NCBI GenBank assembly: GCA_023245335.1
Contig: JAHFKK010000001.1
Coordinates: 17,918-81,917, forward strand
DNA length: 64,000 bases
DNA from: Candidatus Gottesmanbacteria bacterium
GTDB taxonomy: Bacteria; Patescibacteriota; Microgenomatia; UBA10105; UBA927
Direction of reading: 5' to 3'
Part shown: in pieces, positions 1 through 64,000 of the stretch
Position numbering within the stretch: the first letter of the stretch is position 1
How the letters are laid out: each line of letters opens with the position of its first letter
The notes under the pieces: generated by a model
Databases searched by the model: none
What the model was told of the DNA's origin: nothing
The model's input: the letters and a program-made list of their open reading frames with translations, nothing else
Translations under genes and position numbers: made by a program

Positions 1-656
1 AAAAGGTACGGCGCATCCCCCACGCTTTTGAAAAAGTCATGCAAACGATCGATATACTCAAAAAAGCAGGTGTAGCCGATATCGGACTCACGTATACCCT
101 TATGGGTATAAACCGACAGGACATGCGGAAGGTGTATGAATACTGCAGAAAACAAGGCCTCTCGTTTTCGTTAAACGTCGTTCATGATTCCCCTATCTAT
201 TTCGGCACCGGTAAAACACAATTACAACCGAAACCTACCAGTGTCAAAAAGGACTTTGAGTATCTCTTCAAACGGCAAATGAAAAGCGTAAACCCGAAAG
301 ACTGGGGGAAAGCGTGGTTTAACCGCTATTCATACGAGTATATGGTGCATCATCGACGCCCCCTCCCCTGCGGGGCCGGAGAAAACTTTTTTTATATGGA
401 TCCGTTTGCAAACGTTTTTATGTGCCAGATCAAAAACTGGCCTATCGGAAACTTACGTAATCAATCTTTTGAGGATATTTGGTACTCAAAAGCAAAACAA
501 CAATTCCTACCTAAAGCAAGCGTCTGTAATGATTGTTGGATTATCTGCACAGCGAAAGATGCCATCAAACAAAACAAAATCAAAGTGATGGGAGACATCG
601 CCTCCTTAATCACGACCGGCCGACCCCTTTATGCGCCCAAATCAATCCGCGTCTAA
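1..656 (+). CDS. Radical SAM/SPASM-domain protein, C-terminal part (5' end outside window)
   Basis: The frame is open back to position 3. The C-terminal region has a SPASM/twitch-like Cys pattern (PCGAGENFFYMDPFANVFMC...GNL...IWYS...CNDCWIIC). Confidence 0.55.
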   Translation, partial: KVRRIPHAFEKVMQTIDILKKAGVADIGLTYTLMGINRQDMRKVYEYCRKQGLSFSLNVVHDSPIYFGTGKTQLQPKPTSVKKDFEYLFKRQMKSVNPKDWGKAWFNRYSYEYMVHHRRPLPCGAGENFFYMDPFANVFMCQIKNWPIGNLRNQSFEDIWYSKAKQQFLPKASVCNDCWIICTAKDAIKQNKIKVMGDIASLITTGRPLYAPKSIRV

Positions 657-1548
657 GCCACTGTCAATAAGTGTCGTGGTCTTGACCGCCGACAGACCCG
701 AACTCCTCAACCGTTGCCTGGCAACAATTGCCGCACAAACAGTCAAACCGAAAGACGTAATGATTATTGACGGCTCCACAAAGCCCCATGCAACACGCGT
801 CATCACAAAACGGTGGCTCGGCAAACTCCCCCTCGCCTACCGAAAAGACGCCAGGCACTCCATAGCCGCGGCGCGCAATCTCGGAGCCGCCATGAGTCAT
901 GGAGATCTCGTTATCTATCTCGATGATGACCTCGCCGCGGATAGGAATTATCTTCTCCGCATGCGGAAACACTTTGTTAGAGACACCCACCTTGCTGCGG
1001 TCATGGGACGCATCACAAATGCGCTTCCCGAAAATGTGTGTGCTTCTACACAATACGCGTACTACGAACGCGGATTACGACAGCACTTCCCATCATTCAA
1101 AAAAAAACAAAAAATAACATCAGGCCGCATCCTTGATTGTGAAGTTATGGGTATCCGGAGGAGTATAGTGACACGCATCGGATTTCTTGGAGGCCGGCCT
1201 TTTCACTTCCGTCACGACGACGTCGAACTGGGATTACGGCTGATGGCGACAAAAGCGTCCGTCACATATGATCCTGCAATTGTCGCTTCCGCTTACCCCA
1301 GGAGTACGCTCTGGTCCCTTTGGACCGCCGCATTCTGGAACGGATACAGCGATGCATATATAGAAAAACTGTATGTCATAGATCTGCGTGCTTCCCCCCA
1401 TCCGTCAAAATTCCTCCCATGGTTTTGGCGACAGATACTATCCAAATCCCATTTCCGAGTATGGGAAAAAATTTTCTACGGACTTCTCCTCCTCTCGTTT
1501 CCCGCAGTATCGAGAATCGGTAAACTGTGGTGCCGGCTACACATATGA
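631..1548 (+). CDS. Family 2 glycosyltransferase
   Basis: GT2 N-terminal fold motifs: SISVVVLTADRPELL...MIIDGS...AARNLG...YLDDDL. A C-terminal hydrophobic segment is present. Confidence 0.7.
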   Translation: MRPNQSASKPLSISVVVLTADRPELLNRCLATIAAQTVKPKDVMIIDGSTKPHATRVITKRWLGKLPLAYRKDARHSIAAARNLGAAMSHGDLVIYLDDDLAADRNYLLRMRKHFVRDTHLAAVMGRITNALPENVCASTQYAYYERGLRQHFPSFKKKQKITSGRILDCEVMGIRRSIVTRIGFLGGRPFHFRHDDVELGLRLMATKASVTYDPAIVASAYPRSTLWSLWTAAFWNGYSDAYIEKLYVIDLRASPHPSKFLPWFWRQILSKSHFRVWEKIFYGLLLLSFPAVSRIGKLWCRLHI

Positions 1549-2630
1549 AAGTCGCCATTGTTCATGATAGCTTTGCGGAATTCGGCGGTGCCGAACGGGT
1601 TGTGAATGTTCTCCTGGAACTTTTTCCGGATGCGGATTTGTATACAGCGTTTAACAAAAAGGAATACCGGGTTCCCCGCATCCGACGGGAAAAATTCCAT
1701 ATGTCGTGGATTCAGCCGTTTCCGGTTGAGGGTCATACGTCGTTTGTCCAGGCCATAGCACCCCTCATCTGGCGCAGCTTCCGTTTCGACGCGTACGATC
1801 TCGTTATTTCTCACGGAAATCATCTCATGAGTAATCTCATCCACGTTCCGCATGCCGTTCATATAACCTTCATTGAAACACCTCCGAAAAACATCATCGG
1901 CATGACGCCGCTGACCCCGCTCCAACGATTCACGCATTACGAACGCATTATCGCACCGATCTATCGCCGGGCCCTTCGAGATACGCCGTACGTCGTCGTC
2001 AATTCTCAGCATATGCGTCGTGTCATACGACAGCGAACCGGCGTGGATACGGCTGTCATATATCCGCCGGTCATTGTCCCGCCTCGCATCCCGAAAAAGC
2101 GAATGGGGAAATTTTACCTTTGCGTATCCCGCCTCGCCCGGGAAAAAAATCTGGAACTCGCGATTCTTGCGGCGACCAAACTCCGCGTGCCCTTAAAAAT
2201 CGCCGGTATATCAAATAATCCCTCCTACGACCGATATCTGCATGCGATTGCCGGTCCGACCGTGACGTTTTTGGGGTTCCGTTTTGATGATATGGAAGAG
2301 TTGTATGCAGAGGCTATCGCATTTCTGTTTCCCTCACTAAGTGAAGACTTCGGTATTGCGCCCTTGGAAGCGACCGCACACGGTGTCCCGGTCATCGCCT
2401 ATTACGGAGGCGGGACCAAGGAAACGGTTATCGAGGGTAAGACCGGAACGTTTTTTCACGCCCACACGGCGGCCTCGCTTATCCAGGCAATCGGACGCAT
2501 CAAAGCCATGCGCTTCGATCCCAACATACTCTACGCGCACGCCAAACGATTCGGTGTTCCGAGATTCAAACGGGAATTCATGGACTATGTGAAGAAAGCA
2601 GTGGCAAACACGCCGTCATTCCCCTCCTGA
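1527..2630 (+). CDS. GT4 (group 1) glycosyltransferase
   Basis: N-terminus MKVAIVHDSFAEFGGAERVV. EX7E motif SEDFGIAPLEATAHGVPVIAY...KTGTFF. Confidence 0.8.
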   Translation: MVPATHMKVAIVHDSFAEFGGAERVVNVLLELFPDADLYTAFNKKEYRVPRIRREKFHMSWIQPFPVEGHTSFVQAIAPLIWRSFRFDAYDLVISHGNHLMSNLIHVPHAVHITFIETPPKNIIGMTPLTPLQRFTHYERIIAPIYRRALRDTPYVVVNSQHMRRVIRQRTGVDTAVIYPPVIVPPRIPKKRMGKFYLCVSRLAREKNLELAILAATKLRVPLKIAGISNNPSYDRYLHAIAGPTVTFLGFRFDDMEELYAEAIAFLFPSLSEDFGIAPLEATAHGVPVIAYYGGGTKETVIEGKTGTFFHAHTAASLIQAIGRIKAMRFDPNILYAHAKRFGVPRFKREFMDYVKKAVANTPSFPS

Positions 2631-3458
2631 TACTATCTCCGTGACACGTGGCTCAATCACTATTTGCGCAAATATGAGCGGTAATCTGCTGTTTACTTTG
2701 ACCGGAACACTGCCTAAAAACATCGGGCCGCCGCTCGTTCCCGTCACAGTAAGCTCAAGCGTCAGTCCGATAACAGGCCCCGAATTGCCGACGCCGGCAA
2801 TATTCGTTTTCCCGACTACTTTGGCAAGGACGGCCCCCTGGTCGCTTTTCACCTCATCACCTACATGAATCCGATCCGCGATAAATGACTCCACTCCGCC
2901 GGACTGTTGAAACGAACGATCACCGTCTAACTGGGACGACTCAAGAAGTGCATTCACGGTCATTGTCTCCATCGTTTTTTGCCGATATCGGCCGTTTATG
3001 TCCGATACAATTCCGGCAACCGCGACCGGACCGACTTCAAAACGGATCCAGTCACCCAAAAAAATCGGCACGCCCTGATAGGTATACCGGCCATCCTTGG
3101 CGTTATATACGGCAGGTACTTTCACTGTCACATACACCGTTTTATGTGCGTCAAAAGATGCTGATGGCGGACGGTCAAACGATTCTACCGAGATTATTTG
3201 GGAATCCGACTGCCCCAGTGCGCCCTTCCCGGATAAACCCCGGATAAAATATTGTGCATCATGTACGGACGGAGCGCCGTCATCGATGCCGAGCATATCC
3301 CTATTCGTTATCCGTACTTCTACGGTAACCATTGCGGTTTTAGATGAAGTCAGGGAAACGACAAAACCTGTGGCAAGGAGTATCAACACCAGAACCGTAT
3401 ACTCGAAAAACCCCCACTGTTTTGTGAAATCCCGGATGATCGCTCTCAACGTACTCAT
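2616..3458 (-). CDS. Hypothetical membrane-anchored protein
   Basis: 280-aa ORF with an N-terminal transmembrane helix (YTVLVLILLATGFVVSL). It overlaps the upstream gene by 4 nt, which suggests an operon. Confidence 0.5.
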   Translation of the reverse strand: MSTLRAIIRDFTKQWGFFEYTVLVLILLATGFVVSLTSSKTAMVTVEVRITNRDMLGIDDGAPSVHDAQYFIRGLSGKGALGQSDSQIISVESFDRPPSASFDAHKTVYVTVKVPAVYNAKDGRYTYQGVPIFLGDWIRFEVGPVAVAGIVSDINGRYRQKTMETMTVNALLESSQLDGDRSFQQSGGVESFIADRIHVGDEVKSDQGAVLAKVVGKTNIAGVGNSGPVIGLTLELTVTGTSGGPMFLGSVPVKVNSRLPLIFAQIVIEPRVTEIVSGGE

Positions 3459-4933
3459 ACGTATGATGCCTTTCGTGCCGCACTGAAGCTCGCGTATATC
3501 ATAACGAGTAACGTGAGCTCCTGCAAATCAGGCAGCAAGGGCTGAAGTTGACTGTTTACAAGGACCGCTATAACGCCGGCGGCGGCACCGCTTAGGTATA
3601 TAAGCCGGACGCCCCGGGATTTTTTCATCTCGCGCCACACTATCCATCCCAACCCAAAAAGAACCAAAACATACGGCCCGAAACCTACGATACCGGTCTC
3701 GACGAAAAGCTCCGCAAATCCATTGTGGACCGGTTCCGGGATAAAAACCGCATAGGGAACATGACGGACCACAGACCCAAGATACGACGCATAGACATCC
3801 ATTGAGAGCCCGACGCCAAAAAGGGGGTGCATACGGGCGCTTCGTATCGCATCTGTCAGTAATCCAAGGCGGGTTCCGCCGCTCCCGTACGGCGTAAATG
3901 TATACGCGGTACCCGCGAGCCTTGGAAATACGAGGTACCAGACCACCGCTAATATAATCGGGAGGGACATATAAAGTATCGGGCGAACGTCAACGGGAAT
4001 TGCCGGACGGTGACCGCGGACTTTTTCGATATAAAAGAAAAAAAATAATAGGGCAAAAACACCCGCTATCCAGGCGGAACGGCTCTGGGTCAACGTAAGC
4101 GCCATGAGCCCCAGCGTCACGGCAAACGCTCCGAACCTGCGTACGTACGCATGCCTGTCAAACAACACGGGAATAACGAGAAAGAGTGAAAATATGAGAT
4201 AGTGGGCTAATATATTTGCATGCGTAAATGTCCCACCGAAACGGTATGCAAACGTCGCGTCCGGATTCGTATCTACCGGGATAAATCCCGGAAAACCCTC
4301 TATAAGTAACCCCAGCGGTGCACCACGGACATATTGCGCTCCGGCGACGACACTTTCGAATCCTAACCCTGCGATAAGTACACTCATGACAAGCTGCAAA
4401 TCCAAACGGGGTAAGACGCGGGTGACATAGGTATACACAATAAACGGTTCGATAAACACCAGCGCTTGAACAAACGAAATATCCGGTATGACCGATCCGA
4501 GAAACGCGGACAGTGCCATTCCTACGGGTAGAACCAAGAGTATCCATCCGACCGCATCGCGCGGCCAAAAGAGCATCCGTTGTCGTATACTTTGCCGAAC
4601 ACTCAATACCCCCATAAGAACCACCGCTACATCACGCATGGTAACCGTGCTATGTGCGGTAATGCCCAAAAATCTATACGGGATGTTGAGCTGAATAGGA
4701 CTCACGAGGACGACCGGAAAAAATTTACCCAAACCTACGGGGATAAACGCCAGGTACGAAATAACAAGCGCCTGTGCCACATCCTGTAAGACCCACGCCA
4801 CTACCCCGACATAACACATCATCACGCCTATCGCTATTTTTTTGTCGGGAACGACCCAAAGAAGTGCATACAAGACGATCGTGATAACACAAATCCGTAC
4901 GGGGAGAAGTTTCATTTTGCCAAATTCTATCAT
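3455..4933 (-). CDS. O-antigen ligase/polymerase-like (Wzy_C-like) polytopic membrane protein
   Basis: At least 10 predicted TM helices and a LTLTQSRSAWIAG motif typical of the Wzy_C family. The start is chosen at MIEFGKMKLLP; the longer ORF reaching 5050 would overlap the divergent gene. Confidence 0.55.
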   Translation of the reverse strand: MIEFGKMKLLPVRICVITIVLYALLWVVPDKKIAIGVMMCYVGVVAWVLQDVAQALVISYLAFIPVGLGKFFPVVLVSPIQLNIPYRFLGITAHSTVTMRDVAVVLMGVLSVRQSIRQRMLFWPRDAVGWILLVLPVGMALSAFLGSVIPDISFVQALVFIEPFIVYTYVTRVLPRLDLQLVMSVLIAGLGFESVVAGAQYVRGAPLGLLIEGFPGFIPVDTNPDATFAYRFGGTFTHANILAHYLIFSLFLVIPVLFDRHAYVRRFGAFAVTLGLMALTLTQSRSAWIAGVFALLFFFFYIEKVRGHRPAIPVDVRPILYMSLPIILAVVWYLVFPRLAGTAYTFTPYGSGGTRLGLLTDAIRSARMHPLFGVGLSMDVYASYLGSVVRHVPYAVFIPEPVHNGFAELFVETGIVGFGPYVLVLFGLGWIVWREMKKSRGVRLIYLSGAAAGVIAVLVNSQLQPLLPDLQELTLLVMIYASFSAARKASYV

Positions 4934-4955
4934 ACAATGATCCACACTATTACGT

Positions 4956-5912
4956 ATGCGCCTCACGAACCGTCCGATTATCGCTATAGTGGGCTTAGGA
5001 GAATGGGGAGAAAAATTAGTTCGTATCGCCACGCACCTGAATGTGCCCATTCACGGCTTTGACATCGAGTCTTCAAAAACACGACGCATCAAACGCCTAT
5101 ATCCCATGTTAGAGACCCACACATCAGCCGCATCTCTTTTGAATGACGCTCGTATATCTGCTGTGATGATCGCCACCCCGCCACTGACCCATTACATGCT
5201 TTCCCGTCGGGCGCTCATTGCAGGCAAACACGTTCTTATCGAAAAACCCATGACCCAATCGGTCTCCCAAGCACAAGCGTTAACAACGCTTGCAACTGCT
5301 TCGGACCGCATTATCATGGTGGACCACACCTATATATTTTCACCGGCCCTTACGCGAGTACGACGGCTGGTGCACTCTGACTTCATCGGACGGCTCATAC
5401 GTATTGAAAGCGTACGAAACGGCGGCCATCCGCGCAAAGACAGTTCGGTACTCTGGGATTTTGCCCCGCATGACATCACTATCGCCCAATTTCTTATGGG
5501 CGCCCTCCCCACTGGCGTTCAAACACTGGCGTTGCCATACAAAAAAAATACACTCTTGGACGACGCCACAATCCAACTTGTCTTCACCGACTCGGACGTC
5601 CGGTATCTGGCGCACGTGAGCTGGAATGATTCGACCAAGACCCGGTCACTTATATGTGTCGGGGAAAAGGCCTCGCTCACGCTTTCCTGGGACGGCACCA
5701 GAGAAACACTCACACACGATGTCTCCGGCACGCGGCGCCTCATTCACACCGCCCAAAAAGAACCGTTAGAAGAAATGTTCCTGCATTTCATTTCTTCTAT
5801 ACGTAGCGGAAAACAGCCCGTCTCAAACGGGGAAATGGGATACCAAGTGGTCCGCATCATTGCAGCGCTCCACGAATCGTGGAAAAATGACGGTGCGAAG
5901 ATAATCCTATGA
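4956..5912 (+). CDS. Gfo/Idh/MocA-family NAD(P)-dependent sugar oxidoreductase (WbpB-like)
   Basis: N-terminal Rossmann motif IAIVGLGEWGEKLV with overall Gfo/Idh/MocA layout. Its end is coupled (4-nt overlap) to the following aminotransferase. Confidence 0.8.
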   Translation: MRLTNRPIIAIVGLGEWGEKLVRIATHLNVPIHGFDIESSKTRRIKRLYPMLETHTSAASLLNDARISAVMIATPPLTHYMLSRRALIAGKHVLIEKPMTQSVSQAQALTTLATASDRIIMVDHTYIFSPALTRVRRLVHSDFIGRLIRIESVRNGGHPRKDSSVLWDFAPHDITIAQFLMGALPTGVQTLALPYKKNTLLDDATIQLVFTDSDVRYLAHVSWNDSTKTRSLICVGEKASLTLSWDGTRETLTHDVSGTRRLIHTAQKEPLEEMFLHFISSIRSGKQPVSNGEMGYQVVRIIAALHESWKNDGAKIIL

Positions 5913-7063
5913 CGATACCTCTTGTTGATCTTGTTGCCCGCCATCTGCCGCTCCGTGGACGATACCTCGATGCGATAGATACCGTCCTAAAACACGGCAT
6001 GTTTGCACAGGGAAAAGAAGTAGAGATCTTTGAGCATACGTTTGCAAAATTTTGCGGGCGCCGCTATGCGGTCGGCGTCGGTTCGGGTACCGACGCGCTC
6101 AAGCTGACCCTACAGGCGCTCCATATAGGACCGGGAGATGAAGTCATTATCCCGGCTTTCACCTTCGTGAGTACGGCGTTTGCCGTGATAGCAGTCGGTG
6201 CCAAACCGGTATTTGTGGATATCGATCCCTTCTCTCTGACACTCGACCCCAAAAAACTCTTCCGCGCCGCCACAAAACACTCGCGCGTCATTATTCCCGT
6301 TCATCTCTATGGGAGACCCGCCGCGATGAAGGAAATCATGGCATTTGCAGACCGTCACCATCTCTTTGTCGTTGAAGACGCGGCACAAGCGCACGGCAGC
6401 AGCTATGACGGAAAACGCGCCGGGAGCTACGGTATCGCCGGATGCTTTTCGTTTTACCCCTCCAAAAACCTCGGCTCTTTCGGAGATGCCGGCGCCGTAG
6501 TAACAAATGATGCTTCTGTCGCTTATTCCGTCCGGGCATTAGGGAATAACGGACAGCGTACAAAATACGTTCACACAGAAATCGGAACAACAAGCAGACT
6601 CGATACCATTCAGGCCGCTGTCCTTTCGCTCGCCTTGCGCCATCTGGATCGTGATAATGCCCGAAGGCGACTGCACGCGGCCCTCTATCAAGCTCTGCTT
6701 CACGATCTTCCTATAACCTTACCGACCGAAAACGCGTCTCATTGCATCACCAATTATCATCTCTATGTGATCCGGACGAGAAAACGGGATGCGCTGCGTC
6801 GGTATCTCAAAACCCGCGGTATCGAGACCGGCATTCATTACCCGTCCCCTATGCACCTCACCCCCGCACTCAAGTATCTCGGGTACCCTGAAGGCTCCTT
6901 CCCCGAGAGTGAACAGGCAGCGAAAGAAGTCCTAAGCCTTCCGATGTATCCGGAGTTAAAAGAGGAACAAATCCGCACCGTCGCACATGCAATCCGATCT
7001 TTTTTTACCGAAAAGCATGCGTCTGCAAAGAAAAGAACGGCGCTACGAAAACAGAACATCTAA
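5909..7063 (+). CDS. DegT/DnrJ/EryC1/StrS-family PLP-dependent sugar aminotransferase
   Basis: Motifs GSGTDALKLTLQAL, IIPAFTFVSTA and PLP-lysine region FSFYPSKNLGSFGDAGAVVTND. Confidence 0.85.
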   Translation: MTIPLVDLVARHLPLRGRYLDAIDTVLKHGMFAQGKEVEIFEHTFAKFCGRRYAVGVGSGTDALKLTLQALHIGPGDEVIIPAFTFVSTAFAVIAVGAKPVFVDIDPFSLTLDPKKLFRAATKHSRVIIPVHLYGRPAAMKEIMAFADRHHLFVVEDAAQAHGSSYDGKRAGSYGIAGCFSFYPSKNLGSFGDAGAVVTNDASVAYSVRALGNNGQRTKYVHTEIGTTSRLDTIQAAVLSLALRHLDRDNARRRLHAALYQALLHDLPITLPTENASHCITNYHLYVIRTRKRDALRRYLKTRGIETGIHYPSPMHLTPALKYLGYPEGSFPESEQAAKEVLSLPMYPELKEEQIRTVAHAIRSFFTEKHASAKKRTALRKQNI

Positions 7064-7636
7064 CACATACTGTAGCGGCGAGGAGAAAAAGAGATATAAC
7101 GAATTTTTCACTCTCACGGACCTTCTTCCGTACGACATCCTGAAATGCTTACTGTACAACTTGCCGGAAAAATTCAAAACCGGCGTATCCTTCGATTCAT
7201 CAAATTCGTAATCTCCGGTATCGGCAAAAAGCCGGACCAACAAACTATAACTCGACTTTGCCGTTGTCCAATCGTACACCTCCCAAACGTTCGGCAAAAT
7301 CGGTGTATATTCAAAAGGAAAAATAATATCACGGTAATACCCCGGAGGGAGATATGGAGAGTGTCCGACGATCCGCGTTCCGCCTTCGTCCAGATATAAT
7401 GCGACAAACCCGCCTTTTTTCAGCCGGACGGAGGTCAGATGGACGACCGTACTGGTCGGCTGGTCAAACACCACAACACGATTGTATGGGGCCCATATAA
7501 GGATACACGCAACGATAACACCGACAAGCATGCCGATCGTGAGGACGGTAACAAAAAAAGGGAATATCCGACCATCCCGATGGCGCAATATATTTGAAGC
7601 GCCCGGTGCGCTTGCATTTCCGGAAGGAACATCCAT
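7043..7636 (-). CDS. Hypothetical membrane-anchored protein
   Basis: 197-aa ORF with one TM helix (FFVTVLTIGMLVGVIVACILIW). No recognisable domain. Confidence 0.4.
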   Translation of the reverse strand: MDVPSGNASAPGASNILRHRDGRIFPFFVTVLTIGMLVGVIVACILIWAPYNRVVVFDQPTSTVVHLTSVRLKKGGFVALYLDEGGTRIVGHSPYLPPGYYRDIIFPFEYTPILPNVWEVYDWTTAKSSYSLLVRLFADTGDYEFDESKDTPVLNFSGKLYSKHFRMSYGRRSVRVKNSLYLFFSSPLQYVLDVLFS

Positions 7637-7645
7637 ACAATAAAA

Positions 7646-8467
7646 TTGTATCTCATCTTGCCCATGGCAACAATTGCACCAAATCCAACGATCACTCCCG
7701 GCGCCCCGGCACCTTTGCAGGCGACGAACTTCCCCATTCCCGCCAAACGTACATACCCAATTTCACTATCCCCCCCGTCTAAATACACGATGCTGCGTAT
7801 CCTCTCTATATCGATTGGGCTTATCGTCGCATATAGCGTATTCCGGTTTGGGAGTATCGACGGCTTCATGGTTCCGAAATTATTTCAGGTCGAACACATG
7901 CGGGTAGATAATGCGGTCTTCTCACCAACGACTGCGTTTATCCGGATGGAAGAAAACAAGGATACCGTAACCTCTATTACGATAGACAACCGTGATTTCG
8001 TGCGGACCTTACCGGATAATATCGGAGCGCTTTATGCACTAAAAACCCTGACCATCATAAACCAGCCGCTGCAATCGCTCCCTGAATCTATCGGATCACT
8101 GCATAATCTCGAAAGCCTGACCGTCTATAACACACCTCTCAATTTCTTACCCGCGACAATCGGTAACCTCACGCATCTTAAAAAACTCGTAGTGGTCGGC
8201 ACACACATCACCTCTCTACCCTTTAGCGTAAGCAATCTTTCAAACCTCACCGACGTCAATATTTCGTATGATCGCCTCAGCACTATCCCGGCATCCGTGT
8301 ATAAGTTACCCAAATTGTACACTCTTGATATGACCCATAATCATCTGGCGTCGCTTGAACCGAAGTTTCAGGGAGATGTCAATTCAATCTTCCTGGGAGG
8401 AAACGGTATATCACAGAACATACTGGACAAAATTGATCATTTGGCCCTATACGACCTGTATTATTAA
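7646..8467 (+). CDS. Leucine-rich-repeat protein (start uncertain; possible TTG at 7646 or ATG at 7790)
   Basis: Tandem ~23-aa LRRs (LxxLxxLxLxxNxLxxLPxxIGx: LKTLTIINQPLQSLPESIGSLHNLESLTVYNTPLNFLPATIGNLTHLKKL...). A hydrophobic N-terminal anchor begins at MLRILSISIGLIV. Confidence 0.65.
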   Translation: MYLILPMATIAPNPTITPGAPAPLQATNFPIPAKRTYPISLSPPSKYTMLRILSISIGLIVAYSVFRFGSIDGFMVPKLFQVEHMRVDNAVFSPTTAFIRMEENKDTVTSITIDNRDFVRTLPDNIGALYALKTLTIINQPLQSLPESIGSLHNLESLTVYNTPLNFLPATIGNLTHLKKLVVVGTHITSLPFSVSNLSNLTDVNISYDRLSTIPASVYKLPKLYTLDMTHNHLASLEPKFQGDVNSIFLGGNGISQNILDKIDHLALYDLYY

Positions 8468-8477
8468 AACCCTGCGT

Positions 8478-8510
8478 TCTTCTTCATGGCTTTTTAGCCA
8501 CGAGAAGAAG
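8478..8510. terminator. Imperfect hairpin between convergent LRR and methyltransferase genes (possible bidirectional terminator)
   Basis: CTTCTTC(A)TGGC - TTTTTA loop - GCCA(CGA)GAAGAAG. It lies in the 16-nt gap between stop codons at 8465..8467 (+) and 8484..8486 (-). Confidence 0.3.
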
Positions 8511-9251
8511 CGATGACCCCCACGGATAAGAAATGGTGGAGAGAAGTGAAGCCTCTACCCCGCATACGGAAGATAAAAAAGCATTCCATGAGTTTCTCAA
8601 CGGAGCGACGTCGGAACGCTCGGGCATGCCCTGTATGAAAACCCGACCCCAAGCTATTTTGAGCACAAATAACGGAAAAAGAAAAAAATACGTATACGTT
8701 TGTTTCGTTATATCAAATCCAGATTCCCGAACCTCTGTCACTAAATCCGATAAGATATAACGCTTTCGCGCACTCACCGCCTGATCGTGTGGTCCGACTA
8801 ACCAGGGAATGGCACAGACGGTTATGACGAGGAGTCCCCCATGACGGAGTACCCGGTATGCTTCCGCAAACACCCTGTCATCATGAATTCCTTTATGGTA
8901 TAAAACATCAAGCGAACATACCATATCCAAACTATTCGTCTTGAGTCCCGTCGCTTCCGCTTTCCCGAAAAAAATCGGCATATGTCGTTTTCTGGCGTAC
9001 ATTCTTCCCAAGGGATGAGGCTCTATACCGACAACACGGCCGTACTGGGACAAAAATGCGTACATCCCTCCGGTTCCAGCGCCGATATCCGCTATCCGAA
9101 GGCTCCCGCCTGTTTTGACGCCTAATGCCCGAAATACAACAGCAAGAAACGCGCGGCGGCTGATAAACCACCAGTGTGTAAGTTCCACCTCATACATGAT
9201 GTGGTATTCACGGGCTCGCATGAAGAATTCTGCCGGAAATGGCGCCGGCAA
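8484..9251 (-). CDS. Class I SAM-dependent methyltransferase
   Basis: Motif I IADIGAGTGGM and motif II/III region VLRHGGLLVITV. The N-terminal YEVELTHWWF is typical of this MTase subgroup. The start may be the internal Met at 9221. Confidence 0.75.
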   Translation of the reverse strand: MPAPFPAEFFMRAREYHIMYEVELTHWWFISRRAFLAVVFRALGVKTGGSLRIADIGAGTGGMYAFLSQYGRVVGIEPHPLGRMYARKRHMPIFFGKAEATGLKTNSLDMVCSLDVLYHKGIHDDRVFAEAYRVLRHGGLLVITVCAIPWLVGPHDQAVSARKRYILSDLVTEVRESGFDITKQTYTYFFLFPLFVLKIAWGRVFIQGMPERSDVAPLRNSWNAFLSSVCGVEASLLSTISYPWGSSLLLVAKKP

Positions 9252-10239
9252 AAATAAAACAGTACAGGATTAGCCCCACAAAAAACCCTTTGACCGCAAA
9301 CCCTATCCCCTTTTCTTCATAGACGAAGATCAAAAACTTGCGGATTAGAAAAATATGGATAACAAGTGCGCCCGCACATAACAATAATAGAATTTTGAGT
9401 CCAACAGTCATGACCCCGAGCGTCGCAACTGCACCAATGACACTTGCGACCGCTAACACGATGCTTCCGACCCCGGAAATTGCCGTTATCGCCTCAGTCA
9501 TAGTGGTTGCTACCGGATCGAATCGTTTACGACGCTGGTAGAGCTTCGTCCAATAATACGCGCGGAGAAAATATTTTTTGGCTATGGGCCAAAATCCTTC
9601 AAATTCATGCCGGACGCGGACGTGCGGCGCGAATATTATGGCGTACCGCCGGGCTATCCGATATGTCAGCTCAATATCCTCGACCAGTGGCGCCGGGTAC
9701 GTCTCATCGAAACCCCCGAGACGCTGAAATACGGTCTTTTTGATGGAAGCGATGCGGGTTGAGAACAAGAAGTAGTACCCGCTTTTATCCCGCTCGTTTA
9801 TCCAATAGCTCCAGTCACGCAGCGCTTTAAAATTGGGGAAAAAATCATGACTTCTTTGCTCTTTGACCCAGACTCCCGTGAGAGCTACGACATCAGGATC
9901 GTCCCCGTAAATCTTTGCGATTTCCGAAAGCGTGTCGGGAAACACTTCGACGTCTCCGTCCAGAAACACAACAAATTTCCCTTTCGCACTTCCTACCCCC
10001 CTGTTTCGCGCGATCGCCGGACCTTTATTCGCTTTGAGGGTCACGACCCGTATAAGAAGCGTTCTAAATTTTTTTCTATATTCGGGGCCTGACGCCCGAT
10101 ACTCACGTTTACTGCCGTCATCGACGATGATTACTTCAAACTCGGGGGCTTTTTTGCTTCTGCCGAGCGACACCAGTAACCGTTCAATTTTTTCGGGTGC
10201 GTTGTAATACGGGATGATGACAGATAAATACGGTCTCAT
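9208..10239 (-). CDS. GT2 polyprenyl-phosphate sugar synthase-like glycosyltransferase with C-terminal TM helices (GtrB/ArnC-like)
   Basis: LSVIIPYYNAPEKI...EVIIVDDGS...ARNRGV...FLDGDV, followed by two C-terminal TM helices. Confidence 0.75.
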   Translation of the reverse strand: MRPYLSVIIPYYNAPEKIERLLVSLGRSKKAPEFEVIIVDDGSKREYRASGPEYRKKFRTLLIRVVTLKANKGPAIARNRGVGSAKGKFVVFLDGDVEVFPDTLSEIAKIYGDDPDVVALTGVWVKEQRSHDFFPNFKALRDWSYWINERDKSGYYFLFSTRIASIKKTVFQRLGGFDETYPAPLVEDIELTYRIARRYAIIFAPHVRVRHEFEGFWPIAKKYFLRAYYWTKLYQRRKRFDPVATTMTEAITAISGVGSIVLAVASVIGAVATLGVMTVGLKILLLLCAGALVIHIFLIRKFLIFVYEEKGIGFAVKGFFVGLILYCFIFAGAISGRILHASP

Positions 10240-10247
10240 CTTAACTC

Positions 10248-11384
10248 TTACAGTGCCTGAAGCACTTTTTGGGCAGTGGATATGACATACGTCAGTTCAT
10301 TGGCCTTCATACCCGCATACATGGGCATACGAATGAGTGTAGAAGCGACATTGTCGGTCACCGGCAATGCCCGTTTCGCTCCCCCAAGCGTTTTTCCCAT
10401 CGGCGCCGTATGAAGCGGTACATAATGAGTCGATACTTCTATATGATGTTCCCGCATTTTTGATACAAATTTTTTACGTGCTTCCAAAGAGCGAAACTTC
10501 AGCGCATATATGTGCCAATTAGGGTTCGTCATGCCTCGGGGGACAACCGGTAACTGCACGTTCGATGAAAATCGCTTCCATGCGTTAGTATACTCTGTAG
10601 CAATATGTAGTCTATCTTTATTGATTATATCAATTTGATCTAATTGTACATTGAGTAAAGCCGCAAATATATCAGAAAGATAGTAACTACTTCCTTCCCC
10701 TACCCACTGATATATGGACACCTTTCCCTGCAAGAAGGCCTGCCGATCTGTCCCTATCGCACGAAAAATTTCCAGCTTGTCCGCCAAACGACGGTCGTTA
10801 GTCACGATAGCACCGCCTTCGCCGCATGCAACATTTTTGGTACCGTGAAAGCTGAATGCCCCGGCCGAACCAAATGTTCCCAGCGCCTTTCCTTTATATG
10901 TTGCGCCTATACAATGAGCCGCGTCCTCTACCAGCCACAATTTATGATCTTTAGCAAGCCTACGAAGAGCGTCAAACGCTGGTCCTGCCATGCCCGCATA
11001 ATGGACCGTCATTATCCCGACCGTACGTTTCGTTATGACCCGCTCGACATCTTTCGGATCCAGGCAGTACGTCACCGGATCTATGTCCGCGAATACCGGT
11101 TTTGCGCCCCGAAGCATAACCCCTGTCGCAGTTGAAGCAAGCGTGAAACTCGGTACGATTACCTCATCGCCGGTTTTAGTTCCCAGTGTCGCCACAGCCA
11201 TATCCATCGCGTGTGTACATGAAGTTACCGGCAAGGCAAACTTCGCTCCGGTCATTTTTTTCAGCTTTTCCCTGAAAATTTGACTATTTGGTCCGTCTGC
11301 CGTGCCGGAACCCGTCCGCATAGCGTGAATGACGGCATCTTCCGCCTCCTTACCCCAATATGGTTTGTGAAGAGGGATATTCAT
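10248..11384 (-). CDS. DegT/DnrJ/EryC1/StrS-family PLP-dependent sugar aminotransferase
   Basis: MNIPLHKPYW..., VIVPSFTLASTA, FSFHGTKNVACGEGGAIVTND. Confidence 0.85.
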   Translation of the reverse strand: MNIPLHKPYWGKEAEDAVIHAMRTGSGTADGPNSQIFREKLKKMTGAKFALPVTSCTHAMDMAVATLGTKTGDEVIVPSFTLASTATGVMLRGAKPVFADIDPVTYCLDPKDVERVITKRTVGIMTVHYAGMAGPAFDALRRLAKDHKLWLVEDAAHCIGATYKGKALGTFGSAGAFSFHGTKNVACGEGGAIVTNDRRLADKLEIFRAIGTDRQAFLQGKVSIYQWVGEGSSYYLSDIFAALLNVQLDQIDIINKDRLHIATEYTNAWKRFSSNVQLPVVPRGMTNPNWHIYALKFRSLEARKKFVSKMREHHIEVSTHYVPLHTAPMGKTLGGAKRALPVTDNVASTLIRMPMYAGMKANELTYVISTAQKVLQAL

Positions 11385-11920
11385 ATATGAAGTTTCTTTA
11401 TTTCTCTCGCCGGGACGCCAACGACGACGACGTGATCCGGCACATTTTTCGTTACGACGGCCCCTGCACCAATCACGCTTTCTCGCCCGATCGTCACACC
11501 GGGCAAAATAATGGCACCCGTACCTATATAGGAGCCTCGTTTCATGACAACCGGTGATTCTTTCGTGGGATATGCCTTCTGAAGCGGATGGTCCGCATAG
11601 CCGACGTTTATATGGGTGACCGTGGTCGTCCTGTTTGACAACGTCACATCATCCTCAATGGTAACCCCACCGCGCACATCCAGCATAACGTCATCTCCTA
11701 CAAAGCATCTGCTGCCAATGGTCAATTTTCTAAAACCATAGTGATAGAGATTCTCAAAACGAACGTCAAATATAACGGTATCTCTACCGATCTTCGCCCC
11801 GGCCAAACGCAGGAGCCATACCCGGACAGGCGGCAAAGAAACGTGGATGAGCCACATATACCACCCATACCACAGGAACCGCAATGCTTTACCCATACCG
11901 ATACTCTCGAGAGCTCTCAT
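11381..11920 (-). CDS. Hexapeptide-repeat (LbH) sugar N/O-acetyltransferase (WbpD/PglD-like)
   Basis: Left-handed beta-helix hexapeptide repeats (GAIILPGVTIGRESVIGAGAVVTKNVPDHVVVVGVPA). 4-nt overlaps with both neighbours. Confidence 0.8.
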   Translation of the reverse strand: MRALESIGMGKALRFLWYGWYMWLIHVSLPPVRVWLLRLAGAKIGRDTVIFDVRFENLYHYGFRKLTIGSRCFVGDDVMLDVRGGVTIEDDVTLSNRTTTVTHINVGYADHPLQKAYPTKESPVVMKRGSYIGTGAIILPGVTIGRESVIGAGAVVTKNVPDHVVVVGVPAREIKKLHI

Positions 11921-11921
11921 A

Positions 11922-12707
11922 TCACGTCCGCCTTCCTAACTGACTCCGGAGCTTCCATAAGTTTACCAGATAATCCGTCGTATCCCGAATGATATTAACG
12001 GATGAATGCTTATCAAACCGCCGCAAAAACAAGACCGGCTCTTCTTTAATCCTCAGTCCCGCGCGCCTCGCATATACCATGATCTCCGTATCCCAAAACC
12101 ATCCCGGGTTTCTGGCTTTCGACAACACCGGAAGGATCTTTTTCCGGGAAAAAAATTTGTACCCAGTTTCAGTGTCTAAGCCCCCCGTGCCGATCATTTT
12201 ATCCGACAACCACTGATAACCGCGGCTTAAAATCTCCCGCAGCGCCGCGCGCGGACTGGTACGGTAGTACCGTTTACCTATGACGACATCCGCTTCTCCC
12301 GAAAGAACAAGCGAAACCAGCTTCGGCATATAGATAGGGTCTACTTCACAATCGATATCCATATATCCCACTATTTTCCCCTTTGCGGCCCGTATACCAT
12401 CCGATACGGTCCGTCCCCGACCGCGATTGACCGCATGGAAAACGGCCCGGTAACGGAAAATCCCGGTAGTTTTACACGTGTCCTTAATAAATTTTTGTGT
12501 TCCGTCGGAACTCGCATCATCGACAAATATCACCTCATGGGAAAGCTTCGAGGCCTCAAGGACAGATTGAATACGGGCTACACTACTCGTAAATAGTCCC
12601 GCTTCGTTATAACACGGTAAAATGAGGGATAAATCCAATCCGCGTTTCATCCTGGGGTATAGTACGATAGTTAGTGACCGTTGACAAGAATATTCATTAC
12701 CGCTCAT
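11922..12707 (-). CDS. GT2 glycosyltransferase, DPM1-like (polyprenyl-phosphate sugar synthase)
   Basis: LSLILPCYNEAGLF...VIFVDDASSDGT...DGIRAAKGKIVGYMDIDCE. Confidence 0.8.
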   Translation of the reverse strand: MSGNEYSCQRSLTIVLYPRMKRGLDLSLILPCYNEAGLFTSSVARIQSVLEASKLSHEVIFVDDASSDGTQKFIKDTCKTTGIFRYRAVFHAVNRGRGRTVSDGIRAAKGKIVGYMDIDCEVDPIYMPKLVSLVLSGEADVVIGKRYYRTSPRAALREILSRGYQWLSDKMIGTGGLDTETGYKFFSRKKILPVLSKARNPGWFWDTEIMVYARRAGLRIKEEPVLFLRRFDKHSSVNIIRDTTDYLVNLWKLRSQLGRRT

Positions 12708-14211
12708 ACATACCGGGTATCACCGGAACGGAATGAAAATGAGCCGTGATATAGGAAACGTCAGCGGCAGGAAGACCCTGCAGTCGACCCAATTTCCCTT
12801 CATACATATAGTGGGTTTGCGTCACTTCCAGAGCTTTGGAAAGGGACGGTAGCGAGCGGCTAAGGAACGGTATCCATTGTCCGAACGGCACACCCGACAC
12901 ATAGTACGGATCCTTGTAATAAATGGTAGAGCCCACAAGATCAAAAACATACGAATCCTTCGGAACCGCCGTTATGACGTCGTGAAGAATCGTATAATCA
13001 CTTCTATTCGTAAGTGCCAGTTTGGGCTCATTTACCCGAATGTTTACCTCAAAGAGAACAAAAAGCAGTGTGATACACGTAACGGCAAAAAGTATCGATC
13101 CCGCGACAGTACGCATGAGGCGCAGTCGAAGTACGTGTATAAAATCCGCAGCATAAAACGCGGCAAACACGGAAACGGGAATGAGGTATTGTTCATTTCG
13201 CATCGGATAGCCATGAGTAAATGTCAGGACATAGGCAAGCATCGATCCCCCGATTAGGACCTCTGCCCACGCGCCCTTCTTCCCGTTGGGCAAAAACGGC
13301 GTCACGAGACGAACTGATCCCATGATAAGTCCTGTGAGCCAAATTGCATGATTCGCGATAAGACCGCTTCCTACTCCATCCCCTCCGTATAGGAGGCCGT
13401 TGGGATAAAAAAACTGATACGGCATAATCGGAAATATCTCGCCCAAACGGTTGACTTCGAGCGGCAACTTTGTCAAAGAGTAGACGACCGTATTAAATTG
13501 TCCGAGATTCCTTGCTACTGCCGCTATCCAAATGCCGAATACGACAATCGGCATCCCCAACCCGAAAATGAAATACCACATACTCCTCCCCCGACTCCTC
13601 CGCTCACCGCAAAAAAACCACACTGCTGTTATCGCAAGTGCGACAGCCACCTGGGGTAATGTTTTCGGCAATATAAGAAGTGAAGCCGAGTACGACAGGC
13701 CGCTCAATAACCACGATCGATATTTCTTATCGTCTGAGAATGCATGAATATGGAATATCATGCCGAGAATTACAAGGAGCATAGAGAGGCTATCCGGCCT
13801 GATCTCCAAAAATTTATCTGCCGGGATCGGCATGAACGCGAGAAAGACTCCCGCAAGAAGTGCCACCCAGGTTTTTCGAACCTGCCAAAATAGAATAACT
13901 GTGGACGTCACGATCCCGGTAAATACGACTCCCGCAAATACCCTTCCGGCAAGTAATATGGACGTGCCTCTTGCAAGCCAAAATAGTGGAGCGAGGGTAT
14001 ACAAAAATCCCGGCGGGACATACGAAAGGAAATCGACAAACGGAAGCCGTCCTACGAACACGTTGTGCGCCCAATGGAGGTAGGCCATTTCATCGGCGTC
14101 AAAATACCGAATCATACCGACCCGCCACCGCCACCACAAAAAAATGATACATAACAAGGCAGTCAGGAAAATAGGTATACTTCGGACAATGCCGCGCATT
14201 TGTTTTGTCAT
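12697..14211 (-). CDS. GT-C membrane glycosyltransferase, GT39/ArnT/PMT-like
   Basis: About 12 TM helices. First periplasmic loop carries the DE motif (RYFDADEMAYLHWAHN) characteristic of ArnT/PMT GT-C enzymes. Confidence 0.7.
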   Translation of the reverse strand: MTKQMRGIVRSIPIFLTALLCIIFLWWRWRVGMIRYFDADEMAYLHWAHNVFVGRLPFVDFLSYVPPGFLYTLAPLFWLARGTSILLAGRVFAGVVFTGIVTSTVILFWQVRKTWVALLAGVFLAFMPIPADKFLEIRPDSLSMLLVILGMIFHIHAFSDDKKYRSWLLSGLSYSASLLILPKTLPQVAVALAITAVWFFCGERRSRGRSMWYFIFGLGMPIVVFGIWIAAVARNLGQFNTVVYSLTKLPLEVNRLGEIFPIMPYQFFYPNGLLYGGDGVGSGLIANHAIWLTGLIMGSVRLVTPFLPNGKKGAWAEVLIGGSMLAYVLTFTHGYPMRNEQYLIPVSVFAAFYAADFIHVLRLRLMRTVAGSILFAVTCITLLFVLFEVNIRVNEPKLALTNRSDYTILHDVITAVPKDSYVFDLVGSTIYYKDPYYVSGVPFGQWIPFLSRSLPSLSKALEVTQTHYMYEGKLGRLQGLPAADVSYITAHFHSVPVIPGMYER

Positions 14212-14218
14212 AGAAACG

Positions 14219-14227
14219 AATATAACA
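14219..14227 (-). promoter_or_regulatory. Extended -10 (TGtTATATT) for the divergent minus-strand GT39 operon; leaderless geometry
   Basis: The reverse complement of 14219..14227 reads TGTTATATT, ending 7 nt upstream of start codon 14209..14211. Confidence 0.3.
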
Positions 14228-14229
14228 AT

Positions 14230-14257
14230 TTAACAATATACGTATTTCGCCTACAAT
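14230..14257 (+). promoter_or_regulatory. Sigma70-like promoter (TTAACA-16-TACAAT) for the 14264 GT-C operon; leaderless geometry
   Basis: TACAAT at 14252..14257 ends 6 nt before ATG 14264. Confidence 0.4.
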
Positions 14258-14263
14258 ACGAGT

Positions 14264-15943
14264 ATGCGTAAAGGCCTCACGGAAAAATTCGCGGTTATTC
14301 TCATAGGCATTGCTATCGTCATCATCGATCTTTGGCACGTCATCACCCAGTGGATAGCAAACCCACCCGACCGGTATTTCACCGGAATCGCTCACTATTA
14401 TGCGGACTATTTTCTCTACATATCCCAAATTGCCCAAGGAATTTCCGGAAATTGGATCATGGCCAATCACATGTATACGAACGAAAAATTACCGCCGGCA
14501 TGGATATACTGGCCGAATGTCCTTGCGGGCCGGATCGGGAGCGTCTTCACTCATTCTCCATTTCTCATCTATACCATCGGTTTAATACTCGCAGTCATCC
14601 TCCTCCTTATACTCATGTGGAGACTCGTGACGGAAATATTTCCGAAACGCCCAACCACACAAATCGTCGCATTTTTTCTTGCCTGTACAGCATCAAATTT
14701 TGCCGATATGCGGGCGTTATTTTCCCAAAATTCTTTCCGCATCGTCGGCGATACATGGTTTTCCCCGACACCGGCCCTCAACCGATTTGGGGGCGTCCCC
14801 CACCAAACACTCCAAACGATTCTCCTCCTTTTAACCGTCTTCCTTTATACCCGAATACCTCATAAACCATCCCTGAAATCGACGGCGCACCTGTGGCGCA
14901 TCGCGGGATTTATCGCTGTAAGCTTCCTCTCGGCGACACTATCTCCAATTCAGATGCTATTAGTGTGTGCGTCCTTGTCCATAACAACACTCATCTCCGA
15001 ACGATTCAAATTCACTCACCGTCTCTATTACCTTGCTATCGCTTCCGGCCTCGCGTCTGCTTTCCTCGGCGCATTTCTTGTCAATCACGCCTTTGATACG
15101 ACTCCTATTTTTGCCGCGGCCAAATCATTTGAACTTTCTCAACGCGTTTCCATGGCCTTGGTGCCGTTTCTCATCGCTATGGGACCGATAATCCTTCTTA
15201 TTCCTTTCGGGGTATACGCCTATCTTCGGAAACCAACTCCTCTCAAAATCGCTCTCCTTATATACGGCGTCGCATCGCTTGTCGCCTTTTTCTCGCCCTT
15301 GCCGCTTTTTTTGGGTACCGCCAACGTGCGTTGGCTGCATCCTGCTTCATACATTATTTTCCCACTTCTTGCGGCTGAAGCTATTATGACGGTATCTACA
15401 TGGTTGAGTTCCCGATTCCTTCACACCCAAAGAAAAATATTCTTCACGCTTTTTTATACGTTGATAATCAGCGCATACCTCTGTACGACAATTCCTTCGC
15501 TCATCGCCCAAGTCGTCGCCCGTAGTAGCCGGGAAACCGCCCCGGTTTTATTTAGCGATCTTAACCACGTCCCCAAAGATGCGGTAGCCGCATTTGCGGC
15601 ACTCAAAACATACCCGCAGAGCGGAATTGTGCTCACCGATCCCGGCCTACCGTATGACCTCCTTGTACCCATATTTACCGGTAAACCGTCTTTTACCGGT
15701 CATCCCATCCATACGCTCTACCCCTCGACGAAAGAAACGTTGCGCCAAACATTTTTTGGCGGGAAGATGACTGAAAGAGAGGCAAAACAATTCCTTAATG
15801 ATCACCGAATCGCGTATCTACTCGTCGCAACGGCAAATAAATCTGCCGTGTTACGATATTCCTTCGTCTCTCAACGATTTGACAATGGCTCACTGACGAT
15901 CTGCGCCATAGATACTGCCCACATAAACGTGCGGACGCAGTAA
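14264..15943 (+). CDS. Polytopic membrane protein, putative GT-C glycosyltransferase (paralog family member 1)
   Basis: About 12 TM helices. N-terminal loop motif DYFLYISQIAQG and FGGVPHQ. Paralogous to 21812..23497 and 25531..27090. Confidence 0.55.
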   Translation: MRKGLTEKFAVILIGIAIVIIDLWHVITQWIANPPDRYFTGIAHYYADYFLYISQIAQGISGNWIMANHMYTNEKLPPAWIYWPNVLAGRIGSVFTHSPFLIYTIGLILAVILLLILMWRLVTEIFPKRPTTQIVAFFLACTASNFADMRALFSQNSFRIVGDTWFSPTPALNRFGGVPHQTLQTILLLLTVFLYTRIPHKPSLKSTAHLWRIAGFIAVSFLSATLSPIQMLLVCASLSITTLISERFKFTHRLYYLAIASGLASAFLGAFLVNHAFDTTPIFAAAKSFELSQRVSMALVPFLIAMGPIILLIPFGVYAYLRKPTPLKIALLIYGVASLVAFFSPLPLFLGTANVRWLHPASYIIFPLLAAEAIMTVSTWLSSRFLHTQRKIFFTLFYTLIISAYLCTTIPSLIAQVVARSSRETAPVLFSDLNHVPKDAVAAFAALKTYPQSGIVLTDPGLPYDLLVPIFTGKPSFTGHPIHTLYPSTKETLRQTFFGGKMTEREAKQFLNDHRIAYLLVATANKSAVLRYSFVSQRFDNGSLTICAIDTAHINVRTQ

Positions 15944-15944
15944 T

Positions 15945-17600
15945 ATGCTTGTGATGAAAAAAATACTTCATTGGATGACTATCAATCCCGGCTTCGTGTT
16001 GGTTTTCGTTTTTTTGGTGGTAGAGCTTGCCGTCATGAATGATTACGGCCTGACGTGGGATTTTCATTTCCATTTCTTCGGCGGAGGAAAACTCTTGGGC
16101 TACAGCTGGCAACAACTCGAATCCCGCCCGCTCCCTTATGTAGAGCCGGATCCAAGAAACGCTTGGACATTGCCGTACGGTCCCCTCATGAGCATACCCC
16201 CGGTCGCATCATTCCTCCTTTTGCATAATGCGTGGCACGTTTTAGCCTTCGACAATGCATACAATCTCCCGATTATTCTCTGGGGTGCAATTGGCGTCGC
16301 CATACTCTATCTCTTTCTTGATGAAGCATTTGGGAAACGGGTCGCATTACTCGGCGCGTTGTTTTTAGCATTGACCCCCCGATACGTAGGAGACTTGCAC
16401 AACAACATGAAGGATGTGCCATCCGCAGTGTCGTTTGCACTCAATATATGGCTTCTCTGGCGCCTCGCGAAATTCCGTAAGCCAATCGACCTCCTGTGGG
16501 CCATCCTTGCCTTTGCACTAGCTTTCAATGTCAAAATCAACAGTGTCTTCATACCGGTCGTCTTTGGTATATGGCTGCTTCTTACCCATGCGACAATTCC
16601 CAAAATAAAAACGCTTCTCAACCTGAAAAAACCGTTTATTTGGTTTTTTGTCCTCGCGCCGCTTGCTGCGTTCTGGGTATGGGCTATCTTTTGGCAGCAT
16701 CCGATTGCCCAAATTATCCAGGCATACTCAACCTTCGGCATCGGGACCAATAATATCGAAGTCTTACTGAACGGTTCGTGGTACTGCTCCGGCTCTACCG
16801 TCCCGTGGTATTACCCGTATTGGTATATGGCCATTACGACGCCTCTCCCCATCCTCCTCCTTTTTCTCACGAGTATCGCCGTGACCATTGCCGGCCGTAC
16901 ATCAAAGCTTGCACCGACACTCTTTCTTTTTCTGCTGTGGTTCTTTATCCCACTCACCCGGTATTTCCTCCCGACAATCGGAGTCATAGATGGCGTACGG
17001 CACTTCGAAGAAGTTCTCTTCCCCATTGCAGCACTTGCTGCAGTTACACTCGACATCCTGCTTACACTCATGGGGCGCGTTAGAAAACGAGGCATGGGAA
17101 TAGCTCTTTTGATAGGAATCATGGCGTGGTTAGGATGGAATATTGTTTCGTACCATCCGTATGAAATTACGTACTTTAACGAATTAGTGGGGGGTGTCCA
17201 TGGAGCATTCAGTAAATACGACCTGGACTACTGGGGCACGAGTCAGAAGGCGGCAATAAAATGGGTAAATTCTCACGCGCCGCAGAATGCAAAAGTGCAT
17301 ATCGTCATGGCCGCAGATGTCGCGGGGATGTATCTTCGGTCGGATTTACTTCCCAACCTCAATAAATTCGGGTACGACGAGTCAGACTTTGTTGTATTTC
17401 TTAACCGCCAATCATTCTTTTATCGGTTTTTCTACGCATACGAATACTTATTGCGGCATACACCGACGTACACAGTAAGCGTCCACAACACACCGCTAAC
17501 TTGGGTATTTGATAACCGGACCCATAACACGACACCGCGTCAGACCCCGTGGTGGCAGGCAGAAGATCCGTGCATCTTGCCATACTGGCACGCGAGATAA
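15945..17600 (+). CDS. Polytopic membrane protein, GT-C/PMT_2-like glycosyltransferase
   Basis: 551 aa with many TM helices and ArnT/PMT-like topology. Starts 2 nt after the upstream gene. Confidence 0.55.
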   Translation: MLVMKKILHWMTINPGFVLVFVFLVVELAVMNDYGLTWDFHFHFFGGGKLLGYSWQQLESRPLPYVEPDPRNAWTLPYGPLMSIPPVASFLLLHNAWHVLAFDNAYNLPIILWGAIGVAILYLFLDEAFGKRVALLGALFLALTPRYVGDLHNNMKDVPSAVSFALNIWLLWRLAKFRKPIDLLWAILAFALAFNVKINSVFIPVVFGIWLLLTHATIPKIKTLLNLKKPFIWFFVLAPLAAFWVWAIFWQHPIAQIIQAYSTFGIGTNNIEVLLNGSWYCSGSTVPWYYPYWYMAITTPLPILLLFLTSIAVTIAGRTSKLAPTLFLFLLWFFIPLTRYFLPTIGVIDGVRHFEEVLFPIAALAAVTLDILLTLMGRVRKRGMGIALLIGIMAWLGWNIVSYHPYEITYFNELVGGVHGAFSKYDLDYWGTSQKAAIKWVNSHAPQNAKVHIVMAADVAGMYLRSDLLPNLNKFGYDESDFVVFLNRQSFFYRFFYAYEYLLRHTPTYTVSVHNTPLTWVFDNRTHNTTPRQTPWWQAEDPCILPYWHAR

Positions 17601-17611
17601 CATACGCACAT

Positions 17612-19027
17612 ATGCAGATCACACCACATACATCCCGGATTTCCTTCCGGACTCTCATCTCTGCGATAAGTTTGTATGCCCTGATCCATTTCTTTTTTTT
17701 GTGGATGTATACCAACATCGATGGATATTTTTACTGGGCAATAGGTCAATACCTCAAAACCGGTGTATATCCATTTGTCTCTCCGTTTATATACGCAATG
17801 CCAATCACCATATCGCCGCCTTTGTACGGAATATTCATTGCGTTTATCGGCTCGATACCGGCAGGAGATATCATCCTGCATGGAATACAGATTCTTCTCA
17901 TGACGACCACAACACTTCTACTGTACCGTCTACTTCTCACGTCAATCAAACCATATGCAGCGACCATTATAAGCATCCTCTTTCTTTTGTTTCCGGTTAA
18001 CGTCATCTACACCGGCTCCATGATGACCGAATTGGCGGCCCAAACCACGATGACAATATATCTTTTCCTTGTCTATCGGTTTACCAAAACAAAGAATATT
18101 TCTTTTCTGGCTTCCGCGATACTTCTTACCGGATGCATGACGCTCCTCAAATATCAATTTGTAATCCTTTTTATCTTTACAATAAGCTATCTGGTAGTTT
18201 CTTTCCCTAAAAAACAGTCACTCTCTCATTTCAATGGACTAAAGGTTTTCTTTGCGGTCGTTGTCATCACCACCTGGATTATCACCAACCACTCGATGAC
18301 CGGCGTCTGGGGGCTATCCGATACCAAAAAAATGCCATTTTATACGAACTTCGTATGGGATGGGAGGCACTTTCCCAAAAAAACAGATCCGTCAGTTATC
18401 GCTTTACGTCAATATGTTCCCCCTACAGCTGACCGCTACGCTGAATATTGGGATTTGCAGGGATATATCCTTCCCTATGCGCATAATGACTGGCGGGTCG
18501 TGGATGAACTTCTGGGGAATGTCGGGATTGCGGCAATCAAAACATATCCGATCGAATACATGCTGAACGGTATACGGGTATTTGTGCAAACGCTCGCCAG
18601 TCATAGCCCCTGGTGGTACAACCTACAGACCTTCGGATCCATTGACCCCGTACAACCGGTCAATTGCACCCGATTAGGAACCATTCAGTTCTGCCGGCCC
18701 ATCATCATGACCCCCTGGTCATACCCTATCTGGAACCGATATGTTGCCATATCAGCGAAGATATATAACATACTCGTTCCTTTATTACTCCTCTTTCTAT
18801 TCTTACCTTCACTGGTGATTACGTTACTGGATAAACGGATACGTATATACAGTATCATCTATCTTGTAAGTCTCGTTCCCATCTCCTATCTTGCCATGGT
18901 GGAATCACGCTACCTTATCCCGTATTATCCGCTCATAATTATCATTTGCGTCCAGGGAGTGAAAAATGCACGCGCCATACTGTCGCGCCTTGCGAACCGA
19001 ATGCAAACCAAAAAAGCAAAAGAATAG
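17612..19027 (+). CDS. Polytopic membrane protein, putative GT-C glycosyltransferase
   Basis: Multi-TM protein with loop motif TNIDGYFYWAIGQYL. Start chosen at the Met after the upstream stop; the longer ORF from 17549 overlaps the upstream gene. Confidence 0.5.
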   Translation: MQITPHTSRISFRTLISAISLYALIHFFFLWMYTNIDGYFYWAIGQYLKTGVYPFVSPFIYAMPITISPPLYGIFIAFIGSIPAGDIILHGIQILLMTTTTLLLYRLLLTSIKPYAATIISILFLLFPVNVIYTGSMMTELAAQTTMTIYLFLVYRFTKTKNISFLASAILLTGCMTLLKYQFVILFIFTISYLVVSFPKKQSLSHFNGLKVFFAVVVITTWIITNHSMTGVWGLSDTKKMPFYTNFVWDGRHFPKKTDPSVIALRQYVPPTADRYAEYWDLQGYILPYAHNDWRVVDELLGNVGIAAIKTYPIEYMLNGIRVFVQTLASHSPWWYNLQTFGSIDPVQPVNCTRLGTIQFCRPIIMTPWSYPIWNRYVAISAKIYNILVPLLLLFLFLPSLVITLLDKRIRIYSIIYLVSLVPISYLAMVESRYLIPYYPLIIIICVQGVKNARAILSRLANRMQTKKAKE

Positions 19028-21071
19028 AAATAACGCTGATCCCTCCCCCGATAAGAAAAATTTTCGGGCGGTATTCATAAATGATCACATGATTTCCCGG
19101 TAATACATAAAGTGTTCGGAACGTACCATTTAGCTTGTTAATAGGTACTTCTTTCCCATCTACGGTCGCGTGCCAGCCCGGATACCATACCTCTGAACTG
19201 TTGAGTTCGCTATTGCAGGAAGAGGTGAGACTGATCCGTACCGTATTGGGTGTGTATGAAGTGACTAACGGCGTTCCGCAGGCAGGATTTGCCAGAAAAA
19301 ATCTGGGTTGGACCGTCTGATTTTGGTACACATGAAAACGCGCGGCTGTATTCACCATTACGGGGAGGTATCGTGAATTACCAGCAAAGGGATCGTACTC
19401 CATGGGCACGATAATGTATTTAATATTGAGAAAATCCAAAGCTTCTGGGCTTTGGGGAGTCAGATATGGCACTTGTACGTCCTGCAAAAGAATCGCTTTG
19501 TCACTCGCCATCATGGCAGAACGGGACATGAAGTCGTAGTAGCGACGAAGTATGGACGGGTCATAACCGGTCGCAGAAAATATTTCGTAACTCATCACCC
19601 CATCAAAATCCAGAGCGTCCCGCTGGGGCAACCAAACCCCAAAATCCTGCAAGACCCGATATGGCTGCGTATCTTTTTTCAGTAAGGCAATAAGCGCCTG
19701 ATCATGTCGCGCTTCCGGTACCGGTTTCAACTCGATAAATCCTCGACCGAACCACATCAACTCTCCGACAACACACACTGCCAATATTATCTGGATCACT
19801 TTCGGCCGCACCGCCGACAAACCTATACCAGCGAGCCCCGCAAGCCCAAACACTACCAAAATAAGATGTCTCGTGGGAATCCGCAGGTACTTATACATAG
19901 GAAGGAATTTCCAGAGGAAGTACTGCAAATCCAATGGCGCATTCGGTCCGAGACTCATCCAGATACCAAAAATAACAATGAAAATAAATACCATTCCCGC
20001 GAACATATCCGGATTTTTCTCTTTTATAACCCGGTGACCTCCAAATAATCTCCGCACGATACGTACTCCCCCAATGATTGCGAGTAACAAACCACCGATC
20101 CCCACAAATACGCTGTGTTCTATAAAGTTCGGCGGCGGGCCTATATACGTATGCTGATTACCGAAAAAAAACGGATTCAAAAACTGCATCAGGCTCTGCC
20201 AGGTCCAAGATCCGTATGAAATCCACGAATAGGGAAACGAATATGTGCGTATGCTGGATCGAAAAAATTCTTGTTCCGGCAAGATTTGGAGAGCGGCAAG
20301 ACCCAAGCCCAGCACCCCGGCTGCCATCGCACAGATAACCGGTATAAAACTGCGGCGGATCACACTAACGACCACAGTCATCAGTCCGACAATATAAACC
20401 GTAAAAAACGCCATCGTCTGATACCCGGCAAACAGTTGCATGGCAAACACAAACGAGGCAAGTGCCAGACGCCTCGACGCACCGGGAGAAAAGAATTTTT
20501 CGCGGGATGTAATTAACCGGTAAAACGCCCACGCTACCCACGGCATCCAGCTCGCCGCAGCGATGACATCCACATGCCCGGCCCACGTACGAGCCATGAA
20601 GAATCCGGACAACCCGAAGACCAAGCCGCTCACCCAAGCAGCCAAATTAAATTCATTCCTTCTTTTTGTTAACGGTAAACTGTTACCTGTTACCTGTTTA
20701 CTAAGTACATACATCCCCGTCATAGCCCAAAGCACATGAAATGCGACGTGCCATGAATACGCGGTGTTGATGGGTAAAAGGACAAACAACCAATTAGGCG
20801 GATACCATATATTGACGATGGGATCTGCAATAAACGGCTGTCCCCCAAATAGATATGGATTCCACCACGGGAATATGCCCAAACGTAACCAGTAGTTAAA
20901 AAATTCTCTGAAATAATAGTACTGATGATGAATGTCATCACCAAAAAGAAGCATCCCCTTCCCTGGGATTAAGGCTCCCCCAAAAACAAGAGATATGACG
21001 ATGCCGTAGGAAACGATCGGTATTCCCCAACGAACGAGTGAGCGCTTCATGCGATGCCCCAAGCGTATCAT
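18942..21071 (-). CDS. YfhO-family membrane protein (putative glycosyltransferase for cell-surface glycopolymer/protein glycosylation)
   Basis: N-terminal YfhO signature GDDIHHQYYYFREFFNYW...PWWNPYLFGGQPF and C-terminal WYPGWHATVDGKEVP motif. 709 aa, polytopic. Confidence 0.7.
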   Translation of the reverse strand: MIRLGHRMKRSLVRWGIPIVSYGIVISLVFGGALIPGKGMLLFGDDIHHQYYYFREFFNYWLRLGIFPWWNPYLFGGQPFIADPIVNIWYPPNWLFVLLPINTAYSWHVAFHVLWAMTGMYVLSKQVTGNSLPLTKRRNEFNLAAWVSGLVFGLSGFFMARTWAGHVDVIAAASWMPWVAWAFYRLITSREKFFSPGASRRLALASFVFAMQLFAGYQTMAFFTVYIVGLMTVVVSVIRRSFIPVICAMAAGVLGLGLAALQILPEQEFFRSSIRTYSFPYSWISYGSWTWQSLMQFLNPFFFGNQHTYIGPPPNFIEHSVFVGIGGLLLAIIGGVRIVRRLFGGHRVIKEKNPDMFAGMVFIFIVIFGIWMSLGPNAPLDLQYFLWKFLPMYKYLRIPTRHLILVVFGLAGLAGIGLSAVRPKVIQIILAVCVVGELMWFGRGFIELKPVPEARHDQALIALLKKDTQPYRVLQDFGVWLPQRDALDFDGVMSYEIFSATGYDPSILRRYYDFMSRSAMMASDKAILLQDVQVPYLTPQSPEALDFLNIKYIIVPMEYDPFAGNSRYLPVMVNTAARFHVYQNQTVQPRFFLANPACGTPLVTSYTPNTVRISLTSSCNSELNSSEVWYPGWHATVDGKEVPINKLNGTFRTLYVLPGNHVIIYEYRPKIFLIGGGISVISILLLFWFAFGSQGATVWRVHFSLPGRK

Positions 21072-21808
21072 ACTTTTTCTGCGACGACGACGAGGCTGGC
21101 GCCAAAAGGCAGATGACCCCGGAAAATAATAGTGTCTGCACGCAATATGGTCAGTAATATCCTATTGAAAAGCGGGTTTGGCATCGTAAGGTACTGCATG
21201 ATAAGATCCTCCCTCCCCTTGCCCGCCATCAAACGCCACATGATGTATGCGGGTAATAATATCGAATTCCAATACCCCATATGCCTCACCCGCAAACCGG
21301 ATTCCGCAAAAAGCTCCCGGAGTCCGTCTTTGGTGTATCGGCGTTTATGACCGGACAGCACATCGACTGATGACCATAAATACTTTTCTGCTGGGACAGT
21401 CAAAAAAAGTAGTCCTCCCGATATCAGTAAATTTTTGCACTGCCGTAAAAACGCCGCGTCATCACCGATGTGTTCCATGACGTCAAATGCGCCTAACGCG
21501 GCAAATGGACGTTTGGGGTGATACTGGAATATCGTGGAACGTACGAGCGTGCTGTCTGTTCTCCGTTTCGCATAGGAGAGTGCACGCGCGTTTATGTCGA
21601 GCCCAGTAGCCACAAATTTCAGCTGTTCCAGGTATTCCAGCGTTACCCCTGTCCCGCATCCGATATCCAAAAATGTTTTTCCCTGAGGGTTCTGCACATA
21701 TCGACCGATAAGTCCTCTGATCATTTCATCCCTGCCGACAAACCAAAAGTGTTCGGCTTCAACCTCATGAATATGCTGATAGTGTGACGCGCGGTAGAAT
21801 CGGGACAT
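21068..21808 (-). CDS. Class I SAM-dependent methyltransferase
   Basis: Motif I FLDIGCGTGVTLEYL and post-I acidic residue, then LLISGGLLFLTV. Its start overlaps the stop of the downstream gene by 4 nt. Confidence 0.75.
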   Translation of the reverse strand: MSRFYRASHYQHIHEVEAEHFWFVGRDEMIRGLIGRYVQNPQGKTFLDIGCGTGVTLEYLEQLKFVATGLDINARALSYAKRRTDSTLVRSTIFQYHPKRPFAALGAFDVMEHIGDDAAFLRQCKNLLISGGLLFLTVPAEKYLWSSVDVLSGHKRRYTKDGLRELFAESGLRVRHMGYWNSILLPAYIMWRLMAGKGREDLIMQYLTMPNPLFNRILLTILRADTIIFRGHLPFGASLVVVAEKV

Positions 21809-21811
21809 AGT

Positions 21812-23497
21812 TCAACGGGAAGTATACACGGTGACCGTCGGATTTGTGTACGCCTCGGTCAGAAACGGATAGCACTCTGTAAGCACTTTGCCCCCGGCTT
21901 CTTCCCGTTCCTGTGGGCCAAAGAATATCACATGCGTCGGTATCGTACTCAGCCAGGCCTTCGCTTCTTCGGCACTCATCGCGCCCGAATAGAATTTCGA
22001 GACGAGAACTTTCTTCACTTCTGCATTCACAGTGTTGTCATGACCCACGTAGACCGTATTGCCGCTGTAGACCGGCATGTAATTCCCGGCCGTCGTTTCC
22101 GACAGAATGACGTCGGTCCTTTTTGTCTGATCTTCAAGATAGAGCATCGCGGTATAAAAGTCCTTCAATGGATACATAACATAACTGCCGGTAGGGACCA
22201 GTGGCGTCGTTGCCCGGATTTTGTGATCCACGAAGTCCTTTTGCCACAGAAACGACGAATACATTTGTCCTATTCCCAAAATAATAAGTGCTGTCGGGAG
22301 GAGTACGGCGAGAAACCGGACCGCGGAACGCGTTTTTTCATACATTACCGAGACTGCATACGCCGTGAGTATCCCCAGGGGTACATGAGGAATCATTTCC
22401 GAAAACCGTAACGGACTTTGCTGCGGGACAAATTGAAATACTCCCAAAAGGATGAGCCACGCCAAAACCCAGGCGACCGCGGGGTACATAGCGGTTTCAC
22501 CGCTCACGAGGGCGACGATAACGCCAATAACTCCAAGCGGCAGCATCGGCCCTAAAGCTTTGCCGTATTCCCCATACTGAAACGGTAATGGGTGCAGGAC
22601 ATCCAACTCCGTCAGACGTTTCCACGGATAAACGCTCGTTATGAGGGCAAGATATATAAGCGCGATACTGCTCATGACGGCTATCGCAGCATACGGCGTG
22701 AGCCACGCACGCATTTTGGCAAATCGAAGGAGGCCATATACCCCAAGGACGGCGAATAAAAATATAAGTCCGGGAGGAAATATGACACCAAGGACACATG
22801 CCAAAACTCCCAAAAATAAAACATTGCCGGACTTACGTATGACGGAGAAATCAGTGAGCGCCATAACCAAAAAGATGATGAGACTCTGTCCTGCCAATAA
22901 ATGCGGGATAAAGGTAATCCGTTGAAGACTGTCCATGACGGACCACCAAGGCATGTAACCTCCGAATCTTGGAGATCCATCGACAGAGGTGAGAATTGGC
23001 CAGGAGCTTGCGGTGACCGCCAGAAGAAATCCAATGATCGCAATACTTTTGCGGCGGCCCGCAGTAAATATGCTCTGACTAAATGCGGCAATAAGGGCAA
23101 GGATAGTAAATCCCAATATCACACGAGCCGCATGATAAACATCCCCACTTCTCCCCTGCGGCACGCCTATCCAACGGCCCATATCTCCCATGAGGACATA
23201 CATTTCCTGAATGACTGATCCGTTATGCGGTTCCGAAGTGTACTTTTCTACGACCGTCCAGCGCCCTTCCAAACCTTCACGGATGCGGGACAAATAGAAG
23301 TTGTAGTCCGTATAGAAATTGTGGACTAATTCGAAGTGACGATCCGGCTGAAGGTCCCCCGCATGGTTCAGCTCATAAAATGTCGAGATCAAAGAAAATA
23401 CGACAAATGCTGTGATAAGTATCTGCCACGTCCACCTCATGCGTTTCGCGTTTCCCTCGGCTGTTTTCTCGATGCCTTCCCTGCTCATACGTACCAT
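21812..23497 (-). CDS. Polytopic membrane protein, putative GT-C glycosyltransferase (paralog family member 2)
   Basis: Shares DYNFYLSRIREG and FGGYMPWW motifs and a C-terminal soluble domain with 14264..15943 and 25531..27090. Confidence 0.55.
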   Translation of the reverse strand: MVRMSREGIEKTAEGNAKRMRWTWQILITAFVVFSLISTFYELNHAGDLQPDRHFELVHNFYTDYNFYLSRIREGLEGRWTVVEKYTSEPHNGSVIQEMYVLMGDMGRWIGVPQGRSGDVYHAARVILGFTILALIAAFSQSIFTAGRRKSIAIIGFLLAVTASSWPILTSVDGSPRFGGYMPWWSVMDSLQRITFIPHLLAGQSLIIFLVMALTDFSVIRKSGNVLFLGVLACVLGVIFPPGLIFLFAVLGVYGLLRFAKMRAWLTPYAAIAVMSSIALIYLALITSVYPWKRLTELDVLHPLPFQYGEYGKALGPMLPLGVIGVIVALVSGETAMYPAVAWVLAWLILLGVFQFVPQQSPLRFSEMIPHVPLGILTAYAVSVMYEKTRSAVRFLAVLLPTALIILGIGQMYSSFLWQKDFVDHKIRATTPLVPTGSYVMYPLKDFYTAMLYLEDQTKRTDVILSETTAGNYMPVYSGNTVYVGHDNTVNAEVKKVLVSKFYSGAMSAEEAKAWLSTIPTHVIFFGPQEREEAGGKVLTECYPFLTEAYTNPTVTVYTSR

Positions 23498-23513
23498 TCT
23501 AGCCGAACTCGTG

Positions 23514-23542
23514 TTGACTTTACACCTGCCTACTTAGATAAT
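23514..23542 (+). promoter_or_regulatory. Sigma70-like promoter (TTGACT-17-GATAAT) directly abutting the ATG of the RmlC-like gene; leaderless or very short leader
   Basis: TTGACT at 23514..23519, a 17-nt spacer, GATAAT at 23537..23542, ATG at 23550. AAGGAG at 23544..23549 lies too close to the ATG to act as a spaced SD. Confidence 0.45.
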
Positions 23543-23549
23543 TAAGGAG

Positions 23550-24104
23550 ATGAGCGCCCCACTTACGGATGAATCCATTGATAATAAAGTCAGAAATACC
23601 GTCTATGTCCAAGACTACAGCGCGAAACCCAAAATTGACGGTGTGGTCATCCTGACCATCAAAAATTTTGTCGGGGAAAACGGTGATTTTTCCGAACTCC
23701 TGCGTTTAAATGATGAGGGTGAATCAGAGCAGATTCCGGGATTCCGGCCCCGCCAGATAAACAGAAGCAAACAATATAACAAAGCAATCAAAGCGTGGCA
23801 TCTTCATTATCGCCAAGATGAAATCTGGTACGTCCCCCCGGACGAACATCTCCTTTTGGGCTTATGGGATGTGCGGGAGGGTTCTGCTACCAAAGATACG
23901 ACACAAAAAATTCCTCTGGGCGGCGGCAACTCCATCGCTGTCTACATCCCCCGGGGTGTCGCCCATGGGGCGGTAAATTTTTCAGGCAAAAAAACGAACG
24001 TCTACTACTTCGTAAATAATCAGTTTGACCCCGCCAATCCTGACGAACAACGTTTACCATGGGACGCCCGTGGTGCTGATTTTTGGCTTGCCCAGCGTGA
24101 CTAA
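23550..24104 (+). CDS. RmlC-like cupin (dTDP-4-dehydrorhamnose 3,5-epimerase / sugar 3,4-ketoisomerase family)
   Basis: Alignable to RmlC: WHLHYRQDEIWYV...IPRGVAHGAVNFSGKKTNVYYFVNNQFDPANPDEQRLPWD, compared with E. coli RmlC ...[38 protein letters not shown]. Confidence 0.75.
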   Translation: MSAPLTDESIDNKVRNTVYVQDYSAKPKIDGVVILTIKNFVGENGDFSELLRLNDEGESEQIPGFRPRQINRSKQYNKAIKAWHLHYRQDEIWYVPPDEHLLLGLWDVREGSATKDTTQKIPLGGGNSIAVYIPRGVAHGAVNFSGKKTNVYYFVNNQFDPANPDEQRLPWDARGADFWLAQRD

Positions 24105-24802
24105 TGCGGCAAATTACAAGTCTCTCCATCTTTTTCCCAAGCCTCAACGACGCCCAATCACTCCCCTACATGGTTACCCGCGCATACGAAGCCGCCCGGT
24201 CTATCACTCATAATTTTGAAATCATCATCATAGACGACGGCTCGACGGACGACACCCTACGGGTCGTCTCGGAATTACGGCGACACTATCGTCACCTCCG
24301 GCTTGTCACGCATCCCAAAAACCGCGGATATGGCGGTGCGTTGATATCGGGATTTACGGCGGCAAAAAAAGAATGGGTATTTTATACCGACGGAGACGGC
24401 CAATATGACCCATCGGAACTCACACTCCTTATCAACAAGGCCTCTTCACGTACGGACGTCGTGAACGGATATAAGGAAAAAAGACACGATCCGCTCATGA
24501 GAATCATCGCCGGATCTATCTATAACTGGTTCATCCGGATTATTTATCACCCGCCGATACGTGATATTGATTGTGATTTCCGTCTCATTCGACGCTCACT
24601 GTTGAAACGGTTGGACCTCACATCACAATCAGGAGCAATTTGTCTGGAACTCGTGACCAAACTCCATCACCGGGGTGCACGATTCCGAGAGGTCGCCGTG
24701 CATCACTATCCCCGGCTATTCGGACGATCTCAATTTTTCTCACTCCGGCGGATTGCCAAAACTATCGAACAACTTCCTCCGGTAACGCATCATATGTATT
24801 AA
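24104..24802 (+). CDS. GT2 glycosyltransferase (DPM1/GtrB-like)
   Basis: SIFFPSLNDAQ...EIIIIDDGSTDDT...GGALISGF...YTDGDGQYDP. Start overlaps the upstream stop (ATGA-type junction). Confidence 0.75.
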   Translation: MRQITSLSIFFPSLNDAQSLPYMVTRAYEAARSITHNFEIIIIDDGSTDDTLRVVSELRRHYRHLRLVTHPKNRGYGGALISGFTAAKKEWVFYTDGDGQYDPSELTLLINKASSRTDVVNGYKEKRHDPLMRIIAGSIYNWFIRIIYHPPIRDIDCDFRLIRRSLLKRLDLTSQSGAICLELVTKLHHRGARFREVAVHHYPRLFGRSQFFSLRRIAKTIEQLPPVTHHMY

Positions 24803-24820
24803 AAAAGAATATGCCCGTCA

Positions 24821-24850
24821 TTGAAATACCCGTAACATATTCTTTATACT
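24821..24850 (+). promoter_or_regulatory. Sigma70-like promoter (TTGAAA-18-TATACT) 7 nt upstream of ATG 24858
   Basis: TTGAAA at 24821..24826 and TATACT at 24845..24850, with no SD between the -10 and the ATG. Confidence 0.35.
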
Positions 24851-24857
24851 GCAGACA

Positions 24858-25526
24858 ATGGAAACCGAACCCGATGCACCTTCCAATATTCTCTTTCCCG
24901 CGCTTCTCATAAGTATCGTGTTACTCGGGATAGTTTATATCGCCTTCCAGGCGGCGAAAGCCCGTCCCGACAGGATAATTTTGCCCGGCGGTATTACGTA
25001 TCTCGGTCCTTCCGTGACACCGACGCCTGCTGCAAACTCCTCGACAGGCAACCTTGATGCCATTCTCATTCCTTCAAATCCCACATGGGCAACGTATAAA
25101 GGAAAACTTTTCCCCTACACATTCACCTACCCATCGACACTTTCTTTAGGCTGGTTTCCGAACGATCCGTATGACGCAGTCACCGTGTTTTACGGAAAAA
25201 CCGATGCAAACAAAAATGTATTCTTCCGCGTCGATGACCTCACCAAGCTTCATAAAACCGCATATACCGGGAACGTAAAAGGATATGCCCAAAGCTGGTG
25301 GAAAGACTATTCGTGGAAGGGAATTTCTTCCATCACACCATTTACAAATGGTAAAGGGCTGAAAGGATATCGCGCAACATATATCGACCAGTCGGACAAA
25401 ACGCCGTACGATCACGTATTTTTCGAGACTCCCCAAAGACGCGACCTCATTATATGGATAAGCGGCAAAATCTTTCCGCGGGAAATGTTCGATAAGATAG
25501 TTGATAGTGTCCAGTGGAGCGACTAA
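24858..25526 (+). CDS. Hypothetical membrane-anchored (signal-anchor) exported protein
   Basis: N-terminal TM helix (ILFPALLISIVLLGIVYIAF) followed by an aromatic-rich soluble domain. No recognised family. Confidence 0.45.
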   Translation: METEPDAPSNILFPALLISIVLLGIVYIAFQAAKARPDRIILPGGITYLGPSVTPTPAANSSTGNLDAILIPSNPTWATYKGKLFPYTFTYPSTLSLGWFPNDPYDAVTVFYGKTDANKNVFFRVDDLTKLHKTAYTGNVKGYAQSWWKDYSWKGISSITPFTNGKGLKGYRATYIDQSDKTPYDHVFFETPQRRDLIIWISGKIFPREMFDKIVDSVQWSD

Positions 25527-25530
25527 ATTC

Positions 25531-27090
25531 ATGCAACTTACTCTTGCGTTCATCATTATCCTTCTTGCTACCCTAGAAAACGTCTGGCCGATAATCGCGG
25601 GGTTCCAAGCGGCACCCAAGGGTGTGGTGTTTTTGGGCACCATACACCATTCCGGCGACTACTTCTATTATTTATCGCAGTTTGCCCAAGGGGCGACGCA
25701 CTGGCTTATGGGGCGGGATCTCTATACGTCTGAATCCGTTCCCCCAGTCCTCGTCGGATGGTCTAATATATTTTTCGGGCACATCTTCCATCTCGTCGGT
25801 TTCTCGCAGATCAGCGCGTATCACACCAGTGTCATTATCCTAACGATACTCCTTATGGCTTGCGGCTATAGACTGGCATTCTCCGTATTCGGATCCCGAC
25901 GTCCGTCGATCCTCACCCTCTACCTTTTTGTCCTCTATCATGCATTCCCGATACGGGATCACGGAACACTTACCTACAGCGATTATTGGAATAACTACGC
26001 AATCCCGAACGTCCGTTTGGGCGGCGTGCCACACCAGCTCTTCACAGCAATTATCTCAATAATCGCTCTTTTTGGAATAATCGACTGGTTGAAAGCCTCC
26101 CAAAAACGACAATGGGGGCATATATCCATCCTCACGGTATCCGGATTAATGCTTGCTTCACTACAGCCGGTCTTGTGGGCATTGCTTGTGATAAGTTCCG
26201 GTGCGACTTTACTTATATATGGACTATCACAAAAGTATAAACTAAAACAATTGAGTACTTTGTGTATACCTGTTATATGTATAGGAATCGGCGGAATTTT
26301 TCCGGCTTTATACCTGACTAAATTATTTTCCCAACTCCCGTTTTTGCAACTCAAGCTCTGGGAATCTGTCCAACAGAATCAATTGTCGTTTTCGCATTTC
26401 ATTCTTGCGACCGGACCGATATTCCTTATCGCCATAATTGCAGTGCCTTCTTTTCTGAAGGCAAAAACTCCGGAAAAGCTCATCCTTGCGATATTTGCCG
26501 GCAGCTCACTGCTTCTTTCAATCTCCCCGATCCCCGCACTCATAGGCATCACCCAAGTCCGCTTCATGTCGACCCTCACTATTCTCGCCTTTTCTATAAT
26601 CGCCGCGTACGGCTTATGGAAATGCTTCCACGGGAAGCCACTTATCATCATTCTTGCGCTTCTTACTGCCATCCTCCTTCCGAGTCATCTCAAAACGATC
26701 AGTCTCACTAGCGCATTTGATCCGGGGAACGCGTACCAGTACCTATCCGCTTCTGACTACACATTTTTACAAACCGCAGCGAAAGTAAGTAAGGATGATG
26801 AGGATGTCTTCCTTATTATATGGCCGTACGACGTCATTTTCCCCGGGCTCACCGGCAGGCGCAGCTTCAACGGACACACACTCCTCACAATTCATTCGGC
26901 CCAAAAAGACAGCATGTCCCAACTTTTTTTTGACGGATCTATGTCGGAGGTTGAAATGCGTAATCTTCTGATCACAAACCATGTCGGCTATGTATTAGGC
27001 TACACCTGGAGTCCCAAACTTGAACTTCTCCCGTTCCTTACGCGCGTAACTTCTTCACCGAATCTGGTTTTATACCGGGTCGATAAATAA
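25531..27090 (+). CDS. Polytopic membrane protein, putative GT-C glycosyltransferase (paralog family member 3)
   Basis: Shares DYFYYLSQFAQG, LGGVPHQ and a C-terminal FDGSMSEVEMRNLL region with the other two paralogs. Start taken at MQLTLAFIIILL just after the upstream stop. Confidence 0.55.
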   Translation: MQLTLAFIIILLATLENVWPIIAGFQAAPKGVVFLGTIHHSGDYFYYLSQFAQGATHWLMGRDLYTSESVPPVLVGWSNIFFGHIFHLVGFSQISAYHTSVIILTILLMACGYRLAFSVFGSRRPSILTLYLFVLYHAFPIRDHGTLTYSDYWNNYAIPNVRLGGVPHQLFTAIISIIALFGIIDWLKASQKRQWGHISILTVSGLMLASLQPVLWALLVISSGATLLIYGLSQKYKLKQLSTLCIPVICIGIGGIFPALYLTKLFSQLPFLQLKLWESVQQNQLSFSHFILATGPIFLIAIIAVPSFLKAKTPEKLILAIFAGSSLLLSISPIPALIGITQVRFMSTLTILAFSIIAAYGLWKCFHGKPLIIILALLTAILLPSHLKTISLTSAFDPGNAYQYLSASDYTFLQTAAKVSKDDEDVFLIIWPYDVIFPGLTGRRSFNGHTLLTIHSAQKDSMSQLFFDGSMSEVEMRNLLITNHVGYVLGYTWSPKLELLPFLTRVTSSPNLVLYRVDK

Positions 27091-27204
27091 TTACTATAGG
27101 TATCAATCTGAAAATAACTGAGGTACGCGTATTCTATCAATTTCAGGCAAACGAAGTATCTAAAAGGCAACCTGACGGCGAGGAGGCACATCTCGTTTCT
27201 CCTC

Positions 27205-27233
27205 TTGCTATAAGCCATAATATAGGCTATACT
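27205..27233 (+). promoter_or_regulatory. Sigma70-like promoter (TTGCTA-17-TATACT) 12 nt upstream of ATG 27246
   Basis: TTGCTA at 27205..27210 and TATACT at 27228..27233. The predicted TSS near 27240 leaves a ~6-nt leader with no SD. Confidence 0.45.
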
Positions 27234-27245
27234 ACTACGCTTGAA

Positions 27246-28058
27246 ATGGGCACACCCGACAACCTACCAGGCAGAGAAGTATTTAACCGCGGGGCTCCAG
27301 GCTACAGCGAGCTCCATTATCATGTCCGTATAGACGCCATGACCCCTGAAGAAAAACTTGACTGGCTTTCGAGTCACATCCTGAAAGAAGAACATCGATT
27401 GTTACGGGAACCATATAACCTCCCGCAGGTGCGGAGAGAAGGAAAGGTTATGTTCCTCACGGGCGGGCCGAAAAGCGATGTCACCGAAGCCAGAGACTTT
27501 GAAGGCAACCTTATTCATACACGCCATCTGGATCATCCTCGGCCGATGTTCGCAGAGATTCCTGAAGCCCTCAATTCCATATCCCATTGGTTTGACCTCA
27601 ACACACAGAGCCAGGAACAAAACACACCCCCGCCATCTGTGGTCGCACCGCTTTCGGAAATATCGGATGTCGTCTATAACGTTTCGCATCTCCTCACCCT
27701 GGATCCCAGCTTCGGGGAGAATTATACCGAATATCTCAACCGCATCTCTGGGTCGCTGGGTTATTCCCTGGACCAACTGCTGACGCTTGCTGTTTACAAA
27801 TACAACTTTCGCCTGGGTCAGGGCAAATCCCAAAAAAATATTGCCGTCGAAAACAATATCCTTGAAAAGGTCATCTCCCAAAAAGGGGTTGACGGCAAAC
27901 TCCTCTATTCTCCGCCGACGGAGACACAGCTCCAAAAGACCTACCATACCCTCGCAGAAGTTCAGGGTCTTCTCAATACCCGACTTGAACAAATGCGTCA
28001 GGATTACGAATGGAACATAGAAAAAACCGCGAGAATCCCCTCGTCCCTCACCCCATAA
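27246..28058 (+). CDS. Hypothetical soluble protein
   Basis: 270-aa ORF filling the gap between membrane-protein genes. A strong sigma70-like promoter lies immediately upstream. No recognisable domain. Confidence 0.45.
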   Translation: MGTPDNLPGREVFNRGAPGYSELHYHVRIDAMTPEEKLDWLSSHILKEEHRLLREPYNLPQVRREGKVMFLTGGPKSDVTEARDFEGNLIHTRHLDHPRPMFAEIPEALNSISHWFDLNTQSQEQNTPPPSVVAPLSEISDVVYNVSHLLTLDPSFGENYTEYLNRISGSLGYSLDQLLTLAVYKYNFRLGQGKSQKNIAVENNILEKVISQKGVDGKLLYSPPTETQLQKTYHTLAEVQGLLNTRLEQMRQDYEWNIEKTARIPSSLTP

Positions 28059-28100
28059 CGTCCTCTCGATTCATCCCGCCATTTTCCGTATGATAGAGGC

Positions 28101-29963
28101 ATGCGACTTCATGCTACGGTAAAGCGTCACATTTTACAGCTAGCCATCCTGTTTGCTCTTTTCTTGCGCATCTCACTTATATTCAACCCCGGATTTGAAG
28201 CGGATGTTTCATTCTGGAAATCATGGGGGCTTGCCACATACGATAAAGGCATTGTTGAAGGGATGAAAATCACCAACAATAACTACCCTACCCCATTTGC
28301 GTATGTCCTGGGCGGCATGGTGTGGATCTACAGCCGTTTTGCCGACCCGCATAGCTTCAACACGTTTTGGAATAGTACGAATGTCCTTTTTCTTGCGGTC
28401 AGTAAAGCATTCCCGATACTCGCTGACTTTGGTATTGCCGCTCTCATTTTATACATCGGTAAAAATACAAAGAAGTTAGGATTTCCAGATATACCGTTTT
28501 CCGTATTTGGTTTGCCTTTCTATGAGCTATTAACTATTTGCTATTTACTGAGTCCATTAAGTCTTATAGACGGGGCGTGGTGGGGCCAGGTTGACTCACT
28601 CGGCGTCTTCGTATTTTTTTGCTCGCTCATCTTCGCTCTCAAGCGTCGGCCGTTCTTTGCCGGACTCTTTTTTGTAGTGGCCATGATGACCAAACTTCAG
28701 AATATGATCTACGGACCGATATTTTTTTTGTTCATCTGGCAGATGGAGGGATACAACGGACTCATTCAGGCGCTTGGGGGGGCGGTCATAGGATTTTTTG
28801 GACTCAACATAGAATTTTTCCTCACCCGCAATATGGATCGGGTGCTTGCAAACCTCACGGAAAATTTTGATTACTTTCCCTGGATGAGCCTCAACGCTTT
28901 CAACCTCTGGTGGATAGTGAGCGGCGGCCACGGCATGCAGGTATCGGATAAGCTTCTTGCTCTTGGGATAGTGAACGCAAAAACAGTGGGATTAATACTA
29001 TTTTCGGGTTTTTATCTTTTCGCCATGATCCAACAGTTTTTTACCGGAAGTACCTCCGTAACCCGTCGGACAACGGTGCAGGGATTTCTTACGAGTCTCA
29101 TACTCGTCAATGCCGCATTTTTTCTATTCCAGACCCAGTCACACGACCGGTATGCATTCCCCCTCTCGGTTTTTCTCCTTCTCTGGGCGCCGTTTTATAT
29201 ATCACAATTCTCGTCACCCGCTACTCAGAACTCGCGCCTCAAACTATTTACTATTTACTATTTACTCTTTACTCTCTTCTATTTTTATAACCTCCACACA
29301 GCGCTCGTCGTCAACTATCCGCTCAATGGTTTACCCATTCTCTCCTCCTTCACCCAACCGGCGTTTACGATGACGACCGCGGTCATACTCCTTGTGCTTT
29401 TTGGGGTATTTATCATGACGGTAATCCGTTCTTCCCGGCGCTCAATGAACTATGCACTGCTCTCGACGGGTGTCGTCGTCGTGGCTCTCATATTTCTCAA
29501 TAAACCGCTTCTGACTAAACAACCGGTCTCCCTGACAAAATTCGTGCCGTATATAAGCGAACAAGCCTATGGAACGCGCCAAACCAATAGGTCTGTCCAA
29601 AGTTCGTTCGGCGGGCCCACCAGCTGGACCAGACTTTCAGACCAGTACGTATTTTATCGCCTCGGCATAGGAACACACGCTAACTCCCGTCATGTCTTTG
29701 ACCTCAATGGACTGTTTAAACGATTTACGACAGATTTCGGTATCGACACGGAGGCCGGCACGAAATCGAGCGCTGTGTTTGAAGTCTATGGCGACGGCAA
29801 GCTCCTGTTCCGATCAGGAGAGGCCATGGGCCGCTTCGACCTACCAAAACACGCCGACGTGAACGTTATCGGCGTCAAATCGCTCACCCTCATCACGACC
29901 GACGCGGGAGACGGCAACTATGACGATCACACCGACTGGTTCAATCCGCAGCTTTGGCCATAA
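28101..29963 (+). CDS. Polytopic membrane protein (GT-C-like) with C-terminal NPCBM carbohydrate-binding module
   Basis: Roughly 400 aa of TM helices, then a ~120-aa NPCBM/NEW2-like domain (GIGTHANSRHVFDLNG...FGIDTEAG...FEVYGDGKLLFRSG...GVKSLTLITTDAGDGNYDDHTDWFNPQL). Confidence 0.6.
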   Translation: MRLHATVKRHILQLAILFALFLRISLIFNPGFEADVSFWKSWGLATYDKGIVEGMKITNNNYPTPFAYVLGGMVWIYSRFADPHSFNTFWNSTNVLFLAVSKAFPILADFGIAALILYIGKNTKKLGFPDIPFSVFGLPFYELLTICYLLSPLSLIDGAWWGQVDSLGVFVFFCSLIFALKRRPFFAGLFFVVAMMTKLQNMIYGPIFFLFIWQMEGYNGLIQALGGAVIGFFGLNIEFFLTRNMDRVLANLTENFDYFPWMSLNAFNLWWIVSGGHGMQVSDKLLALGIVNAKTVGLILFSGFYLFAMIQQFFTGSTSVTRRTTVQGFLTSLILVNAAFFLFQTQSHDRYAFPLSVFLLLWAPFYISQFSSPATQNSRLKLFTIYYLLFTLFYFYNLHTALVVNYPLNGLPILSSFTQPAFTMTTAVILLVLFGVFIMTVIRSSRRSMNYALLSTGVVVVALIFLNKPLLTKQPVSLTKFVPYISEQAYGTRQTNRSVQSSFGGPTSWTRLSDQYVFYRLGIGTHANSRHVFDLNGLFKRFTTDFGIDTEAGTKSSAVFEVYGDGKLLFRSGEAMGRFDLPKHADVNVIGVKSLTLITTDAGDGNYDDHTDWFNPQLWP

Positions 29964-29966
29964 TCT

Positions 29967-32501
29967 ATGAAACAATTGGAGAAATACGCCGGGATATTGA
30001 TGCTTATCTTTGCCGTCGGATGTAATCTCTGGGTCTATCGGGTGGAACCCACAGTCCAGACGGACCCTAATGACAATACGTTTCAGTACGCCCTTGTGGA
30101 CCGTACAAACCAGATATGGGACTACGCAAATACCAATTGTTCAGGCCTTATGAAGCCGTTTTGCATGCTCTCGCTCCTTACCGATCATTGGGTCCCGAAC
30201 TGGGCAGAAGGATATAACCTCCCATATTACTACTCGCATATTCCTCAAGTCGTCATTGTCTCCTCGTACCGTTTGTTTTCTCTCTTGAGTCCTCACGCTT
30301 CTCTCTTTCTTTATTATCACTGGATTACCTATCTCCTGTTGTCTTTTTTCCCGTTGGCTTTGTTTGCGGCATTTACGGTCATAGGCGTATCACCCATTAC
30401 CGCCGGATTTGGGGCCATTGTCGCGACCCAAATTTCGACCGACGGGTTATACGGATTGGATCCTTCATCATTTCTGTGGCGGGGATACGGATTAACCAGT
30501 CAGTTATATGCGATGGTATTTTTTCCCCTGGCTCTCGCCTACATCTCAAAATTATTCCAATCCGAATCGAACGATCGGGAGTACATCATATGGCACTCAC
30601 GCTTCATACTCCCTGACATAAAAACCTTCATACTCGCGACTCTGTTTTTGGCGGCGACGACCGCCGGCCATTTAGGCATCGGCATCATCGCATTTTTAAG
30701 CGCCGGAGTTATAGCAATGAGCCCGACGGTACAATCCGTACTACAAAATACATGGGATAGGGAGGCATGGCGCAGATTCCAATCCGACGTTCTCAAATTA
30801 TGTATATTATTTACCGGCGTCGGACTCCTCCTCGGATACTGGATTCTCCCCATCCTCAAAGACGGCAACTACCATAACACCTCGGTGTGGGATCCCATTT
30901 GGAAATTTGATTCTTATGGATACCGTGAGATACTCAAAAACTTTTTTAACGGTGATTTATTTGATTTCCACCGATTCCCCACGTTAACTATTTTTGTCAT
31001 CATTGGCCTCTTTACCGGCTTCTTGAGCGCGGGGAGGCAAGCATTTTTGAGAACCGTCACGCAGCGTAGCAACAATAAAAAACTTAATGACGGCATGCCT
31101 GACGGAGACGCAAAAAATGTCTTGCCGACCTCAGCGCAATATTTTCCCTTCGCACTTCTTTTTGTCTTCTGGCTCCTTCTCTACTTCGGCACCACGACGT
31201 GGGGCTCTATCCTCTACCTCATTCCCGGCATGCGAGACTTCCATATATCGCGCTTCATCGTCGGGGTCCACATGGCGGGACTCTTCCTCATCCCCATCGG
31301 ATTTCAATGGATTATTACAGCAATGTGGCGAGTCGGAACAAAATTACTGCAGCTCCTTACGCGCCGGCTGACGGGGCTTCCCGAAAAAGTAACGGAGCAA
31401 GAAAATTTTGCTTACGCCGTCGGCCAAGTACTCCTTACGATTATCATCGTCTTTTCCATATATCCCCAAACCATCTCCTATGCCACATATAATGACTTCC
31501 TTATTAAACGCGGGAATACAAATTACCTGAAAGTACAATCTGATACCGAACTGCTTCTCACTACGCTCCGAAAATACGAGGCTCAAAAACCCGGCCGGGT
31601 TTTTGCAGGCCGGGGAGGCTCATGGGGCAAAGACTTCCGGGTTGCAGAAACGCCCTATTTTATGTATCTTTCGACCTATGGCATCCCCACAGTCCTGTGG
31701 CTCCCGGAAACTTGGTCTCCCAACTCTGATATAGAACAGTATTTCAGCGAAAATAAGGCCGCAGACTACAGCCTCTACAACATCCGCTACGTGGTGACCC
31801 CCGCTAACATGTCTCTCGATCTGATCCAACCCTTCTGGAAGCCTCTCACCGCCTCAAAAACGTGGAAACTATACGAGGTGACGACGGAGGGATATATAAC
31901 GACGGGAATCCGGCCGGCAATCGTCTCCACGGCCAAAGATAACTACATAAATGTGGTCCGGTTATGGATCCAGTCCGACTTTCCCAAAAACAGACTCTAT
32001 CCGGAGTTGACCTTTGACAAAAACTATCCCGTGAGCTCCGGCCTTCCCAATTTCCGCATGACCGATGAAGTCACGTACAAAGTGCCGGGCGGCTCACTAC
32101 ACGACCTTTTCGCGGAAAACCCAACGTATATCGCACCAACAGGAGAAAAATTTGTTTCCCCGAGCGTATCCGATCAATCTGACGATCATGACATGCGCTT
32201 TACCGCAACATTCACGGTTCCTCCGAACTGCGTGGAATGTCTTGTCGTCCTGGGCCAAAGCTTCCATCCGTCGTGGCGCGCCGCAGTAGACGGGAAAGCA
32301 ACCGACACATTTGCCGTATTTCCGTTTTTTACGGCAATAGAGGTGACAGAACCGGGAACGCATACTGTCGTGTTTTCATACCAAGCTTCCCCGCTAAAAA
32401 TAGTGCTTCTCGCGGTTTCGATTCTAAGCTTGGGTGGAATTGTGTGGTGGATGCGACCAAAAAAAATGCACAATGATCCGCACAAAAGGCAACATGAATG
32501 A
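29967..32501 (+). CDS. YfhO-family large polytopic membrane protein (second paralog)
   Basis: N-terminal PNDNTFQYALVDRTNQIW and C-terminal HPSWRAAVDGKATD...PGTHTVVFSYQASPLKIVLLAVSILSL align with the YfhO-like protein at 18942..21071. 844 aa. Confidence 0.55.
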   Translation: MKQLEKYAGILMLIFAVGCNLWVYRVEPTVQTDPNDNTFQYALVDRTNQIWDYANTNCSGLMKPFCMLSLLTDHWVPNWAEGYNLPYYYSHIPQVVIVSSYRLFSLLSPHASLFLYYHWITYLLLSFFPLALFAAFTVIGVSPITAGFGAIVATQISTDGLYGLDPSSFLWRGYGLTSQLYAMVFFPLALAYISKLFQSESNDREYIIWHSRFILPDIKTFILATLFLAATTAGHLGIGIIAFLSAGVIAMSPTVQSVLQNTWDREAWRRFQSDVLKLCILFTGVGLLLGYWILPILKDGNYHNTSVWDPIWKFDSYGYREILKNFFNGDLFDFHRFPTLTIFVIIGLFTGFLSAGRQAFLRTVTQRSNNKKLNDGMPDGDAKNVLPTSAQYFPFALLFVFWLLLYFGTTTWGSILYLIPGMRDFHISRFIVGVHMAGLFLIPIGFQWIITAMWRVGTKLLQLLTRRLTGLPEKVTEQENFAYAVGQVLLTIIIVFSIYPQTISYATYNDFLIKRGNTNYLKVQSDTELLLTTLRKYEAQKPGRVFAGRGGSWGKDFRVAETPYFMYLSTYGIPTVLWLPETWSPNSDIEQYFSENKAADYSLYNIRYVVTPANMSLDLIQPFWKPLTASKTWKLYEVTTEGYITTGIRPAIVSTAKDNYINVVRLWIQSDFPKNRLYPELTFDKNYPVSSGLPNFRMTDEVTYKVPGGSLHDLFAENPTYIAPTGEKFVSPSVSDQSDDHDMRFTATFTVPPNCVECLVVLGQSFHPSWRAAVDGKATDTFAVFPFFTAIEVTEPGTHTVVFSYQASPLKIVLLAVSILSLGGIVWWMRPKKMHNDPHKRQHE

Positions 32502-33417
32502 CCGACGGCTTATACTTATCGTTTTCCTGGGCATCGGCATAGGAAGCTTGGTACTCGCGGCCGTCGGACTCAAACCCTACCCGTCCCGGGCGGACGTGGT
32601 TATTTTTTCCCCGCATCCGGATGATTCTGTCTTATGCTGCGCTGGGGTTATAGAGCGGTCTCTAGCGGAGCATAAACGCGTATTGGTCGTCAACATAACA
32701 AACGGAGATGCGTATCCGCTTGCCGCTTCGCGGTTATTTGCAAAGCCGGAAAAACAGCTCACGCCCAAAGATATGATACGGTTGGCTATCGTACGTCAAA
32801 AAGAAGATATAAACGCTCTAAATACTCTTGGTTTAGACACTCAAAACATCATCTATTTAGCCTATCCGGATGGTGGGCTACCCGTTCTTTACCAGAGAGA
32901 TACGAAACCATATGTGAATCTATACACGCAAAAGTATGCAACGTATCGCGCAGCAATACGTGATTATCACTCCTCCATAAGTCCCATTCCCGCTGTATAT
33001 ACGAAGCCGTACGCCGTCGCCGACATATCCGAAATTATTCGACGGGCCAAACCCACGGAAATCTACACGACCGGAGACCACGACACCGCACCCGATCACG
33101 CCGTCGTCTACTTGCTGGTACGCGATGCAATAGCCCAAGTCGGATATACCGGAAAACTATTTACCACGGTCATCCACGCACCGAGTTGGCCGTCTCCGGA
33201 TGCTATCACACCCCGACAAGCCTTCCTGCCGATTGACATAGCCTATGGCTTATGGCAATCTACCGGCCTCCCCTGGCCACCGCCGGTACGCATCCCGATG
33301 ACAACCCAACAAGCGGAGAAAAAACGTATCGCGCTTTCGAAGTACCGCACGCAACTCATCCCCGGAGAACTTCCCCTCTCCTCTTTTGTGAAAAACGAAG
33401 AAATTTTTTGGCCTTAA
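32494..33417 (+). CDS. PIG-L/LmbE-family N-acetylglucosaminyl deacetylase with N-terminal membrane anchor
   Basis: VVIFSPHPDDSVLCCAGVI...VVNITNGD motif of the LmbE/PIG-L family. The ATGAATGA junction with the upstream gene suggests the start at 32494; the longer ORF begins at 32434. Confidence 0.75.
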   Translation: MNDRRLILIVFLGIGIGSLVLAAVGLKPYPSRADVVIFSPHPDDSVLCCAGVIERSLAEHKRVLVVNITNGDAYPLAASRLFAKPEKQLTPKDMIRLAIVRQKEDINALNTLGLDTQNIIYLAYPDGGLPVLYQRDTKPYVNLYTQKYATYRAAIRDYHSSISPIPAVYTKPYAVADISEIIRRAKPTEIYTTGDHDTAPDHAVVYLLVRDAIAQVGYTGKLFTTVIHAPSWPSPDAITPRQAFLPIDIAYGLWQSTGLPWPPPVRIPMTTQQAEKKRIALSKYRTQLIPGELPLSSFVKNEEIFWP

Positions 33418-33453
33418 CAGTTCATCATTCCCGTATCTTCTGAAAAAAACGAG

Positions 33454-36400
33454 TCATTTCTTTATCAACCAACCGCGGGCTTCGGCGAAACGATAGATCG
33501 GGAGTGCAATATAAGGAACAACCATGCCGATAGCGAACGCGGTGAAATCCTTAAAATCAAAAATATTTGTAGGTCTTAAGCGATAAAAAACGTATAGTTT
33601 TGCAGCAATAAACGCTGCAGTCGTAAATGGAATAAGGGCTAGTAGCTGTATAAGGCGCCTTTTGTTCAAATTAGGGTATAAGGCATCGACAGAAAGCTGG
33701 AAGAAGCCACCAAGCGCTATACCAGTCCCCAACCATCCAAGATTTTGCCTTAAAAAGGAAAAATTAAGATGTGCTAACACGGGAGCAAGATTCGCAATCT
33801 GTTGTGTAACGTTCTTATATATAGCGCTGGGTATACTCTCTATTGTTTCCCCGAGTTTATAGAACGCATCTCCCACAATAAGTGAGCTAACCGAAAGATC
33901 TGCTATGTCTTTTATCAACGATTTTGGTTTTGTATTTGAATTATTCTTAAGAAGTTCGTTAATGCGGGCTGTCAGCATGGGGCGGAGCTGGTCGGCGGTC
34001 ATGTTCGGGCTGTTTTCGAGGAGCGCCTGGTAGGCTTGGGTCTTTTCTACCGCTGCCACGAGCTGATCGACAGTAACCGGCTTCCCCTCTTGCTTTGCCG
34101 CAATCTGCTGTAGAGTTTGGATCGTATCTGCGGTCACAATGGCTTGGATTTGGGAATTAAGCTGCCCGTTCTGACCAGTAATTGACTGACTGTTATTCTC
34201 TCCAGGCCGCGTTAAAAACGCTACCCACTCCTGTGCGGTACCATGGGCTAGTAACGTTTGGTAACGTGGATCTGTACGCGGGGTTTTATACAGTCTATCT
34301 AAATCTAACTTATTCAATACGTTCCGTATCGCCTGCAATCCTACCTGCAAGTTTTCTCCCGATGGTGTATCCGCTGCGTTATGATAAATGAGTAAAAATA
34401 TCGTCGCGCCCTCCGAGTAATGATTCTGTTTGTCTATAAACAAACCGAATCGTTCAAAACGGATATTTTGAAACTCGTGAATATCTTCATCATTTAAGCC
34501 AAGTATCTGCGGCTGTCTTTGTGCCACTTCTGCGAAAAGCTGTTCCATCAGAACCGAAAACCCTTCACTAATCGCATCACTAACCTGTGATCCCACACCG
34601 CTTCCTCGCACACCTTTATCTGGACTTACAATCTGTTCAAAAATCGCGTGACCCAACTCGTGAATCATTGTTTCTACATCAAACACCTTCCTCTTTACCT
34701 TTTGGTGAGTCGAGGATTCCGTATATTCGTTCAGCGCAGCTAACCCGACATGTTCAAACGGCGTCGCTGAAATAATATCAATTTCGTGATTCGCATAGGA
34801 AGCATTCGGATCCTGGATTCCCCCTTCGTGAGGTATTTCCAATAAATCTCCGGGCTCATACTCATTAATCTTGATCACTTTCGGATCTATATATACTTCA
34901 GGAAAGAACCGCTGGTATGCAGTATTAGCAATTTTATACATTCCCACGACATACTGTGCCTTTGCATAGCGCCGAGCCGCATTCCAAACCGTCGTGAGGA
35001 TATAAGTCGGATCATTAAGTGGGTTACTGAGAGCCCATGTCGATTTCCCGAAGAAGACGCGGAATGTAATCCGCGCGAGATTGTTATAGACGTAAAAAAA
35101 TTGATCATATCGATCCAGGGAGGTATTCGTCATTCCAGTATCAAAAAAATTTCTCAAATACGCCGTTAAAGCTGCAATCTGCCCCGCGTCAAGCGTTCCT
35201 TTTGCAGCTGTTATCGCATGGTCGATAAATTCCGGAATCTCTGGCGGCATTTTCGCCTGATGCTGAATCCTCCACTCAAGAGGCTGACGCAAAAAATCTA
35301 TTATTTGGTCATTCATCATGAGCACAAATAATTCTGATCTCAGGGCCGATGATGAATATAATAAATGAACTACTGTATCTCTCGAGAGAGTGTTGGAAAA
35401 ATCAAATTGTCCCATTTCGAAGGCGATGGGTAATAATTCCGGATCCACGGAATGGTCCATAATGGACCACAACCGCTGCAAATCCTCTTGTGATACCTTG
35501 GGGAACATTTGGCGGAAAGCATTTTCATCAAGCAGATTTTCATTTGTATATTGCGCAATATGTAGTAAGCCCCCGTCTGAATATATTTGTGTGAAGATCT
35601 GTTTCATACGCGTGACTGAGGATATTAGATTATTCGGTAATGGCGTTGTAATTTGATTTTGCATTGAGTTATCACGATTATCGGCATTTACTGACTTAAT
35701 ATCGGATTGTAATGTCTCATCATTATTCACAATATTTCCGATTACGTGTCCACTCAAGCCCAGTTGAATTGTTTCATCTCGAGTTATATGCGGTATTATG
35801 GTTATTTGTGGACCGCTTCCCCGCTCACTCGGACCGCCGAAGTGGATAGCATTCCGGATCCTCTGCATCATCTCTCCCTCCCCCTGCCACAAATTCCTCC
35901 CCCGCCCGATCACCAAGCTGCTTGCCTTTTGCGTATAATGCCAAACCCACACGACTGAGCCGACACCGGTGGACATCAGGGACTTGAGAAACGTGCGGCC
36001 GACAAACGAACAGCCGCCGCCCAAATTTGCACCGTTTGAGGCAGCATATACGCGAGAGACTAATAGGTTGTATGTATAGCACTGATCATTATTTAACGTC
36101 TCTTTCATCGCCTCATACGCTGCTTTAAGGTCCTTCCCGGTTCGAATAGCGGAAGGAATAGCCTTCTCCAAAAATTTTGCCTGTGCGGCTACCTGTGCTT
36201 GGGCTTCCGGCTGTGCCGAAAGGATGGCGGCCTGACGGATTTTCTGATATCGTATTTCCGCGTTCATTGCGGCAAAAAGAGGGAGAAGAATGGCGTTTTG
36301 CGCCTCCGTAGACCGACGCAGGTAATTGGTGTTTGTGAATAATATTCCGAATTCACGGCTTGATAAAACCGCGTCAAATATTTCATCATTTGTATGTATC

Positions 36401-39400
36401 CGAATATCTTTTGTACTAGGTGAAATTGTTATACCCTCAACCGCCTTGGATATCACCGGCTCGAGTCGGTTATAGGCATCCCAAAGTACATAGTAACCCG
36501 AAAGATTCTTATTCTTGGAAAACGACGATTTTTGAGCATCAATACTATACTTACCCGACTCGACTGACGGACTCGTGGCAAATTGATTTTTCCGAAGCCT
36601 GCGCACCGTCCTTTTCCCATCTGCCAGCGTCACGTCATACAGAATAAGGGAGCCCTCGTTATATGGCTCGATCGCAGTCACGATCCCCGGCACCATTGTC
36701 CCATTCCCTTGCCCGACAAGGACAACGTCTTCAATTGCAATGCCCTCCGGCGTCGGAAGGTTTCGTTTCGTTATTGACCAAAGCCCGCGAATCGGTGCCG
36801 TTATGACTCCAATAAATCCCTTATTCGATTTATTGAGAATAGAATCGACACCCACCACTGCCTGACCAGTAAGGTAATCTTTCATCCATTTCCAATTCCA
36901 CTCCCACGCAATCGGTTTTTTCCACGTCCATGGCTTCCAACCGCCGGCAGTAAAGCGCTGCCAGTCTGTTTCGTAGAGAGGAAGCGTAACGCGGGCAATC
37001 TGTCGGGGGAATAGAAGCGGTGTCAATAACCTGGAACCAATCCATCCATATACGTTATGTATCGGTGTTGCGTTACGGATAAAATCCGGTAAACTGCGAT
37101 ACGTAAAATCCGCAGCGTCTAATACGTCAAATACCATCTGACCCACCTTCGCCTCATCCATCTTCCAGAAGGGAGATACCAGCTCGCCGCCTGACCGGAT
37201 GATGGAAACTACACCGTTTGCCACAAGTTCTCGGAACGATGTCGTCAATTGATCACTGAAAGTCTGAATGCTTGTATTTATATCGTCTCTGCGAGCGGCA
37301 ACCCACTGTGGAATTAGTCTCCACCAAACAGTATTCGTGGCTGGTACACTGGGACGGACAAACAATCGCAAATTTTCCTCCGCAGTTATGCTATATGTAT
37401 TCGTATCCGGCCTAGTAGACGCGTTCATCTGCTGGAATAGAGCTTGTGTCGGCAGCGGCTGAGGCCGAAGCTCCTCTTTCATTACACTAGGTTGATTAGA
37501 GTTTAGAATTCCTAAACGGGTTAACATATTTCTCACTGCGTTCCCTAGTCTTTGCCATAGTTGAGTAAGTAATGTCGAATTAGTTGTAGGCGAAGCCCTT
37601 ACGGACTGTTCTACTGGAAACACATATACTTTGGCAGCAGAATTGTACTGTCTGACGGTATCTGTTGCTTCGATATTCGGGCCATACACTAACCGTGCGC
37701 CATTTTGTAAAGTCGTCTGGATAAAGTTAGATCCGTGCAGATATCCCCAAAGTTGCGCGGAAAACGATGCCGAAAATTTCTTGAGTTGTGGGGCGTTGGT
37801 TGGTGATATTTTGGCATAGACACGCGGCGCTTCCAAAAGAAATCTCCTGGATGCCATCACGAACGCACGCGCTGTCTCCTGATCCGGTTGTCCTGATTGC
37901 GGGAGCGTCGCTATAACCCGAAGCAGTTCTAACCCGGCATCGGTATAGAGCTGCTTATATTCTTCATCGGTAGTTAAGCTTGACCGCAATGACGCAAATA
38001 TTCCCTGAAAATTTCGTATCGAAAGATCTAGCTGTAATATTTGCAGCCTGAGCGCTTTCCATAACTCATCATTCGTCGCGTGTTGTGTAACTGTTCCCCT
38101 CTGTTCTTTCTCAAATTCGATAGCCGGAATCCCCTCTGAGGCAAGCTGAAAAAATGGAAACAGGAAGTTCACCTGCTGGAGCGTTTCATAATGACTCGCT
38201 ACATTCGAATTTTTGGCGAATATATTCCAAAGCAGTCGTATTTTTTGTTGATCGGGAGGGATGCTTAAAAAATCCATATACATGGCTTTTGATACGAGAA
38301 CGGCTTCCACATCCTGATCACTAAACAATTCAGAGTGCCCGCCATATGTTTTTGTTTTATATTCATCATTGGCAAACATATCCGTAATCTCCGCATAAAG
38401 CTTTTGTGCCGTATCGCTCAGCTTCAGATTGGCCCGAAGGGGGTGAACACTATCAACGATGAGGAAAATATCGGTGTCATTTGGTATGGGTCCGGTCACC
38501 GTGCTGCCGTATACCACTTCTCTGGGGTTGGTAATAGCACCTGCTATCTCTAACTCCCGTACTGCGCCATGAAGCGAAGCTAACTTTTGCTGAAGTACTC
38601 GTGGTTGATTTGCAAATAGCCTGATGTCTGTCGTTCCCTGCCGTAAATTTCCCGCCCTGCCCGTAACTACCTGCACCGCCTCCCCAGCCTGCTGCCATAG
38701 ATTCAGGACCAATCCCACAGGTTTCTGCCCATAGTGCCATACCCAAACTATCGAACCAATGCCGGTAGACATAATGGATTTAAGGAACGCGCGGCCGGCA
38801 AACGAACATCCACCATCTGGGTTTACCCCGCTTCCAGCTGCGTAAACGTGCGGCACCAATGAGTTATAGGCATAACACTGATCATTTGCTATAACAGTGA
38901 GAAGTAAATCAGGGAGATTTTGCTTCGGCGTGACCGCCGCGCGATCAGCTTGAATCGTATTGATGGTAAGTCTGGAAGAGCTTGCCGGGTTAAACGGAGG
39001 ACGGGATTTGAGTATCAACGCCTCCGGACCGTTTGTTTTGAGATACGTAGCCAAATCGGTAAGATACGTATTCCCACCTTGTGTTAGCGCGATTGAGGTA
39101 TCGTCTTTTATAATCCAATTAGACGTGGGATCATCCGACTTGGCTTGCTCTCGTGAAAATCCGTTCACTGCAATCCAATCCCCCGCCTGCTTCAGTGTAG
39201 GTGCGCCCTGCCCCGTTGATTTATATAGCAAGATTCTATTCCCTGTTGGAAGTTCTAATTCCAAAAAATCTCTATCTGACACTAGCTGTCTATCTAATAC
39301 TGCAACGTTCGCGGGATAAAACGGTACCCCGTTCAACCCGTTATTTCCGGTCACTTTTTGTTGAAGATTCGCGAGTACCTCTGTGGCAACCTGATCCGAC

Positions 39401-42400
39401 GGTACATTGATTCTCCACCGTGCCACTATCGTCCCCTTGTATGGTGCGACCGGTTCTGTCACACCGGTATAGAAGTTACTTGGGTTATACCCTTCTCCCT
39501 TTATTAAAATGGTAAAACTGGGATCTTCGGCGGCTAACGATATGTTTGAATACCCGAATAATCGTGCTTGTTCCGTGATTGCCAGTGGTGCATTTTTCAG
39601 TATAAGAAATCCGTTCAGTTCGAGAGTCCTTTGCGCCTCCGCCAAAATATCTGGAAGTGTCGCTATTGTTACATCCGAAGCGATCACTGCACCGACACTA
39701 TTATCGGGAAATGGTAAGTTTGTCCCGCTATCTACGAAATTCAATGGATGCGTGGCGCCAACAAAATCACCTAAAGCGGTTCCAGCATACGGACTTGATT
39801 TGGCGGGGACCATCTGGGAACTTGATACTGTCTTACTGAATCCTACGCCATCAACCGCTTGTCCGGTAATATCTATATACAGACCACGGGGCGGATGCAT
39901 GTTTGCTGCGAATTCCACAATATCCACTACATTCTGCGGTATCGTGAGTAGCGGTTGAATGAGAGTCTTCTCGACGGACATCGACGACACATTCAATACG
40001 CCTGTCGGCTGCGGCTTGGGCGGATTTTCTGTCACCAATACACCCTCCTCACGCGATGTATTGGTAAGATACCGCTGCATGGCGGCCATGAATATCGCTT
40101 TCACCCGAGCCTCATTTTCCGCATGCACTAATGGAGCACCGGGCGGCTCGTTGGCGGGATTCGCATACAGTACCGTAATCTCCAGATCTTCCGGATTGGT
40201 CATATCCAGCTTCCATGATCGGATGGTACCGCGAGTCGAGAAAGGATCCAAGAAGCTAAATACGCCGTCTCCGGACAGATTGTCTGCCACCATGCCCTGT
40301 ATAGTTTCCCGCCAGTCCGCCTGAGCTAAATCATTTTCCGCCGCGCCAAACGCCTCAGTGAACTGCGTCTGACCTATGAGACGGCCGTCTGAAACAATGC
40401 CGAGATCCTTTCCGACCACCGTCGCACGTACATCGTACGAGATCCCATCGCGCACTTGATATATTCCGGCAAGCGATCTCGAAATTTGATTGATCAGCGC
40501 CTGCGCTTCTTGCGGGCTACCGACAATCGTTAGCTCGAAATCTCCGCCTTTTCTGAGGATGTCATACCAGGCAGCCGACCCCGTCTCTCCCATGTGGTTA
40601 GCCACAGAAAGCCTATGAAACATCTCTTTGATAAACGCGTTCCCTGCCGCATCGCCATAGGTATCATTGATAAGCTTCAATATTCCCGGCACACTGACGT
40701 GGAGTAGATATACTGACTTCCCGTTTGACGAAGCCTTCGTGAGTCGGTCAGTTAACGTACGGAACGCATGATCGAGGTAGTCCTGACGGTAGAGAAACGA
40801 CTCCATGTTCTCCTGTGCGGCTTCGGTAAAAAGTACCGGATCAAGGAGTGCCTCCTCGATAAACAGCTCGTATTTCGTCCTCACTGCCCACGGTATTTTA
40901 TCCAGGGCGGCAAAAAAATCAGCAAGTTCCGGGTGTATGGCGATGACTCTACTCCGCTGTAGACCCGCAGGTAACGGCTCGCTACGGTCCAGTAGTTCGG
41001 CCCATTCGTCAGCGGCTCCCGGGAGCGCCCGTACACGGGCCTGGTCATAGGCTACCGTTCCGCCTTTGACACCATATAGGGCAAATACTCCGCGTAGTTT
41101 AGCGTTCAGCTCGCTCACAATATCCCCCAGTGGCGTACGCGAAACAATCGCTAACGTATCCCCGTTTACCCGTATATCCCAAGTCGTGAGATTGTGCGAT
41201 TTTTGCAAATCGATAATCGTTTGAGCAATGTCATGTATGAGGACATCTCCGGTGACGCCGTATGGCTTCGCCCCGGTTTGATTTGCGCTGTACACGTCTT
41301 TGATGTCGACGGTTGCCACATAGAAGTTTGCACGGACCAGGCGGGGGAAAACGAATGAGGAAAGTATAGAAATCGCATTTCTGACAGTGCCGAAATGCGA
41401 TAAGATGGTTTGTGTCCGGTCCGGAGTCGCTACGTTGCCGTTTTCCGTAATCCTTGGAGTCTTCGGAAATGTTGCACCGGCGATGTCACGATTCAATCCT
41501 GGATCCAAAAGCCGGTTGTTGGCAAATAGATTAAAAAAGTTTATTTGAGATACCGGCATACCCGCCAAATCTGTCTCAGGGTTGAGATAATAGAGTGTCT
41601 TGATGACATCTTTGACCGTCGGATCTAGGGGTGCTATTGGACCTCTCGCAGCCGGTGCGCCCGTGGGAAGCGGAATGTTTTCGGGCGCTTCCTGAACCGG
41701 TTGGACTCTGGGTTCAATACCAAATAGTGGATTAGTATATACTTTGAACCATTCTGTAGCCTTTTGTATCACTGTGTTAATCGCTACCGTTACGAATTGG
41801 GAGTTCGATAACGATTCAGGAGTGATGTCTTCCGCCGGACTCGTGTTTCCGTACCTTTCGTTCGGTAATATGACGATCGGCTCATTGAGATTAGGTATAT
41901 CTAATACATAGGTCTGGTCGTATATCGTAAACTCTGCCACGTATCGCCTCGTAAGACCTACGGCAACGGTCCGTAGCGTCGGCGCAAAGGTTGCCAGATA
42001 GGGATCCCGTTTCATCGCCGCCACAAGTGCAACCACACCGGCATCCCGCTGAGAAATAGTCCGGCTAACATCCGGTATCGCCCGAATCGCTCCACGAACA
42101 GCAGATTCGTTTGCTGCCAACTGACTAATCACTGCATCCCGCAGGCTATCCTGGTAATACGGTCCGATTTTCTGCTTCCAGACAGCTGCGGTCGGATAGT
42201 GACCGATCACGGAGTCTATAACCGGTATACCGTGCTCGTCCGCAAACGCATGCGTAGGAATTTGGTTTACGATATGATCCTGCCCGTTTTGGGTCGCGAA
42301 GATGCGCACCCGCTTCTGGGCAACCAAAGTGACCAGGGTGGTATCCCATTGGATGACCGGCTTATGTTGGAGGATGTCATACCACCGAAGCGTATACGGT

Positions 42401-45400
42401 ATATTCTGCTGATTCTGCCGGTGCACAAAATCCGCATCGGATACCGCCGGATCACGGGTAAGTCCGCTTAACCGGGTATCAACGATCAATTTATCTACCC
42501 CCAACAATTTTGCGAAAAATAAAAGCGGAACCCGTACTAATTCCGGAGTCTTAGAGTCATTGACGGTCCGATATGCCGTGCCTAACCAGGGTACGCGAGA
42601 CCACTTATCATCAAATGCCGTGATCGTATCCGGTCCCAGGAGATACGGCGATAACAAACTGAAGTCCGAATTCATGTCTTCTACTAGATTAGGGTTCGCC
42701 TTTGCGTACTCGAGGACTATTTGCGCGCCAGTCGAATGCCCCAGGAAACGAACCCGTGTTTTTCCGTTTCCGAATGCAAATGTCGCCTGATCAGCGCTAG
42801 TTGCGGTCAATGCTTTCATGAAGTCGTTAAATTGCCCAAGCATACGTTCGTATTGGTATGTACTCGATGTCCCGGCAAAACTTCCCTCTCCGCCGCCCAT
42901 GGTTGGTGCCACGGCTATCTGGCGAATTCCATCCGTCCCGTACGGCACAAGATCCTCGCTCATGGGTTCGGCAAATACCCTGCGGTCCGCCTGAAATCCA
43001 TGCTGGGCAACGATGACTTCCGTCGCCCGTTCTATGCGTGTCTGTGCTTCGTCACGAAGTTGGTCGGGAGATACGTCCGCAAGTCTCGATCGATCGCCCG
43101 GAGTCAGCTTCGCCATCCACAAAACCGGTGTGTATTTGGCGCCGTAAAATGATGGATTCTTCACGGGCTGATACCCGGAAACATACAACATATCGCCTTC
43201 TACCCGCGCTACCCCTACGAACTGATGTTTGGCATCACTCGGACCGGCTTTCACCGCCTGTGCTAGATCCTGTCCCAAGCGATCCGGCAAGTTGTACTGC
43301 CGTGCCGTCCACCACGTCCCGACATAAGTTGTAATCTGCTGTATGAGGGGGGTTACGCTGTTTAATGCTGCGGCAATCGACCCAAGCCACCCAGGTAACA
43401 CGTGAATAAAAGATGACGGTAACAAGCTCAGTGGTCCTTGATTTGATAAGTGAGAGGCCTTAAGCGGTGGATTAACTTCTGCAGGTTTTTCATCAACGCC
43501 GTTTAGATAGTTTAGATATTCAAGTTTTGGATACATGTGCTTACTTACGAAGTAATAGTTATCCTTATACGGCGCGTTATATAGAGCCGCCAAATTGATA
43601 TCGTTCGGAAAAACACTTTCCTGAGTAAACCGCAAAAGCCCCTGAACATCACCCGGTAATGTCTGCACTGGAGACGACAATAATTTGCCGTTCGCATCGC
43701 GGATGTTTATCCGCAGGCCATATGTGATAAAGGCTTGTGTGCGCAAAATACCAAAATTCACACTAACATCTGTTATTTCCGCAATGGGATATGCTCCATC
43801 CTGAAAGGTTGCACCACTCTTACTTTTATAACTTAGCCACGACCCGACACCCTCCGTATACTCTTTTACATTCCCATCTGGAGTAAGAGACAATACATTT
43901 TCAATGCCGGAGCTAATGGTGCGCACATCTGGTCGTGATTGGGCGTATGTCAATACTGCTCCCTGCAACAATTTCCCCAACCCGGCGTTGCGGGTGTCCG
44001 GAGAAACGTAAATAAATTGTGTATAAAGATCCGATTTTTCTTTGTTGTACTCTCCTCCAACAAATCCAAGGGCTTTTCCACTCAAATCAGATATAACTAA
44101 TGTAAAAAATCCTGGTTTCGCTTGGTCAACCCATTGTCTGACTTCTGTTAACTGAGCAAAGGCTTCCGGAACCTTTGCAGAAACGGTGACTCTGTATTGC
44201 CCGGAGGAGTCAGCCATAAACGTATTATTCAAAGGTACGGTCGGATTTATTACTGAAACCGCCTGCGGCGGCGGTTGGGATTGAGGCTCGATATTTTCCG
44301 TTACTGACAGTTGCGGCGTCTTTAGGTATTGCCGTATCGGCGAAAGCGCCTGTAGATTATCCTTGTGCTGGATGACATCTTCAAACCCCACGACATGACT
44401 ATTTAACCACTCGCGCACGGTCACCCCGTCCGGATAGCGTCCCCTATCTTCAAGTCCAAATCCACCAAGATGATTCCAGGCATCGGAAAGAATCCATTGC
44501 TTAAATAGCTCCGCATCTTTGCGTGTACCAACGATATAGAGCAGGTAATCCGGTGGAATAAAGGTCTGATTCAACTTTTCATCAGTCACTTGGATATCCG
44601 ACTCTGATACTCCCTCAGGCAAAACCGTGACAACGGCATATCCGTTGAAAAAATCTCCTGCTGAGGCACCGATTGTGGACTTGCCAAAACCACCTAGCCA
44701 TAGCGGCTCATGTTCATTGGTACGGAGCCCAAAATCTAAAATATTGCGCAGTCCCTGGGCAAATTCGCCTATATTAGTCGCATTTATCGTAACGGAATGA
44801 CCGTTAATTTCGGCGTTTTCCAATATTTGACGCACTTCTTCGCTCAAAGAGCGAAACGTACTATCTCTGATATTAGCCGTCATCGTTTTTTCTAAGGCCC
44901 GGTACCCTGCCGAGTCTATCCAATACGACTCGCCCTTTCCGTTCGATAAGGTTAGCGGATGCGCACGAAGTCCCGTGGTAAATCCGAGTTGACCATAGGT
45001 TGCTGACTGGGCTATCATCGGACTCAAATGGGTATATTGCAGCCCGCCAACCGTCATTTCTTGAGGATTGATAGAAGGATTGACATGCAGAAGTAATTTG
45101 CCAATCGTCGGTTGCTCTGTTGGACTCAGCGCCTGGACAATCGTCACTACTGGTGGATCTACCAACATTGCCGCAAACTTCCCCGTCGCAACAATTACGT
45201 CCCCGACTGCACAATCATTTAATCCTGCAACATTGTTTCCCTGTGCATAGACGGGAGGAATAAGCCTCATCGCACTCTCACCACAGGCTTTTTCCCGTAA
45301 TGCTTCCGCTTGCGTTGTGATTGTCTTCTTCGCAGGATCCGTGATCGGTGCATATACTGCTTTTAATGATTTATCCGTCTGGACAAGTGGTACGACAATC

Positions 45401-48400
45401 GCGCCGTTTCCGCGAACGAGTCCGAAATAGCGGTGCAACTCATTATTAATAACTCCGTTCGCCTGCCACCAGAATTTAGCCGTAACCACAATCCAATCCC
45501 AAATACTTGGCGCATTCGCTGGTATACTGCCTATCCCCCGCTGCAAATCAGGCGCTTGCTGGACTAAACGGGTGAGGTATTGAAGGTATCGCACCTGCTG
45601 CTGCCACAGCTTCCAGATGCGCGAGAACGTGTCAGATACACCATACGCAGCAAGATCTGCTATCGCATTTTGGTTTGCCTGTATGTGTTGCGTATTGGTG
45701 GCTTTAACCACCGCGTGCTTCAAGAGATTACCTGCGACCTGTGTGCGAAAAATAGCTTGCGGAAGGATATCCGGTTGCACTTTGACCGCTGCCCCACCAG
45801 TAAGTACCCCTGTGTCTGGCGCGATTACACTCGCGTAGGAAACATTACTTGCGACTGCGGGCGGATCAGCTTTATTCCGTAAAAATAGCGTCGTCCGAAT
45901 GGGCGCCACGACGGACTCAAAATTCGCCGCTGCCACAAGATACGTATGAGGTAGACCATCCGCATTCCTATTCGCCTCGGAAACTAGAAAGTATTTACCA
46001 GCCGGTAGGTTATATACGTTACTCTGCTCAAGATCGAGTACGTGTAAGACGGTAAACGTATGATTTAAATCTGCCATCCATCCCACATCGCCATCACGAA
46101 TATCATCAACAGAACCAAGCCGGTATGCATCGTTCGCACGCTGAGCCCCACTGAAAAGAATTTTTCCTGCCGTGCGCTTAAGGTAATTTATAACAATATC
46201 AATTTTGTTATCACCCTTCTTCGCTTGAGGGAATATTCCCTGTGCCTTATTTGCGTCATATATTGCAGCAAACATCCCCTTCGCATCAGGTCGCAACGGG
46301 TAATCGGTAATATTGCCGGCCATGTAGACCCCAGGAATAGTATTAAGAAGCTTGTCCCAATCGACACACTGAACTAATTGCGACACCGGTTGCTTATTGA
46401 CCGTCACAATTGTGTAATCGCTTTCAAGATCAAGCAATTTTGCCGTAAAGTCTGGATATTTCGCCTGATCCAAAAGATACGCCAATGGAGATCTGCTTAT
46501 CCGTGCCTGGAAGTAAAGCCGGAACGTCGTCCCATTATCCTTAGTCGTTATATCAGCACCGGATTGATACGCGTGAATTGTCTGCTGTATTTCGGGAAGT
46601 GATTTCTGACTGTAGTCCGTAACAAAAGATTCCAATGTAGTTATCGTCTTAACATCATCCGTACGGGCCGTCTGTGACGTAATAGTTATCATCTCAGACT
46701 GAGCGTCAGCTTTTGGATTCGTCCCTACGGGAACGGTATTTGGTGCGATTACAGACTGCGGGCTCGTTGTGTTCGCCACAGTTTGTTGCGGTGATCCAGG
46801 TGGAGTTGTAGCAATCGTAAAGGCATCTGCAGAAATTTTCTGCATTACCGGCACAATATCATTTACTTGCTCCTGCGAGCTAAATTTACTTAAAAACACC
46901 ATGATATATGCCCCGCCTTTCGGCAACCTCACGATAGCGATATCGTTTGCAGTATTGAGTCCTCCTTGTTCAAAGACGTACCCAATTTTATGCAACATTT
47001 GTGCTCGGACGCTTGCCGGCAGCGGCTCGCCGATCCACCATTTATCATCAGCGGTAGGCGTAGTTAACAACGTCGTGATATATCTGGTACTACTGTCCGA
47101 TATTCCGAGTGACTTATCGTAAAATTTCTCCAGCAATGTACCCACATCATCTGCAGTCATATATCGTGTTTGGATATCAATATGGGTTAGATTCCATTGC
47201 TGGAAAATTTTCTCCTGGGAAAATCCCGGCTGGAGCAATAAATACTGCAGTAACACCTGAGCAGCGGTGTCATCTGACCGAACTAAGGCGCGTTTCATGA
47301 GGTCAGCTGTCGTGCTGTTATTCCAGGACGGGTTATCAAACCACAATTTGTTATGTTCTGCTAAAAACTTTACCGGCCGTTGACTCAGGATCTGCTGATT
47401 CGTGAGACCCTGCTGCTCAAAAAACGAAAAGTACGCAATGACAAGAGGCCATTTAATGGTTGATGCACCATGAAAAGTTACATCGGAATTTATACGAACG
47501 GTATCCGCATCTGTTCCCCCTATCTTATGTATATAAACTCCGATATCACCCGGTAACGATGAGAGTTTGTTCAGAATAACTACCTGCTCTTTCCCATAGG
47601 AAAGCGGCATGGCGTCCAGACCTACCGTGACAGCCTGCTCATTATCGACAGGAACAGGAACATAAAATGCTTTAGCCCTGCTATCAGTTACAGATGTTTG
47701 TTCAGAATTTAACGTATCCGCTAATTTTCCAAAGGCTTTTGTCTGCAACTTGGTAACCAAATCTGTCACCTCTGCTGATTTCGGCAATACGGTAAATTGT
47801 CCCGTTAAGACCTGGTCAGTTGGTGCGTTGTGTGTAGGATCCGAAGAATACGCAAAATATTTGACCGGTGCTGTGTATTCATTTGGTGTATATAGGCCCG
47901 CAAACACGTTAGGAGCAAACATGTTTAGGATCGTCCCGTCGGAACGGAGTTGAAGTGCGTGCGCGTTCATATGCTCCCATGGCATAACATATCGCCATGC
48001 AACCTCCACCCCGGAATCATTTATAAATGGTATAACATTACCGGTAAACGTTCCGTTCTGCACTGCAAGTAAAGTCTCCTGTGACACATATAACTGTTCG
48101 TATGTACCATCGCCCGAAATTTGCAGGTCCGTCCAAGGCACAGAGTACGCAACCGTATAGTCAGCAGAAATTCCCGTTTCGGATACCGCCGGAAACAATA
48201 ATAGACTCGTCTGATTCGCAAGCGGAGCTCCTGAAGAATCTAGCCCCAATAATAACGGATGAAGCGTCCCCTGACGAAGAAACTCATGAGTAGAAATCCA
48301 CACCTCACGCATTGATGGTTTATAGATGCTTACCGGGAATATATCGTCTGTACCATCAGCGATATTGGGTAGATTGATGATTAACCGTATGTACGAAGGA

Positions 48401-51400
48401 AGGTTTAATGTTTCATTATTGACAGCTAACTTTTCCTGACCCAATCCGACCAGTTCCATTTTGCCGTCCCGAATTATGACAAACTTGCCTATCGAGACGT
48501 CTTTCCCGTTCTGATAATCAAATAGTTCATACACCGAACTCACGAATCCGGGCACGTCCTGATTAAATTGGTGCCAAGGGACACCGCTATTAGTTATGTC
48601 GTCTCGCCGCCGCATGAGAAGATTTCCATTCTGATCAACATACTCAAGCGGTTCGTAAAGCAGGATGGATTTATCCCATGTCGAAACATCCGCCTTATTT
48701 TGGGTAAGTCGCGTTCCCAAATCATCGATGGATGTGATTGTGGACACGTCAATATCTGCTGCTAGAGCCGGGTGATCGACGGTAGTGACTGTATTATTCT
48801 GACTGTCAAAACCGATAATTTTCCCGTCTCCATTAACGTACAGTGTAAATCCTTGATGATATACAGCGTAGAGAGTCTGATTAAGCCAGCTAAAGTTCGT
48901 CCGGTATGCATATAGGGATCCGGTCCGATCGAAACCAAATTTAGCCGCAATCGGATGGCGCTCGCTATTGTAGTAACCTAATTTTCCATCGATATCCATA
49001 AGCACTCCGGTTTGTAATTGACCTCCAGTGGCTTCTCGGAGCACGAACGGGGCAGAAGAACCAATGATTCGCTGCGATTTCCCATCCAGACCGTTAACGT
49101 CCTCATAAAATCCGGCGGATTCAGGGTAAAACATGGTACCCTGCAACTTTCCCTGTTGTGTTACTGCAAGTAATGATCCGTCCGCCTGGTTACGTTCGGC
49201 CGTTATATGATCAGTCTGTCCGTAGTCAAAATTATACGAACCGGTTTTGGCGTCATAGGAATAGGCCTTTCTCGCACCCACGATAGGCGATTTGCGTTCC
49301 GGTAGAGTTTGCACCATTGCAGGTCGAACTGAAAGACTCGGCGGCGGCTGATAATGCGTTCCCATTATCAAAAGAGCACTACCGACAACGAAAGACATCA
49401 CCATCATGCTTCCGACATACGAGATGAGACCAAAGCCGGTTACAATCATGAGCGTGAAATAGAAATTCCGGAGTGTTCGGTTTTGCAAAAACCATCCGTC
49501 CAGAAACTGATAGGCATGGAGCGCCTGCTGCCCGAATGTCGGACGCTGAGCGTTTACCGCATCATACGTCTGACGGAGCGTGCTATCGGAAAGCACAGCA
49601 TACGCCTCATCAAACACCCGCTGGTGATTCCGTACGCGGAAAAGTATGGTACGCACTAATCTGCTTATTGGTACTTGCCACTTGAATAGGTATACATCTT
49701 CAAATGCAAACGGTCGGTTCAAATTTTCCGACTGGTCTCGATAGGCGGTTTCGATTTCCGCGGTTGTTGCGTTAGGCCGCACACCTAGTTCACGATAATA
49801 ATCTCTAGACCGCGCTGAAATATGCGCTTCAAGCGTTACCCGATCGGGAATTTGTATGACTGCAACAGGTGTCGTGTCTGCACCGATACGGTACTCCAGA
49901 CGGTACCCTTCGTTACTATTGCCTCCAATATGTACCGCTATGGCTTTTTCGGCCGGACGCATCTGAAGTAATGCGACCGCTGGACTGATTTCTGCTGTCT
50001 GCCAAAAGTTTGCCCGGAACATTGTTGGAACCGGAAGCGATATCGCTTTTCTGTCAACCGTATTCACTGTCATTGCATTACCGACTTGTTTCGTTACCGG
50101 AGCGGACGTAATACCGTTTAATAAGAATGTTGCTAATACAGTCGCACGTTTTATTTCCGGAGTGAGGTCATCAGGCGTACGGACGCTTATAAGCAACCGG
50201 GTTAATACATTCGCTTCTTCTTCGGGGCTTCTGCCATCAATCACCCATTCGTCATATCTCGAACCCGAGAAGTCTCGGTTCCGCAACGCATCGACAACAT
50301 CATGGATCTGTGCCACCAAATCAGTATCTACGGAAATGTTTACGACATTCTGTACCTGATTGGTAATGATATCTGTAACTGATTCCTGAAATGCCGTGTC
50401 GGCAAAGACACTGGGCAACTGATGCAACCAGATATCCATGCGTTCATGGATAAGAGTCAGGGCGGCGTCTGTCTGATCGGTTCTTAATAGTTCAAATATT
50501 CTACTTCCTAACGGGTCGGACGGGTCGGTAAAGGCTATCCGCAGATTCCGAAACTCTCGTATAGACACGAGTGCGTCTGTCGAACTCATAGACCTCCACG
50601 CGGTTAGAAGCGTACTCTGTGCAGATCGAGGTAACCGATCCAAAGCCCATGCAAGTTCAGTTACCTGATCGGTTAAGGTCGCCTGAGCCGCATTTAATTG
50701 TGTTGTGTATGCTGACGGAGTCATTCTGGGAGCATACGAGAGAGCATTTTTTCCGCCGACATCGGTTACTCCCAGCTTCTGCCTGATCATGAGACTTAAT
50801 GCATTCGTCACGTGTAAAAGAGACTTACTCGACCCTTCACGCTCCTCCCAAATGCGCTTTTGTGCAAGACCAATCAGATCCGAATCAAGTCTCAACTGTT
50901 CTGTGACAATCGGGAAAAACCGTGATAATTCATTTGCTGTGGTTAGCTGATCCATCTGTATAGTGAGTGCACCGCTTCGATATTGATTAAAAAGCCACAC
51001 CGTATGTTCTGCGGCGACCAAGTTTGCTTCACCGGCCGGAATACCGGGGTGTGTGGTTTGGAGTCGAGCTTCAAAAAAGTTCACTATTGCATCTTGCGCA
51101 TTAGTAGAAAATAACTGCAGTATGTGTTCAAGTTCGGTATCGGAAATATTTCGGAGTTCCTGACGGTACGCGTAAAATCTTGTTGCTGCCTGCTCTATAC
51201 GGTTGAAGTGCTTCTTTGCACGGAGATTTATATTCGAAGCGGAAAATATACCTACAGAGATAAACGCGTCAGCGGGCAGCCGCTGCTTGATCTGGGCATA
51301 TTGCACCCGGTCATCAGAAGAAATAATTCCGAGGACGACCGCCTGTTCAATGCGGGGCGTAACGTTGGTATCCCATACGATCAGTTGTGTCATCGCCTGT

Positions 51401-54400
51401 GCCGCCATCGTACGCGCTGTTGTAGAAACCACATCACTGGCGCCCGACTGCCGCAGGCGGGAATCAGAACGCAGGATATTGGTTATTCCATCTTCTATGC
51501 CTCGTTCCAAAATTTGTTGATCAACATTCTTATTCAATAATGACTGAATAAGCTGATTTAGCTGTGTTGTGTGACTATTTAATATACCTGTTATGATACT
51601 GCTCACTGCAGGCGGCTCTCCTATAGACTGTGGTAGTTGATGTCCATTTACTAATTCATTCGCCAATTGATCAATGGCTATCCTTTTCTGTTGCGCTTGT
51701 TGTGCTTGTTGACGCGCAAGCGTTTCTGCTTCTTGTATCCGGGATTGTTCGGTAATATTGCGAAGACGCGCGACTAACGGATCAGTAACCGCGCGAGTCA
51801 CTGAGTATTGCTTGCCCATCGCAGTTAACCCTTCGGTTACCGCTTCTTCGAGATCAATAAATAAACTATTTGAAGTTTTTGGAACTGGTTGTGGACTTCT
51901 CATTCCTCCACCGCCGGGCCCTGCTCCGCCGCCTCCCTCCGCCCCTGGGCTACCATCATCATGATGTATTACTTCGATATCCTTTCGATCAGACGGGGTA
52001 GGTCCGTTATTGGTAAATACCACCACCTCGCCCGTAAGTAGTTTTTGTGGTTTTGTTATATCAATTGGTGCGCTGCCAAGGTCGTCAAATGCATAATATT
52101 TTTCGGTAAACAACCCGTCATACACGACAACCCGGCCATCCTGAAGCTCAAAAAGTTTGTACCGCAGTGGCATTAATTGCGGCGAGGCAACAAACGGTGA
52201 TCCTGCAGGACTTTCCATGAGCGCCGTGTGTGCACTCTGCACATCTTGCTTACGCATCTCCCGCGCCTGTTCTCCATTTATGAGCCACACGGATCCACCA
52301 GCGAAGTAGGAATCACTGTTGAGAATTTCTATTTTTTTCGGTTTTGTATAGACTGCACCACTTGCCCCCACCACCGCGTATATACTTCTTCCCTGTGCTA
52401 ATACCATCCCGGACGTGAGATAACGTGTGGTTCCAGAAGTTAAATCAAACAAGAATGAATATCCCACATCGTCCACAGTGGTTGTGTACACATCAAAACC
52501 AACGTCCCAAAGAGGAATAAGAGACCTATTTGGTAACGCCCGGTGAAACTGTTTATCTACGGAACTGTATACATATATAACGGGCCTTTTAATAATTGTG
52601 TTTGAAAAAATAATCTGGTGCGGTTCATCCGGCTGAATCACAATAGGTCCATTAACCTCAACCCCATCAACCATAACTTTACTTCCTATAAGAAAACCGA
52701 GATGAATTCCACCTGGCTGTATCGTTTCGTATATGGCGGTTTCCGGAAGAAATACTGCATTCTGAGGAACGGAGGATACATCGGAAATACGGTTTTGAAT
52801 TATGGTCAATACCTGCTTACCAACCGCATCAGTGTCCAAGACACTTAATTGTCCATTGTCTCTTCCGATGTTAGAGTCGCTACCACCCAGACCGGCATCT
52901 TGGATATATCCGCGCATTCGGCCGTACCGATCTACGTCCTCTATCGAAAAATTATCCGATGGCAAACCCACATCCCTATCGGGTTCTTGCACGTCAGTGC
53001 TTATGGCTTTAAACACAATAAACAGGGTGTCGGGATGTCCATTCCAATCAGCGTGTCCAAAACCGTAAATAGGAGTCTGTAAATCTCTGAACTCCGATAA
53101 ATATTGGTAGATTAATAATTCGACATCATTACCGCCGGTGCCCGTAATTGTGTGGGTTATCTCTCTAAACTTAATAATATAATCGGTATTTTCTACACGA
53201 TATACATACGGACGCGAAGACAGAGGTATTAACCTATGCCCCGCGTAAGTTATTGTGTCTGTCGCCGTATCAGTTACCAGCGATGTACTTACGTCCGGAA
53301 TTGTTGGAATCCAGGGAGTCGTTGCTGTTTTTCGGTCAGCGTTCGTTCCTCCCTCTCCGCCTGCCCCCGTTCCTCCACCGTCCGGTTTTGCCCCACCACC
53401 TTCCCCGCCCTGTTTCGGCAAGCCAAAAAGATACTCCCCGATTGTATGGGTAAGGGCAGCAAGTTCTGTATCGGAAATACCCAGATGATCCGGGGCTTGC
53501 TCATTGGTTTCCAGCTGTTGTTTGAGCGTCTGGTAGAGAAATGCTTGGACTGTGGGAGTAACGGTGTTATCAACTTTGGCGTCAGAGAGGGGCGCGTCGA
53601 GGAATCTCTGTAATGTGTCGGCTTGTATGTCTCTCAATGACGTATTTTTTTCTAGTGCCTCTATCGCCTTTTGTGTCGCGGAAAGAGTCTTGGGGACATC
53701 GGTGATGTTGGCAGAACCGATGATCCGGATATAGACAGGTATACGCGTGAGAAACTGCTGTACGGCGACATCCGCGGGCGTTCCCTTCACGCGGACATAT
53801 ATCGAGGAAATGGTATCCCGGATTGCTTTTCCGGCATCCTGACTGCCGAGTCGCATGACGAGTGCGACCGGCGGAATGGTGCTGACGCCTGCCTCAGACA
53901 TCGCTTTCAGCGTCGTATTCACGACTTGTCTAATTTGGGATTGTTGTTCGTCGGTCTTTAGACCCGTCGTGTTTACGATAAGGGTAGTGATTTGACTGGA
54001 AACTGTGTTGGGGCGTTCAAAAAAATTGGCAGGTTTTGCGGGCGTCCGGAGCCATAGATAGTGAGAGATCTCCTGAACTAACGGCTGAAATTCATCAGAG
54101 AAGATGCCGTACCGCTCTTGCAGTGCCGCGAGTGTCTCGGGATTTGATACCTGTAAATTCGTCTCGGTCGGGAATATCTGTCGGAGAAGCTCCGTGGTGA
54201 TTGCGGCTTCGTGTGCCGCGAGAAAATCCGCCTCTTCTTGACTTGCCGGCCGCACCCATCCGTCGTTTGCCTTTTCCAACGCCTCTAGAGCCAATAATTC
54301 CTGCCGCACAAAAGTCGGCACCTGGTCCGTGTGATCAACTCCTACAAGGAGTATTGTCCTGGTATAAAAAGCGAGTAACGCCTGCTGTGCCGGAAGGTTA

Positions 54401-57400
54401 TTTGCCAGTTGAGTTCTCTGTGCCGTCATGCGCTGCAATGGATTTACATCGTTTTGCGGGATCAGATATCCGTTCATCTCGTCCACCGTCATGTCGCGGT
54501 GTATACCTAACTCATCGGCCAGAATCTGCGCATTCCATTGGAAATCATCCAGGGTTTGTAACTGCTCGGGAGATGCGTTTGGAATGGGTTTCGGTGTTTC
54601 CTTCCCTATCCGGATCGGTGTGAGGGCGAGTTGGTTTGTGGAAGTTATGTTTACTCGGGCGACAACATCGCGTCCCAAAAGAATCTGCGTTCCGTCTCGT
54701 AGTATTCTTCCTTCCACGGGGACAACTATCAAAGGAAAATCCTCCATGCCGGGATATACTATCTGCGTGCTCGTTCCCGGACTGAGTTCCGCGTCATCTA
54801 CCATCCATGTCTTCGATTCGAGGTTAAAGTATATTACCGCGTGTTTTCCCAATACCGTTGGGATGGTTGCAGGATCAAACTGTATCGCATTATCTACATC
54901 CGTACCCAAACTAATCCAACTGCTCTTAGTAAAATGTTCAGTCGGATAAAACACCCGAACAGTTCCCACATTTACTGCAGCCGCGGTTTTCCCCTTCCCC
55001 GTCCGGCGCCAGACCCGGAATGCATTATCAGGTTCTTCCTTCACAAATCCCGCTGCTTGGTAAAATGCATTGAGCCGGGCCGATAAATCGACGAGGTTGT
55101 CGCCTGCTTTATATCCCGCCGGAGACGGTATGACGCGTACTCCCACACTCCCGGTATTGAGATTTTTGGCGGCTTCCAATAGGCGGGTACCGATATTTAC
55201 CCCCTGATAACTAGGATCCACAAACAGTACGCTTATCTCATCCAAATCGCCCGTAGGAGAAGTCTGTACCGCGACAAATCCGGCAACCGCACCGTTATAT
55301 TCGTCTCTTGCGATAAGGATCGCAGCGTTATTGAGTGATGCCGCCAACGGGAGATTCGTGATACCAGGATTTTCTTTTTGAACGCGCGCAAGCATCCCGA
55401 CGACGTCATCCGCTGTCCCTTGTTGTACCGTCACATCGACCGCAGTAAACAAGTTACGAAGTGGCGTGACCATGTCCAAATATTGTTGATCAGTGATGCT
55501 CTCGTCTCTCTGTAAATTATCGACTTCACGACCCAATTGGTTCACCCGGATTTGTCTCGCTGCAGCGCGCTCGGTGGCCGCACTCTTCGTATTGCCTACG
55601 CCGGTATATGCTTCCGCGAGCATTTGGTGGATATACATCTGGGCCGCAGAAAAGATGAGCGGGTTACTGTCCGTACGCTTGCCGTATTCCGCATTTACTG
55701 CCGTGAGCGTCGTCGTCAGATCCTGTATTGCCTGATCAAATTCTCCGTTGGCAAGCCGTGCGTCAATTGCCGAAAATTGTCGGATGAGGCTTGCGACATA
55801 CTTTCCGCAGTCGTCACAATTTTGGTAATATTCGTCCGGTTGACCATCCGAAGTTTTGGGAAGTATGGCTGCCCGTTGCAGCATCGCAACGATGACTGCG
55901 GTCAAAAATGACGGCTGCGACGGGGACTCCGGGATGCTCGCCGGGAGGTAGATAACCGGGCTATCCTCCTCCGGCATCATTTGAGCTACCTCACGGATAA
56001 TGTTCGCTTCACGCTGGGCGGCTGGATTTTTCCTGAGTATTGCCTCAAGCGTTTTGAGGTCCTGGAGGCCTCGTTGATAGTTCGCGGTACCGGGCTTCAT
56101 TAACGCTGACTCAAGTGACGTAAGGAATTCATGCATATTCTCGGTAGGCCCGACGGGAATACCGACTTGCGCAAGTGCAGTTGTCGCCTCTTTGATTGCC
56201 GCTCTCGTCTCTTGAGTATTCTCGAAAGGTGCCTCCACAGTCTCTACCGCGTTCACGATCACGCGGCGTACGCTCTGCACAAAATCCGGGGATTCTATGT
56301 GCTTGTTTTCCGACGCCAACGTATCCCGCACCAACTCCAATGCGCCTAAAAGTTTCGTGGCTGCCTGCGTATCGGTTATGGCATCCACCTGGCCTGTTAC
56401 CTCAGGACGCGTGAGGGCAAGAAACACCGAGAACACAGTAGGGTTAGTTTCCGGTATCGTGACGCCGGCATTGGTAAACGCCCGGACGACCTGACCCGTG
56501 AGCGTCCGTAGGTCTGCTTCACTCATATCCCCGCGTACAATATGGCCATTTATTATCGCCATTTCCCGTACCACTTCGAGCATCACGCTTTTTATCTGAT
56601 TAATTGCCGCAAGCAGCTCAAGCGTCACTGCAGCCGTCGTTTGAGGAGTAACGATGATAGGGGCTGGGCTTTCTTCTTCCGCAGCAAATTCACTTATTGT
56701 TGTCGTATTGTCTACGCTTACCGGGACTAAATGCAGCTGCTTTTCCAGATTATCTATCTCGACAGTTAGACTTTGTAACACGGCAGTGATACGACCAAGG
56801 GTAAATACGCTCTGTGCATCCGATTTATCCGCAAGACTGAGTTGATAATCGGATAGTATCGACGCTAATTCCTGAGTGACCTCCAACTCACTTATTGGCT
56901 CCAAACCTTGTGTCAGCTGCCGTACTACCGGATCTATGTCGGCGGCTATCGCGGGGTCAAAAGTGGCGCTTCCCATATCCGCCACCAACTGTGCTGCTAT
57001 GGATAGCAACTGTTGAACGGGTCGTTGCGGCAATGGATTCACTTCATTTTGGATAAACGATCCCACTATGTTTGCCTCATACTCGGAAGAGGCAACTACT
57101 TCAACCGATGCAACATGAGACAACATCGGTGCCACTTCTGCTATTGCGCGATACGTTGCTGCTAGACTGTCCGAAATATCGACTCCGCCTTTTCCGGATC
57201 CCATAATCGGCAATGCTATCGTCTGAACCCCTGCAGCATCCGCCTCCAAAAGGGCATTCTTTATGCTCTGATAAATCGTATCGGTAGTCATAGGTATACG
57301 GCCCGCATAGGTTGTATCTGGAATGTAGCCTGTCGCTATAGCCTGAATAATGTATTTAATTTTTGTCTGAGAAAAACCCCGAGCTATCTGCACTACTGCA

Positions 57401-60400
57401 GAACCTATATCAAACGGCCCGTGATTTTCCACAAGCGCAACCGCGTCTACTTGAGCCAAACTGACTGAATTCGCTGGAACAAGCCGGAGATTTGCGTATG
57501 CCGGGTGATTTTGCCAATATGAGTCCGCTGACGAAACGACTCCGGATGCACGGCTTATTCTTCCTGCAGTGCCCGATACCATTGCTAAAAAGTTATTTGC
57601 AGAATTAACGACAGCGTCAACGTCAGCTTTACCTATATTTCCTACCGCTACACCGATCTCAATAGGCGTCCCGTTCTGACGGGACAGTGAATGACTCAAG
57701 CGAACGACAGGAATCTTTTCATCAACCAGTATTTCCCATGCAGTCCGAAGCGCATTTTCTTTATCTTTAAGGGTAACCCCAGCTGGCAGCCGTCCTTCAA
57801 TTCGGCTTGCTACCTCTGCATCAACAGCAACCTGGGGCGCGTTCTTCCAACTGTCTTCCGAAATAACCGCTTTATATGTTTCATATACATCGCGAATAAT
57901 TGGATTTGTTAACTTATTTTGTATCGCATTAGCTGTTACAGGACCCGTTGGGATTTCTGTATCAAGCGTCAAGAGCATAGGATCCTGTAAATACGTTTCT
58001 ATATCGTGGCGTTCGGTCAGCAAACTCTGTAACTGCGTTTCAATTTCCCGAATGACAAATTTCGCTTGCTCTATCTTTGAAGTTAAACTTTGATCAATAC
58101 TCTTTATTTGATTTCGTAGCGCAATGACACGGGCGTCAGCCTGATCAACACTCCCTTGTATGTCGGCAAGTTGCTCTTCGGCTCTCCGCAAATCAGCTTC
58201 TGCTTTTGCCTGTTGTTGTACGAGATCAGTTTCATTACTTTGAACCGCCGCCACGACCTGCGTTCCTTGCTTATCAATACGTAGAAGGCTCATATCCCGC
58301 TCTCTCCTAGCGAGGTAACTGAAATACGTTATTTGTTCTTGCTCAAACGCATTCCTTCCTGCAAAATTCATCCAACTTCCATGATCCTGTGAGCCACGAT
58401 TCAATCCCATCTCCTGATTCAGCCGGATGACCTCTTCTGCTACTTGATTATCATCCATTCGATCCAATCTGACCGTCGGTAGACTATCCAACACGTGTGC
58501 CCCCGTCAAATATTTACGCAAATACACATGGAAATCATCTTTCTTCTCACCCGAATTTTGCGGCCCGTTATATACTATCTTTCTCCCGTATTTTGATGAC
58601 AGTTCTTCGGCGATAATCGTACCTATGCCGACAAACCGCCTGGAAGCGCGGAGTGCATTGCTTTTGTCATGGAGAAAATATGCGGCAGACTCACCCATGT
58701 ATTCAAGTGCAGTTTTCCCAGTCGAAGCTACTAAAATCTGTATATTATTCTGATGAGCTAATGATTGAATTTGTGCAAATTCTGCTCGTTGCGCTACAAA
58801 CTCTGGCACGATCATTGCGGAAATCGCCTCGGTAGGAACAATGGCAGAGGTTTCTCGTACGGTCAGATCTGCATTCAGACCCCGTAATTTCGCCATTGCT
58901 CTTATGCGGTCTTCGTACGTCTTAAGCTCATCAGGACGAACGCCGATATTAAGCTGGGCCCCTTTGTTTGGATCTATCTGCGCTTTACCGAGCCAGTCCA
59001 ACGATCGCTGGCGGGTAGCTTCGACGAGCGCCTTTGTCCCACGACTCAGGACGTCATTGAACCCGCCCCAAAGAGCTTCCGCTTTGGATCTGCCATTCAC
59101 ACCGGAAAGATCCAATACGTTCCATGGATGTTTTATCCCGGGCTTCCACTTATCTGACGTACCCGGCATGGTTACCTGATCATCAAAAACCGTCGCATCC
59201 AAACCTTTGCCAATAAGCGTGATGAACCCATAATCAGATCCGATGCCACCGACTTTAAAATTCACTCCCCGTTTGTAGTCATATGAATAAATAATTTTGC
59301 TTGTAAGAATTCCAAGCAAAGACTGTAAGTCAGTTCTGTGTGTCGGTAACACCAATGAAAAAATATTTGTTTCTTTGTCGTTTCTGAAGCTCTCTTCACG
59401 ATAGACTCTGGCCATTTCACGATTATATGTATCAAGAGTTTGATACAAACTCCGTTCTCGCGAACTTTTTGTTTGATCACGAAGATCCACATAATATTCC
59501 CGTAAGGCTTCGTGACGCGCAGCTAACAAATCACTACTTGTAGAAGACGTGAGTAACGCGTTATTTTTCTTCACACCGGCTATATCCGCTCTGTTTAAGG
59601 CATATAAAGCATTTATGTCGTCTTCTGAAGTAATGGATTTAGCAAAATCCTGGACATATCTTCTCCATGCCGCATCTACTGATTCTCCCGGTTTGGCGCC
59701 AAACACCTCCCGAGCTTTTTGTTCATCGGAATAATTTTTATAGACAGCGATATTCCCTAACACTTCATGATACTGAACGAGGAAAAGAATACGTTGTTGC
59801 CGATCCGAAGATACACTAAGCTCATCAAGAATCGTTTTTGTGAGTCTGGTTGATTCTACTACGTGATTCGGCTCCCTCCCTCGTTTTTGCGGATCAAGTC
59901 CTAATCTATTGGCCTCCTGTGCTCCTACTTTACCGATATCATGAAGTTGAGCAGCCAGTATGAGATCTTCTGCGTTGTATCCCTCGGGGATAATTAAATT
60001 CCTTACGACCGCATCCGTGTGGCCTCCGATCGTAAAGTCGTGAAAACTATGTTGCGCCTCATCTTTAATTTGGGCCCAACGACGTGCGTACGTCGGGGAA
60101 GTATTCAAAGCCGCTTGAGCGGCTGCCACATCAGTATCGGTAACTGGTCGCGTTGTGGGGATATCAGACCGCGCTCTCAATCCGCACGATACACAATCAA
60201 TCCGCTCCTTTAGTTGGGATAACTGGCTCGTAAATGCGCTTACGAGTTGTGACAATCTTGATTTATCCTTCTCAAGGAGGGCCTTTTGATCCTGTAGAGC
60301 TTTTTGCTGATTCACTTCGCTCAAAAGATCTCGCTCTAATTGTTGTTTCTGATTTGAACGTATCACTTGAGCTTCAAAATCACTCTGCTGTGTCTTCAAC

Positions 60401-63400
60401 CGTTGTAGTTCCTGCTGAGCCCATGTTTGTTTTCCTTTCACGGTTCCGAGGTTATTTTGCTCTTGGACAAGTAATAATTGCCGTATATCTATGACCATCT
60501 CATTGACCTGACGTACATATCCGGCTACCACGACAACTGGCTGGCTCTCTAAAAGTTTTGCTGCAGAAAATGCTTCACGCAGATTCTCCTGCTGTTTCTG
60601 TCGGATTTCCTGCATGAGACCCTGAACGACTATTTGGGCATTTTGGACATTAACTCCGACGCTTCGGGTATCAGGCGTTATTCTTAACGGCTGGCTTGAT
60701 GTAACTGCGGGCTGTGATGGATTAGTACGGCTAACAGGTCCTACTGGCTGTACAACGGGCTGTGGTTGTTGAGGTTGAGCCAATCTCGGAGCAAGTGAGG
60801 TATTTAATTCGTCTATCACCGCCAATGTTGCGCCCACATTGGACAGATTGGCAATCGATGAGCGAATGAGGGTCAAAGCTTCTGTAATGCGTCGTGCCTG
60901 ATCAGAAGTCATTTGATCAATAGGCGTCTCTTGTAGCTCGACAAGCGCGACTTCTACATCACTCCGTTCCTTCTCTGTCACATTCACCTGCGGTTGTTCA
61001 AACGCCAACCGTATCTGCTGAACTTTTTGATTGAGATCCGGCAGTGACGCAGTCTGTTGCGGCTGAGCAGTATTTACCCGTAGCACGTTTCCAATTTGTG
61101 ACTGAAGTTGTTGGGATTGACCGTTGCGGAAATACAATCCTGCCCGGACGCCGTCATTTATTGCCGTTGCGATCCAGTTTACCCAAGCGGGCATCACAAA
61201 CAGGACGCGCTGGGTGACATATCTCCCCCACGCCGCGCCGTCTTGTCCCGCAGGGATCTGGAAAAAGTCAACGATTCCCTGCAGGGCCGGAACCGCCGCG
61301 ATAGCTTTGGCTGTCTCCAGGTAGGAAGCAGGATTGTTTCTATACCATACCGCCTGAACAAGATCGAATCCGAATACAACGGGCAAACGGATAAACCACG
61401 GAATCAGCGTACCCAGATTAAGTACGATACGACTCGTCGCATACCGGGTGGCTCCCCGTGCCCCACGGCCGAGCGGTCCCCGTGATATGTCGGCGAGCCC
61501 CGCTCCGAATGACTGCGACGGCGCTACTGCCGGCGCAGCGGTTACGGCCGGTGGTGAAACCGGTCGGGCGCCGGGGGGCACGGGCGTTACGCCGAGCACG
61601 ACATCTCCCTGCTTCACCCAACCGACTTTTTGCCCGTCGGCACGAACTACATACCACTGCGAGTTTGCAGGGTTACTGTCCGGAGACCATAACTGCAGTG
61701 TCGCGTCATCGGCCTGTGCCACCCCGTGTTCATCCGTATAGATGACCCGGACGACGGAATTGTTTTTCATTTCCTGCCCTGCGTAGAGCGTTACCGTGTT
61801 GACCCCCAATTGATTGGCCGACAGTGCTTGCGGCGTTGTTGTCGATTGCGTCCGTGGCTGTCCGTAGAAATTCACTTTTCGGAATACCTGATTCTTGACC
61901 ACCTGGCGATAAATATTGAAGACCTCGATGGCTCCGACCACGATCGGACGGACAAAAATACCGCCGGGGATAAATGATGCCGCATACATCGGCAGCCGTG
62001 CCGCGGCAAATCGTCCAAGGGTACCGGGAACATTTGCTTCGGTATTCAAGAATACCGTATCCCCCACGCCCTTCAAGAAGTCCGACACGCCGCGCAGGAA
62101 GTTCGTAAACGCGTCATGTCTAGTGGAATCAATAATTCTCGGCAAAGAAATCGGAGAAGATCCCGACGCGCGAAATGCGTACATAACACCCTCGACCACC
62201 GCATGTCCCCCGTCAAAGATCAACGAGATTATAGATCCTCCGAACATCCGCAGCGCCGTCCGGCCGACATATCGCCCCACCCCGCGCCAGCCCTGACCCC
62301 AGAAAAACGCGTCCCACGTGTCATGAAATCCTTGCGAGAACGTCGTCGTCTGCGGGTTTATCGGACCAGCCGGTTGAGCGGAAGGAATCGTCGCGGCAAT
62401 CGGTGTCGCCGGTTTATACGTCCACTTCCATTTCCATGGCGTATAGGTTGACAGTGAAAATATCGCTTTGTATCCGCCGCCATTCGTGAAACGGGTTACG
62501 TCGTTATGAATCATCGGCCCACCGACGATGCTTCCGATTATGGACGCGGTAACCGCCGCGGGACCTATGCCGAGCCCTATCAACCGCAGAACCCATGAAC
62601 CGGTTCCCAAAAGCGCAATCGGCGCGAGAAATACATGAAGCGCCGGTATGAGACCCACTATGACTCCTGCTATCGTAATGAGTGCCGGGATGACGATGAC
62701 GGCAAACGTGACAAGCGTGGGAACGATATAGAGTCCCACTGCAACAGCCCGCGATATGAGGAATCCAACGGTGTTATTTTTGAGTGTGGCATTTACAAGC
62801 GCATTCGGGATAAATCCAAACGTTCTTCCTTCCATACTCCAGTAGTCCGGCAACTCGTACCCATGGGTGTGAAGCGGCGACGCCCTGCCGGATACGTGCT
62901 CTACGTAGTGCTGCCATACACGGAATCCGTCCCAGTAAAGTAACGTGTGATTCCCGATCCGGCTAAAGACATAGGAAACGGTACTAAAAAACGCCGATAT
63001 GGGATTCCATTGCGGATCTCCTATCCCTAAAAATCTCGCGTTCGCGATGTCTTCCACAAATCCTTTATCACTGCCCGCCAAAATATTTTTGAGTGTTTGT
63101 ACCGGTTGTCCGGAGGTATCTTTCGTCAAAAAGTCCGTATACTTGGTCGCGATAAAGCGCACCAACGGTAGGAAAAGCTTCTGAACGGGATGCGTGGCGC
63201 TATTTCTGGCCATACTGTCTGCGACCGTCTGAAAATCAAGTAACATGAGGTTTTGGAACCATACGGCTCGTGCCAATCTATACGGGATGGCTTCGGCGAC
63301 AATCCGGACCAAATCAATGCCGGCTATGGTAAGCGTCACGGGAAGTCCCGCGCCGGGAATAGCAAGCGGCGCTGCATACCGAAGAACCGCACTGACAATA

Positions 63401-64000
63401 TACCCCCCCTTCGTGAGGATGGGTTTGGGAACGTTGGGATTTATGATATCAAAGTAATCCGGAAACAGGAGGACATTCCAGAGATAACTAAATCCCCGGA
63501 CAAACCAATTGGACCCGGGCGGCGTTTTGACATAGAGCGGATTGGGTCCGGCCGATTGGCCGGTGACGTTTTGTACGGACGGATGAACCAGCGCATAGGC
63601 GGAAATCGCGGCAGGCTGCGTCACAATCCCAAATACGGATGCGGGAGTGACGGTGCGTCCTTGGGACGATGCAAATGAGGTCATCGCCGCAAGTGCCGCT
63701 TGCCGCGCAGAATCGACGGCAGTATTGACATTGACGTCCTCTGTAAACGTCGTCACGGTATTGGTTGTCGTCGTGGACGGACTCCACCCCGCGGCCACCT
63801 GCATGAACGTCGATTCATAAGTAAACACTTTGGAAACTATATCGCTATCCGAACTGACGGTTAAGCCCAGGGCTGCTCCGGCACGCTTAGCTATATCCCC
63901 ACGCATCGCAGCAGTGAGTTTGGTGTTATCTGCCGTCTTGTTGTTTGCCCGTGCCGCTGCGATTGCCGTATACGCGTCGGCATATTTACTTTGGGCAATA
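33454..64000 (-). CDS. Giant multi-domain membrane protein (>10,180 aa; N-terminus lies beyond the window)
   Basis: A single uninterrupted reading frame of 30,450 nt runs from the stop at 33454..33456 to the ATG at 63904..63906, and the same frame stays open to position 63999. Contains TM segments, coiled coils and numerous enzymatic domains (see individual domain features and findings). Confidence 0.9.
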   Translation of the reverse strand, partial: IAQSKYADAYTAIAAARANNKTADNTKLTAAMRGDIAKRAGAALGLTVSSDSDIVSKVFTYESTFMQVAAGWSPSTTTTNTVTTFTEDVNVNTAVDSARQAALAAMTSFASSQGRTVTPASVFGIVTQPAAISAYALVHPSVQNVTGQSAGPNPLYVKTPPGSNWFVRGFSYLWNVLLFPDYFDIINPNVPKPILTKGGYIVSAVLRYAAPLAIPGAGLPVTLTIAGIDLVRIVAEAIPYRLARAVWFQNLMLLDFQTVADSMARNSATHPVQKLFLPLVRFIATKYTDFLTKDTSGQPVQTLKNILAGSDKGFVEDIANARFLGIGDPQWNPISAFFSTVSYVFSRIGNHTLLYWDGFRVWQHYVEHVSGRASPLHTHGYELPDYWSMEGRTFGFIPNALVNATLKNNTVGFLISRAVAVGLYIVPTLVTFAVIVIPALITIAGVIVGLIPALHVFLAPIALLGTGSWVLRLIGLGIGPAAVTASIIGSIVGGPMIHNDVTRFTNGGGYKAIFSLSTYTPWKWKWTYKPATPIAATIPSAQPAGPINPQTTTFSQGFHDTWDAFFWGQGWRGVGRYVGRTALRMFGGSIISLIFDGGHAVVEGVMYAFRASGSSPISLPRIIDSTRHDAFTNFLRGVSDFLKGVGDTVFLNTEANVPGTLGRFAAARLPMYAASFIPGGIFVRPIVVGAIEVFNIYRQVVKNQVFRKVNFYGQPRTQSTTTPQALSANQLGVNTVTLYAGQEMKNNSVVRVIYTDEHGVAQADDATLQLWSPDSNPANSQWYVVRADGQKVGWVKQGDVVLGVTPVPPGARPVSPPAVTAAPAVAPSQSFGAGLADISRGPLGRGARGATRYATSRIVLNLGTLIPWFIRLPVVFGFDLVQAVWYRNNPASYLETAKAIAAVPALQGIVDFFQIPAGQDGAAWGRYVTQRVLFVMPAWVNWIATAINDGVRAGLYFRNGQSQQLQSQIGNVLRVNTAQPQQTASLPDLNQKVQQIRLAFEQPQVNVTEKERSDVEVALVELQETPIDQMTSDQARRITEALTLIRSSIANLSNVGATLAVIDELNTSLAPRLAQPQQPQPVVQPVGPVSRTNPSQPAVTSSQPLRITPDTRSVGVNVQNAQIVVQGLMQEIRQKQQENLREAFSAAKLLESQPVVVVAGYVRQVNEMVIDIRQLLLVQEQNNLGTVKGKQTWAQQELQRLKTQQSDFEAQVIRSNQKQQLERDLLSEVNQQKALQDQKALLEKDKSRLSQLVSAFTSQLSQLKERIDCVSCGLRARSDIPTTRPVTDTDVAAAQAALNTSPTYARRWAQIKDEAQHSFHDFTIGGHTDAVVRNLIIPEGYNAEDLILAAQLHDIGKVGAQEANRLGLDPQKRGREPNHVVESTRLTKTILDELSVSSDRQQRILFLVQYHEVLGNIAVYKNYSDEQKAREVFGAKPGESVDAAWRRYVQDFAKSITSEDDINALYALNRADIAGVKKNNALLTSSTSSDLLAARHEALREYYVDLRDQTKSSRERSLYQTLDTYNREMARVYREESFRNDKETNIFSLVLPTHRTDLQSLLGILTSKIIYSYDYKRGVNFKVGGIGSDYGFITLIGKGLDATVFDDQVTMPGTSDKWKPGIKHPWNVLDLSGVNGRSKAEALWGGFNDVLSRGTKALVEATRQRSLDWLGKAQIDPNKGAQLNIGVRPDELKTYEDRIRAMAKLRGLNADLTVRETSAIVPTEAISAMIVPEFVAQRAEFAQIQSLAHQNNIQILVASTGKTALEYMGESAAYFLHDKSNALRASRRFVGIGTIIAEELSSKYGRKIVYNGPQNSGEKKDDFHVYLRKYLTGAHVLDSLPTVRLDRMDDNQVAEEVIRLNQEMGLNRGSQDHGSWMNFAGRNAFEQEQITYFSYLARRERDMSLLRIDKQGTQVVAAVQSNETDLVQQQAKAEADLRRAEEQLADIQGSVDQADARVIALRNQIKSIDQSLTSKIEQAKFVIREIETQLQSLLTERHDIETYLQDPMLLTLDTEIPTGPVTANAIQNKLTNPIIRDVYETYKAVISEDSWKNAPQVAVDAEVASRIEGRLPAGVTLKDKENALRTAWEILVDEKIPVVRLSHSLSRQNGTPIEIGVAVGNIGKADVDAVVNSANNFLAMVSGTAGRISRASGVVSSADSYWQNHPAYANLRLVPANSVSLAQVDAVALVENHGPFDIGSAVVQIARGFSQTKIKYIIQAIATGYIPDTTYAGRIPMTTDTIYQSIKNALLEADAAGVQTIALPIMGSGKGGVDISDSLAATYRAIAEVAPMLSHVASVEVVASSEYEANIVGSFIQNEVNPLPQRPVQQLLSIAAQLVADMGSATFDPAIAADIDPVVRQLTQGLEPISELEVTQELASILSDYQLSLADKSDAQSVFTLGRITAVLQSLTVEIDNLEKQLHLVPVSVDNTTTISEFAAEEESPAPIIVTPQTTAAVTLELLAAINQIKSVMLEVVREMAIINGHIVRGDMSEADLRTLTGQVVRAFTNAGVTIPETNPTVFSVFLALTRPEVTGQVDAITDTQAATKLLGALELVRDTLASENKHIESPDFVQSVRRVIVNAVETVEAPFENTQETRAAIKEATTALAQVGIPVGPTENMHEFLTSLESALMKPGTANYQRGLQDLKTLEAILRKNPAAQREANIIREVAQMMPEEDSPVIYLPASIPESPSQPSFLTAVIVAMLQRAAILPKTSDGQPDEYYQNCDDCGKYVASLIRQFSAIDARLANGEFDQAIQDLTTTLTAVNAEYGKRTDSNPLIFSAAQMYIHQMLAEAYTGVGNTKSAATERAAARQIRVNQLGREVDNLQRDESITDQQYLDMVTPLRNLFTAVDVTVQQGTADDVVGMLARVQKENPGITNLPLAASLNNAAILIARDEYNGAVAGFVAVQTSPTGDLDEISVLFVDPSYQGVNIGTRLLEAAKNLNTGSVGVRVIPSPAGYKAGDNLVDLSARLNAFYQAAGFVKEEPDNAFRVWRRTGKGKTAAAVNVGTVRVFYPTEHFTKSSWISLGTDVDNAIQFDPATIPTVLGKHAVIYFNLESKTWMVDDAELSPGTSTQIVYPGMEDFPLIVVPVEGRILRDGTQILLGRDVVARVNITSTNQLALTPIRIGKETPKPIPNASPEQLQTLDDFQWNAQILADELGIHRDMTVDEMNGYLIPQNDVNPLQRMTAQRTQLANNLPAQQALLAFYTRTILLVGVDHTDQVPTFVRQELLALEALEKANDGWVRPASQEEADFLAAHEAAITTELLRQIFPTETNLQVSNPETLAALQERYGIFSDEFQPLVQEISHYLWLRTPAKPANFFERPNTVSSQITTLIVNTTGLKTDEQQSQIRQVVNTTLKAMSEAGVSTIPPVALVMRLGSQDAGKAIRDTISSIYVRVKGTPADVAVQQFLTRIPVYIRIIGSANITDVPKTLSATQKAIEALEKNTSLRDIQADTLQRFLDAPLSDAKVDNTVTPTVQAFLYQTLKQQLETNEQAPDHLGISDTELAALTHTIGEYLFGLPKQGGEGGGAKPDGGGTGAGGEGGTNADRKTATTPWIPTIPDVSTSLVTDTATDTITYAGHRLIPLSSRPYVYRVENTDYIIKFREITHTITGTGGNDVELLIYQYLSEFRDLQTPIYGFGHADWNGHPDTLFIVFKAISTDVQEPDRDVGLPSDNFSIEDVDRYGRMRGYIQDAGLGGSDSNIGRDNGQLSVLDTDAVGKQVLTIIQNRISDVSSVPQNAVFLPETAIYETIQPGGIHLGFLIGSKVMVDGVEVNGPIVIQPDEPHQIIFSNTIIKRPVIYVYSSVDKQFHRALPNRSLIPLWDVGFDVYTTTVDDVGYSFLFDLTSGTTRYLTSGMVLAQGRSIYAVVGASGAVYTKPKKIEILNSDSYFAGGSVWLINGEQAREMRKQDVQSAHTALMESPAGSPFVASPQLMPLRYKLFELQDGRVVVYDGLFTEKYYAFDDLGSAPIDITKPQKLLTGEVVVFTNNGPTPSDRKDIEVIHHDDGSPGAEGGGGAGPGGGGMRSPQPVPKTSNSLFIDLEEAVTEGLTAMGKQYSVTRAVTDPLVARLRNITEQSRIQEAETLARQQAQQAQQKRIAIDQLANELVNGHQLPQSIGEPPAVSSIITGILNSHTTQLNQLIQSLLNKNVDQQILERGIEDGITNILRSDSRLRQSGASDVVSTTARTMAAQAMTQLIVWDTNVTPRIEQAVVLGIISSDDRVQYAQIKQRLPADAFISVGIFSASNINLRAKKHFNRIEQAATRFYAYRQELRNISDTELEHILQLFSTNAQDAIVNFFEARLQTTHPGIPAGEANLVAAEHTVWLFNQYRSGALTIQMDQLTTANELSRFFPIVTEQLRLDSDLIGLAQKRIWEEREGSSKSLLHVTNALSLMIRQKLGVTDVGGKNALSYAPRMTPSAYTTQLNAAQATLTDQVTELAWALDRLPRSAQSTLLTAWRSMSSTDALVSIREFRNLRIAFTDPSDPLGSRIFELLRTDQTDAALTLIHERMDIWLHQLPSVFADTAFQESVTDIITNQVQNVVNISVDTDLVAQIHDVVDALRNRDFSGSRYDEWVIDGRSPEEEANVLTRLLISVRTPDDLTPEIKRATVLATFLLNGITSAPVTKQVGNAMTVNTVDRKAISLPVPTMFRANFWQTAEISPAVALLQMRPAEKAIAVHIGGNSNEGYRLEYRIGADTTPVAVIQIPDRVTLEAHISARSRDYYRELGVRPNATTAEIETAYRDQSENLNRPFAFEDVYLFKWQVPISRLVRTILFRVRNHQRVFDEAYAVLSDSTLRQTYDAVNAQRPTFGQQALHAYQFLDGWFLQNRTLRNFYFTLMIVTGFGLISYVGSMMVMSFVVGSALLIMGTHYQPPPSLSVRPAMVQTLPERKSPIVGARKAYSYDAKTGSYNFDYGQTDHITAERNQADGSLLAVTQQGKLQGTMFYPESAGFYEDVNGLDGKSQRIIGSSAPFVLREATGGQLQTGVLMDIDGKLGYYNSERHPIAAKFGFDRTGSLYAYRTNFSWLNQTLYAVYHQGFTLYVNGDGKIIGFDSQNNTVTTVDHPALAADIDVSTITSIDDLGTRLTQNKADVSTWDKSILLYEPLEYVDQNGNLLMRRRDDITNSGVPWHQFNQDVPGFVSSVYELFDYQNGKDVSIGKFVIIRDGKMELVGLGQEKLAVNNETLNLPSYIRLIINLPNIADGTDDIFPVSIYKPSMREVWISTHEFLRQGTLHPLLLGLDSSGAPLANQTSLLLFPAVSETGISADYTVAYSVPWTDLQISGDGTYEQLYVSQETLLAVQNGTFTGNVIPFINDSGVEVAWRYVMPWEHMNAHALQLRSDGTILNMFAPNVFAGLYTPNEYTAPVKYFAYSSDPTHNAPTDQVLTGQFTVLPKSAEVTDLVTKLQTKAFGKLADTLNSEQTSVTDSRAKAFYVPVPVDNEQAVTVGLDAMPLSYGKEQVVILNKLSSLPGDIGVYIHKIGGTDADTVRINSDVTFHGASTIKWPLVIAYFSFFEQQGLTNQQILSQRPVKFLAEHNKLWFDNPSWNNSTTADLMKRALVRSDDTAAQVLLQYLLLQPGFSQEKIFQQWNLTHIDIQTRYMTADDVGTLLEKFYDKSLGISDSSTRYITTLLTTPTADDKWWIGEPLPASVRAQMLHKIGYVFEQGGLNTANDIAIVRLPKGGAYIMVFLSKFSSQEQVNDIVPVMQKISADAFTIATTPPGSPQQTVANTTSPQSVIAPNTVPVGTNPKADAQSEMITITSQTARTDDVKTITTLESFVTDYSQKSLPEIQQTIHAYQSGADITTKDNGTTFRLYFQARISRSPLAYLLDQAKYPDFTAKLLDLESDYTIVTVNKQPVSQLVQCVDWDKLLNTIPGVYMAGNITDYPLRPDAKGMFAAIYDANKAQGIFPQAKKGDNKIDIVINYLKRTAGKILFSGAQRANDAYRLGSVDDIRDGDVGWMADLNHTFTVLHVLDLEQSNVYNLPAGKYFLVSEANRNADGLPHTYLVAAANFESVVAPIRTTLFLRNKADPPAVASNVSYASVIAPDTGVLTGGAAVKVQPDILPQAIFRTQVAGNLLKHAVVKATNTQHIQANQNAIADLAAYGVSDTFSRIWKLWQQQVRYLQYLTRLVQQAPDLQRGIGSIPANAPSIWDWIVVTAKFWWQANGVINNELHRYFGLVRGNGAIVVPLVQTDKSLKAVYAPITDPAKKTITTQAEALREKACGESAMRLIPPVYAQGNNVAGLNDCAVGDVIVATGKFAAMLVDPPVVTIVQALSPTEQPTIGKLLLHVNPSINPQEMTVGGLQYTHLSPMIAQSATYGQLGFTTGLRAHPLTLSNGKGESYWIDSAGYRALEKTMTANIRDSTFRSLSEEVRQILENAEINGHSVTINATNIGEFAQGLRNILDFGLRTNEHEPLWLGGFGKSTIGASAGDFFNGYAVVTVLPEGVSESDIQVTDEKLNQTFIPPDYLLYIVGTRKDAELFKQWILSDAWNHLGGFGLEDRGRYPDGVTVREWLNSHVVGFEDVIQHKDNLQALSPIRQYLKTPQLSVTENIEPQSQPPPQAVSVINPTVPLNNTFMADSSGQYRVTVSAKVPEAFAQLTEVRQWVDQAKPGFFTLVISDLSGKALGFVGGEYNKEKSDLYTQFIYVSPDTRNAGLGKLLQGAVLTYAQSRPDVRTISSGIENVLSLTPDGNVKEYTEGVGSWLSYKSKSGATFQDGAYPIAEITDVSVNFGILRTQAFITYGLRINIRDANGKLLSSPVQTLPGDVQGLLRFTQESVFPNDINLAALYNAPYKDNYYFVSKHMYPKLEYLNYLNGVDEKPAEVNPPLKASHLSNQGPLSLLPSSFIHVLPGWLGSIAAALNSVTPLIQQITTYVGTWWTARQYNLPDRLGQDLAQAVKAGPSDAKHQFVGVARVEGDMLYVSGYQPVKNPSFYGAKYTPVLWMAKLTPGDRSRLADVSPDQLRDEAQTRIERATEVIVAQHGFQADRRVFAEPMSEDLVPYGTDGIRQIAVAPTMGGGEGSFAGTSSTYQYERMLGQFNDFMKALTATSADQATFAFGNGKTRVRFLGHSTGAQIVLEYAKANPNLVEDMNSDFSLLSPYLLGPDTITAFDDKWSRVPWLGTAYRTVNDSKTPELVRVPLLFFAKLLGVDKLIVDTRLSGLTRDPAVSDADFVHRQNQQNIPYTLRWYDILQHKPVIQWDTTLVTLVAQKRVRIFATQNGQDHIVNQIPTHAFADEHGIPVIDSVIGHYPTAAVWKQKIGPYYQDSLRDAVISQLAANESAVRGAIRAIPDVSRTISQRDAGVVALVAAMKRDPYLATFAPTLRTVAVGLTRRYVAEFTIYDQTYVLDIPNLNEPIVILPNERYGNTSPAEDITPESLSNSQFVTVAINTVIQKATEWFKVYTNPLFGIEPRVQPVQEAPENIPLPTGAPAARGPIAPLDPTVKDVIKTLYYLNPETDLAGMPVSQINFFNLFANNRLLDPGLNRDIAGATFPKTPRITENGNVATPDRTQTILSHFGTVRNAISILSSFVFPRLVRANFYVATVDIKDVYSANQTGAKPYGVTGDVLIHDIAQTIIDLQKSHNLTTWDIRVNGDTLAIVSRTPLGDIVSELNAKLRGVFALYGVKGGTVAYDQARVRALPGAADEWAELLDRSEPLPAGLQRSRVIAIHPELADFFAALDKIPWAVRTKYELFIEEALLDPVLFTEAAQENMESFLYRQDYLDHAFRTLTDRLTKASSNGKSVYLLHVSVPGILKLINDTYGDAAGNAFIKEMFHRLSVANHMGETGSAAWYDILRKGGDFELTIVGSPQEAQALINQISRSLAGIYQVRDGISYDVRATVVGKDLGIVSDGRLIGQTQFTEAFGAAENDLAQADWRETIQGMVADNLSGDGVFSFLDPFSTRGTIRSWKLDMTNPEDLEITVLYANPANEPPGAPLVHAENEARVKAIFMAAMQRYLTNTSREEGVLVTENPPKPQPTGVLNVSSMSVEKTLIQPLLTIPQNVVDIVEFAANMHPPRGLYIDITGQAVDGVGFSKTVSSSQMVPAKSSPYAGTALGDFVGATHPLNFVDSGTNLPFPDNSVGAVIASDVTIATLPDILAEAQRTLELNGFLILKNAPLAITEQARLFGYSNISLAAEDPSFTILIKGEGYNPSNFYTGVTEPVAPYKGTIVARWRINVPSDQVATEVLANLQQKVTGNNGLNGVPFYPANVAVLDRQLVSDRDFLELELPTGNRILLYKSTGQGAPTLKQAGDWIAVNGFSREQAKSDDPTSNWIIKDDTSIALTQGGNTYLTDLATYLKTNGPEALILKSRPPFNPASSSRLTINTIQADRAAVTPKQNLPDLLLTVIANDQCYAYNSLVPHVYAAGSGVNPDGGCSFAGRAFLKSIMSTGIGSIVWVWHYGQKPVGLVLNLWQQAGEAVQVVTGRAGNLRQGTTDIRLFANQPRVLQQKLASLHGAVRELEIAGAITNPREVVYGSTVTGPIPNDTDIFLIVDSVHPLRANLKLSDTAQKLYAEITDMFANDEYKTKTYGGHSELFSDQDVEAVLVSKAMYMDFLSIPPDQQKIRLLWNIFAKNSNVASHYETLQQVNFLFPFFQLASEGIPAIEFEKEQRGTVTQHATNDELWKALRLQILQLDLSIRNFQGIFASLRSSLTTDEEYKQLYTDAGLELLRVIATLPQSGQPDQETARAFVMASRRFLLEAPRVYAKISPTNAPQLKKFSASFSAQLWGYLHGSNFIQTTLQNGARLVYGPNIEATDTVRQYNSAAKVYVFPVEQSVRASPTTNSTLLTQLWQRLGNAVRNMLTRLGILNSNQPSVMKEELRPQPLPTQALFQQMNASTRPDTNTYSITAEENLRLFVRPSVPATNTVWWRLIPQWVAARRDDINTSIQTFSDQLTTSFRELVANGVVSIIRSGGELVSPFWKMDEAKVGQMVFDVLDAADFTYRSLPDFIRNATPIHNVYGWIGSRLLTPLLFPRQIARVTLPLYETDWQRFTAGGWKPWTWKKPIAWEWNWKWMKDYLTGQAVVGVDSILNKSNKGFIGVITAPIRGLWSITKRNLPTPEGIAIEDVVLVGQGNGTMVPGIVTAIEPYNEGSLILYDVTLADGKRTVRRLRKNQFATSPSVESGKYSIDAQKSSFSKNKNLSGYYVLWDAYNRLEPVISKAVEGITISPSTKDIRIHTNDEIFDAVLSSREFGILFTNTNYLRRSTEAQNAILLPLFAAMNAEIRYQKIRQAAILSAQPEAQAQVAAQAKFLEKAIPSAIRTGKDLKAAYEAMKETLNNDQCYTYNLLVSRVYAASNGANLGGGCSFVGRTFLKSLMSTGVGSVVWVWHYTQKASSLVIGRGRNLWQGEGEMMQRIRNAIHFGGPSERGSGPQITIIPHITRDETIQLGLSGHVIGNIVNNDETLQSDIKSVNADNRDNSMQNQITTPLPNNLISSVTRMKQIFTQIYSDGGLLHIAQYTNENLLDENAFRQMFPKVSQEDLQRLWSIMDHSVDPELLPIAFEMGQFDFSNTLSRDTVVHLLYSSSALRSELFVLMMNDQIIDFLRQPLEWRIQHQAKMPPEIPEFIDHAITAAKGTLDAGQIAALTAYLRNFFDTGMTNTSLDRYDQFFYVYNNLARITFRVFFGKSTWALSNPLNDPTYILTTVWNAARRYAKAQYVVGMYKIANTAYQRFFPEVYIDPKVIKINEYEPGDLLEIPHEGGIQDPNASYANHEIDIISATPFEHVGLAALNEYTESSTHQKVKRKVFDVETMIHELGHAIFEQIVSPDKGVRGSGVGSQVSDAISEGFSVLMEQLFAEVAQRQPQILGLNDEDIHEFQNIRFERFGLFIDKQNHYSEGATIFLLIYHNAADTPSGENLQVGLQAIRNVLNKLDLDRLYKTPRTDPRYQTLLAHGTAQEWVAFLTRPGENNSQSITGQNGQLNSQIQAIVTADTIQTLQQIAAKQEGKPVTVDQLVAAVEKTQAYQALLENSPNMTADQLRPMLTARINELLKNNSNTKPKSLIKDIADLSVSSLIVGDAFYKLGETIESIPSAIYKNVTQQIANLAPVLAHLNFSFLRQNLGWLGTGIALGGFFQLSVDALYPNLNKRRLIQLLALIPFTTAAFIAAKLYVFYRLRPTNIFDFKDFTAFAIGMVVPYIALPIYRFAEARGWLIKK
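33487..33741 (-). other. C-terminal cluster of three TM helices of giant protein
   Basis: Hydrophobic stretches LGWLGTGIALGGFFQL, LIQLLALIPFTTAAFIAAKLYVFY and FTAFAIGMVVPYIALPIY in the last ~95 residues. Confidence 0.5.
34400..34900 (-). other. HExxH zinc-metallopeptidase-like region near C-terminus of giant protein
   Basis: FDVETMIHELGHAIFEQ with downstream SEGFSVLMEQ (possible third ligand E). HELGH codons verified at 34648..34662. Confidence 0.45.
35827..36129 (-). other. Cys/His (CHAP/papain-like) putative peptidase/amidase domain, copy 2 (aa ~9260-9360)
   Basis: NDQCYTYNLLV...GGCSFVGRTFLKSLMSTGVGSVVWVWHY. A clear internal duplicate of copy 1. Confidence 0.35.
38617..38919 (-). other. 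Cys/His (CHAP/papain-like) putative peptidase/amidase domain, copy 1 (aa ~8330-8430)
   Basis: NDQCYAYNSLV...GGCSFAGRAFLKSIMSTGIGSIVWVWHY. A Q-C pair, then a conserved His, in the order seen in CHAP/NlpC-P60-type cysteine hydrolases. Confidence 0.35.
40327..40809 (-). other. Degenerate GGDEF-like (diguanylate-cyclase fold) domain within giant protein (aa ~7700-7860)
   Basis: KLINDTYGDAAGNAFIKEMFHRL aligns with the GGDEF-domain KRINDTYGHAAGDEVLRQVAQRL region. The signature reads RKGGDFELTIVG (GGDFE rather than GG[DE]EF). Confidence 0.45.
42187..42939 (-). other. Alpha/beta-hydrolase (lipase/esterase-like) domain within giant protein (aa ~6990-7240)
   Basis: Nucleophile elbow VRFLGHSTGAQIVLEY (GxSxG). 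GHSTG codons verified at 42727..42741. Confidence 0.5.
43807..44229 (-). other. GNAT N-acetyltransferase domain 2 within giant protein (aa ~6560-6700)
   Basis: YTQFIYVSPDTRNAGLGKLLQGAVLTYA is a GNAT motif A. Confidence 0.5.
46807..47589 (-). other. Class-A beta-lactamase-like serine hydrolase domain within giant protein (aa ~5440-5700)
   Basis: Three motifs in canonical order and spacing: SxxK (FHGASTIKWP; STIK codons verified at 47452..47463), SDN-like (RSDDTAAQVLL, compare SDNTAANLLL) and K[ST]G-like (HKIGYVF). Confidence 0.5.
54997..55359 (-). other. GNAT N-acetyltransferase domain 1 within giant protein (aa ~2850-2970)
   Basis: ISVLFVDPSYQGVNIGTRLLEAA is the GNAT motif A (Q/RxxGxG/A acetyl-CoA pyrophosphate-binding loop). 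Confidence 0.55.
57067..57669 (-). other. Macro (ADP-ribose-binding/processing) domain within giant protein (aa ~2080-2280)
   Basis: AVVNSANNFLAMVSGTAGRI...IALPIMGSGKGGVD matches macro-domain motifs (VVNAAN..L..GGGV..AI and the G-rich phosphate loop). Confidence 0.6.
59737..60054 (-). other. HD phosphohydrolase domain within giant protein (aa ~1285-1390)
   Basis: HSFHDFTIGGHTDAVVRN...LILAAQLHDIGK metal-binding H...HD...K signature. The LHDIGK codons were verified at 59929..59946. Confidence 0.55.

Follow-up and report, generated by a model that had tools for sequence, protein, structure and literature searches.

MARTX toxins consist of one very large secreted polypeptide in which unrelated effector enzymes lie in tandem and are released by proteolysis, and AB toxins (diphtheria toxin, botulinum toxin, and Pseudomonas exotoxin A) have nicked, disulfide-closed inter-chain loops. 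To our knowledge, the mode of host interaction is essentially unknown for CPR bacteria (Patescibacteria) outside the Saccharibacteria. In other ultra-small symbionts and predators, giant, mostly extracytoplasmic multi-enzyme proteins have been described, as set out in the sections used here of the reports on SPEARE (PMC6642349), Vampirococcus (PMC8080830), and Omnitrophota (bioRxiv 10.1101/2023.11.21.568195). According to those sections of the first report, the SPEARE proteins of Nanohaloarchaeota (DPANN) reach 8,553 aa and occupy a few percent of a ~1 Mb genome, and are membrane-anchored with a variable extracytoplasmic part. Action on the host surface and the opening of a route into the host have been proposed for them, and their defining features are domains of serine protease, laminin-G/adhesion, and type III restriction endonuclease type (PMC6642349). 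Patescibacteria are not among the phyla given as rich in genes for more than 10,000 aa (bioRxiv 10.1101/2023.11.21.568195).

The DNA analysed here (the window) is a stretch of 64,000 nt whose minus strand carries an open reading frame at 33454..63906, encoding 10,150 aa from the first ATG inside the window (63906). This frame is free of stops up to base 63999 (>10,181 codons) and is open at the window edge, so the true start and N-terminus lie beyond 64000; the protein analysed was the visible 10,150 aa, with the N-terminus and upstream genes outside the window. The ORF is a genuine single gene exceeding 10,000 codons, and its product joins about a dozen different enzyme modules and three hydrophobic clusters, or membrane anchors, in one chain. 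The RSCU correlation between this gene and its neighbours was 0.65, and GC3 was 0.47 versus 0.53 in the neighbours. Self-BLAST identified a single internal repeat pair of 75 aa, and profile and hydrophobicity scans recovered the non-repetitive, multi-enzyme "toolbox" with three hydrophobic clusters that had been proposed in a preliminary description of this DNA, including its lack of MARTX-like repeat scaffolds. Homologues of the giant protein were almost absent from public data: several database searches were empty, and an exhaustive search of 1.84 billion representative proteins returned five partial matches, which suggests that gene-calling and clustering pipelines probably miss such genes. 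As the preliminary description had noted, no characterised protein is known to have the same combination of modules. The features of the locus are listed below by window coordinates, strand, and content, the modules of the giant protein running from N- to C-terminus.

28101..29963, plus strand: NPCBM-domain protein with a weak GT87-like match (Pfam)
29967..32501, plus strand: 844-aa protein with no functional assignment, serving as locus marker
32434..33417, plus strand: PIG-L deacetylase (Pfam), the next gene, convergent with the giant gene
33454..64000, minus strand: giant ORF, frame open to the window edge
62518..62763, minus strand: hydrophobic cluster 1 (aa 382-463), a continuous apolar stretch of ~80 aa
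60184..60369, minus strand: coiled-coil-like Q/L/E/K-rich stretch (aa 1180-1237) followed by CxxC (aa 1238-1241), by sequence inspection
59557..60039, minus strand: HD-like phosphohydrolase (aa ~1290-1450), with H...HD...H...D residues and weak profile matches
57817..58296, minus strand: second coiled-coil-like region (aa ~1871-2030), with weak HAUS2, LmuB, and adhesin A matches
57070..57663, minus strand: macro (ADP-ribose-binding/hydrolase) domain (aa ~2082-2279), by Pfam, NCBIfam, and PDB
55807..55818, minus strand: second CxxC pair (aa 2697-2700), between modules, by sequence inspection
55042..55329, minus strand: GNAT acetyltransferase 1 (aa 2860-2955), Pfam Acetyltransf_7, 34.6 bits versus a cutoff of 27
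49552..49803, minus strand: J-domain-like segment (aa 4702-4785), Pfam DnaJ below cutoff, and Foldseek
49351..49467, minus strand: hydrophobic cluster 2 (aa 4814-4852), a single long helix or else a tight hairpin
46861..47556, minus strand: class-A beta-lactamase/PBP-A-like serine hydrolase (aa ~5451-5682), by Pfam, NCBIfam, and PDB 2j7v
45211..45285, minus strand: Cys-loop junction motif, copy 1 (aa 6208-6232), CGESAMRLIPPVYAQGNNVAGLNDC, matching two modules in the related locus L007
43915..44151, minus strand: GNAT acetyltransferase 2 (aa 6586-6664), Pfam Acetyltransf_1, 23.8 bits versus a cutoff of 20.7
41851..43278, minus strand: cassette with a putative alpha/beta-hydrolase triad (aa 6877-7352), from residues conserved with L005
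40417..40809, minus strand: degenerate GGDEF-like (nucleotide-cyclase fold) module (aa ~7700-7830), by Pfam and PDB
38665..38886, minus strand: Cys-loop junction module, copy 2 (aa 8341-8414; Cys 8344 and 8367), internal repeat and family motif
37444..38595, minus strand: cassette with a Pol-beta-type nucleotidyltransferase signature (aa 8438-8821), at motif level only
35857..36090, minus strand: Cys-loop junction module, copy 3 (aa 9273-9350; Cys 9276 and 9299), internal repeat and family motif
34537..34677, minus strand: zincin-like HExxH module (HELGH at aa 9749), by motif and weak profile match
33490..33735, minus strand: hydrophobic cluster 3, C-terminal (aa ~10058-10139), one strong and two weaker helices

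Modules were counted as confirmed when they scored above the Pfam gathering cutoff. By this measure the macro domain, both GNATs, and the beta-lactamase-like module of the preliminary list stood, and its HD, J-like, GGDEF-like, and HExxH assignments were weak. The macro cassette is a Macro domain (Pfam Macro, aa 2156-2248, 29.2 bits versus a cutoff of 22; NCBIfam, 2.3e-10 across aa 2123-2275; PDB 2dx6, 3.9e-5) in which the loops VNSANN...SGTAG and LPIMGSGKGG were found by inspection, and ADP-ribose binding or hydrolysis is predicted. The acetyl-CoA motif (R/Q-x-x-G-x-G/A) reads QGVNIG in GNAT-1, with one Gly replaced, and is intact in GNAT-2 as R-x-x-G-x-G (RNAGLG). The serine hydrolase was matched by Pfam Beta-lactamase2 (aa 5458-5671, 64.4 bits versus a cutoff of 22, E 1.2e-17), by NCBIfam bla_class_A (8e-14), and by PDB 2j7v (Tll2115; E 3.4e-8, with only ~120 residues aligned). 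Its S-x-x-K nucleophile motif (ASTIK, aa 5481) is aligned with an identical ASTIK in 2j7v, and SDD is aligned in place of SDN. Because KIG replaces KTG and no Glu-166 equivalent was found by eye, acyl-enzyme or DD-peptidase-like chemistry appears likelier for this module than efficient beta-lactam turnover.

The weaker modules were assessed from sub-threshold matches and motifs. The HD module (aa 1311-1387) was matched by Pfam HD below cutoff (E 0.004) and by phrog_6931 (4e-4); QLHDIGK at aa 1320 and the flanking His/Asp residues are present, and a PDB search gave no sequence support. The J-like segment scored 25.2 bits against a DnaJ cutoff of 27.8 over profile positions 1-26 only, and its top ~30 Foldseek matches were all J-domains, none of them significant (E >= 0.18). 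Helices I-II and III are recognisable, with an insertion of ~30 aa before helix III, and the HPD tripeptide is absent, the sequence reading ...ENLNRPFAFED... The GGDEF-like module (Pfam E 1.2e-3; top PDB matches all diguanylate cyclases, E 0.006-0.011) probably has a related fold with its catalytic residues lost: the motif reads GGDFE at aa 7787, and in the alignment with PDB 4urq 'FVDLAGF' becomes 'HVSVPGI', the first metal-binding Asp being replaced by Ser. Catalytic motifs are intact in several other modules. HELGH at aa 9749 is the sole HExxH in 10,150 aa (0.10 expected by chance), with a candidate third ligand Glu ~27 aa downstream and a weak Peptidase_M32 match (7.8e-4). The alpha/beta hydrolase described previously stays putative: GHSTG at aa 7056 is followed downstream by DHIVNQ and GHY, and GHSTG and the candidate Asp and His are invariant in the closest relative, L005 (40-42% identity), but no profile or PDB match was obtained and the AlphaFold model had a pLDDT of 31.6. 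The putative nucleotidyltransferase signature YGSTVTGPIPNDTDIF (aa 8466-8481) lies in a cassette 41-44% identical to P0001/L002, with G-S...D-x-D invariant in alignment A4; this cassette had no profile or PDB match. The signature, and the third Cys-loop (aa 6208-6232), had been overlooked in the preliminary description.

Hydrophobic clusters were located by Kyte-Doolittle and Hessa-scale scans, and all three are real. Cluster 1 probably forms three or four membrane helices. Three C-terminal helices had been described at cluster 3; one is strong (10088-10107) and the other two segments are weaker, and they are followed by a basic tail, RFAEARGWLIKK. This cluster shows weak similarity to TM modules inside L005 and L010. 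Cluster 2 comprises 39 hydrophobic residues with two hydrophobicity maxima, suggesting a hairpin and therefore flanking regions on the same side of the membrane, and basic residues flank it on each side, as would suit a cytoplasmic hairpin; this argues against export. A single-sequence AlphaFold model of this region (overall pLDDT 57.7) gives one continuous helix at aa 4810-4851 (pLDDT 74-87 there), suggesting a single pass and opposite sides. The evidence at cluster 2 points both ways, and the earlier suggestion that the clusters could put different sets of catalytic modules on the two sides of the membrane was not confirmed.

The visible protein contains 11 Cys in 10,150 aa, compared with 74 in the 11,126 aa of its neighbours (p 1.7e-11), and all but one of them lie no more than 25 aa from another (10 of 11; null mean 0.54). 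The N-terminal half, with 4 Cys in ~4,800 aa, is as Cys-poor as the C-terminal half, a pattern not expected if one of the halves were an ordinary cytoplasmic region. Exported proteins of monoderm bacteria typically avoid cysteine, and on that basis the depletion and pairing hint at export. All three Cys-loop copies lie C-terminal of cluster 2, and the N-terminal half has CxxC pairs only. Copies 2 and 3 are 63% identical, form the sole internal repeat found, and are saturated at synonymous sites, which indicates an old duplication and constraint acting on the protein. The conserved core is two Cys flanking V[YF]A, with the consensus C-x6-18-[VIL][YF]A-x3-22-C, and 32 copies were counted in 20 related giants (0.46 expected; shuffle maximum 3). 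The two repeat copies (aa ~8341-8414 and 9273-9350) had been described as Cys/His hydrolases. The repeat is genuine, but a papain-like hydrolase was rejected: no peptidase family matched in Pfam or NCBIfam, and relatives do not conserve the His of VWVWHY, which most copies in a 27-sequence alignment of the module lack. Shared blocks between giants tend to end at the motif. The block common to this protein and P0002/L001 ends at copy 3, and of 42 similarity-block ends, 16 fall no further than 100 aa from a copy (7.1 expected), a share of only ~40% among ends that are not independent observations.

The conserved neighbours at 28101..33417 (plus strand) are all convergent with the giant gene (minus strand), and their orthologues (46-55% identity) lie beside giant genes in L001 and L002. 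Homologues of the 844-aa neighbour were found at 26 CPR loci (31-63% identity), including Gottesmanbacteria, Woesebacteria, Microgenomates, and Patescibacteria MAGs, which assigns the window to a Microgenomates chromosome of Gottesmanbacteria/Woesebacteria-like type; among the ~18 loci with enough DNA, 14-15 have an open frame of at least 1,300-3,300 aa that is convergent with this homologue and runs off the locus. The L002 giant comprises 12,720 + 1,349 aa. Contigs of two relatives are ~1 Mb, so the giant gene would take up ~3% of such a genome. The locus also includes a cluster of ~33 kb with conserved synteny beside the giant, containing glycosyltransferase, PMT_2, YfhO, Wzy, DegT, PIG-L, and NPCBM genes. 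Flanking genes are 45-63% identical between relatives, while the giants share only 3-30% of their length. In L011 and L026, 89% DNA identity extends across the flanks and the last ~640 codons and stops abruptly at a Cys-loop copy, the part upstream having been replaced. Enzyme domains in the relatives' giants include GNAT, GDSL/acetylxylan esterase, Fic, LCP (LytR_cpsA_psr), HAD, and methyltransferase, and HExxH occurs 14 times in 13 of 20 family fragments (0.8 expected in total). Family members usually have this zincin-like module close to the C-terminus. An IS element interrupts the L001 giant and an in-frame TAG that of L002, which suggests that the gene may be dispensable. TA and AbiEii genes adjoin the giant gene in relatives, a PhdYeFM/ParE pair following it in L001; in L005 the gene next to it is the 844-aa homologue. 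On the evidence of these comparisons, the giant gene is a member of a rare, locus-specific, fast-shuffling family that exchanges whole cassettes.

The explanation that we tentatively place first is a membrane-anchored, largely exported, cassette-shuffled effector array at the symbiont-host interface. Assuming a host-dependent lineage, most of the polypeptide would be exported but stay tethered to the cell membrane where the cell touches its host. Envelope-directed cassettes (the PBP-A/beta-lactamase-like module and the putative alpha/beta hydrolase), like the GDSL esterase and LCP domains of relatives, would have the cell wall of the host, or a shared wall, as their target, and the HD, macro, GNAT, and nucleotidyltransferase modules, like the relatives' Fic and HAD phosphatase, all with chemistry that calls for cytoplasmic substrates, would be effectors once in the host cytoplasm. 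The two-Cys loops would be disulfide-closed loops between cassettes, with an invariant [VIL][YF]A core that may be likened to a signal-peptidase-type cleavage site; they could serve as processing points, as do the nicked loops of AB toxins, with the built-in HExxH module as the candidate processing peptidase, and could mark sites of cassette exchange by recombination, as do the pre-toxin junction motifs of polymorphic toxins. Against this reading, modules of the HD, macro, GNAT, nucleotidyltransferase, and J-like types usually occur in the cytoplasm, and no adhesion or carbohydrate-binding domain was detected in the visible 10,150 aa with Pfam or NCBIfam. Many CPR bacteria are believed to be anaerobic, which counts against disulfide-closed loops. 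An extended version, which we consider unlikely, is that "serial polymorphic effector" genes form an undescribed class in Microgenomates, encoding exported polyproteins of more than 10,000 aa whose cassettes are separated by disulfide-closed Cys-loops that are cut by the HExxH peptidase or a signal-peptidase-like enzyme. Cut modules would stay clasped by disulfides until they reached the reducing host cytoplasm, and the junctions would be sites of whole-cassette exchange between lineages. If this were true, the giant would be the main determinant of host range and host manipulation in an uncultivated CPR group.

A split topology, in which cluster 2 is a single pass, the HD, macro, GNAT-1, and J-like modules lie in the producer's cytoplasm, and the C-terminal half lies outside, would agree with the continuous AlphaFold helix, the J-like domain immediately preceding it, the placement of the three Cys-loops and the beta-lactamase-like domain after it, and the basic C-terminal tail, which is compatible with an inside location. 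We regard this arrangement as doubtful: the model is a single-sequence one with the overall pLDDT given above, cluster 2 has two maxima and two basic flanks, the N-terminal half is equally Cys-poor, and GNAT-2, the nucleotidyltransferase, and the GGDEF-like module would be left outside without substrates. The conserved synteny with the ~33 kb glycosylation cluster, the PBP-A-like domain of the giant, and the LytR_cpsA_psr and GDSL/acetylxylan-esterase domains of relatives are consistent with an extracytoplasmic scaffold that, together with that cluster, builds or remodels the producer's own wall and surface glycopolymers. Such a self-directed role is quite unlikely, however, as neither wholesale swapping between close relatives nor interruption by IS elements and stop codons is expected of housekeeping envelope enzymes, and the macro, HD, Fic, GNAT, and nucleotidyltransferase domains lack any evident substrate in the envelope.

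HD, macro, GNAT, nucleotidyltransferase, and Fic domains recur in TA and defence systems. Their presence here (Fic in relatives) as modules of TA or abortive-infection type, the TA and AbiEii genes beside the relatives' giants, and a rapid turnover compatible with a conflict role would also suit a cytoplasmic, membrane-tethered conflict or defence protein (e.g., anti-phage). That reading is less likely still: PADLOC gave nothing above weak noise of coiled-coil or Cas8a-like type, neither a sensor nor an NTPase module was detected in the giant protein, and the Cys depletion and pairing and the beta-lactamase-like and LCP domains point to the cell exterior. A decaying, functionless frame or an assembly chimera is very unlikely. 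It would accommodate the IS insertion and in-frame stop in relatives and the RSCU and GC3 values of the gene, but a stop-free 30.5 kb is impossible by chance, several modules have intact catalytic motifs, protein-level selection keeps the motif copies, and giants occur at the same locus in ~15 genomes.

A locus that is conserved, yet rewritten cassette by cassette between close relatives, carries the signature of conflict-driven selection, and under the preferred reading of an exported effector array the giant is a strong candidate for a tool that ultra-small, probably symbiotic cells use on hosts. The Cys-loop motif offers a handle for finding such genes in fragmented metagenomes; the PBP-A-like hydrolase, the macro domain, and the GNATs can be expressed as individual cassettes, and the predicted cleavage and disulfide sites can be checked by metaproteomics.

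Compared with known systems, the giant protein is a member of neither the MARTX nor the classical polymorphic-toxin family, although the resemblance noted in the preliminary description holds for how it evolves and probably for how it works, given cassette exchange, a junction motif, and HExxH. It resembles polymorphic toxins (Zhang et al. 2012, PMC3482391) in having conflict-type enzyme cassettes replaced by recombination, a short conserved module that may mark the points where similarity breaks, much as PT-VENN does, and a built-in candidate peptidase for the release of modules. Unlike them, it has many cassettes in series instead of one C-terminal toxin, and the polarity is reversed, L011 and L026 keeping the C-terminal ~640 aa. 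The downstream gene is not an immunity gene but the convergent PIG-L gene (or the 844-aa homologue in L005), and the PhdYeFM/ParE pair of L001 is not a typical immunity gene. Pfam detected no RHS, filamentous-haemagglutinin, PAAR, or LXG trafficking domain in the giant, and the Cys-loop is neither PT-VENN nor any described pre-toxin domain. With MARTX it shares several unrelated enzyme modules in tandem in one very large polypeptide; it differs in that no glycine-rich RTX repeats were found in the visible protein (self-BLAST, Pfam, NCBIfam), no Peptidase_C80 match was obtained at E <= 0.1 (Pfam) in a protein with only 11 Cys, and no type I secretion or acyltransferase genes are in view, the downstream side consisting of glycosylation genes. 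The Cys-loops differ from those of AB toxins in lacking sequence similarity and in being repeated several times per protein; by analogy, they may be likened to them as loops of ~15-25 residues between modules, with only two nearby Cys and a protease-site-like core. PBP-A of Thermosynechococcus (Tll2115) is a free periplasmic enzyme with KTG, whereas the giant's cassette is embedded and has KIG; Tll2115 is nevertheless the best solved relative of the cassette, with an identical nucleophile motif and the aligned SDD/SDN.

Set against the sections of the SPEARE report used here, the giant is bacterial and not archaeal, has no sequence relationship that was found, and has a Cys-loop not described in those sections; SPEARE-type serine protease, laminin-G/adhesion, and restriction-endonuclease domains were not detected in it with Pfam or NCBIfam. 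What it shares with SPEARE, within the same scope, is a very long, membrane-anchored, multi-enzyme single protein in an ultra-small organism, whose gene fills a small share (a few percent) of some 1 Mb of genome. The Omnitrophota giants differ in having SecA_DEAD, dockerin, beta-helix, and carbohydrate-active domains, which were not found in the visible 10,150 aa with Pfam or NCBIfam, and a type II secretion neighbourhood, which was absent from the visible side of the giant gene. They resemble the present protein in exceeding 10,000 aa, in having several TM regions and sparse domains that include GNAT and GGDEF, and in belonging to a lineage of small cells that has been proposed to interact with hosts or prey (West-Roberts et al., bioRxiv 10.1101/2023.11.21.568195).

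On the minus strand, a giant open reading frame (ORF) ran from an ATG at window position 63906 to a stop at 33454 and comprised 10,150 codons; amino acid positions are counted from that ATG. Because the 31 codons from 63906 to the window edge were likewise open, and by eye no ribosome-binding site preceded that ATG, the true start was placed beyond base 64000, which gives a protein of more than 10,181 aa. Agreement in codon usage with the neighbouring genes was moderate (RSCU r of 0.65; GC3 of 0.47 versus 0.53). Self-comparison of the protein revealed a single internal repeat (aa 8341-8414 versus aa 9273-9350, 63-65% protein identity), and a repeat-built adhesin was therefore excluded. An NRPS/PKS or repeat adhesin reading was ruled out, as neither such domains nor such repeats were present, and a prophage or plasmid origin was ruled out because the neighbours were chromosomal glycosylation genes with conserved synteny.

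Searches for phage or viral relatives found none, no tRNA or Rfam features were present within the window, and PADLOC and PHROGs returned only noise or generic acetyltransferase matches for the giant protein. Word-indexed homology searches, in which the ceiling of 8000 candidates was probably saturated, gave no match for aa 1-1500, aa 6877-7352, or aa 8001-10150, and genome and metagenome scans gave no relative of the N-terminal 700 aa. An exhaustive HMMER search of aa 8250-9449 against 1.84 billion representatives produced five matches only. Each 2-kb bin of window positions 1-64000 had a negative GC skew (about -0.03 to -0.2), regardless of gene orientation, and the sign was the same in 25 of 26 related genome loci (L005-L030, in like orientation), the exception being L028. 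Strand composition disparity is reported for a complete Microgenomates genome (PMC7143001).

Pfam curated thresholds were used as the pass mark, and four modules of the giant protein lay above them.

Modules of the giant protein above Pfam curated thresholds
aa 2156-2248, minus strand: macro domain; NCBIfam and PDB sequence searches agree
aa 2860-2955, minus strand: first GNAT domain
aa 5458-5671, minus strand: class-A beta-lactamase-like domain (Pfam E 1.2e-17); NCBIfam and PDB sequence searches agree
aa 6586-6664, minus strand: second GNAT domain

All four had been named in a preliminary description made from the sequence alone, and its account of a modular multi-enzyme ORF was upheld, the gene being real. 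The beta-lactamase-like cassette aligned best to Tll2115 (PDB 2j7v), with the nucleophile motif ASTIK identical, SDD replacing SDN, and KIG in place of KTG; an equivalent of Glu-166 was not seen by eye. An HD domain and a J-domain-like segment, also proposed there, held up in part, and both fell under the Pfam threshold. The HD module (Pfam E 0.004) carried the H...HD...H...D residues, and its region had no match in the PDB. For the J-like segment, the Pfam match covered helices I-II only and was followed by an insertion and a typical helix III (FDEAYAVLSDSTLRQTYD); the HPD tripeptide was absent, and the top ~30 Foldseek matches of a low-confidence model were all J-domains, none of them significant. 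The GGDEF-like segment had been called degenerate, correctly so because the motif reads GGDFE and the first of the metal-binding Asp residues is missing; its PDB matches were diguanylate cyclases only (E 0.006-0.011). The HExxH motif was recovered as HELGH at aa 9749, the sole such motif in the giant protein (0.1 expected), with a weak M32-like match. In the putative alpha/beta-hydrolase, the GHSTG motif and the downstream Asp and His were all invariant in a 42%-identical relative; neither a Pfam profile nor a profile-versus-PDB search matched this cassette, and its single-sequence AlphaFold model (pLDDT 31.6) was unusable for fold. The supposed two copies of a Cys/His hydrolase proved to be the internal repeat, and that identity was rejected because the His is not conserved in homologues, in which two Cys flanking V[YF]A are conserved instead. 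This Cys-loop motif had a third copy, absent from the preliminary description, at aa 6208-6232. Also new was a Pol-beta-type nucleotidyltransferase signature (YGSTVTGPIPNDTDIF, aa 8466-8481), conserved in three sequences; the cassette had no match in Pfam or in a profile-versus-PDB search, and the putative identity is a motif-level assignment only.

The remaining 33 kb of the window was taken up by a chromosomal glycosylation/polysaccharide cluster. Besides GT2, GT4, PMT_2, YfhO, Wzy, DegT, and PIG-L genes, it encoded an NPCBM-domain protein for which a weak GT87-like match was obtained. Inside this cluster were two unusual companions of sugar-pathway genes, a DUF7282 small protein encoded at 7043-7636 on the minus strand and a leucine-rich-repeat protein at 7646-8467 on the plus strand. 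At the window start lay an ORF (39-656, plus strand), probably cut by the edge, that had a SPASM iron-sulfur domain of the radical-SAM maturase type. Alignment of the conserved 844-aa neighbour (29967-32501, plus strand) retrieved 26 loci from species-representative genomes at 42-63% identity, except L028 at 31%. Their titles were those of Candidatus Gottesmanbacteria, Woesebacteria, Microgenomates, or Patescibacteria MAGs, with several exceptions. Third-party MAGs titled "uncultured Gammaproteobacteria" (L007, L009-L012, L014, L016, L020-L022, L027, L029, and L030) carried a Microgenomates-type locus at 42-55% identity to the protein encoded in the window, and these titles are probably placeholder mislabels. 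Two of the 26 contigs were ~1 Mb in length, so that a giant gene of more than 30.5 kb would occupy ~3% of such a genome. The 844-aa protein showed long invariant stretches across Microgenomates and only a weak DUF7937 match, with no real family; an exact sequence look-up returned no record. It almost always adjoined the giant gene and was the best marker of the locus.

The contigs of the five HMMER matches had the same neighbourhood (PIG-L, 844-aa homologue, and NPCBM gene, at 46-55% identity). Matches of the family originated from the JGI datasets 3300013136, 3300013138, and 3300037810 and from SRR18595301. Of the ~18 loci with enough downstream DNA, 14-15 had a frame, in convergent orientation to the 844-aa gene, that was open for 1,300-3,300 aa or more and ran off the locus. 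The giants shared 3-30% of the available sequence, in blocks at 25-45% identity, and the enzymes encoded by the relatives further included GNAT, GDSL/acetylxylan esterase, Fic, HAD-IIB phosphatase, LytR_cpsA_psr, and methyltransferase domains. The clearest example was L011 versus L026: 89% DNA identity extended over the flanks and the final ~640 codons of the giant gene, beyond which similarity was lost abruptly.

Several loci carried interruptions or insertions. In L002 (Ga0376277_0001469), a 12,720-aa ORF was followed by a single in-frame TAG (9962-9964) and a 1,349-aa ORF; the sequence was identical in L003, so that the interruption was seen both in a JGI metagenome and, independently, in a Logan SRA assembly, and a Cys-loop copy lay 66 aa before it. 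This TAG could be read through, could divide two genuine genes, or could be a nonsense mutation that became fixed. In L001, an IS1595-family transposase gene (5694-6398) split the giant gene into 1,866 and 2,097 aa, and a PhdYeFM/ParE toxin-antitoxin pair (12761-13306) lay between it and PIG-L. An AbiEii-family (nucleotidyltransferase toxin) gene at 21758-22495 in L002/L003 separated the NPCBM gene from the 844-aa homologue. Mobile conflict genes gather around the giant gene.

Two signatures recurred across the family. The pattern C-x(6-18)-[VIL][YF]A-x(3-22)-C had 32 copies in 20 fragments (55,034 aa) versus 0.46 expected (shuffle maximum of 3), often with Pro or Asn-Pro-Phe before it and a short R/K-A/P-P-hydrophobic segment after it. 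A copy was located at the L011/L026 breakpoint, and 16 of 42 similarity-block ends lay within 100 aa of one, versus 7.1 expected (p ~0.0005, the ends not being independent). In the window copies at aa 8341-8414 and aa 9273-9350, only 17 of 42 third positions matched at conserved residues, which indicates that constraint acts on the protein; recent gene conversion as the source of the repeat was ruled out by this saturation of third codon positions. A strict DNA pattern for NPF[VI]xxVYAAD was found in three places, and one of these, within a long ORF (L031), was a genuine copy of the motif. HExxH occurred 14 times in 13 of the 20 fragments versus 0.8 expected (control motifs, 0-2), and 10 of the 14 were 100-660 aa from the C-terminal end.

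Hydrophobicity scans confirmed the three transmembrane (TM) clusters of the preliminary description at aa 382-463, aa 4814-4852, and aa 10088-10107, the last flanked by two weaker segments; the first could comprise three or four helices. The C-terminal TM module (window 33490-33735) was 23-25% identical to modules 700-800 aa before the end of the fragments from L005 (JAKAFY010000005.1) and L010, and TM clusters therefore also seem to be movable cassettes. The giant protein contained 11 Cys in 10,150 aa versus 74 in 11,126 aa for the neighbours (Fisher p 1.7e-11); 10 of the 11 had another Cys no more than 25 residues away (null mean 0.54, maximum 7), and all pairs were located between recognised modules. 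Exported proteins of single-membrane bacteria typically exclude Cys, those that remain being paired, and for this reason the depletion and pairing are a hint, not proof, of export. Most family members had 0-0.6% Cys; L011 and L026 had ~1.3%, and the L031 ORF (3804-8057), bearer of a perfect Cys-loop copy, had 2.5%, so that Cys exclusion is not universal in the family.

The giant protein is tentatively interpreted as an array of shuffled effector cassettes, exported and tethered to the membrane, that acts where the cell meets a host cell, a reading to which slightly less than even confidence is attached. Envelope-directed cassettes would act outside the cell, and those needing nucleotides, acetyl-CoA, or ADP-ribosylated substrates would be delivered as effectors into the host cytoplasm. 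The Cys-loops, proposed to be closed by disulfides, may serve as points of processing and exchange between cassettes, with the HExxH module as the candidate peptidase for cleavage. Of this picture, the anatomy of the protein, the family, its mosaicism, and the motif statistics were observed directly; export, delivery, disulfides, and cleavage are inferences. On the idea in the preliminary description that the TM clusters could put different catalytic sets on opposite membrane faces, the central cluster gave evidence in both directions. Its two hydrophobicity maxima in 39 residues, with basic residues on either side, suggest a hairpin that leaves both sides of the protein on the same membrane face, and both halves were equally Cys-poor. 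The single-sequence AlphaFold model (local pLDDT 74-87) made aa 4810-4851 one continuous helix, suggestive of a single pass with the two sides opposed, and the beta-lactamase-like domain and all Cys-loops sit C-terminal of this cluster. A split topology in which the N-terminal half is cytoplasmic is considered unlikely.

The conserved glycosylation synteny fits a self-directed envelope workshop tied to those adjacent genes, and the macro and GNAT domains fit it less readily; this reading is judged distinctly unlikely. More doubtful still is a cytoplasmic conflict or defence mega-protein, with which the HD, macro, GNAT, and nucleotidyltransferase modules would agree and the beta-lactamase-like domain and the depleted, paired Cys would not. 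A functionless frame is hardly credible given the protein-level constraint and the intact frame. The host-contact effector array remains the preferred reading. Overall, the observations in the preliminary description were mostly right, and its interpretation was right in spirit, wrong on one module, and unproven as to topology.

By analogy, polymorphic toxins and MARTX toxins are most like the giant protein in way of working, and the resemblance claimed earlier stands to that extent. Polymorphic toxins (PMC3482391) show replacement of cassettes and have junction motifs and peptidases built in; however, the giant protein does not pair an invariant N-terminal part with a changing C-terminal toxin, no immunity gene lies downstream, and the polarity is opposite in the one informative pair (L011/L026). 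Its visible 10,150 aa likewise lack the RTX repeats and C80 protease of MARTX toxins, and membership in either class was rejected because the defining features are absent. The closest biological analogues are giant membrane proteins found in further ultra-small symbionts or predators: the SPEARE proteins of Nanohaloarchaeota (PMC6642349), the giant surface proteins of Vampirococcus, which reach 4,163 aa (PMC8080830), and the Omnitrophota giant proteins (bioRxiv 10.1101/2023.11.21.568195), although none of their signature domains was present in the window protein. Literature searches found no description of genes of more than 10,000 aa in Microgenomates or of the Cys-loop motif. The gene is real and unusual, and its kind, the giant multi-enzyme membrane proteins of ultra-small symbionts, is already known; new in this family are its two signatures, the Cys-loop motif and HExxH.

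Follow-up and report, generated by a model that had tools for sequence, protein, structure and literature searches.

What is the role of a short Cys/His block that occurs twice in a predicted protein of more than 10,000 residues? The window analyzed here—a stretch of 64,000 nucleotides from a Candidatus Gottesmanbacteria contig—contains a giant open reading frame (Table 1) whose frame remains open up to the window edge at position 63,999. The protein thus has at least 10,181 aa, and because of this open frame the residue numbers used throughout, which are relative to the ATG at 63906, may belong to a longer protein. The protein, a mosaic of several enzymes, has transmembrane (TM) segments, and its HELGH motif, surrounded by a weak Peptidase_M32-like match (aa 9744–9790), follows the second copy of the block and precedes the C-terminal TM segments. 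NCBIfam searches of aa 6001–10150 gave weak GGDEF matches only, and phmmer searches of three flanking segments against PDB sequences gave weak diguanylate-cyclase-like matches for one of them (E 0.045–0.08) and none for the other two. The original prediction, made from the Q-C...H order of residues, was that the block is a CHAP/NlpC-P60/papain-like thiol hydrolase.

Table 1 Features of the giant open reading frame and its protein (residues counted from the ATG at 63906).
Feature	Nucleotides	Strand	Residues	Remark
Giant ORF	33454..63906	(-)		10,150 aa counted from the ATG
HD domain			aa 1311-1387	
Macro domain			aa 2156-2248	
GNAT domain (first)			aa 2860-2955	
J-domain-like match			aa 4702-4727	
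Beta-lactamase-like region			aa 5458-5671	
GNAT domain (second)			aa 6586-6664	
GGDEF-like match			aa 7716-7769	
Methyltransferase-like match			aa 8060-8103	
Isolated CxxC pairs			aa 1238/1241 and aa 2697/2700	
Module copy, diverged (type C)	45115..45372	(-)	aa 6179-6264	third copy
Module copy A (long form)	38671..38925	(-)	aa 8328-8412	
Cys1 of copy A	38875..38877	(-)	Cys8344	present in 21/21 copies
Cys2 of copy A	38806..38808	(-)	Cys8367	present in 21/21 copies
His of VWVWHY, copy A	38734..38736	(-)	His8391	present in 4/21 copies
Module copy B (long form)	35863..36129	(-)	aa 9260-9348	
Cys1 of copy B	36079..36081	(-)	Cys9276	
Cys2 of copy B	36010..36012	(-)	Cys9299	
His of copy B	35938-35940	(-)	His9323	counterpart of His8391
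HELGH (HExxH zincin motif)	34648..34662	(-)	aa 9749-9753	

The duplication itself was found where it had been proposed. BLASTP aligned the two copies, termed A and B, at 70% identity over 60 aa (E=9e-26; more than 60% had been predicted) with a spacing of 932 aa (~930 predicted), and their Smith–Waterman score of 263 compares with 39 ± 5 for 200 shuffles (maximum 59). The predicted domain size of ~100 aa, in contrast, had to be reduced to an alignable block of ~75 aa (aa 8341–8412 in A, aa 9273–9348 in B): the alignment reaches ~72–76 aa with one 4-aa gap, and the flanks are not alignable. By BLASTP, the pair is the sole strong internal repeat across the whole giant protein. Core DNA identity is ~68%, with synonymous differences at 25 of 60 codons, and dN amounts to 0.19 while dS is saturated, arguing that the duplication is ancient rather than recent and that both copies are under purifying selection. 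The copies are closer within the protein than between genomes—A scored 258 against B (69%), and the two scored only 99–149 against their counterparts from related bacteria, L013_790 and copy 2 of the protein P0002. Judged from these sequence comparisons, A and B are more closely related to one another than to any other copy and stem from an old duplication, within the gene, of a lineage-specific module. P0002 shows the same pattern, its copies 1 and 3 being mutual best matches, which supports the proposal that the gene grew partly by internal module amplification.

Giant ORFs of related genomes, which had been suggested as a place to look, do carry the module. Relatives were reached only via a conserved gene that neighbors the giant ORF and encodes 844 aa; every related giant ORF examined harbors two to four copies within its captured part, and 21 copies were collected from the window protein and the syntenic giant genes of related Microgenomatia bacteria. 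In their alignment, only Cys1, an Ala, and Cys2 are invariant and a Val nearly so, the Cys 'invariance' being partly by construction, as 16 of the 21 copies were first gathered with a regular expression requiring both Cys. HMM searches free of this constraint returned no convincing Cys-less copy; in one diverged, marginal extra copy from L004, Ser takes the place of Cys1 and Cys2 is kept. The family-wide core of ~35–45 aa opens with an amphipathic helix whose last residues are (N)-D-x-Cys, continues with ~10 residues, the motif [V/A]-[Y/F]-Ala, a mostly Gly-rich or polar stretch of ~7–12 residues, and Cys2, and closes with a basic amphipathic helix. Around this core the copies vary: the residue preceding each Cys may be D, G, S, V, T, L, P, or I, and Cys2 is the last residue of a GGGC run in six of the 21 copies. 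A, B, P0002 copy 2, and L013_790 share a 'long-form' extension (G-x-G-S-x-V-x-V-W-H-Y), and these four are the copies with a His within WHY or YHY, which P0002 thus keeps in one of its three copies; copies 1 and 3 of P0002 have 'GGLGDLPLL' there. Across subtypes, an HMM built from the relatives' C-terminal copies alone recovered copy A (iE 1.6e-7) and copy B (4e-8), and hhalign gave probabilities of 88.6% and 93% over 34–42 columns. Nine giant ORFs together contain 20 instances of the motif C-x5-14-[VAIL][YF]A-x4-14-C, against an expectation of 0.16, and in the Cys-poor parts of these ORFs most Cys belong to such motif pairs.

A HMMER search of 1.84 billion representative proteins yielded one real homolog, P0002, which contains three copies and whose locus is syntenic with the window (47% identity for PIG-L, 55% for the 844-aa neighbor). 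The top match of that search, P0001, was spurious, being a 19-fold tandem repeat with a 'GGGGC' run. No match emerged from word-indexed protein searches with copy A or with 5-copy and 21-copy alignments, from back-translated module scans of GTDB genomes, JGI metagenomes, and IMG/VR, from tblastn of the module against phage and plasmid collections, from blastn of the region against plasmids, or from Pfam searches of P0002, the second L004 ORF, and the L015 ORF. Among the papers listed by literature searches on giant genes or proteins in CPR/Microgenomatia, none dealt with this gene family or the module. By these searches, the module is in no curated family, is restricted to a Microgenomatia lineage, and is previously undescribed.

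Within the window protein, copy A proceeds from the helix LPDLLLTVIAN via C8344, YAYNSLVPH, VYA, AGSGVNPDGG, and C8367 to the helix SFAGRAFLKSIMS, GIGSIVWVWHY, and NLWQ, with NDQCY starting at aa 8341 (nt 38886) and VWVWHY at aa 8387 (nt 38748). In copy B, which forms the end of a ~210-aa region homologous to the P0002 N-terminus, these segments start at aa 9273 (nt 36090) and aa 9319 (nt 35952), respectively. The type C copy has the core C6208-GESAMRLIPP-VYA-QGNNVAGLND-C6232 and has orthologous counterparts in L006 and L015. Cys makes up just 0.11% of the giant protein (11 in 10,150 aa) but 0.67% of the window's remaining 29 ORFs. Six of the 11 lie inside the three module loops (aa 6208–6232, 8344–8367, and 9276–9299), and four more form two CxxC pairs. 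The chance of four of the 11 Cys landing in copies A and B is 1.5e-5. The blocks that flank the modules are homologous but differ from genome to genome in a mosaic arrangement.

From these sequence features, we consider it about evenly balanced whether the module is a non-catalytic inter-domain junction closed by its Cys pair, which is our preferred explanation. The two Cys would act together—most likely as a disulfide, otherwise as a shared ligand site—and would close a ~20-residue loop that displays V-Y-A between two helices. The result would be a compact, non-catalytic junction or staple in an otherwise nearly Cys-free mosaic polyprotein, with a loop that might plausibly serve recognition or processing. 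A junction loop of this kind is bracketed by paired Cys and comprises ~10–30 residues; the 21 copies have paired Cys at a spacing of 17–26 residues. AlphaFold2 models of the module from 2- and 5-row alignments were both of low confidence (pLDDT 38.5 and 45.6) and disagreed on the VYA segment, modeled as a strand in one and a helix in the other; a Foldseek search of the low-confidence model against the PDB gave no match.

Two side observations concern the chemistry of the pair and speak against a disulfide. Such bonds are uncommon in the reducing cytoplasm, where GNAT, Macro, HD, J-domain, and methyltransferase-like domains normally work. Moreover, the L004 copy with Ser for Cys1 retains Cys2, and a nucleophile would tolerate this swap better than a disulfide partner would.

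Unlikely is the idea that the V-Y-A loops are disulfide-closed processing or release sites, nicked by an in-cis HExxH zincin or by a signal-peptidase-like enzyme reading small residues at −3 and −1, with the disulfide holding the fragments together until its reduction in a target cell. This would repeat the nicked-loop logic of AB toxins several times per polyprotein. Diphtheria toxin, Pseudomonas exotoxin A, botulinum and tetanus neurotoxins, and Shiga toxin A possess exposed, disulfide-bracketed, protease-sensitive loops, examples being C186–C201 of diphtheria toxin, C265–C287 of exotoxin A, and C430–C454 of BoNT/A. The module resembles them in loop length, both having two Cys 14–28 aa apart around a loop at a domain junction of a Cys-poor multi-domain protein; it also has V/A at −3, an invariant A at −1, and no Pro thereafter, lies between blocks that vary among genomes, and shares its protein with an HExxH motif, this HELGH motif marking a candidate in-cis protease. 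There are also differences: the module has no sequence relationship to the toxin loops, its V-Y-A does not match sites of the furin or trypsin type, and it comes as several loops per protein with conserved flanking helices. A hydrophobic h-region is missing ahead of VYA, making classical signal peptidase I unlikely, and TM segments stand in no fixed positional relation to the modules. In addition, the N-terminus of P0002 offers a natural protein boundary, yet this point falls ~210 aa before a module instead of coinciding with one. By analogy with the toxins, the loops might even allow a CPR-episymbiont polyprotein of at least 10,000 aa to be cut into several effectors (HD, Macro, GNAT, beta-lactamase-like, GGDEF-like, methyltransferase-like, and zincin) that stay disulfide-tethered until reduced inside a host cell; to this scenario we assign a slim chance.

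The thiol-hydrolase assignment is not supported, fails the refutation test that had been set for it, and now appears improbable. It would make each copy a small papain-like enzyme of the CHAP/NlpC-P60 type with Cys8344/Cys9276 as nucleophile and His8391/His9323 as general base, acting as an amidase or peptidase, for example in polyprotein self-processing or attack on a host cell wall. Several features speak for it. Cys1 is conserved in all 21 copies and preceded by a polar N-D-Q, the marginal extra copy has Ser in its place, a His stands 47 aa further on within a segment of alternating hydrophobic residues, conserved Q/K/N/E residues come after this His in A and B, the same His is retained in P0002 copy 2 and L013_790, and the protein is as extremely Cys-poor as many toxins whose Cys are solely catalytic. 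However, Pfam detected no thiol-peptidase or amidase family in A and B (E<=0.1) or in any of the 21 copies (E<=10), a profile of the module (A3, copies A and B) had no matches among PDB sequences at E<=10, and PHROGs gave nothing significant for either copy. The His is absent from 17 of the 21 copies, and nothing in NlpC/P60, CHAP, or papain-like enzymes corresponds to the VYA motif or to the second Cys, which is invariant. A papain-like fold is unlikely to fit because the homologous core, just 34–42 columns in the profile comparison, is too small. A low-confidence AlphaFold2 model places Cys1 after a helix instead of at a helix N-terminus, and the His sits between bulky aromatics (W-H-Y or Y-H-Y), unlike the small residues that typically flank the catalytic His in NlpC/P60, CHAP, and related families. 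We infer that the module falls outside the papain/NlpC-P60/CHAP hydrolases; a nucleophilic role of Cys1 is still formally conceivable in the four His-bearing 'long-form' copies.

Metal binding is similarly doubtful. Here Zn or an Fe-S cluster would be coordinated by the module's Cys, either on their own or jointly with another module or a CxxC pair elsewhere, and distant parts of the protein would be clasped together in the manner of a zinc hook or zinc clasp. Such a role would suit a cytoplasmic location, the strict pairing of the Cys, and the presence of isolated CxxC pairs as further 'half sites'. Yet a zinc finger or metal clasp has three to four conserved ligands per site, whereas the module conserves two, no other Cys, His, or Asp being invariant; the Cys–Cys spacing varies from 17 to 26 residues, and the window protein has an odd number of modules. 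Self-cleavage by an N-to-S acyl shift, in which Cys1—or Cys2 after its Gly-rich turn ('GGG-C')—would attack the preceding peptide bond as in SEA, GPS, and Ntn-type autoproteolysis and dispense with a separate protease, is very improbable: the invariant Cys, the turn found in many copies, and the one Ser (compatible with an N-to-O shift) are outweighed by the variable residue before each Cys, the lack of a conserved assisting His, Asn, or Thr, and the absence of similarity to known autoproteolytic domains (module profile against PDB sequences; Pfam, 21 copies).

Several further ideas were discarded: a lipobox or lipoprotein signal (Gly at −3, no h-region), a complement- or TED-type thioester ('CGES' in one copy only), a double-glycine leader (GG before Cys2 not conserved), and an intein or BIL (no block motifs).

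Polymorphic toxins and the polyvalent proteins described by the Aravind group offer another comparison, with demarcation or pre-toxin motifs such as VENN of CdiA and DPxGL of Rhs. They share with the module a short conserved motif at the junctions of variable cassettes in very large, modular, many-enzyme proteins. The sequences are unrelated, though, the module's copies are internal and multiple instead of single before a C-terminal toxin, and no context of a secretion system emerged. There is likewise no indication of a recombination site, and one at the DNA level was rejected on the low nucleotide identity between A and B and their saturated dS.

Giant multi-domain proteins have been described in ultra-small predatory or episymbiotic bacteria, including the Omnitrophota giant genes (bioRxiv 10.1101/2023.11.21.568195; see also 10.1101/2025.01.14.632903). 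They resemble the present one in that a bacterium with a small genome encodes an ORF of >10,000 aa with TM segments and numerous enzymatic domains, but the lineage of the window differs at the phylum level (Microgenomatia, by neighbor-gene similarity). The word 'cysteine' is nowhere in the text of the former, and the passages of the latter on giant protein and Patescibacteria do not mention the module.

CPR/Patescibacteria have genomes of ~1 Mb, yet >30 kb is spent here on one gene, in which unrelated enzymatic blocks are repeatedly separated by a short, strongly selected, putative junction module that contains over half of the protein's Cys. Its HMM is a sequence signature for finding the family in metagenomes, and C8344, C8367, and V-Y-A are concrete, mutable sites for asking whether such giants are processed or stapled. 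Should the module merely be a structural staple, the result would be a modest one of domain annotation. If, instead, the release-site reading were true, it would amount to a multiplexed form of AB-toxin activation, and the module would be the 'junction' domain that defines a new Microgenomatia family of giant mosaic effectors.

When 300-aa pieces were compared by BLASTP with the full giant protein, aa 8341–8400 aligned with aa 9273–9332 (70% identity; E = 9e-26), confirming both the existence and the positions of the two similar blocks described in the original prediction. The duplicated block, put there at ~100 aa, proved shorter: its alignable part spans ~72–76 aa with one 4-aa gap, and the flanks are unalignable. 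Copies A (aa 8328–8412) and B (aa 9260–9348) constitute the sole strong internal repeat in this self-comparison, with a local alignment score of 263 vs 39±5 for shuffled sequences; the only other self-match (aa 8563–8639 vs 9129–9192; 31% over 77 aa, E = 0.003) is not collinear with them. Their core is ~68% identical at the DNA level; its 60 codons comprise 17 shared by both copies, 25 with synonymous differences, and 18 with non-synonymous ones. The A/B repeat is thus real; with dN at 0.19 and dS saturated, it is old and under purifying selection, and the duplication was not a recent event.

With the module as query, neither word-indexed protein searches nor back-translated scans returned a match. 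Searching 1.84 billion representative proteins exhaustively with HMMER yielded two, P0001 and P0002, the former of which was rejected as spurious (a tandem repeat); significance was reached only by the latter, a syntenic relative of 1,862 aa with three module copies. The JGI metagenome contig encoding P0002 (locus L004) carries a PIG-L deacetylase (47% identity) and an 844-aa membrane protein (55%) downstream, in the same arrangement as in the window, and aa 9064–9314 of the giant protein match P0002 aa 19–250 (37%, E ~1e-38). Using the alignment of the 844-aa neighbor as bait, we obtained 15 further loci, and six of these 15 carry, at the equivalent position, a giant ORF on the minus strand that is covered over its 3′ 2,600–3,300 codons. 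A large minus-strand ORF follows the gene of the 844-aa protein in L004/L005 and in the six other fetched loci L006, L009, L011, L013, L015, and L016, with the 844-aa protein 46–65% identical; the PIG-L/LmbE-type deacetylase lies beside the giant gene's 3′ end in the window and in L004. The 844-aa protein has no Pfam match; its closest homologs come from MAGs labeled Woesebacteria, Gottesmanbacteria, and Patescibacteria, and a protein identical to a neighbor of the giant gene is present on metagenome contigs of several samples, some >1 Mb. The source is therefore most likely a Microgenomatia (CPR) bacterium.

These loci also differ in detail. In L004 (5694–6398 and 12586–13306), the giant-gene region is split into ORFs of 1,862 and 2,067 aa with an IS1595-family transposase in between, and a PhdYeFM/ParE toxin-antitoxin pair lies downstream, beside a duplicated 31-aa fragment from the 3′ end of the PIG-L gene. 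The giant ORFs of L006, L011, L013, L015, and L016 possess a Cys-rich C-terminal region after the last module (last ~500 aa; at least 25 Cys in ~450 aa in L006 and L011), which is missing from the window protein.

A six-frame HMM search of the fetched loci detected diverged module copies in L006, L009, L011, L013, L015, and L016. What the copies have in common is the pattern C-x(5-14)-[VAIL][YF]A-x(4-14)-C, occurring 20 times in nine giant ORFs as compared to 0.16 expected from shuffles. The pattern also reveals a third window-protein copy, C6208-GESAMRLIPPVYAQGNNVAGLND-C6232; the 85 aa around it show homology to copies from L006 (E = 2e-11) and L015 (E = 5e-15). In an alignment of 21 copies, 16 of which were first collected by a pattern demanding both cysteines, only Cys1, the Ala of V-Y-A, and Cys2 are invariant; Val is nearly so, and the middle position is Tyr or Phe in 20 copies and Leu in one. 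Judging from profile comparisons, the homology of the subtypes rests on more than this pattern: when only C-terminal copies from the relatives were used to build an HMM, it detected A (iE 1.6e-7) and B (4e-8), and hhalign between subtype profiles gave 88.6% and 93% probability over 34–42 columns, running from the end of the upstream helix through the Cys loop to the start of the downstream helix. A marginal module-like copy with Ser for Cys1 and Cys2 retained ('NNDS...KAYAADGQVLGVKLGC'; iE 0.0017) was seen in L004 (ORF 6281–12571, aa 822–872).

Cysteine is scarce in the giant protein, with 11 residues in 10,150 aa (0.11%) vs an average of 0.67% in the window's other 29 ORFs. Six of these form the three loop pairs, four make up two isolated CxxC pairs ~1,450 aa apart, and one is single. 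Since the Cys-poor parts of the relatives' giant ORFs likewise contain Cys almost only as loop pairs (17–26 residues apart), this distribution strongly suggests that the two module cysteines function as a pair. The module reads as a helix, Cys, a short segment, V-Y-A with its invariant Ala, a Gly-rich or polar segment, Cys, and an amphipathic helix of basic character; the distance between the two Cys is variable, and the module contains no further conserved ligand besides this pair. A Cys-closed loop fits these features best: the pair would close the loop, hold the two helices together and display V-Y-A, with closure by a disulfide or, less likely, through a shared metal site. With moderate confidence, we propose that the module has no catalytic role and serves as a junction or staple, possibly as a loop for recognition or processing; a main counter-argument is that many domains of the giant protein are likely cytoplasmic. 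A more specific version, in which the loops are nicked and the disulfide keeps the fragments together until it is reduced, in the manner of AB toxins, is rather improbable, though it agrees with the scarcity of Cys, an effector-like set of domains, small residues at –3/–1, and an HExxH motif in cis. Metal binding by the module, with the two cysteines as its only conserved ligands, is a weaker rival that we consider improbable.

The original prediction had read the Cys/His order as suggesting a CHAP/NlpC-P60/papain-like thiol hydrolase. Pfam returned no thiol-hydrolase match at E ≤ 0.1 for the two window copies, nor at E ≤ 10 for any of the 21, the module profile matched no PDB sequence at E ≤ 10, and a PHROGs search gave nothing significant. 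The His is found in only four of the 21 copies—A, B, P0002 copy 2, and L013_790, the long forms with a VWVWHY-type extension—and its place is taken by 'GGLGDLPLL' in copies 1 and 3 of P0002. Judged by the original prediction's own refuting condition, a Cys/His that homologs do not conserve, the hydrolase assignment does not hold for the family. The conserved core of ~40 aa is also too small for a papain-like fold, and papain-like enzymes have no equivalent of the invariant Cys2. That Cys1 acts as a nucleophile in the four long-form copies, where the His is retained, is improbable. Two low-confidence AlphaFold2 models (pLDDT 38.5 for aa 9040–9420, 2 rows; 45.6 for copy A, 5 rows) agree only on the helix directly upstream of Cys1, and Foldseek found no match with the copy A model. 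N-to-S autoproteolysis by the module is the weakest rival and very improbable.

Growth of the gene through module amplification, in turn, is supported: A and B match each other best (score 258 vs 99–149 to other genomes' long-form copies), and P0002 copies 1 and 3 do likewise (score 184, 60% identity). These within-protein best matches indicate that module copies were duplicated or homogenized intragenically, independently in two lineages. In L006, a GNAT domain is followed by a type-C module (the diverged third copy) and a block matching giant aa 7434–8038; in L013, a long-form module comes no more than 100 aa after a block matching aa 6877–7352; and the giant protein's homology to P0002 stops inside module B. 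The giant proteins are mosaics, and the module therefore behaves as a portable element where blocks meet.

The giant ORF runs on without a stop codon as far as the window edge (63999), giving a protein of at least 10,181 aa. Its HELGH motif, located after module B and before the C-terminal TM segments, may represent an in-cis protease; the region has a weak Peptidase_M32-like match. About 60 aa past module A, 'YGSTVTGPIPNDTDIFLIVDS' (aa ~8470–8490; window ~38400–38460, minus strand) is reminiscent of G[GS]x9-13DxD, the signature found in nucleotidyltransferases of the Pol-beta type, a reading without a Pfam match.

Features of the giant protein and adjoining genes
Feature	Window position	Strand	Giant protein (aa)	Remark
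Giant ORF	33454..63906	-	10,150 aa	from first ATG
844-aa multi-TM protein gene and PIG-L/LmbE-type deacetylase gene	29967-33417	+		adjoin giant gene 3′ end
Hydrophobic segments			~400-460, 4820-4850, 10085-10106
CVSC	60186-60195	-	1238/1241	isolated CxxC pair
HD domain			1311-1387	Pfam
Macro domain			2156-2248	Pfam
CDDC	55809-55818	-	2697/2700	isolated CxxC pair
GNAT domains			2860-2955, 6586-6664	Pfam
J-domain			4702-4727	Pfam, its start only
Beta-lactamase-like domain			5458-5671	Pfam
GGDEF-like			7716-7769	weak Pfam match
Methyltransferase-like			8060-8103	weak Pfam match
HELGH	34648-34662	-	9749-9753	HExxH zincin motif, Glu ~27 aa downstream

Other window ORFs of at least 150 aa include a polysaccharide/cell-envelope gene cluster, and several match no family. 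The best NCBIfam matches of a 273-aa leucine-rich-repeat protein (7646–8464, plus strand) were to the LRR parts of three type III effectors from Xanthomonas (XopL, XopAE, XopAC), all far below cutoff and probably reflecting LRR similarity only. GC skew is negative in all 2-kb bins of window 1–64000 (–0.02 to –0.21), regardless of gene orientation, which recalls the whole-chromosome G/C strand disparity reported in some Microgenomatia of the order UBA1400 (PMC7143001).

Besides lacking a match in the curated families (Pfam, PDB, PHROGs), the module drew nothing from NCBIfam on aa 6001–10150, which span all three copies, and is absent from phage collections, plasmid collections, and IMG/VR; a literature survey on giant genes and proteins listed no paper about this gene family or module. 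The module is new and lineage-restricted, while its general kind—the Cys-bracketed loops and junction motifs of large modular proteins—is familiar. Scaled to the 1.17-Mb contig of a related organism, the giant gene alone would account for ~3% of such a genome. Compared with the duplication, the ORF around it, a multi-enzyme mosaic of >10,000 aa encoded by a CPR bacterium, is arguably the more remarkable object.

Follow-up and report, generated by a model that had tools for sequence, protein, structure and literature searches.

A predicted PBP-A-like serine hydrolase domain with a truncated omega loop inside a 10,150-residue bacterial protein

Introduction

PBP-A is a DD-carboxy/endopeptidase that operates without a catalytic glutamate (PMC11189452). 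Its solved representative, the cyanobacterial, class-A-like Tll2115 from Thermosynechococcus elongatus (2J7V/2J8Y), is a free protein of ~300 aa. The products of DD-carboxypeptidases matter to a second group of wall enzymes, the VanW domains, which are L,D-transpeptidases that require tetrapeptide donors made by DD-carboxypeptidases (PMC11348318). Giant proteins from Omnitrophota and other bacteria are very long, non-repetitive and membrane-associated, with scattered divergent enzyme domains that include GNAT, and have been proposed to act at cell walls (West-Roberts et al. 2023, 10.1101/2023.11.21.568195). A preprint on Omnitrophota argues that many giant proteins keep most of the polypeptide on the cytoplasmic face (10.64898/2026.06.07.730766). 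The main texts of both reports (10.1101/2023.11.21.568195 and 10.64898/2026.06.07.730766) contain no mention of a beta-lactamase or PBP domain.

Here we describe such a domain in a giant protein encoded within a 64,000-nt stretch of a Candidatus Gottesmanbacteria contig (the window). As an enzyme type it is ordinary; what is unusual is to find it within a giant orphan protein.

Results

The domain is carried by a 10,150-aa ORF on the minus strand (33454-63906), which runs for 30,453 nt without a stop. The protein is mostly unannotated and non-repetitive, with no internal repeats found by self-BLAST. The only Pfam domains above cut-off are Macro, GNAT (two sites, one at aa 6586-6664) and Beta-lactamase2, which share one reading frame; HD, a J-like segment, GGDEF and M32 match below cut-off. 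A phmmer search of aa 1-10,000 against the PDB matched only Macro-like proteins and PBP-A/TLA, PHROGs gave nothing meaningful, and more than 90% of the chain has no recognisable domain. The PBP-like domain occurs once, with no second copy in the protein, and no further peptidoglycan-related domain was detected anywhere in the 10,150 aa by Pfam, NCBIfam, PHROGs or PDB searches. In its length, hydrophobic segments and few scattered enzyme domains the protein resembles the giants of the Omnitrophota type; Pfam found no SecA_DEAD, dockerin, TSP3, C39 or S8 domain in aa 1-10,150. The plus strand of 46807-47589 has stops throughout, and its sole ORF, a 117-aa antisense frame, lacks support and was rejected as coding.

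An exact look-up of one protein from the window returned no entry. No homologue of aa 5200-5900 was found in the genome-collection scan, and word-index searches with the PBP-like domain alone and with aa 5001-6200 returned no match; the giant protein therefore appears to be absent from the public collections searched. Megablast of the neighbouring 25 kb against phage and plasmid collections gave no match, and the window yielded neither a tRNA nor any Rfam RNA. A DegT neighbour in the window has plasmid tblastn matches of only ~50% identity, which come from unrelated phyla and are uninformative on taxonomy.

An earlier note, made from the sequence alone, had placed a serine beta-lactamase or penicillin-binding-fold domain inside a giant membrane protein at 46807-47589. 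PF13354, an AF2 model and Foldseek all agree with this assignment, and the limits set by the first and last helices of the predicted structure (aa 5439-5700; 46807-47592, minus strand) are nearly identical. PF13354 (Beta-lactamase2) matches with E=1.6e-18 and 67.3 bits (cut-off 22) over profile positions 3-212 of 214. The best NCBIfam match is the class A profile NF033103 (E=3.6e-16), which at 59.1 bits lies below its curated cut-off of 200. PF00768, the family of S11 low-molecular-weight PBPs of the PBP5/DacA type, gave no match in the domain at E up to 1. In a PDB sequence search PBP-A (2J7V) ranked best (E=4.4e-8), with the top beta-lactamase at 1.8e-5. The AF2 model (pLDDT 84.3, pTM 0.84) has the alpha/beta penicillin-binding fold; confidence falls at its C-terminal end, where residues 281-291 have a pLDDT of ~41 and residues 287-291 lie below 50. 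Foldseek against the PDB returned TLA-1, PBP-A, PER-2 and CTX-M with probability 1.0 and TM ~0.7, LRA-5 also with probability 1.0, and the best 50 matches are class A enzymes or PBP-A throughout. Profile and model together indicate that aa 5439-5700 form a complete class-A beta-lactamase/PBP-fold domain, a match far beyond chance.

The motifs read by eye as ASTIK, SDDTAAQVLL and KIGYVF were all recovered on the minus strand at the positions first given, and in the predicted structure each sits on its canonical element. Motif 1, S-T-I-K (47452-47463; the full ASTIK is aa 5481-5485), belongs to an A-S-x-x-K that is invariant in the alignments, and the long helix 57-74 (model numbering) has the motif's serine at its N-terminal end. 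We take Ser5482 to be the Ambler S70 nucleophile and Lys5485 the K73 general base; they are present in 112/112 and 111/112 aligned relatives, respectively. Motif 2, S-D-D (aa 5544-5546; 47269-47277), replaces S130-D131-N132 and falls in the loop that joins model helices 109-118 and 122-133. Its serine is near-invariant; at the third position the window domain has Asp and the closest subfamily Glu, while Patescibacteria-type proteins and TEM-1 have Asn, and an exact S-D-D occurs in none of 119 representative relatives. Motif 3, K-I-G (aa 5640-5642; 46981-46989), lies on beta-strand 3 (model strand 213-221) in place of K234-T/S-G236; both its K and its G are invariant, with Ile at the position of the hydroxyl residue, as in many relatives. 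Among relatives the middle residue varies (KIG in 33, KTG in 29, plus others). A further invariant residue, Asp5655 in A-N-D-I-A-I-V on strand beta-4 (46942-46944), is Asp in 107 of 114 aligned relatives.

Across 19 diverse relatives A57, S58, K61, K216, G218 and D231 (model numbering) are invariant and S120 is nearly so, and this pattern of catalytic-residue conservation was repeated in a 121-sequence alignment. The motif spacings are 62 residues from Ser to S-D-D and 96 from S-D-D to K-I-G, compared with 60 and 104 for the corresponding intervals of TEM-1. A loop of ~15 residues, PVKFLAEHNKLWFDNPS (aa 5511-5527; 47326-47376, minus strand, as for all features here), is missing from the three closest relatives; SDN-type relatives and TEM-1 have one of comparable length.

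The earlier note had also named a Glu166 equivalent as something to look for, and here the result is clearly negative. What stands in place of the omega loop is a stub, WNLTHIDIQTRYMT (aa 5571-5584; 47155-47196), which contains Arg5581 and no equivalent of Glu166 or Asn170. Alignment with TEM-1 leaves an 11-residue gap that spans W165-D176, the loop being shorter by ~11-12 residues in the window domain; compared with the family profile, PBP-A has an insertion of 8 residues at this site and TLA-1 one of 14. A separation of 14 residues between the helices that flank the omega loop is found in 116 of 118 Patescibacteria-type matches and in 67 of 119 representatives. Arg5581 is conserved in the subfamily, and among relatives it goes together with an acidic residue at the third position of motif 2. 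Since the loop is truncated and both Glu166 and Asn170 are gone, the sequence would place the domain on the PBP/DD-peptidase side and not among the beta-lactamases.

PBP-A is the best solved match both by sequence and by the family profile (172 bits, E=1e-49, versus at most 126 bits for any true beta-lactamase and about 120 for LRA-5). Like PBP-A, the window domain has no catalytic glutamate, as judged from the omega-loop alignment and the published property of PBP-A (PMC11189452). The two share only ~19% identity in structural alignment: PBP-A has S-D-N, K-T-G and an omega loop longer by 8 residues, whereas the window domain has S-D-D and K-I-G and sits in a 10,150-aa chain, and the specificity of PBP-A for amidated muropeptides is not transferable to it. 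The class A beta-lactamases TEM-1, CTX-M, TLA-1 and PER-2 have the same alpha/beta fold, motif order and positions of secondary structure, and TLA-1 also has the N-D-I motif on strand beta-4. In contrast to them, the window domain has lost the Glu166/Asn170 segment and carries N132→D and T/S235→I. LRA-5 (8EO5), a class A "beta-lactamase precursor" from a soil metagenome, is a standalone protein of class A fold, and the title of its "Y69Q/V166E mutant" (8EO7) implies that Val and not Glu is the natural residue at position 166. Because V166 is numbered in that title, we infer that LRA-5 retains residue 166 and with it this part of the omega loop, unlike the window domain.

The nearest relatives of the domain are 30-39% identical. 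In the three closest (P0001, P0002 and P0004) a VanW domain with a conserved GGGICG follows directly after the serine hydrolase domain, and one further relative carries LysM. The module is placed after a membrane-spanning helix in P0004 and P0001; in P0001 it lies between two membrane helices with the ATP-using SecA_DEAD beyond the second, thus joining Beta-lactamase2 to a hallmark of giant proteins of the Omnitrophota type. The window protein differs from these three in having no VanW: a Pfam search of aa 5701-6000, with E allowed up to 10, was empty, and an HMM made from the sequence that follows the module in P0001, P0002 and P0004 found no match in the giant protein. Identity to relatives does not exceed 39%. 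Standalone relatives have lipobox-like or Tat-like N-terminal signals on inspection of their sequences, and the ten close relatives inspected have either an export signal or the module behind a membrane helix, except P0002, which has no hydrophobic segment in the scan. A truncated omega loop is shared by the uncharacterised Patescibacteria and Anaerolineae "class A beta-lactamase-related serine hydrolases" and the VanW fusions, many of them with K-I-G; the closest of these VanW-fusion and Patescibacteria-type proteins also have an acidic third residue in motif 2 together with the Arg of the loop stub, as the window domain does. Most members of this group appear to be lipoproteins or substrates of Tat export, about 310-350 aa long and unlike the giant window protein, and many Patescibacteria-type relatives also match PF00768 (S11 DD-carboxypeptidase). 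Genome and metagenome scans with an alignment of close relatives found only six loci, all of which encode small standalone proteins.

A Kyte-Doolittle scan of the giant protein gave three hydrophobic segments, at aa 380-465, 4817-4851 and 10085-10140. The central one (49354-49458), a candidate membrane crossing, is 35 residues long, lies ~590 aa upstream of the PBP-like domain and is flanked by two Arg before and one Arg after; the shift in composition across it is small. It is adjoined upstream by a J-domain-like segment without an HPD motif (aa 4701-4782; 49561-49806), with a partial match to Pfam DnaJ (25.2 bits, cut-off 27.8) and weak matches to NCBIfam DnaJ. If this candidate J-like segment marks the cytoplasmic side, the hydrophobic segment would place the PBP-like domain outside the cytoplasm. 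The GNAT domain lies on the same side as the PBP-like domain, with no membrane helix detected between them.

Discussion

The domain is probably a folded and active acyl-serine hydrolase of the class-A/PBP-A lineage, best read as a penicillin-binding DD-peptidase and not as a beta-lactamase. Indirect support for a peptidoglycan substrate comes from the activity of PBP-A, the apparent export of the relatives and their fusions to VanW and LysM. This export and the central hydrophobic segment also point to the extracytoplasmic side as the most likely location of the domain, with the giant protein as its tether. By analogy with the family, Lys5485 would activate Ser5482 for attack on the D-Ala-D-Ala carbonyl of a stem peptide (carboxypeptidase) or, alternatively, on the D-Ala-to-DAP/Lys cross-link bond (endopeptidase). 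Ser5544 and Lys5640 would pass a proton to the leaving D-Ala, the oxyanion hole would be formed by the backbone after K-I-G on strand beta-3, and the peptidyl-enzyme would be released by water, such that the domain would trim or cut peptidoglycan locally. The Asp at the N132 position and Arg5581 mark an uncharacterised S-[DE]-[DE]/Arg subfamily, which may differ in the feature of the stem peptide that it recognises.

That the motifs arose by chance in a very long sequence, or that the ORF is an artefact of assembly or annotation, is so improbable that it can be set aside. S-x-x-K occurs 28 times in the 10,150-aa protein, which makes the motifs alone weak evidence, and the regions around the domain have no detectable homologues. 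This reading is nevertheless ruled out by full-length profile matches with E down to 1e-18, homologues of up to 39% identity, the confident AF2 model with its Foldseek matches, and the stop-free frame of 30,453 nt that holds Macro, GNAT and the domain together. It is very unlikely that the domain is a true class A beta-lactamase with a protective role against beta-lactam antibiotics. The best NCBIfam model is indeed that of a class A beta-lactamase, and beta-lactamases make up most of the top structural matches; yet the score of 59 bits is far under the curated 200, the family profile favours PBP-A by 46 bits, and the truncated omega loop leaves neither Glu166 nor Asn170. With that part of the loop deleted, a beta-lactam would be expected to give a long-lived acyl-enzyme, and no turnover is expected. 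Even PBP-A with an engineered Glu stayed five orders of magnitude below the natural enzymes in activity (PMC11189452). Resistance genes should not be called from matches of this kind to "class A beta-lactamase" models.

The same fold and acyl-serine chemistry could serve a non-peptidoglycan substrate, or a low-turnover binding or sensor module of the penicillin-binding type, and we regard this as rather unlikely; the domain might, for example, be an esterase or amidase whose target is another D-amino-acid peptide, a lipid or some polymer belonging to a neighbouring cell. N132→D and T235→I fall at substrate-contacting positions of class A enzymes and PBPs, and the true substrate could therefore be something other than the classical D-Ala-D-Ala stem. 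Both S-D-D, which no representative relative has in exact form, and K-I-G are thus non-classical; moreover, the VanW and LysM partners of the relatives are missing from the window protein, whose other domains (Macro, GNAT, HD-like and J-like) are not cell-wall enzymes. Against this, every catalytic residue is retained, which is unlike a decayed pseudo-enzyme, and Ile in motif 3 is normal for the family: of the relatives with S-D-N, more have K-I-G than any other form. Domains that act on or bind peptidoglycan are fused to the nearest relatives, which are apparently exported, and the nearest solved protein, PBP-A, is a proven DD-peptidase. It is more improbable still that the domain faces the cytoplasm, where it would trim soluble wall precursors (for example UDP-MurNAc-pentapeptide) or regulate other parts of the giant protein. 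GNAT domains normally use cytoplasmic acetyl-CoA, and one is found on the same side of the central hydrophobic segment as the PBP-like domain; these 35 residues could form a re-entrant hairpin instead of a single crossing. The argument for mostly cytoplasmic-faced Omnitrophota giants also points this way (10.64898/2026.06.07.730766). What speaks for the outside is the export or membrane-helix placement of the ten close relatives, save P0002, and the J-like domain on the opposite side of the hydrophobic segment. In addition, peptidoglycan-acting enzymes of the PBP/class A fold work outside the cytoplasm.

The PBP-like domain is one of only four confident domains in the giant protein, together with Macro and the two GNAT sites, and confident functional handles on such proteins are rare because more than nine-tenths of the chain is without a recognisable domain. 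Should it prove to be an active DD-peptidase that faces outward, it would tie the giant protein to peptidoglycan and support a cell-wall role of giant bacterial proteins in one more lineage. A bolder reading, which we consider doubtful, is that of an envelope-anchored, multi-enzyme machine at the cell surface. The giant protein would deliver or hold a PBP-A-like domain with acidic N132 position, stub Arg and new stem-peptide specificity against a peptidoglycan layer. If so, the domain would cut cross-links or remove terminal D-Ala, possibly on a neighbouring or prey wall, in a form of contact-dependent wall editing that has not been described for giant proteins, and in the fusions the subfamily would feed tetrapeptides straight to the fused VanW L,D-transpeptidase. 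The recurrence of the fusion with VanW suggests a coupled module, so far unstudied, that leads from pentapeptide to tetrapeptide to 3-3 cross-link.

Beyond its last helix the domain is followed by a linker rich in Pro, Thr, Ser and Gln (aa 5701-5740; 46687-46806), as read from the sequence. Further along, aa 5840-5995, a candidate region for a second wall hydrolase, gave no HMM or PDB sequence match and a single-sequence AF2 model that was unusable (pLDDT 33); a papain-like Cys...His order, as in CHAP and NlpC-P60, was noticed there by eye.

Results and Discussion

Translation of the minus strand across window positions 46807–47589 gives a frame that is part of a single uninterrupted ORF of 10,150 aa (33454..63906). 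Coding on the plus strand of this interval was considered and ruled out, since it carries stops throughout and its sole ORF, of 117 aa, is antisense. The SxxK, SDN-like and KTG-like motifs described in the earlier note were all found exactly as reported in the minus-strand frame, as G-A-S-T-I-K (aa 5480–5485), R-S-D-D-T-A-A (aa 5543–5549) and H-K-I-G-Y (aa 5639–5643). Its coordinates also proved accurate, with a structure model setting the limits of the serine hydrolase domain at aa 5439–5700 (46807–47592, minus strand). The spacing is 62 residues from the serine to SDD and 96 from SDD to KIG; the equivalents in TEM-1 are 60 and 104 (Ambler numbering). S-x-x-K by itself is uninformative because it occurs 28 times in the giant protein. 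The domain matches Pfam Beta-lactamase2 (PF13354) with E=1.6e-18 (67 bits, cut-off 22; profile positions 3–212 of 214), the NCBIfam class A profile with E=3.6e-16 and, by PDB sequence search, the Thermosynechococcus PBP-A with E=4.4e-8, while no other serine hydrolase family (S11, class C) matched it in Pfam at E up to 1.

An AlphaFold2 model, built from an alignment with 120 homologues from a profile search, has a mean pLDDT of 84.3 and a pTM of 0.84, with local pLDDT of 94–97 around motif 1, motif 2 and the omega region. The top 50 Foldseek hits in the PDB are class A β-lactamases and PBP-A only (probability 1.0, TM ~0.66–0.74), including TLA-1, TLA-3, PBP-A, PER-1, PER-2, LRA-5 and CTX-M. 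In domain numbering (add 5424 for the giant protein), a long helix (57–74) begins at Ser58, a loop joining helices 109–118 and 122–133 carries S-D-D, and strand 213–221 holds K-I-G, followed by a strand with Asp231. At the level of helices, loops and strands, the motifs are thus predicted to occupy the canonical class A positions. Profile match, confident model and Foldseek result together bear out the β-lactamase/PBP fold that had been proposed from sequence, and this is almost certainly a genuine class-A-fold domain of the PBP type.

An equivalent of Glu166, which the earlier note had raised, is absent and the loop is truncated: a MAFFT alignment with TEM-1 leaves an 11-residue gap over W165–D176, a segment that includes Glu166 and Asn170. 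In HMM alignments, PBP-A and TLA-1 carry insertions of 8 and 14 residues here relative to the family profile, and the loop has 14 residues in 116/118 Patescibacteria-type relatives and 67/119 representatives. PBP-A is an experimentally characterized DD-carboxypeptidase and DD-endopeptidase, and its key difference from β-lactamases is the missing catalytic omega-loop glutamate (PMC11189452). The domain resembles it in lacking this residue. [quoted passage not shown] Against the NCBI curated class A β-lactamase cut-off of 200 bits the domain reaches 59, and a profile built from it and 18 relatives favors PBP-A (172 bits, E=1e-49) over the best true β-lactamase (126 bits). Truncated loop, low score and profile preference therefore place the domain with the PBPs/DD-peptidases, and it is very probably not a β-lactamase.

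An exhaustive search with HMMER, covering 1.84 billion cluster representatives, yielded only 119 proteins at E<1e-3, with best identities of 35–39%, which marks the domain as a divergent member. A57, S58, K61, K216, G218 and D231 are invariant, and S120 nearly so, in 19 diverse relatives; the same holds across 121 sequences, where D121 is also invariant. Judged from these alignments, the active site shows no sign of decay. S-D-N together with K-I-G or K-T-G characterizes a Patescibacteria-type standalone subfamily, in which domain position 157 is Asn. Among the 18 representatives nearest to the window domain, the third residue of motif 2 is Glu in all 17 aligned there (S-E-E, S-D-E and variants), and position 157 is Arg in 17. 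With S-D-D (47269–47277, minus strand) and Arg5581 in the omega-loop stub (47164–47166, minus strand), the window domain therefore belongs to this second, acidic/Arg subfamily, although the exact S-D-D occurs in 0/119 representatives. By inspection, Arg5581 appears to correspond to R178 of class A numbering, where the omega loop has its C-terminal neck. The two sites co-vary, which suggests that they changed as a pair close to the active site. A loop of ~15 residues (PVKFLAEHNKLWFDNPS; aa 5511–5527, 47326–47376, minus strand) is kept in the window domain and lost in its three closest relatives; loops of comparable length occur at this site in TEM-1 and in more remote S-D-N relatives.

These three relatives (loci L002, 1213–4731; L003, 143–13480; L004, 1049–4183) share nothing but this domain with the giant protein, and in all three a VanW domain that retains G-G-G-I-C-G directly follows it. 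Their proteins are P0004 (1172 aa), whose gene adjoins those of NusG and of ribosomal proteins L10, L1 and L11, P0001 (4445 aa), whose complete gene lies on a metagenome contig of 13.9 kb, and P0002 (1044 aa). In L002 and L004, a 95–100-aa ORF directly precedes the fusion gene. A 2024 study showed that VanW domains are L,D-transpeptidases, which require tetrapeptide donors that DD-carboxypeptidases make from pentapeptides (PMC11348318); fusion of a DD-carboxypeptidase-like domain to one therefore makes functional sense. The fusion provides the strongest, if indirect, argument that the subfamily would act on peptidoglycan stem peptides. The fusions could represent a coupled DD-carboxypeptidase/L,D-transpeptidase module, which finds no mention in the searched text of the VanW paper (PMC11348318). 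Other features of relatives point the same way: LysM in P0012, S11 DD-carboxypeptidase matches in many distant relatives, N-termini with lipobox-like or twin-arginine-like signals (by eye) in standalone relatives, and a single membrane helix before the module in P0004. In P0001 the module is flanked by two membrane helices, and a C-terminal SecA_DEAD ATPase domain follows the second; this arrangement would place the module outside the cytoplasm.

The giant protein has hydrophobic segments at aa 380–465, 4817–4851 and 10085–10140, and weaker ones at 642–663 and 827–845. The 35-residue central segment is preceded by two Arg and followed by one, and the Macro, first GNAT and J-like domains, typically cytoplasmic, all lie before it. 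A single crossing here would put the serine hydrolase domain outside, in agreement with the location predicted for its relatives; we infer this location rather than assert it, because a hairpin is possible, the domain shares its side with a second GNAT and composition changes little across the segment.

A mechanism is proposed in which the domain would be an acyl-serine DD-peptidase. Lys5485 would activate Ser5482 for attack on a D-Ala-D-Ala or cross-link bond, Ser5544 and Lys5640 would protonate the leaving group, and water would release the peptide; β-lactams would acylate the domain without turnover. Tethering by Pro/Thr-rich linkers, such as that read at aa 5701–5740 (minus strand), implies local action on any peptidoglycan within the giant protein's reach. 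Since PBP-A harms the foreign wall when produced in the E. coli periplasm (PMC11189452), offensive use is chemically plausible by analogy, alongside remodeling of the cell's own wall. That the domain is at once active, peptidoglycan-directed and extracytoplasmic is moderately probable. The enzyme kind is already well known; what is unusual is its context, a divergent copy within an orphan 10,150-aa protein, and its motif-2/Arg signature.

Pfam, NCBIfam, PHROGs and the PDB give no match over more than 90% of the giant protein, which contains no internal repeats at E<1e-4. Besides Beta-lactamase2, Pfam matches above cut-off are Macro (ADP-ribose-binding/hydrolase; aa 2156–2248, 57163–57441) and two GNAT acetyltransferases (aa 2860–2955, 55042–55329; aa 6586–6664, 43915–44151), all on the minus strand. 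Weak matches under cut-off, likewise on the minus strand, are HD (aa 1311–1387), GGDEF (aa ~7716–7769), an M32 peptidase near the C-terminus and a J-like segment (DYYRELGV...AYAVLSDSTLRQTYD; aa 4701–4782, 49561–49806). The last lacks the HPD motif, has an insertion and directly precedes the central hydrophobic segment. In PDB sequence searches, aa 1–10,000 matched a Macro-like protein and PBP-A/TLA only, and no homologues of aa 5001–6200 or 5200–5900 were found in the public collections searched; by sequence, the ORF behaves as an orphan giant protein. Relatives of the domain are common though uncharacterized, but embedding in very large proteins is rare: the one relative from a species-representative genome collection is a standalone Anaerolineaceae MAG protein, and a metagenome scan gave small proteins only. 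SecA_DEAD is a hallmark of the giant proteins of West-Roberts et al. (10.1101/2023.11.21.568195) and is missing from the window protein, whereas P0001 offers at least one instance of this domain built into a large SecA_DEAD-bearing protein. Neither the main text of that study nor that of a 2026 Omnitrophota preprint (10.64898/2026.06.07.730766) mentions a β-lactamase or PBP domain.

About 140 aa downstream of the domain, aa 5840–5995 (45922–46389, minus strand) read 'LVQCVDW ... RDGDVGW ... NHTFTVLHV ... SEAN', in which Cys precedes His as in papain-like CHAP/NlpC-P60 wall hydrolases. This region had no HMM or PDB sequence match and its single-sequence AlphaFold2 model was unusable (pLDDT 33); it is a possible candidate for a second wall hydrolase.

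The neighboring 33 kb (1–33417), the window's left half, form a dense island of surface-glycan biosynthesis genes, whose content points to a cellular chromosome; megablast of 25 kb of the neighboring DNA gave no match to phage or plasmid collections. The island encodes several GT2 glycosyltransferases and one of GT4, two DegT aminotransferases, a Wzy_C O-antigen-ligase-like protein, two PMT_2 and one YfhO membrane proteins, a PIG-L deacetylase, an NPCBM protein, methyltransferases and a SPASM protein, and several of its ORFs of 500–840 aa have no Pfam match. Within the cluster lie a DUF7282 protein (7043–7636, minus strand) and a 273-aa leucine-rich-repeat protein (7646–8467, plus strand).
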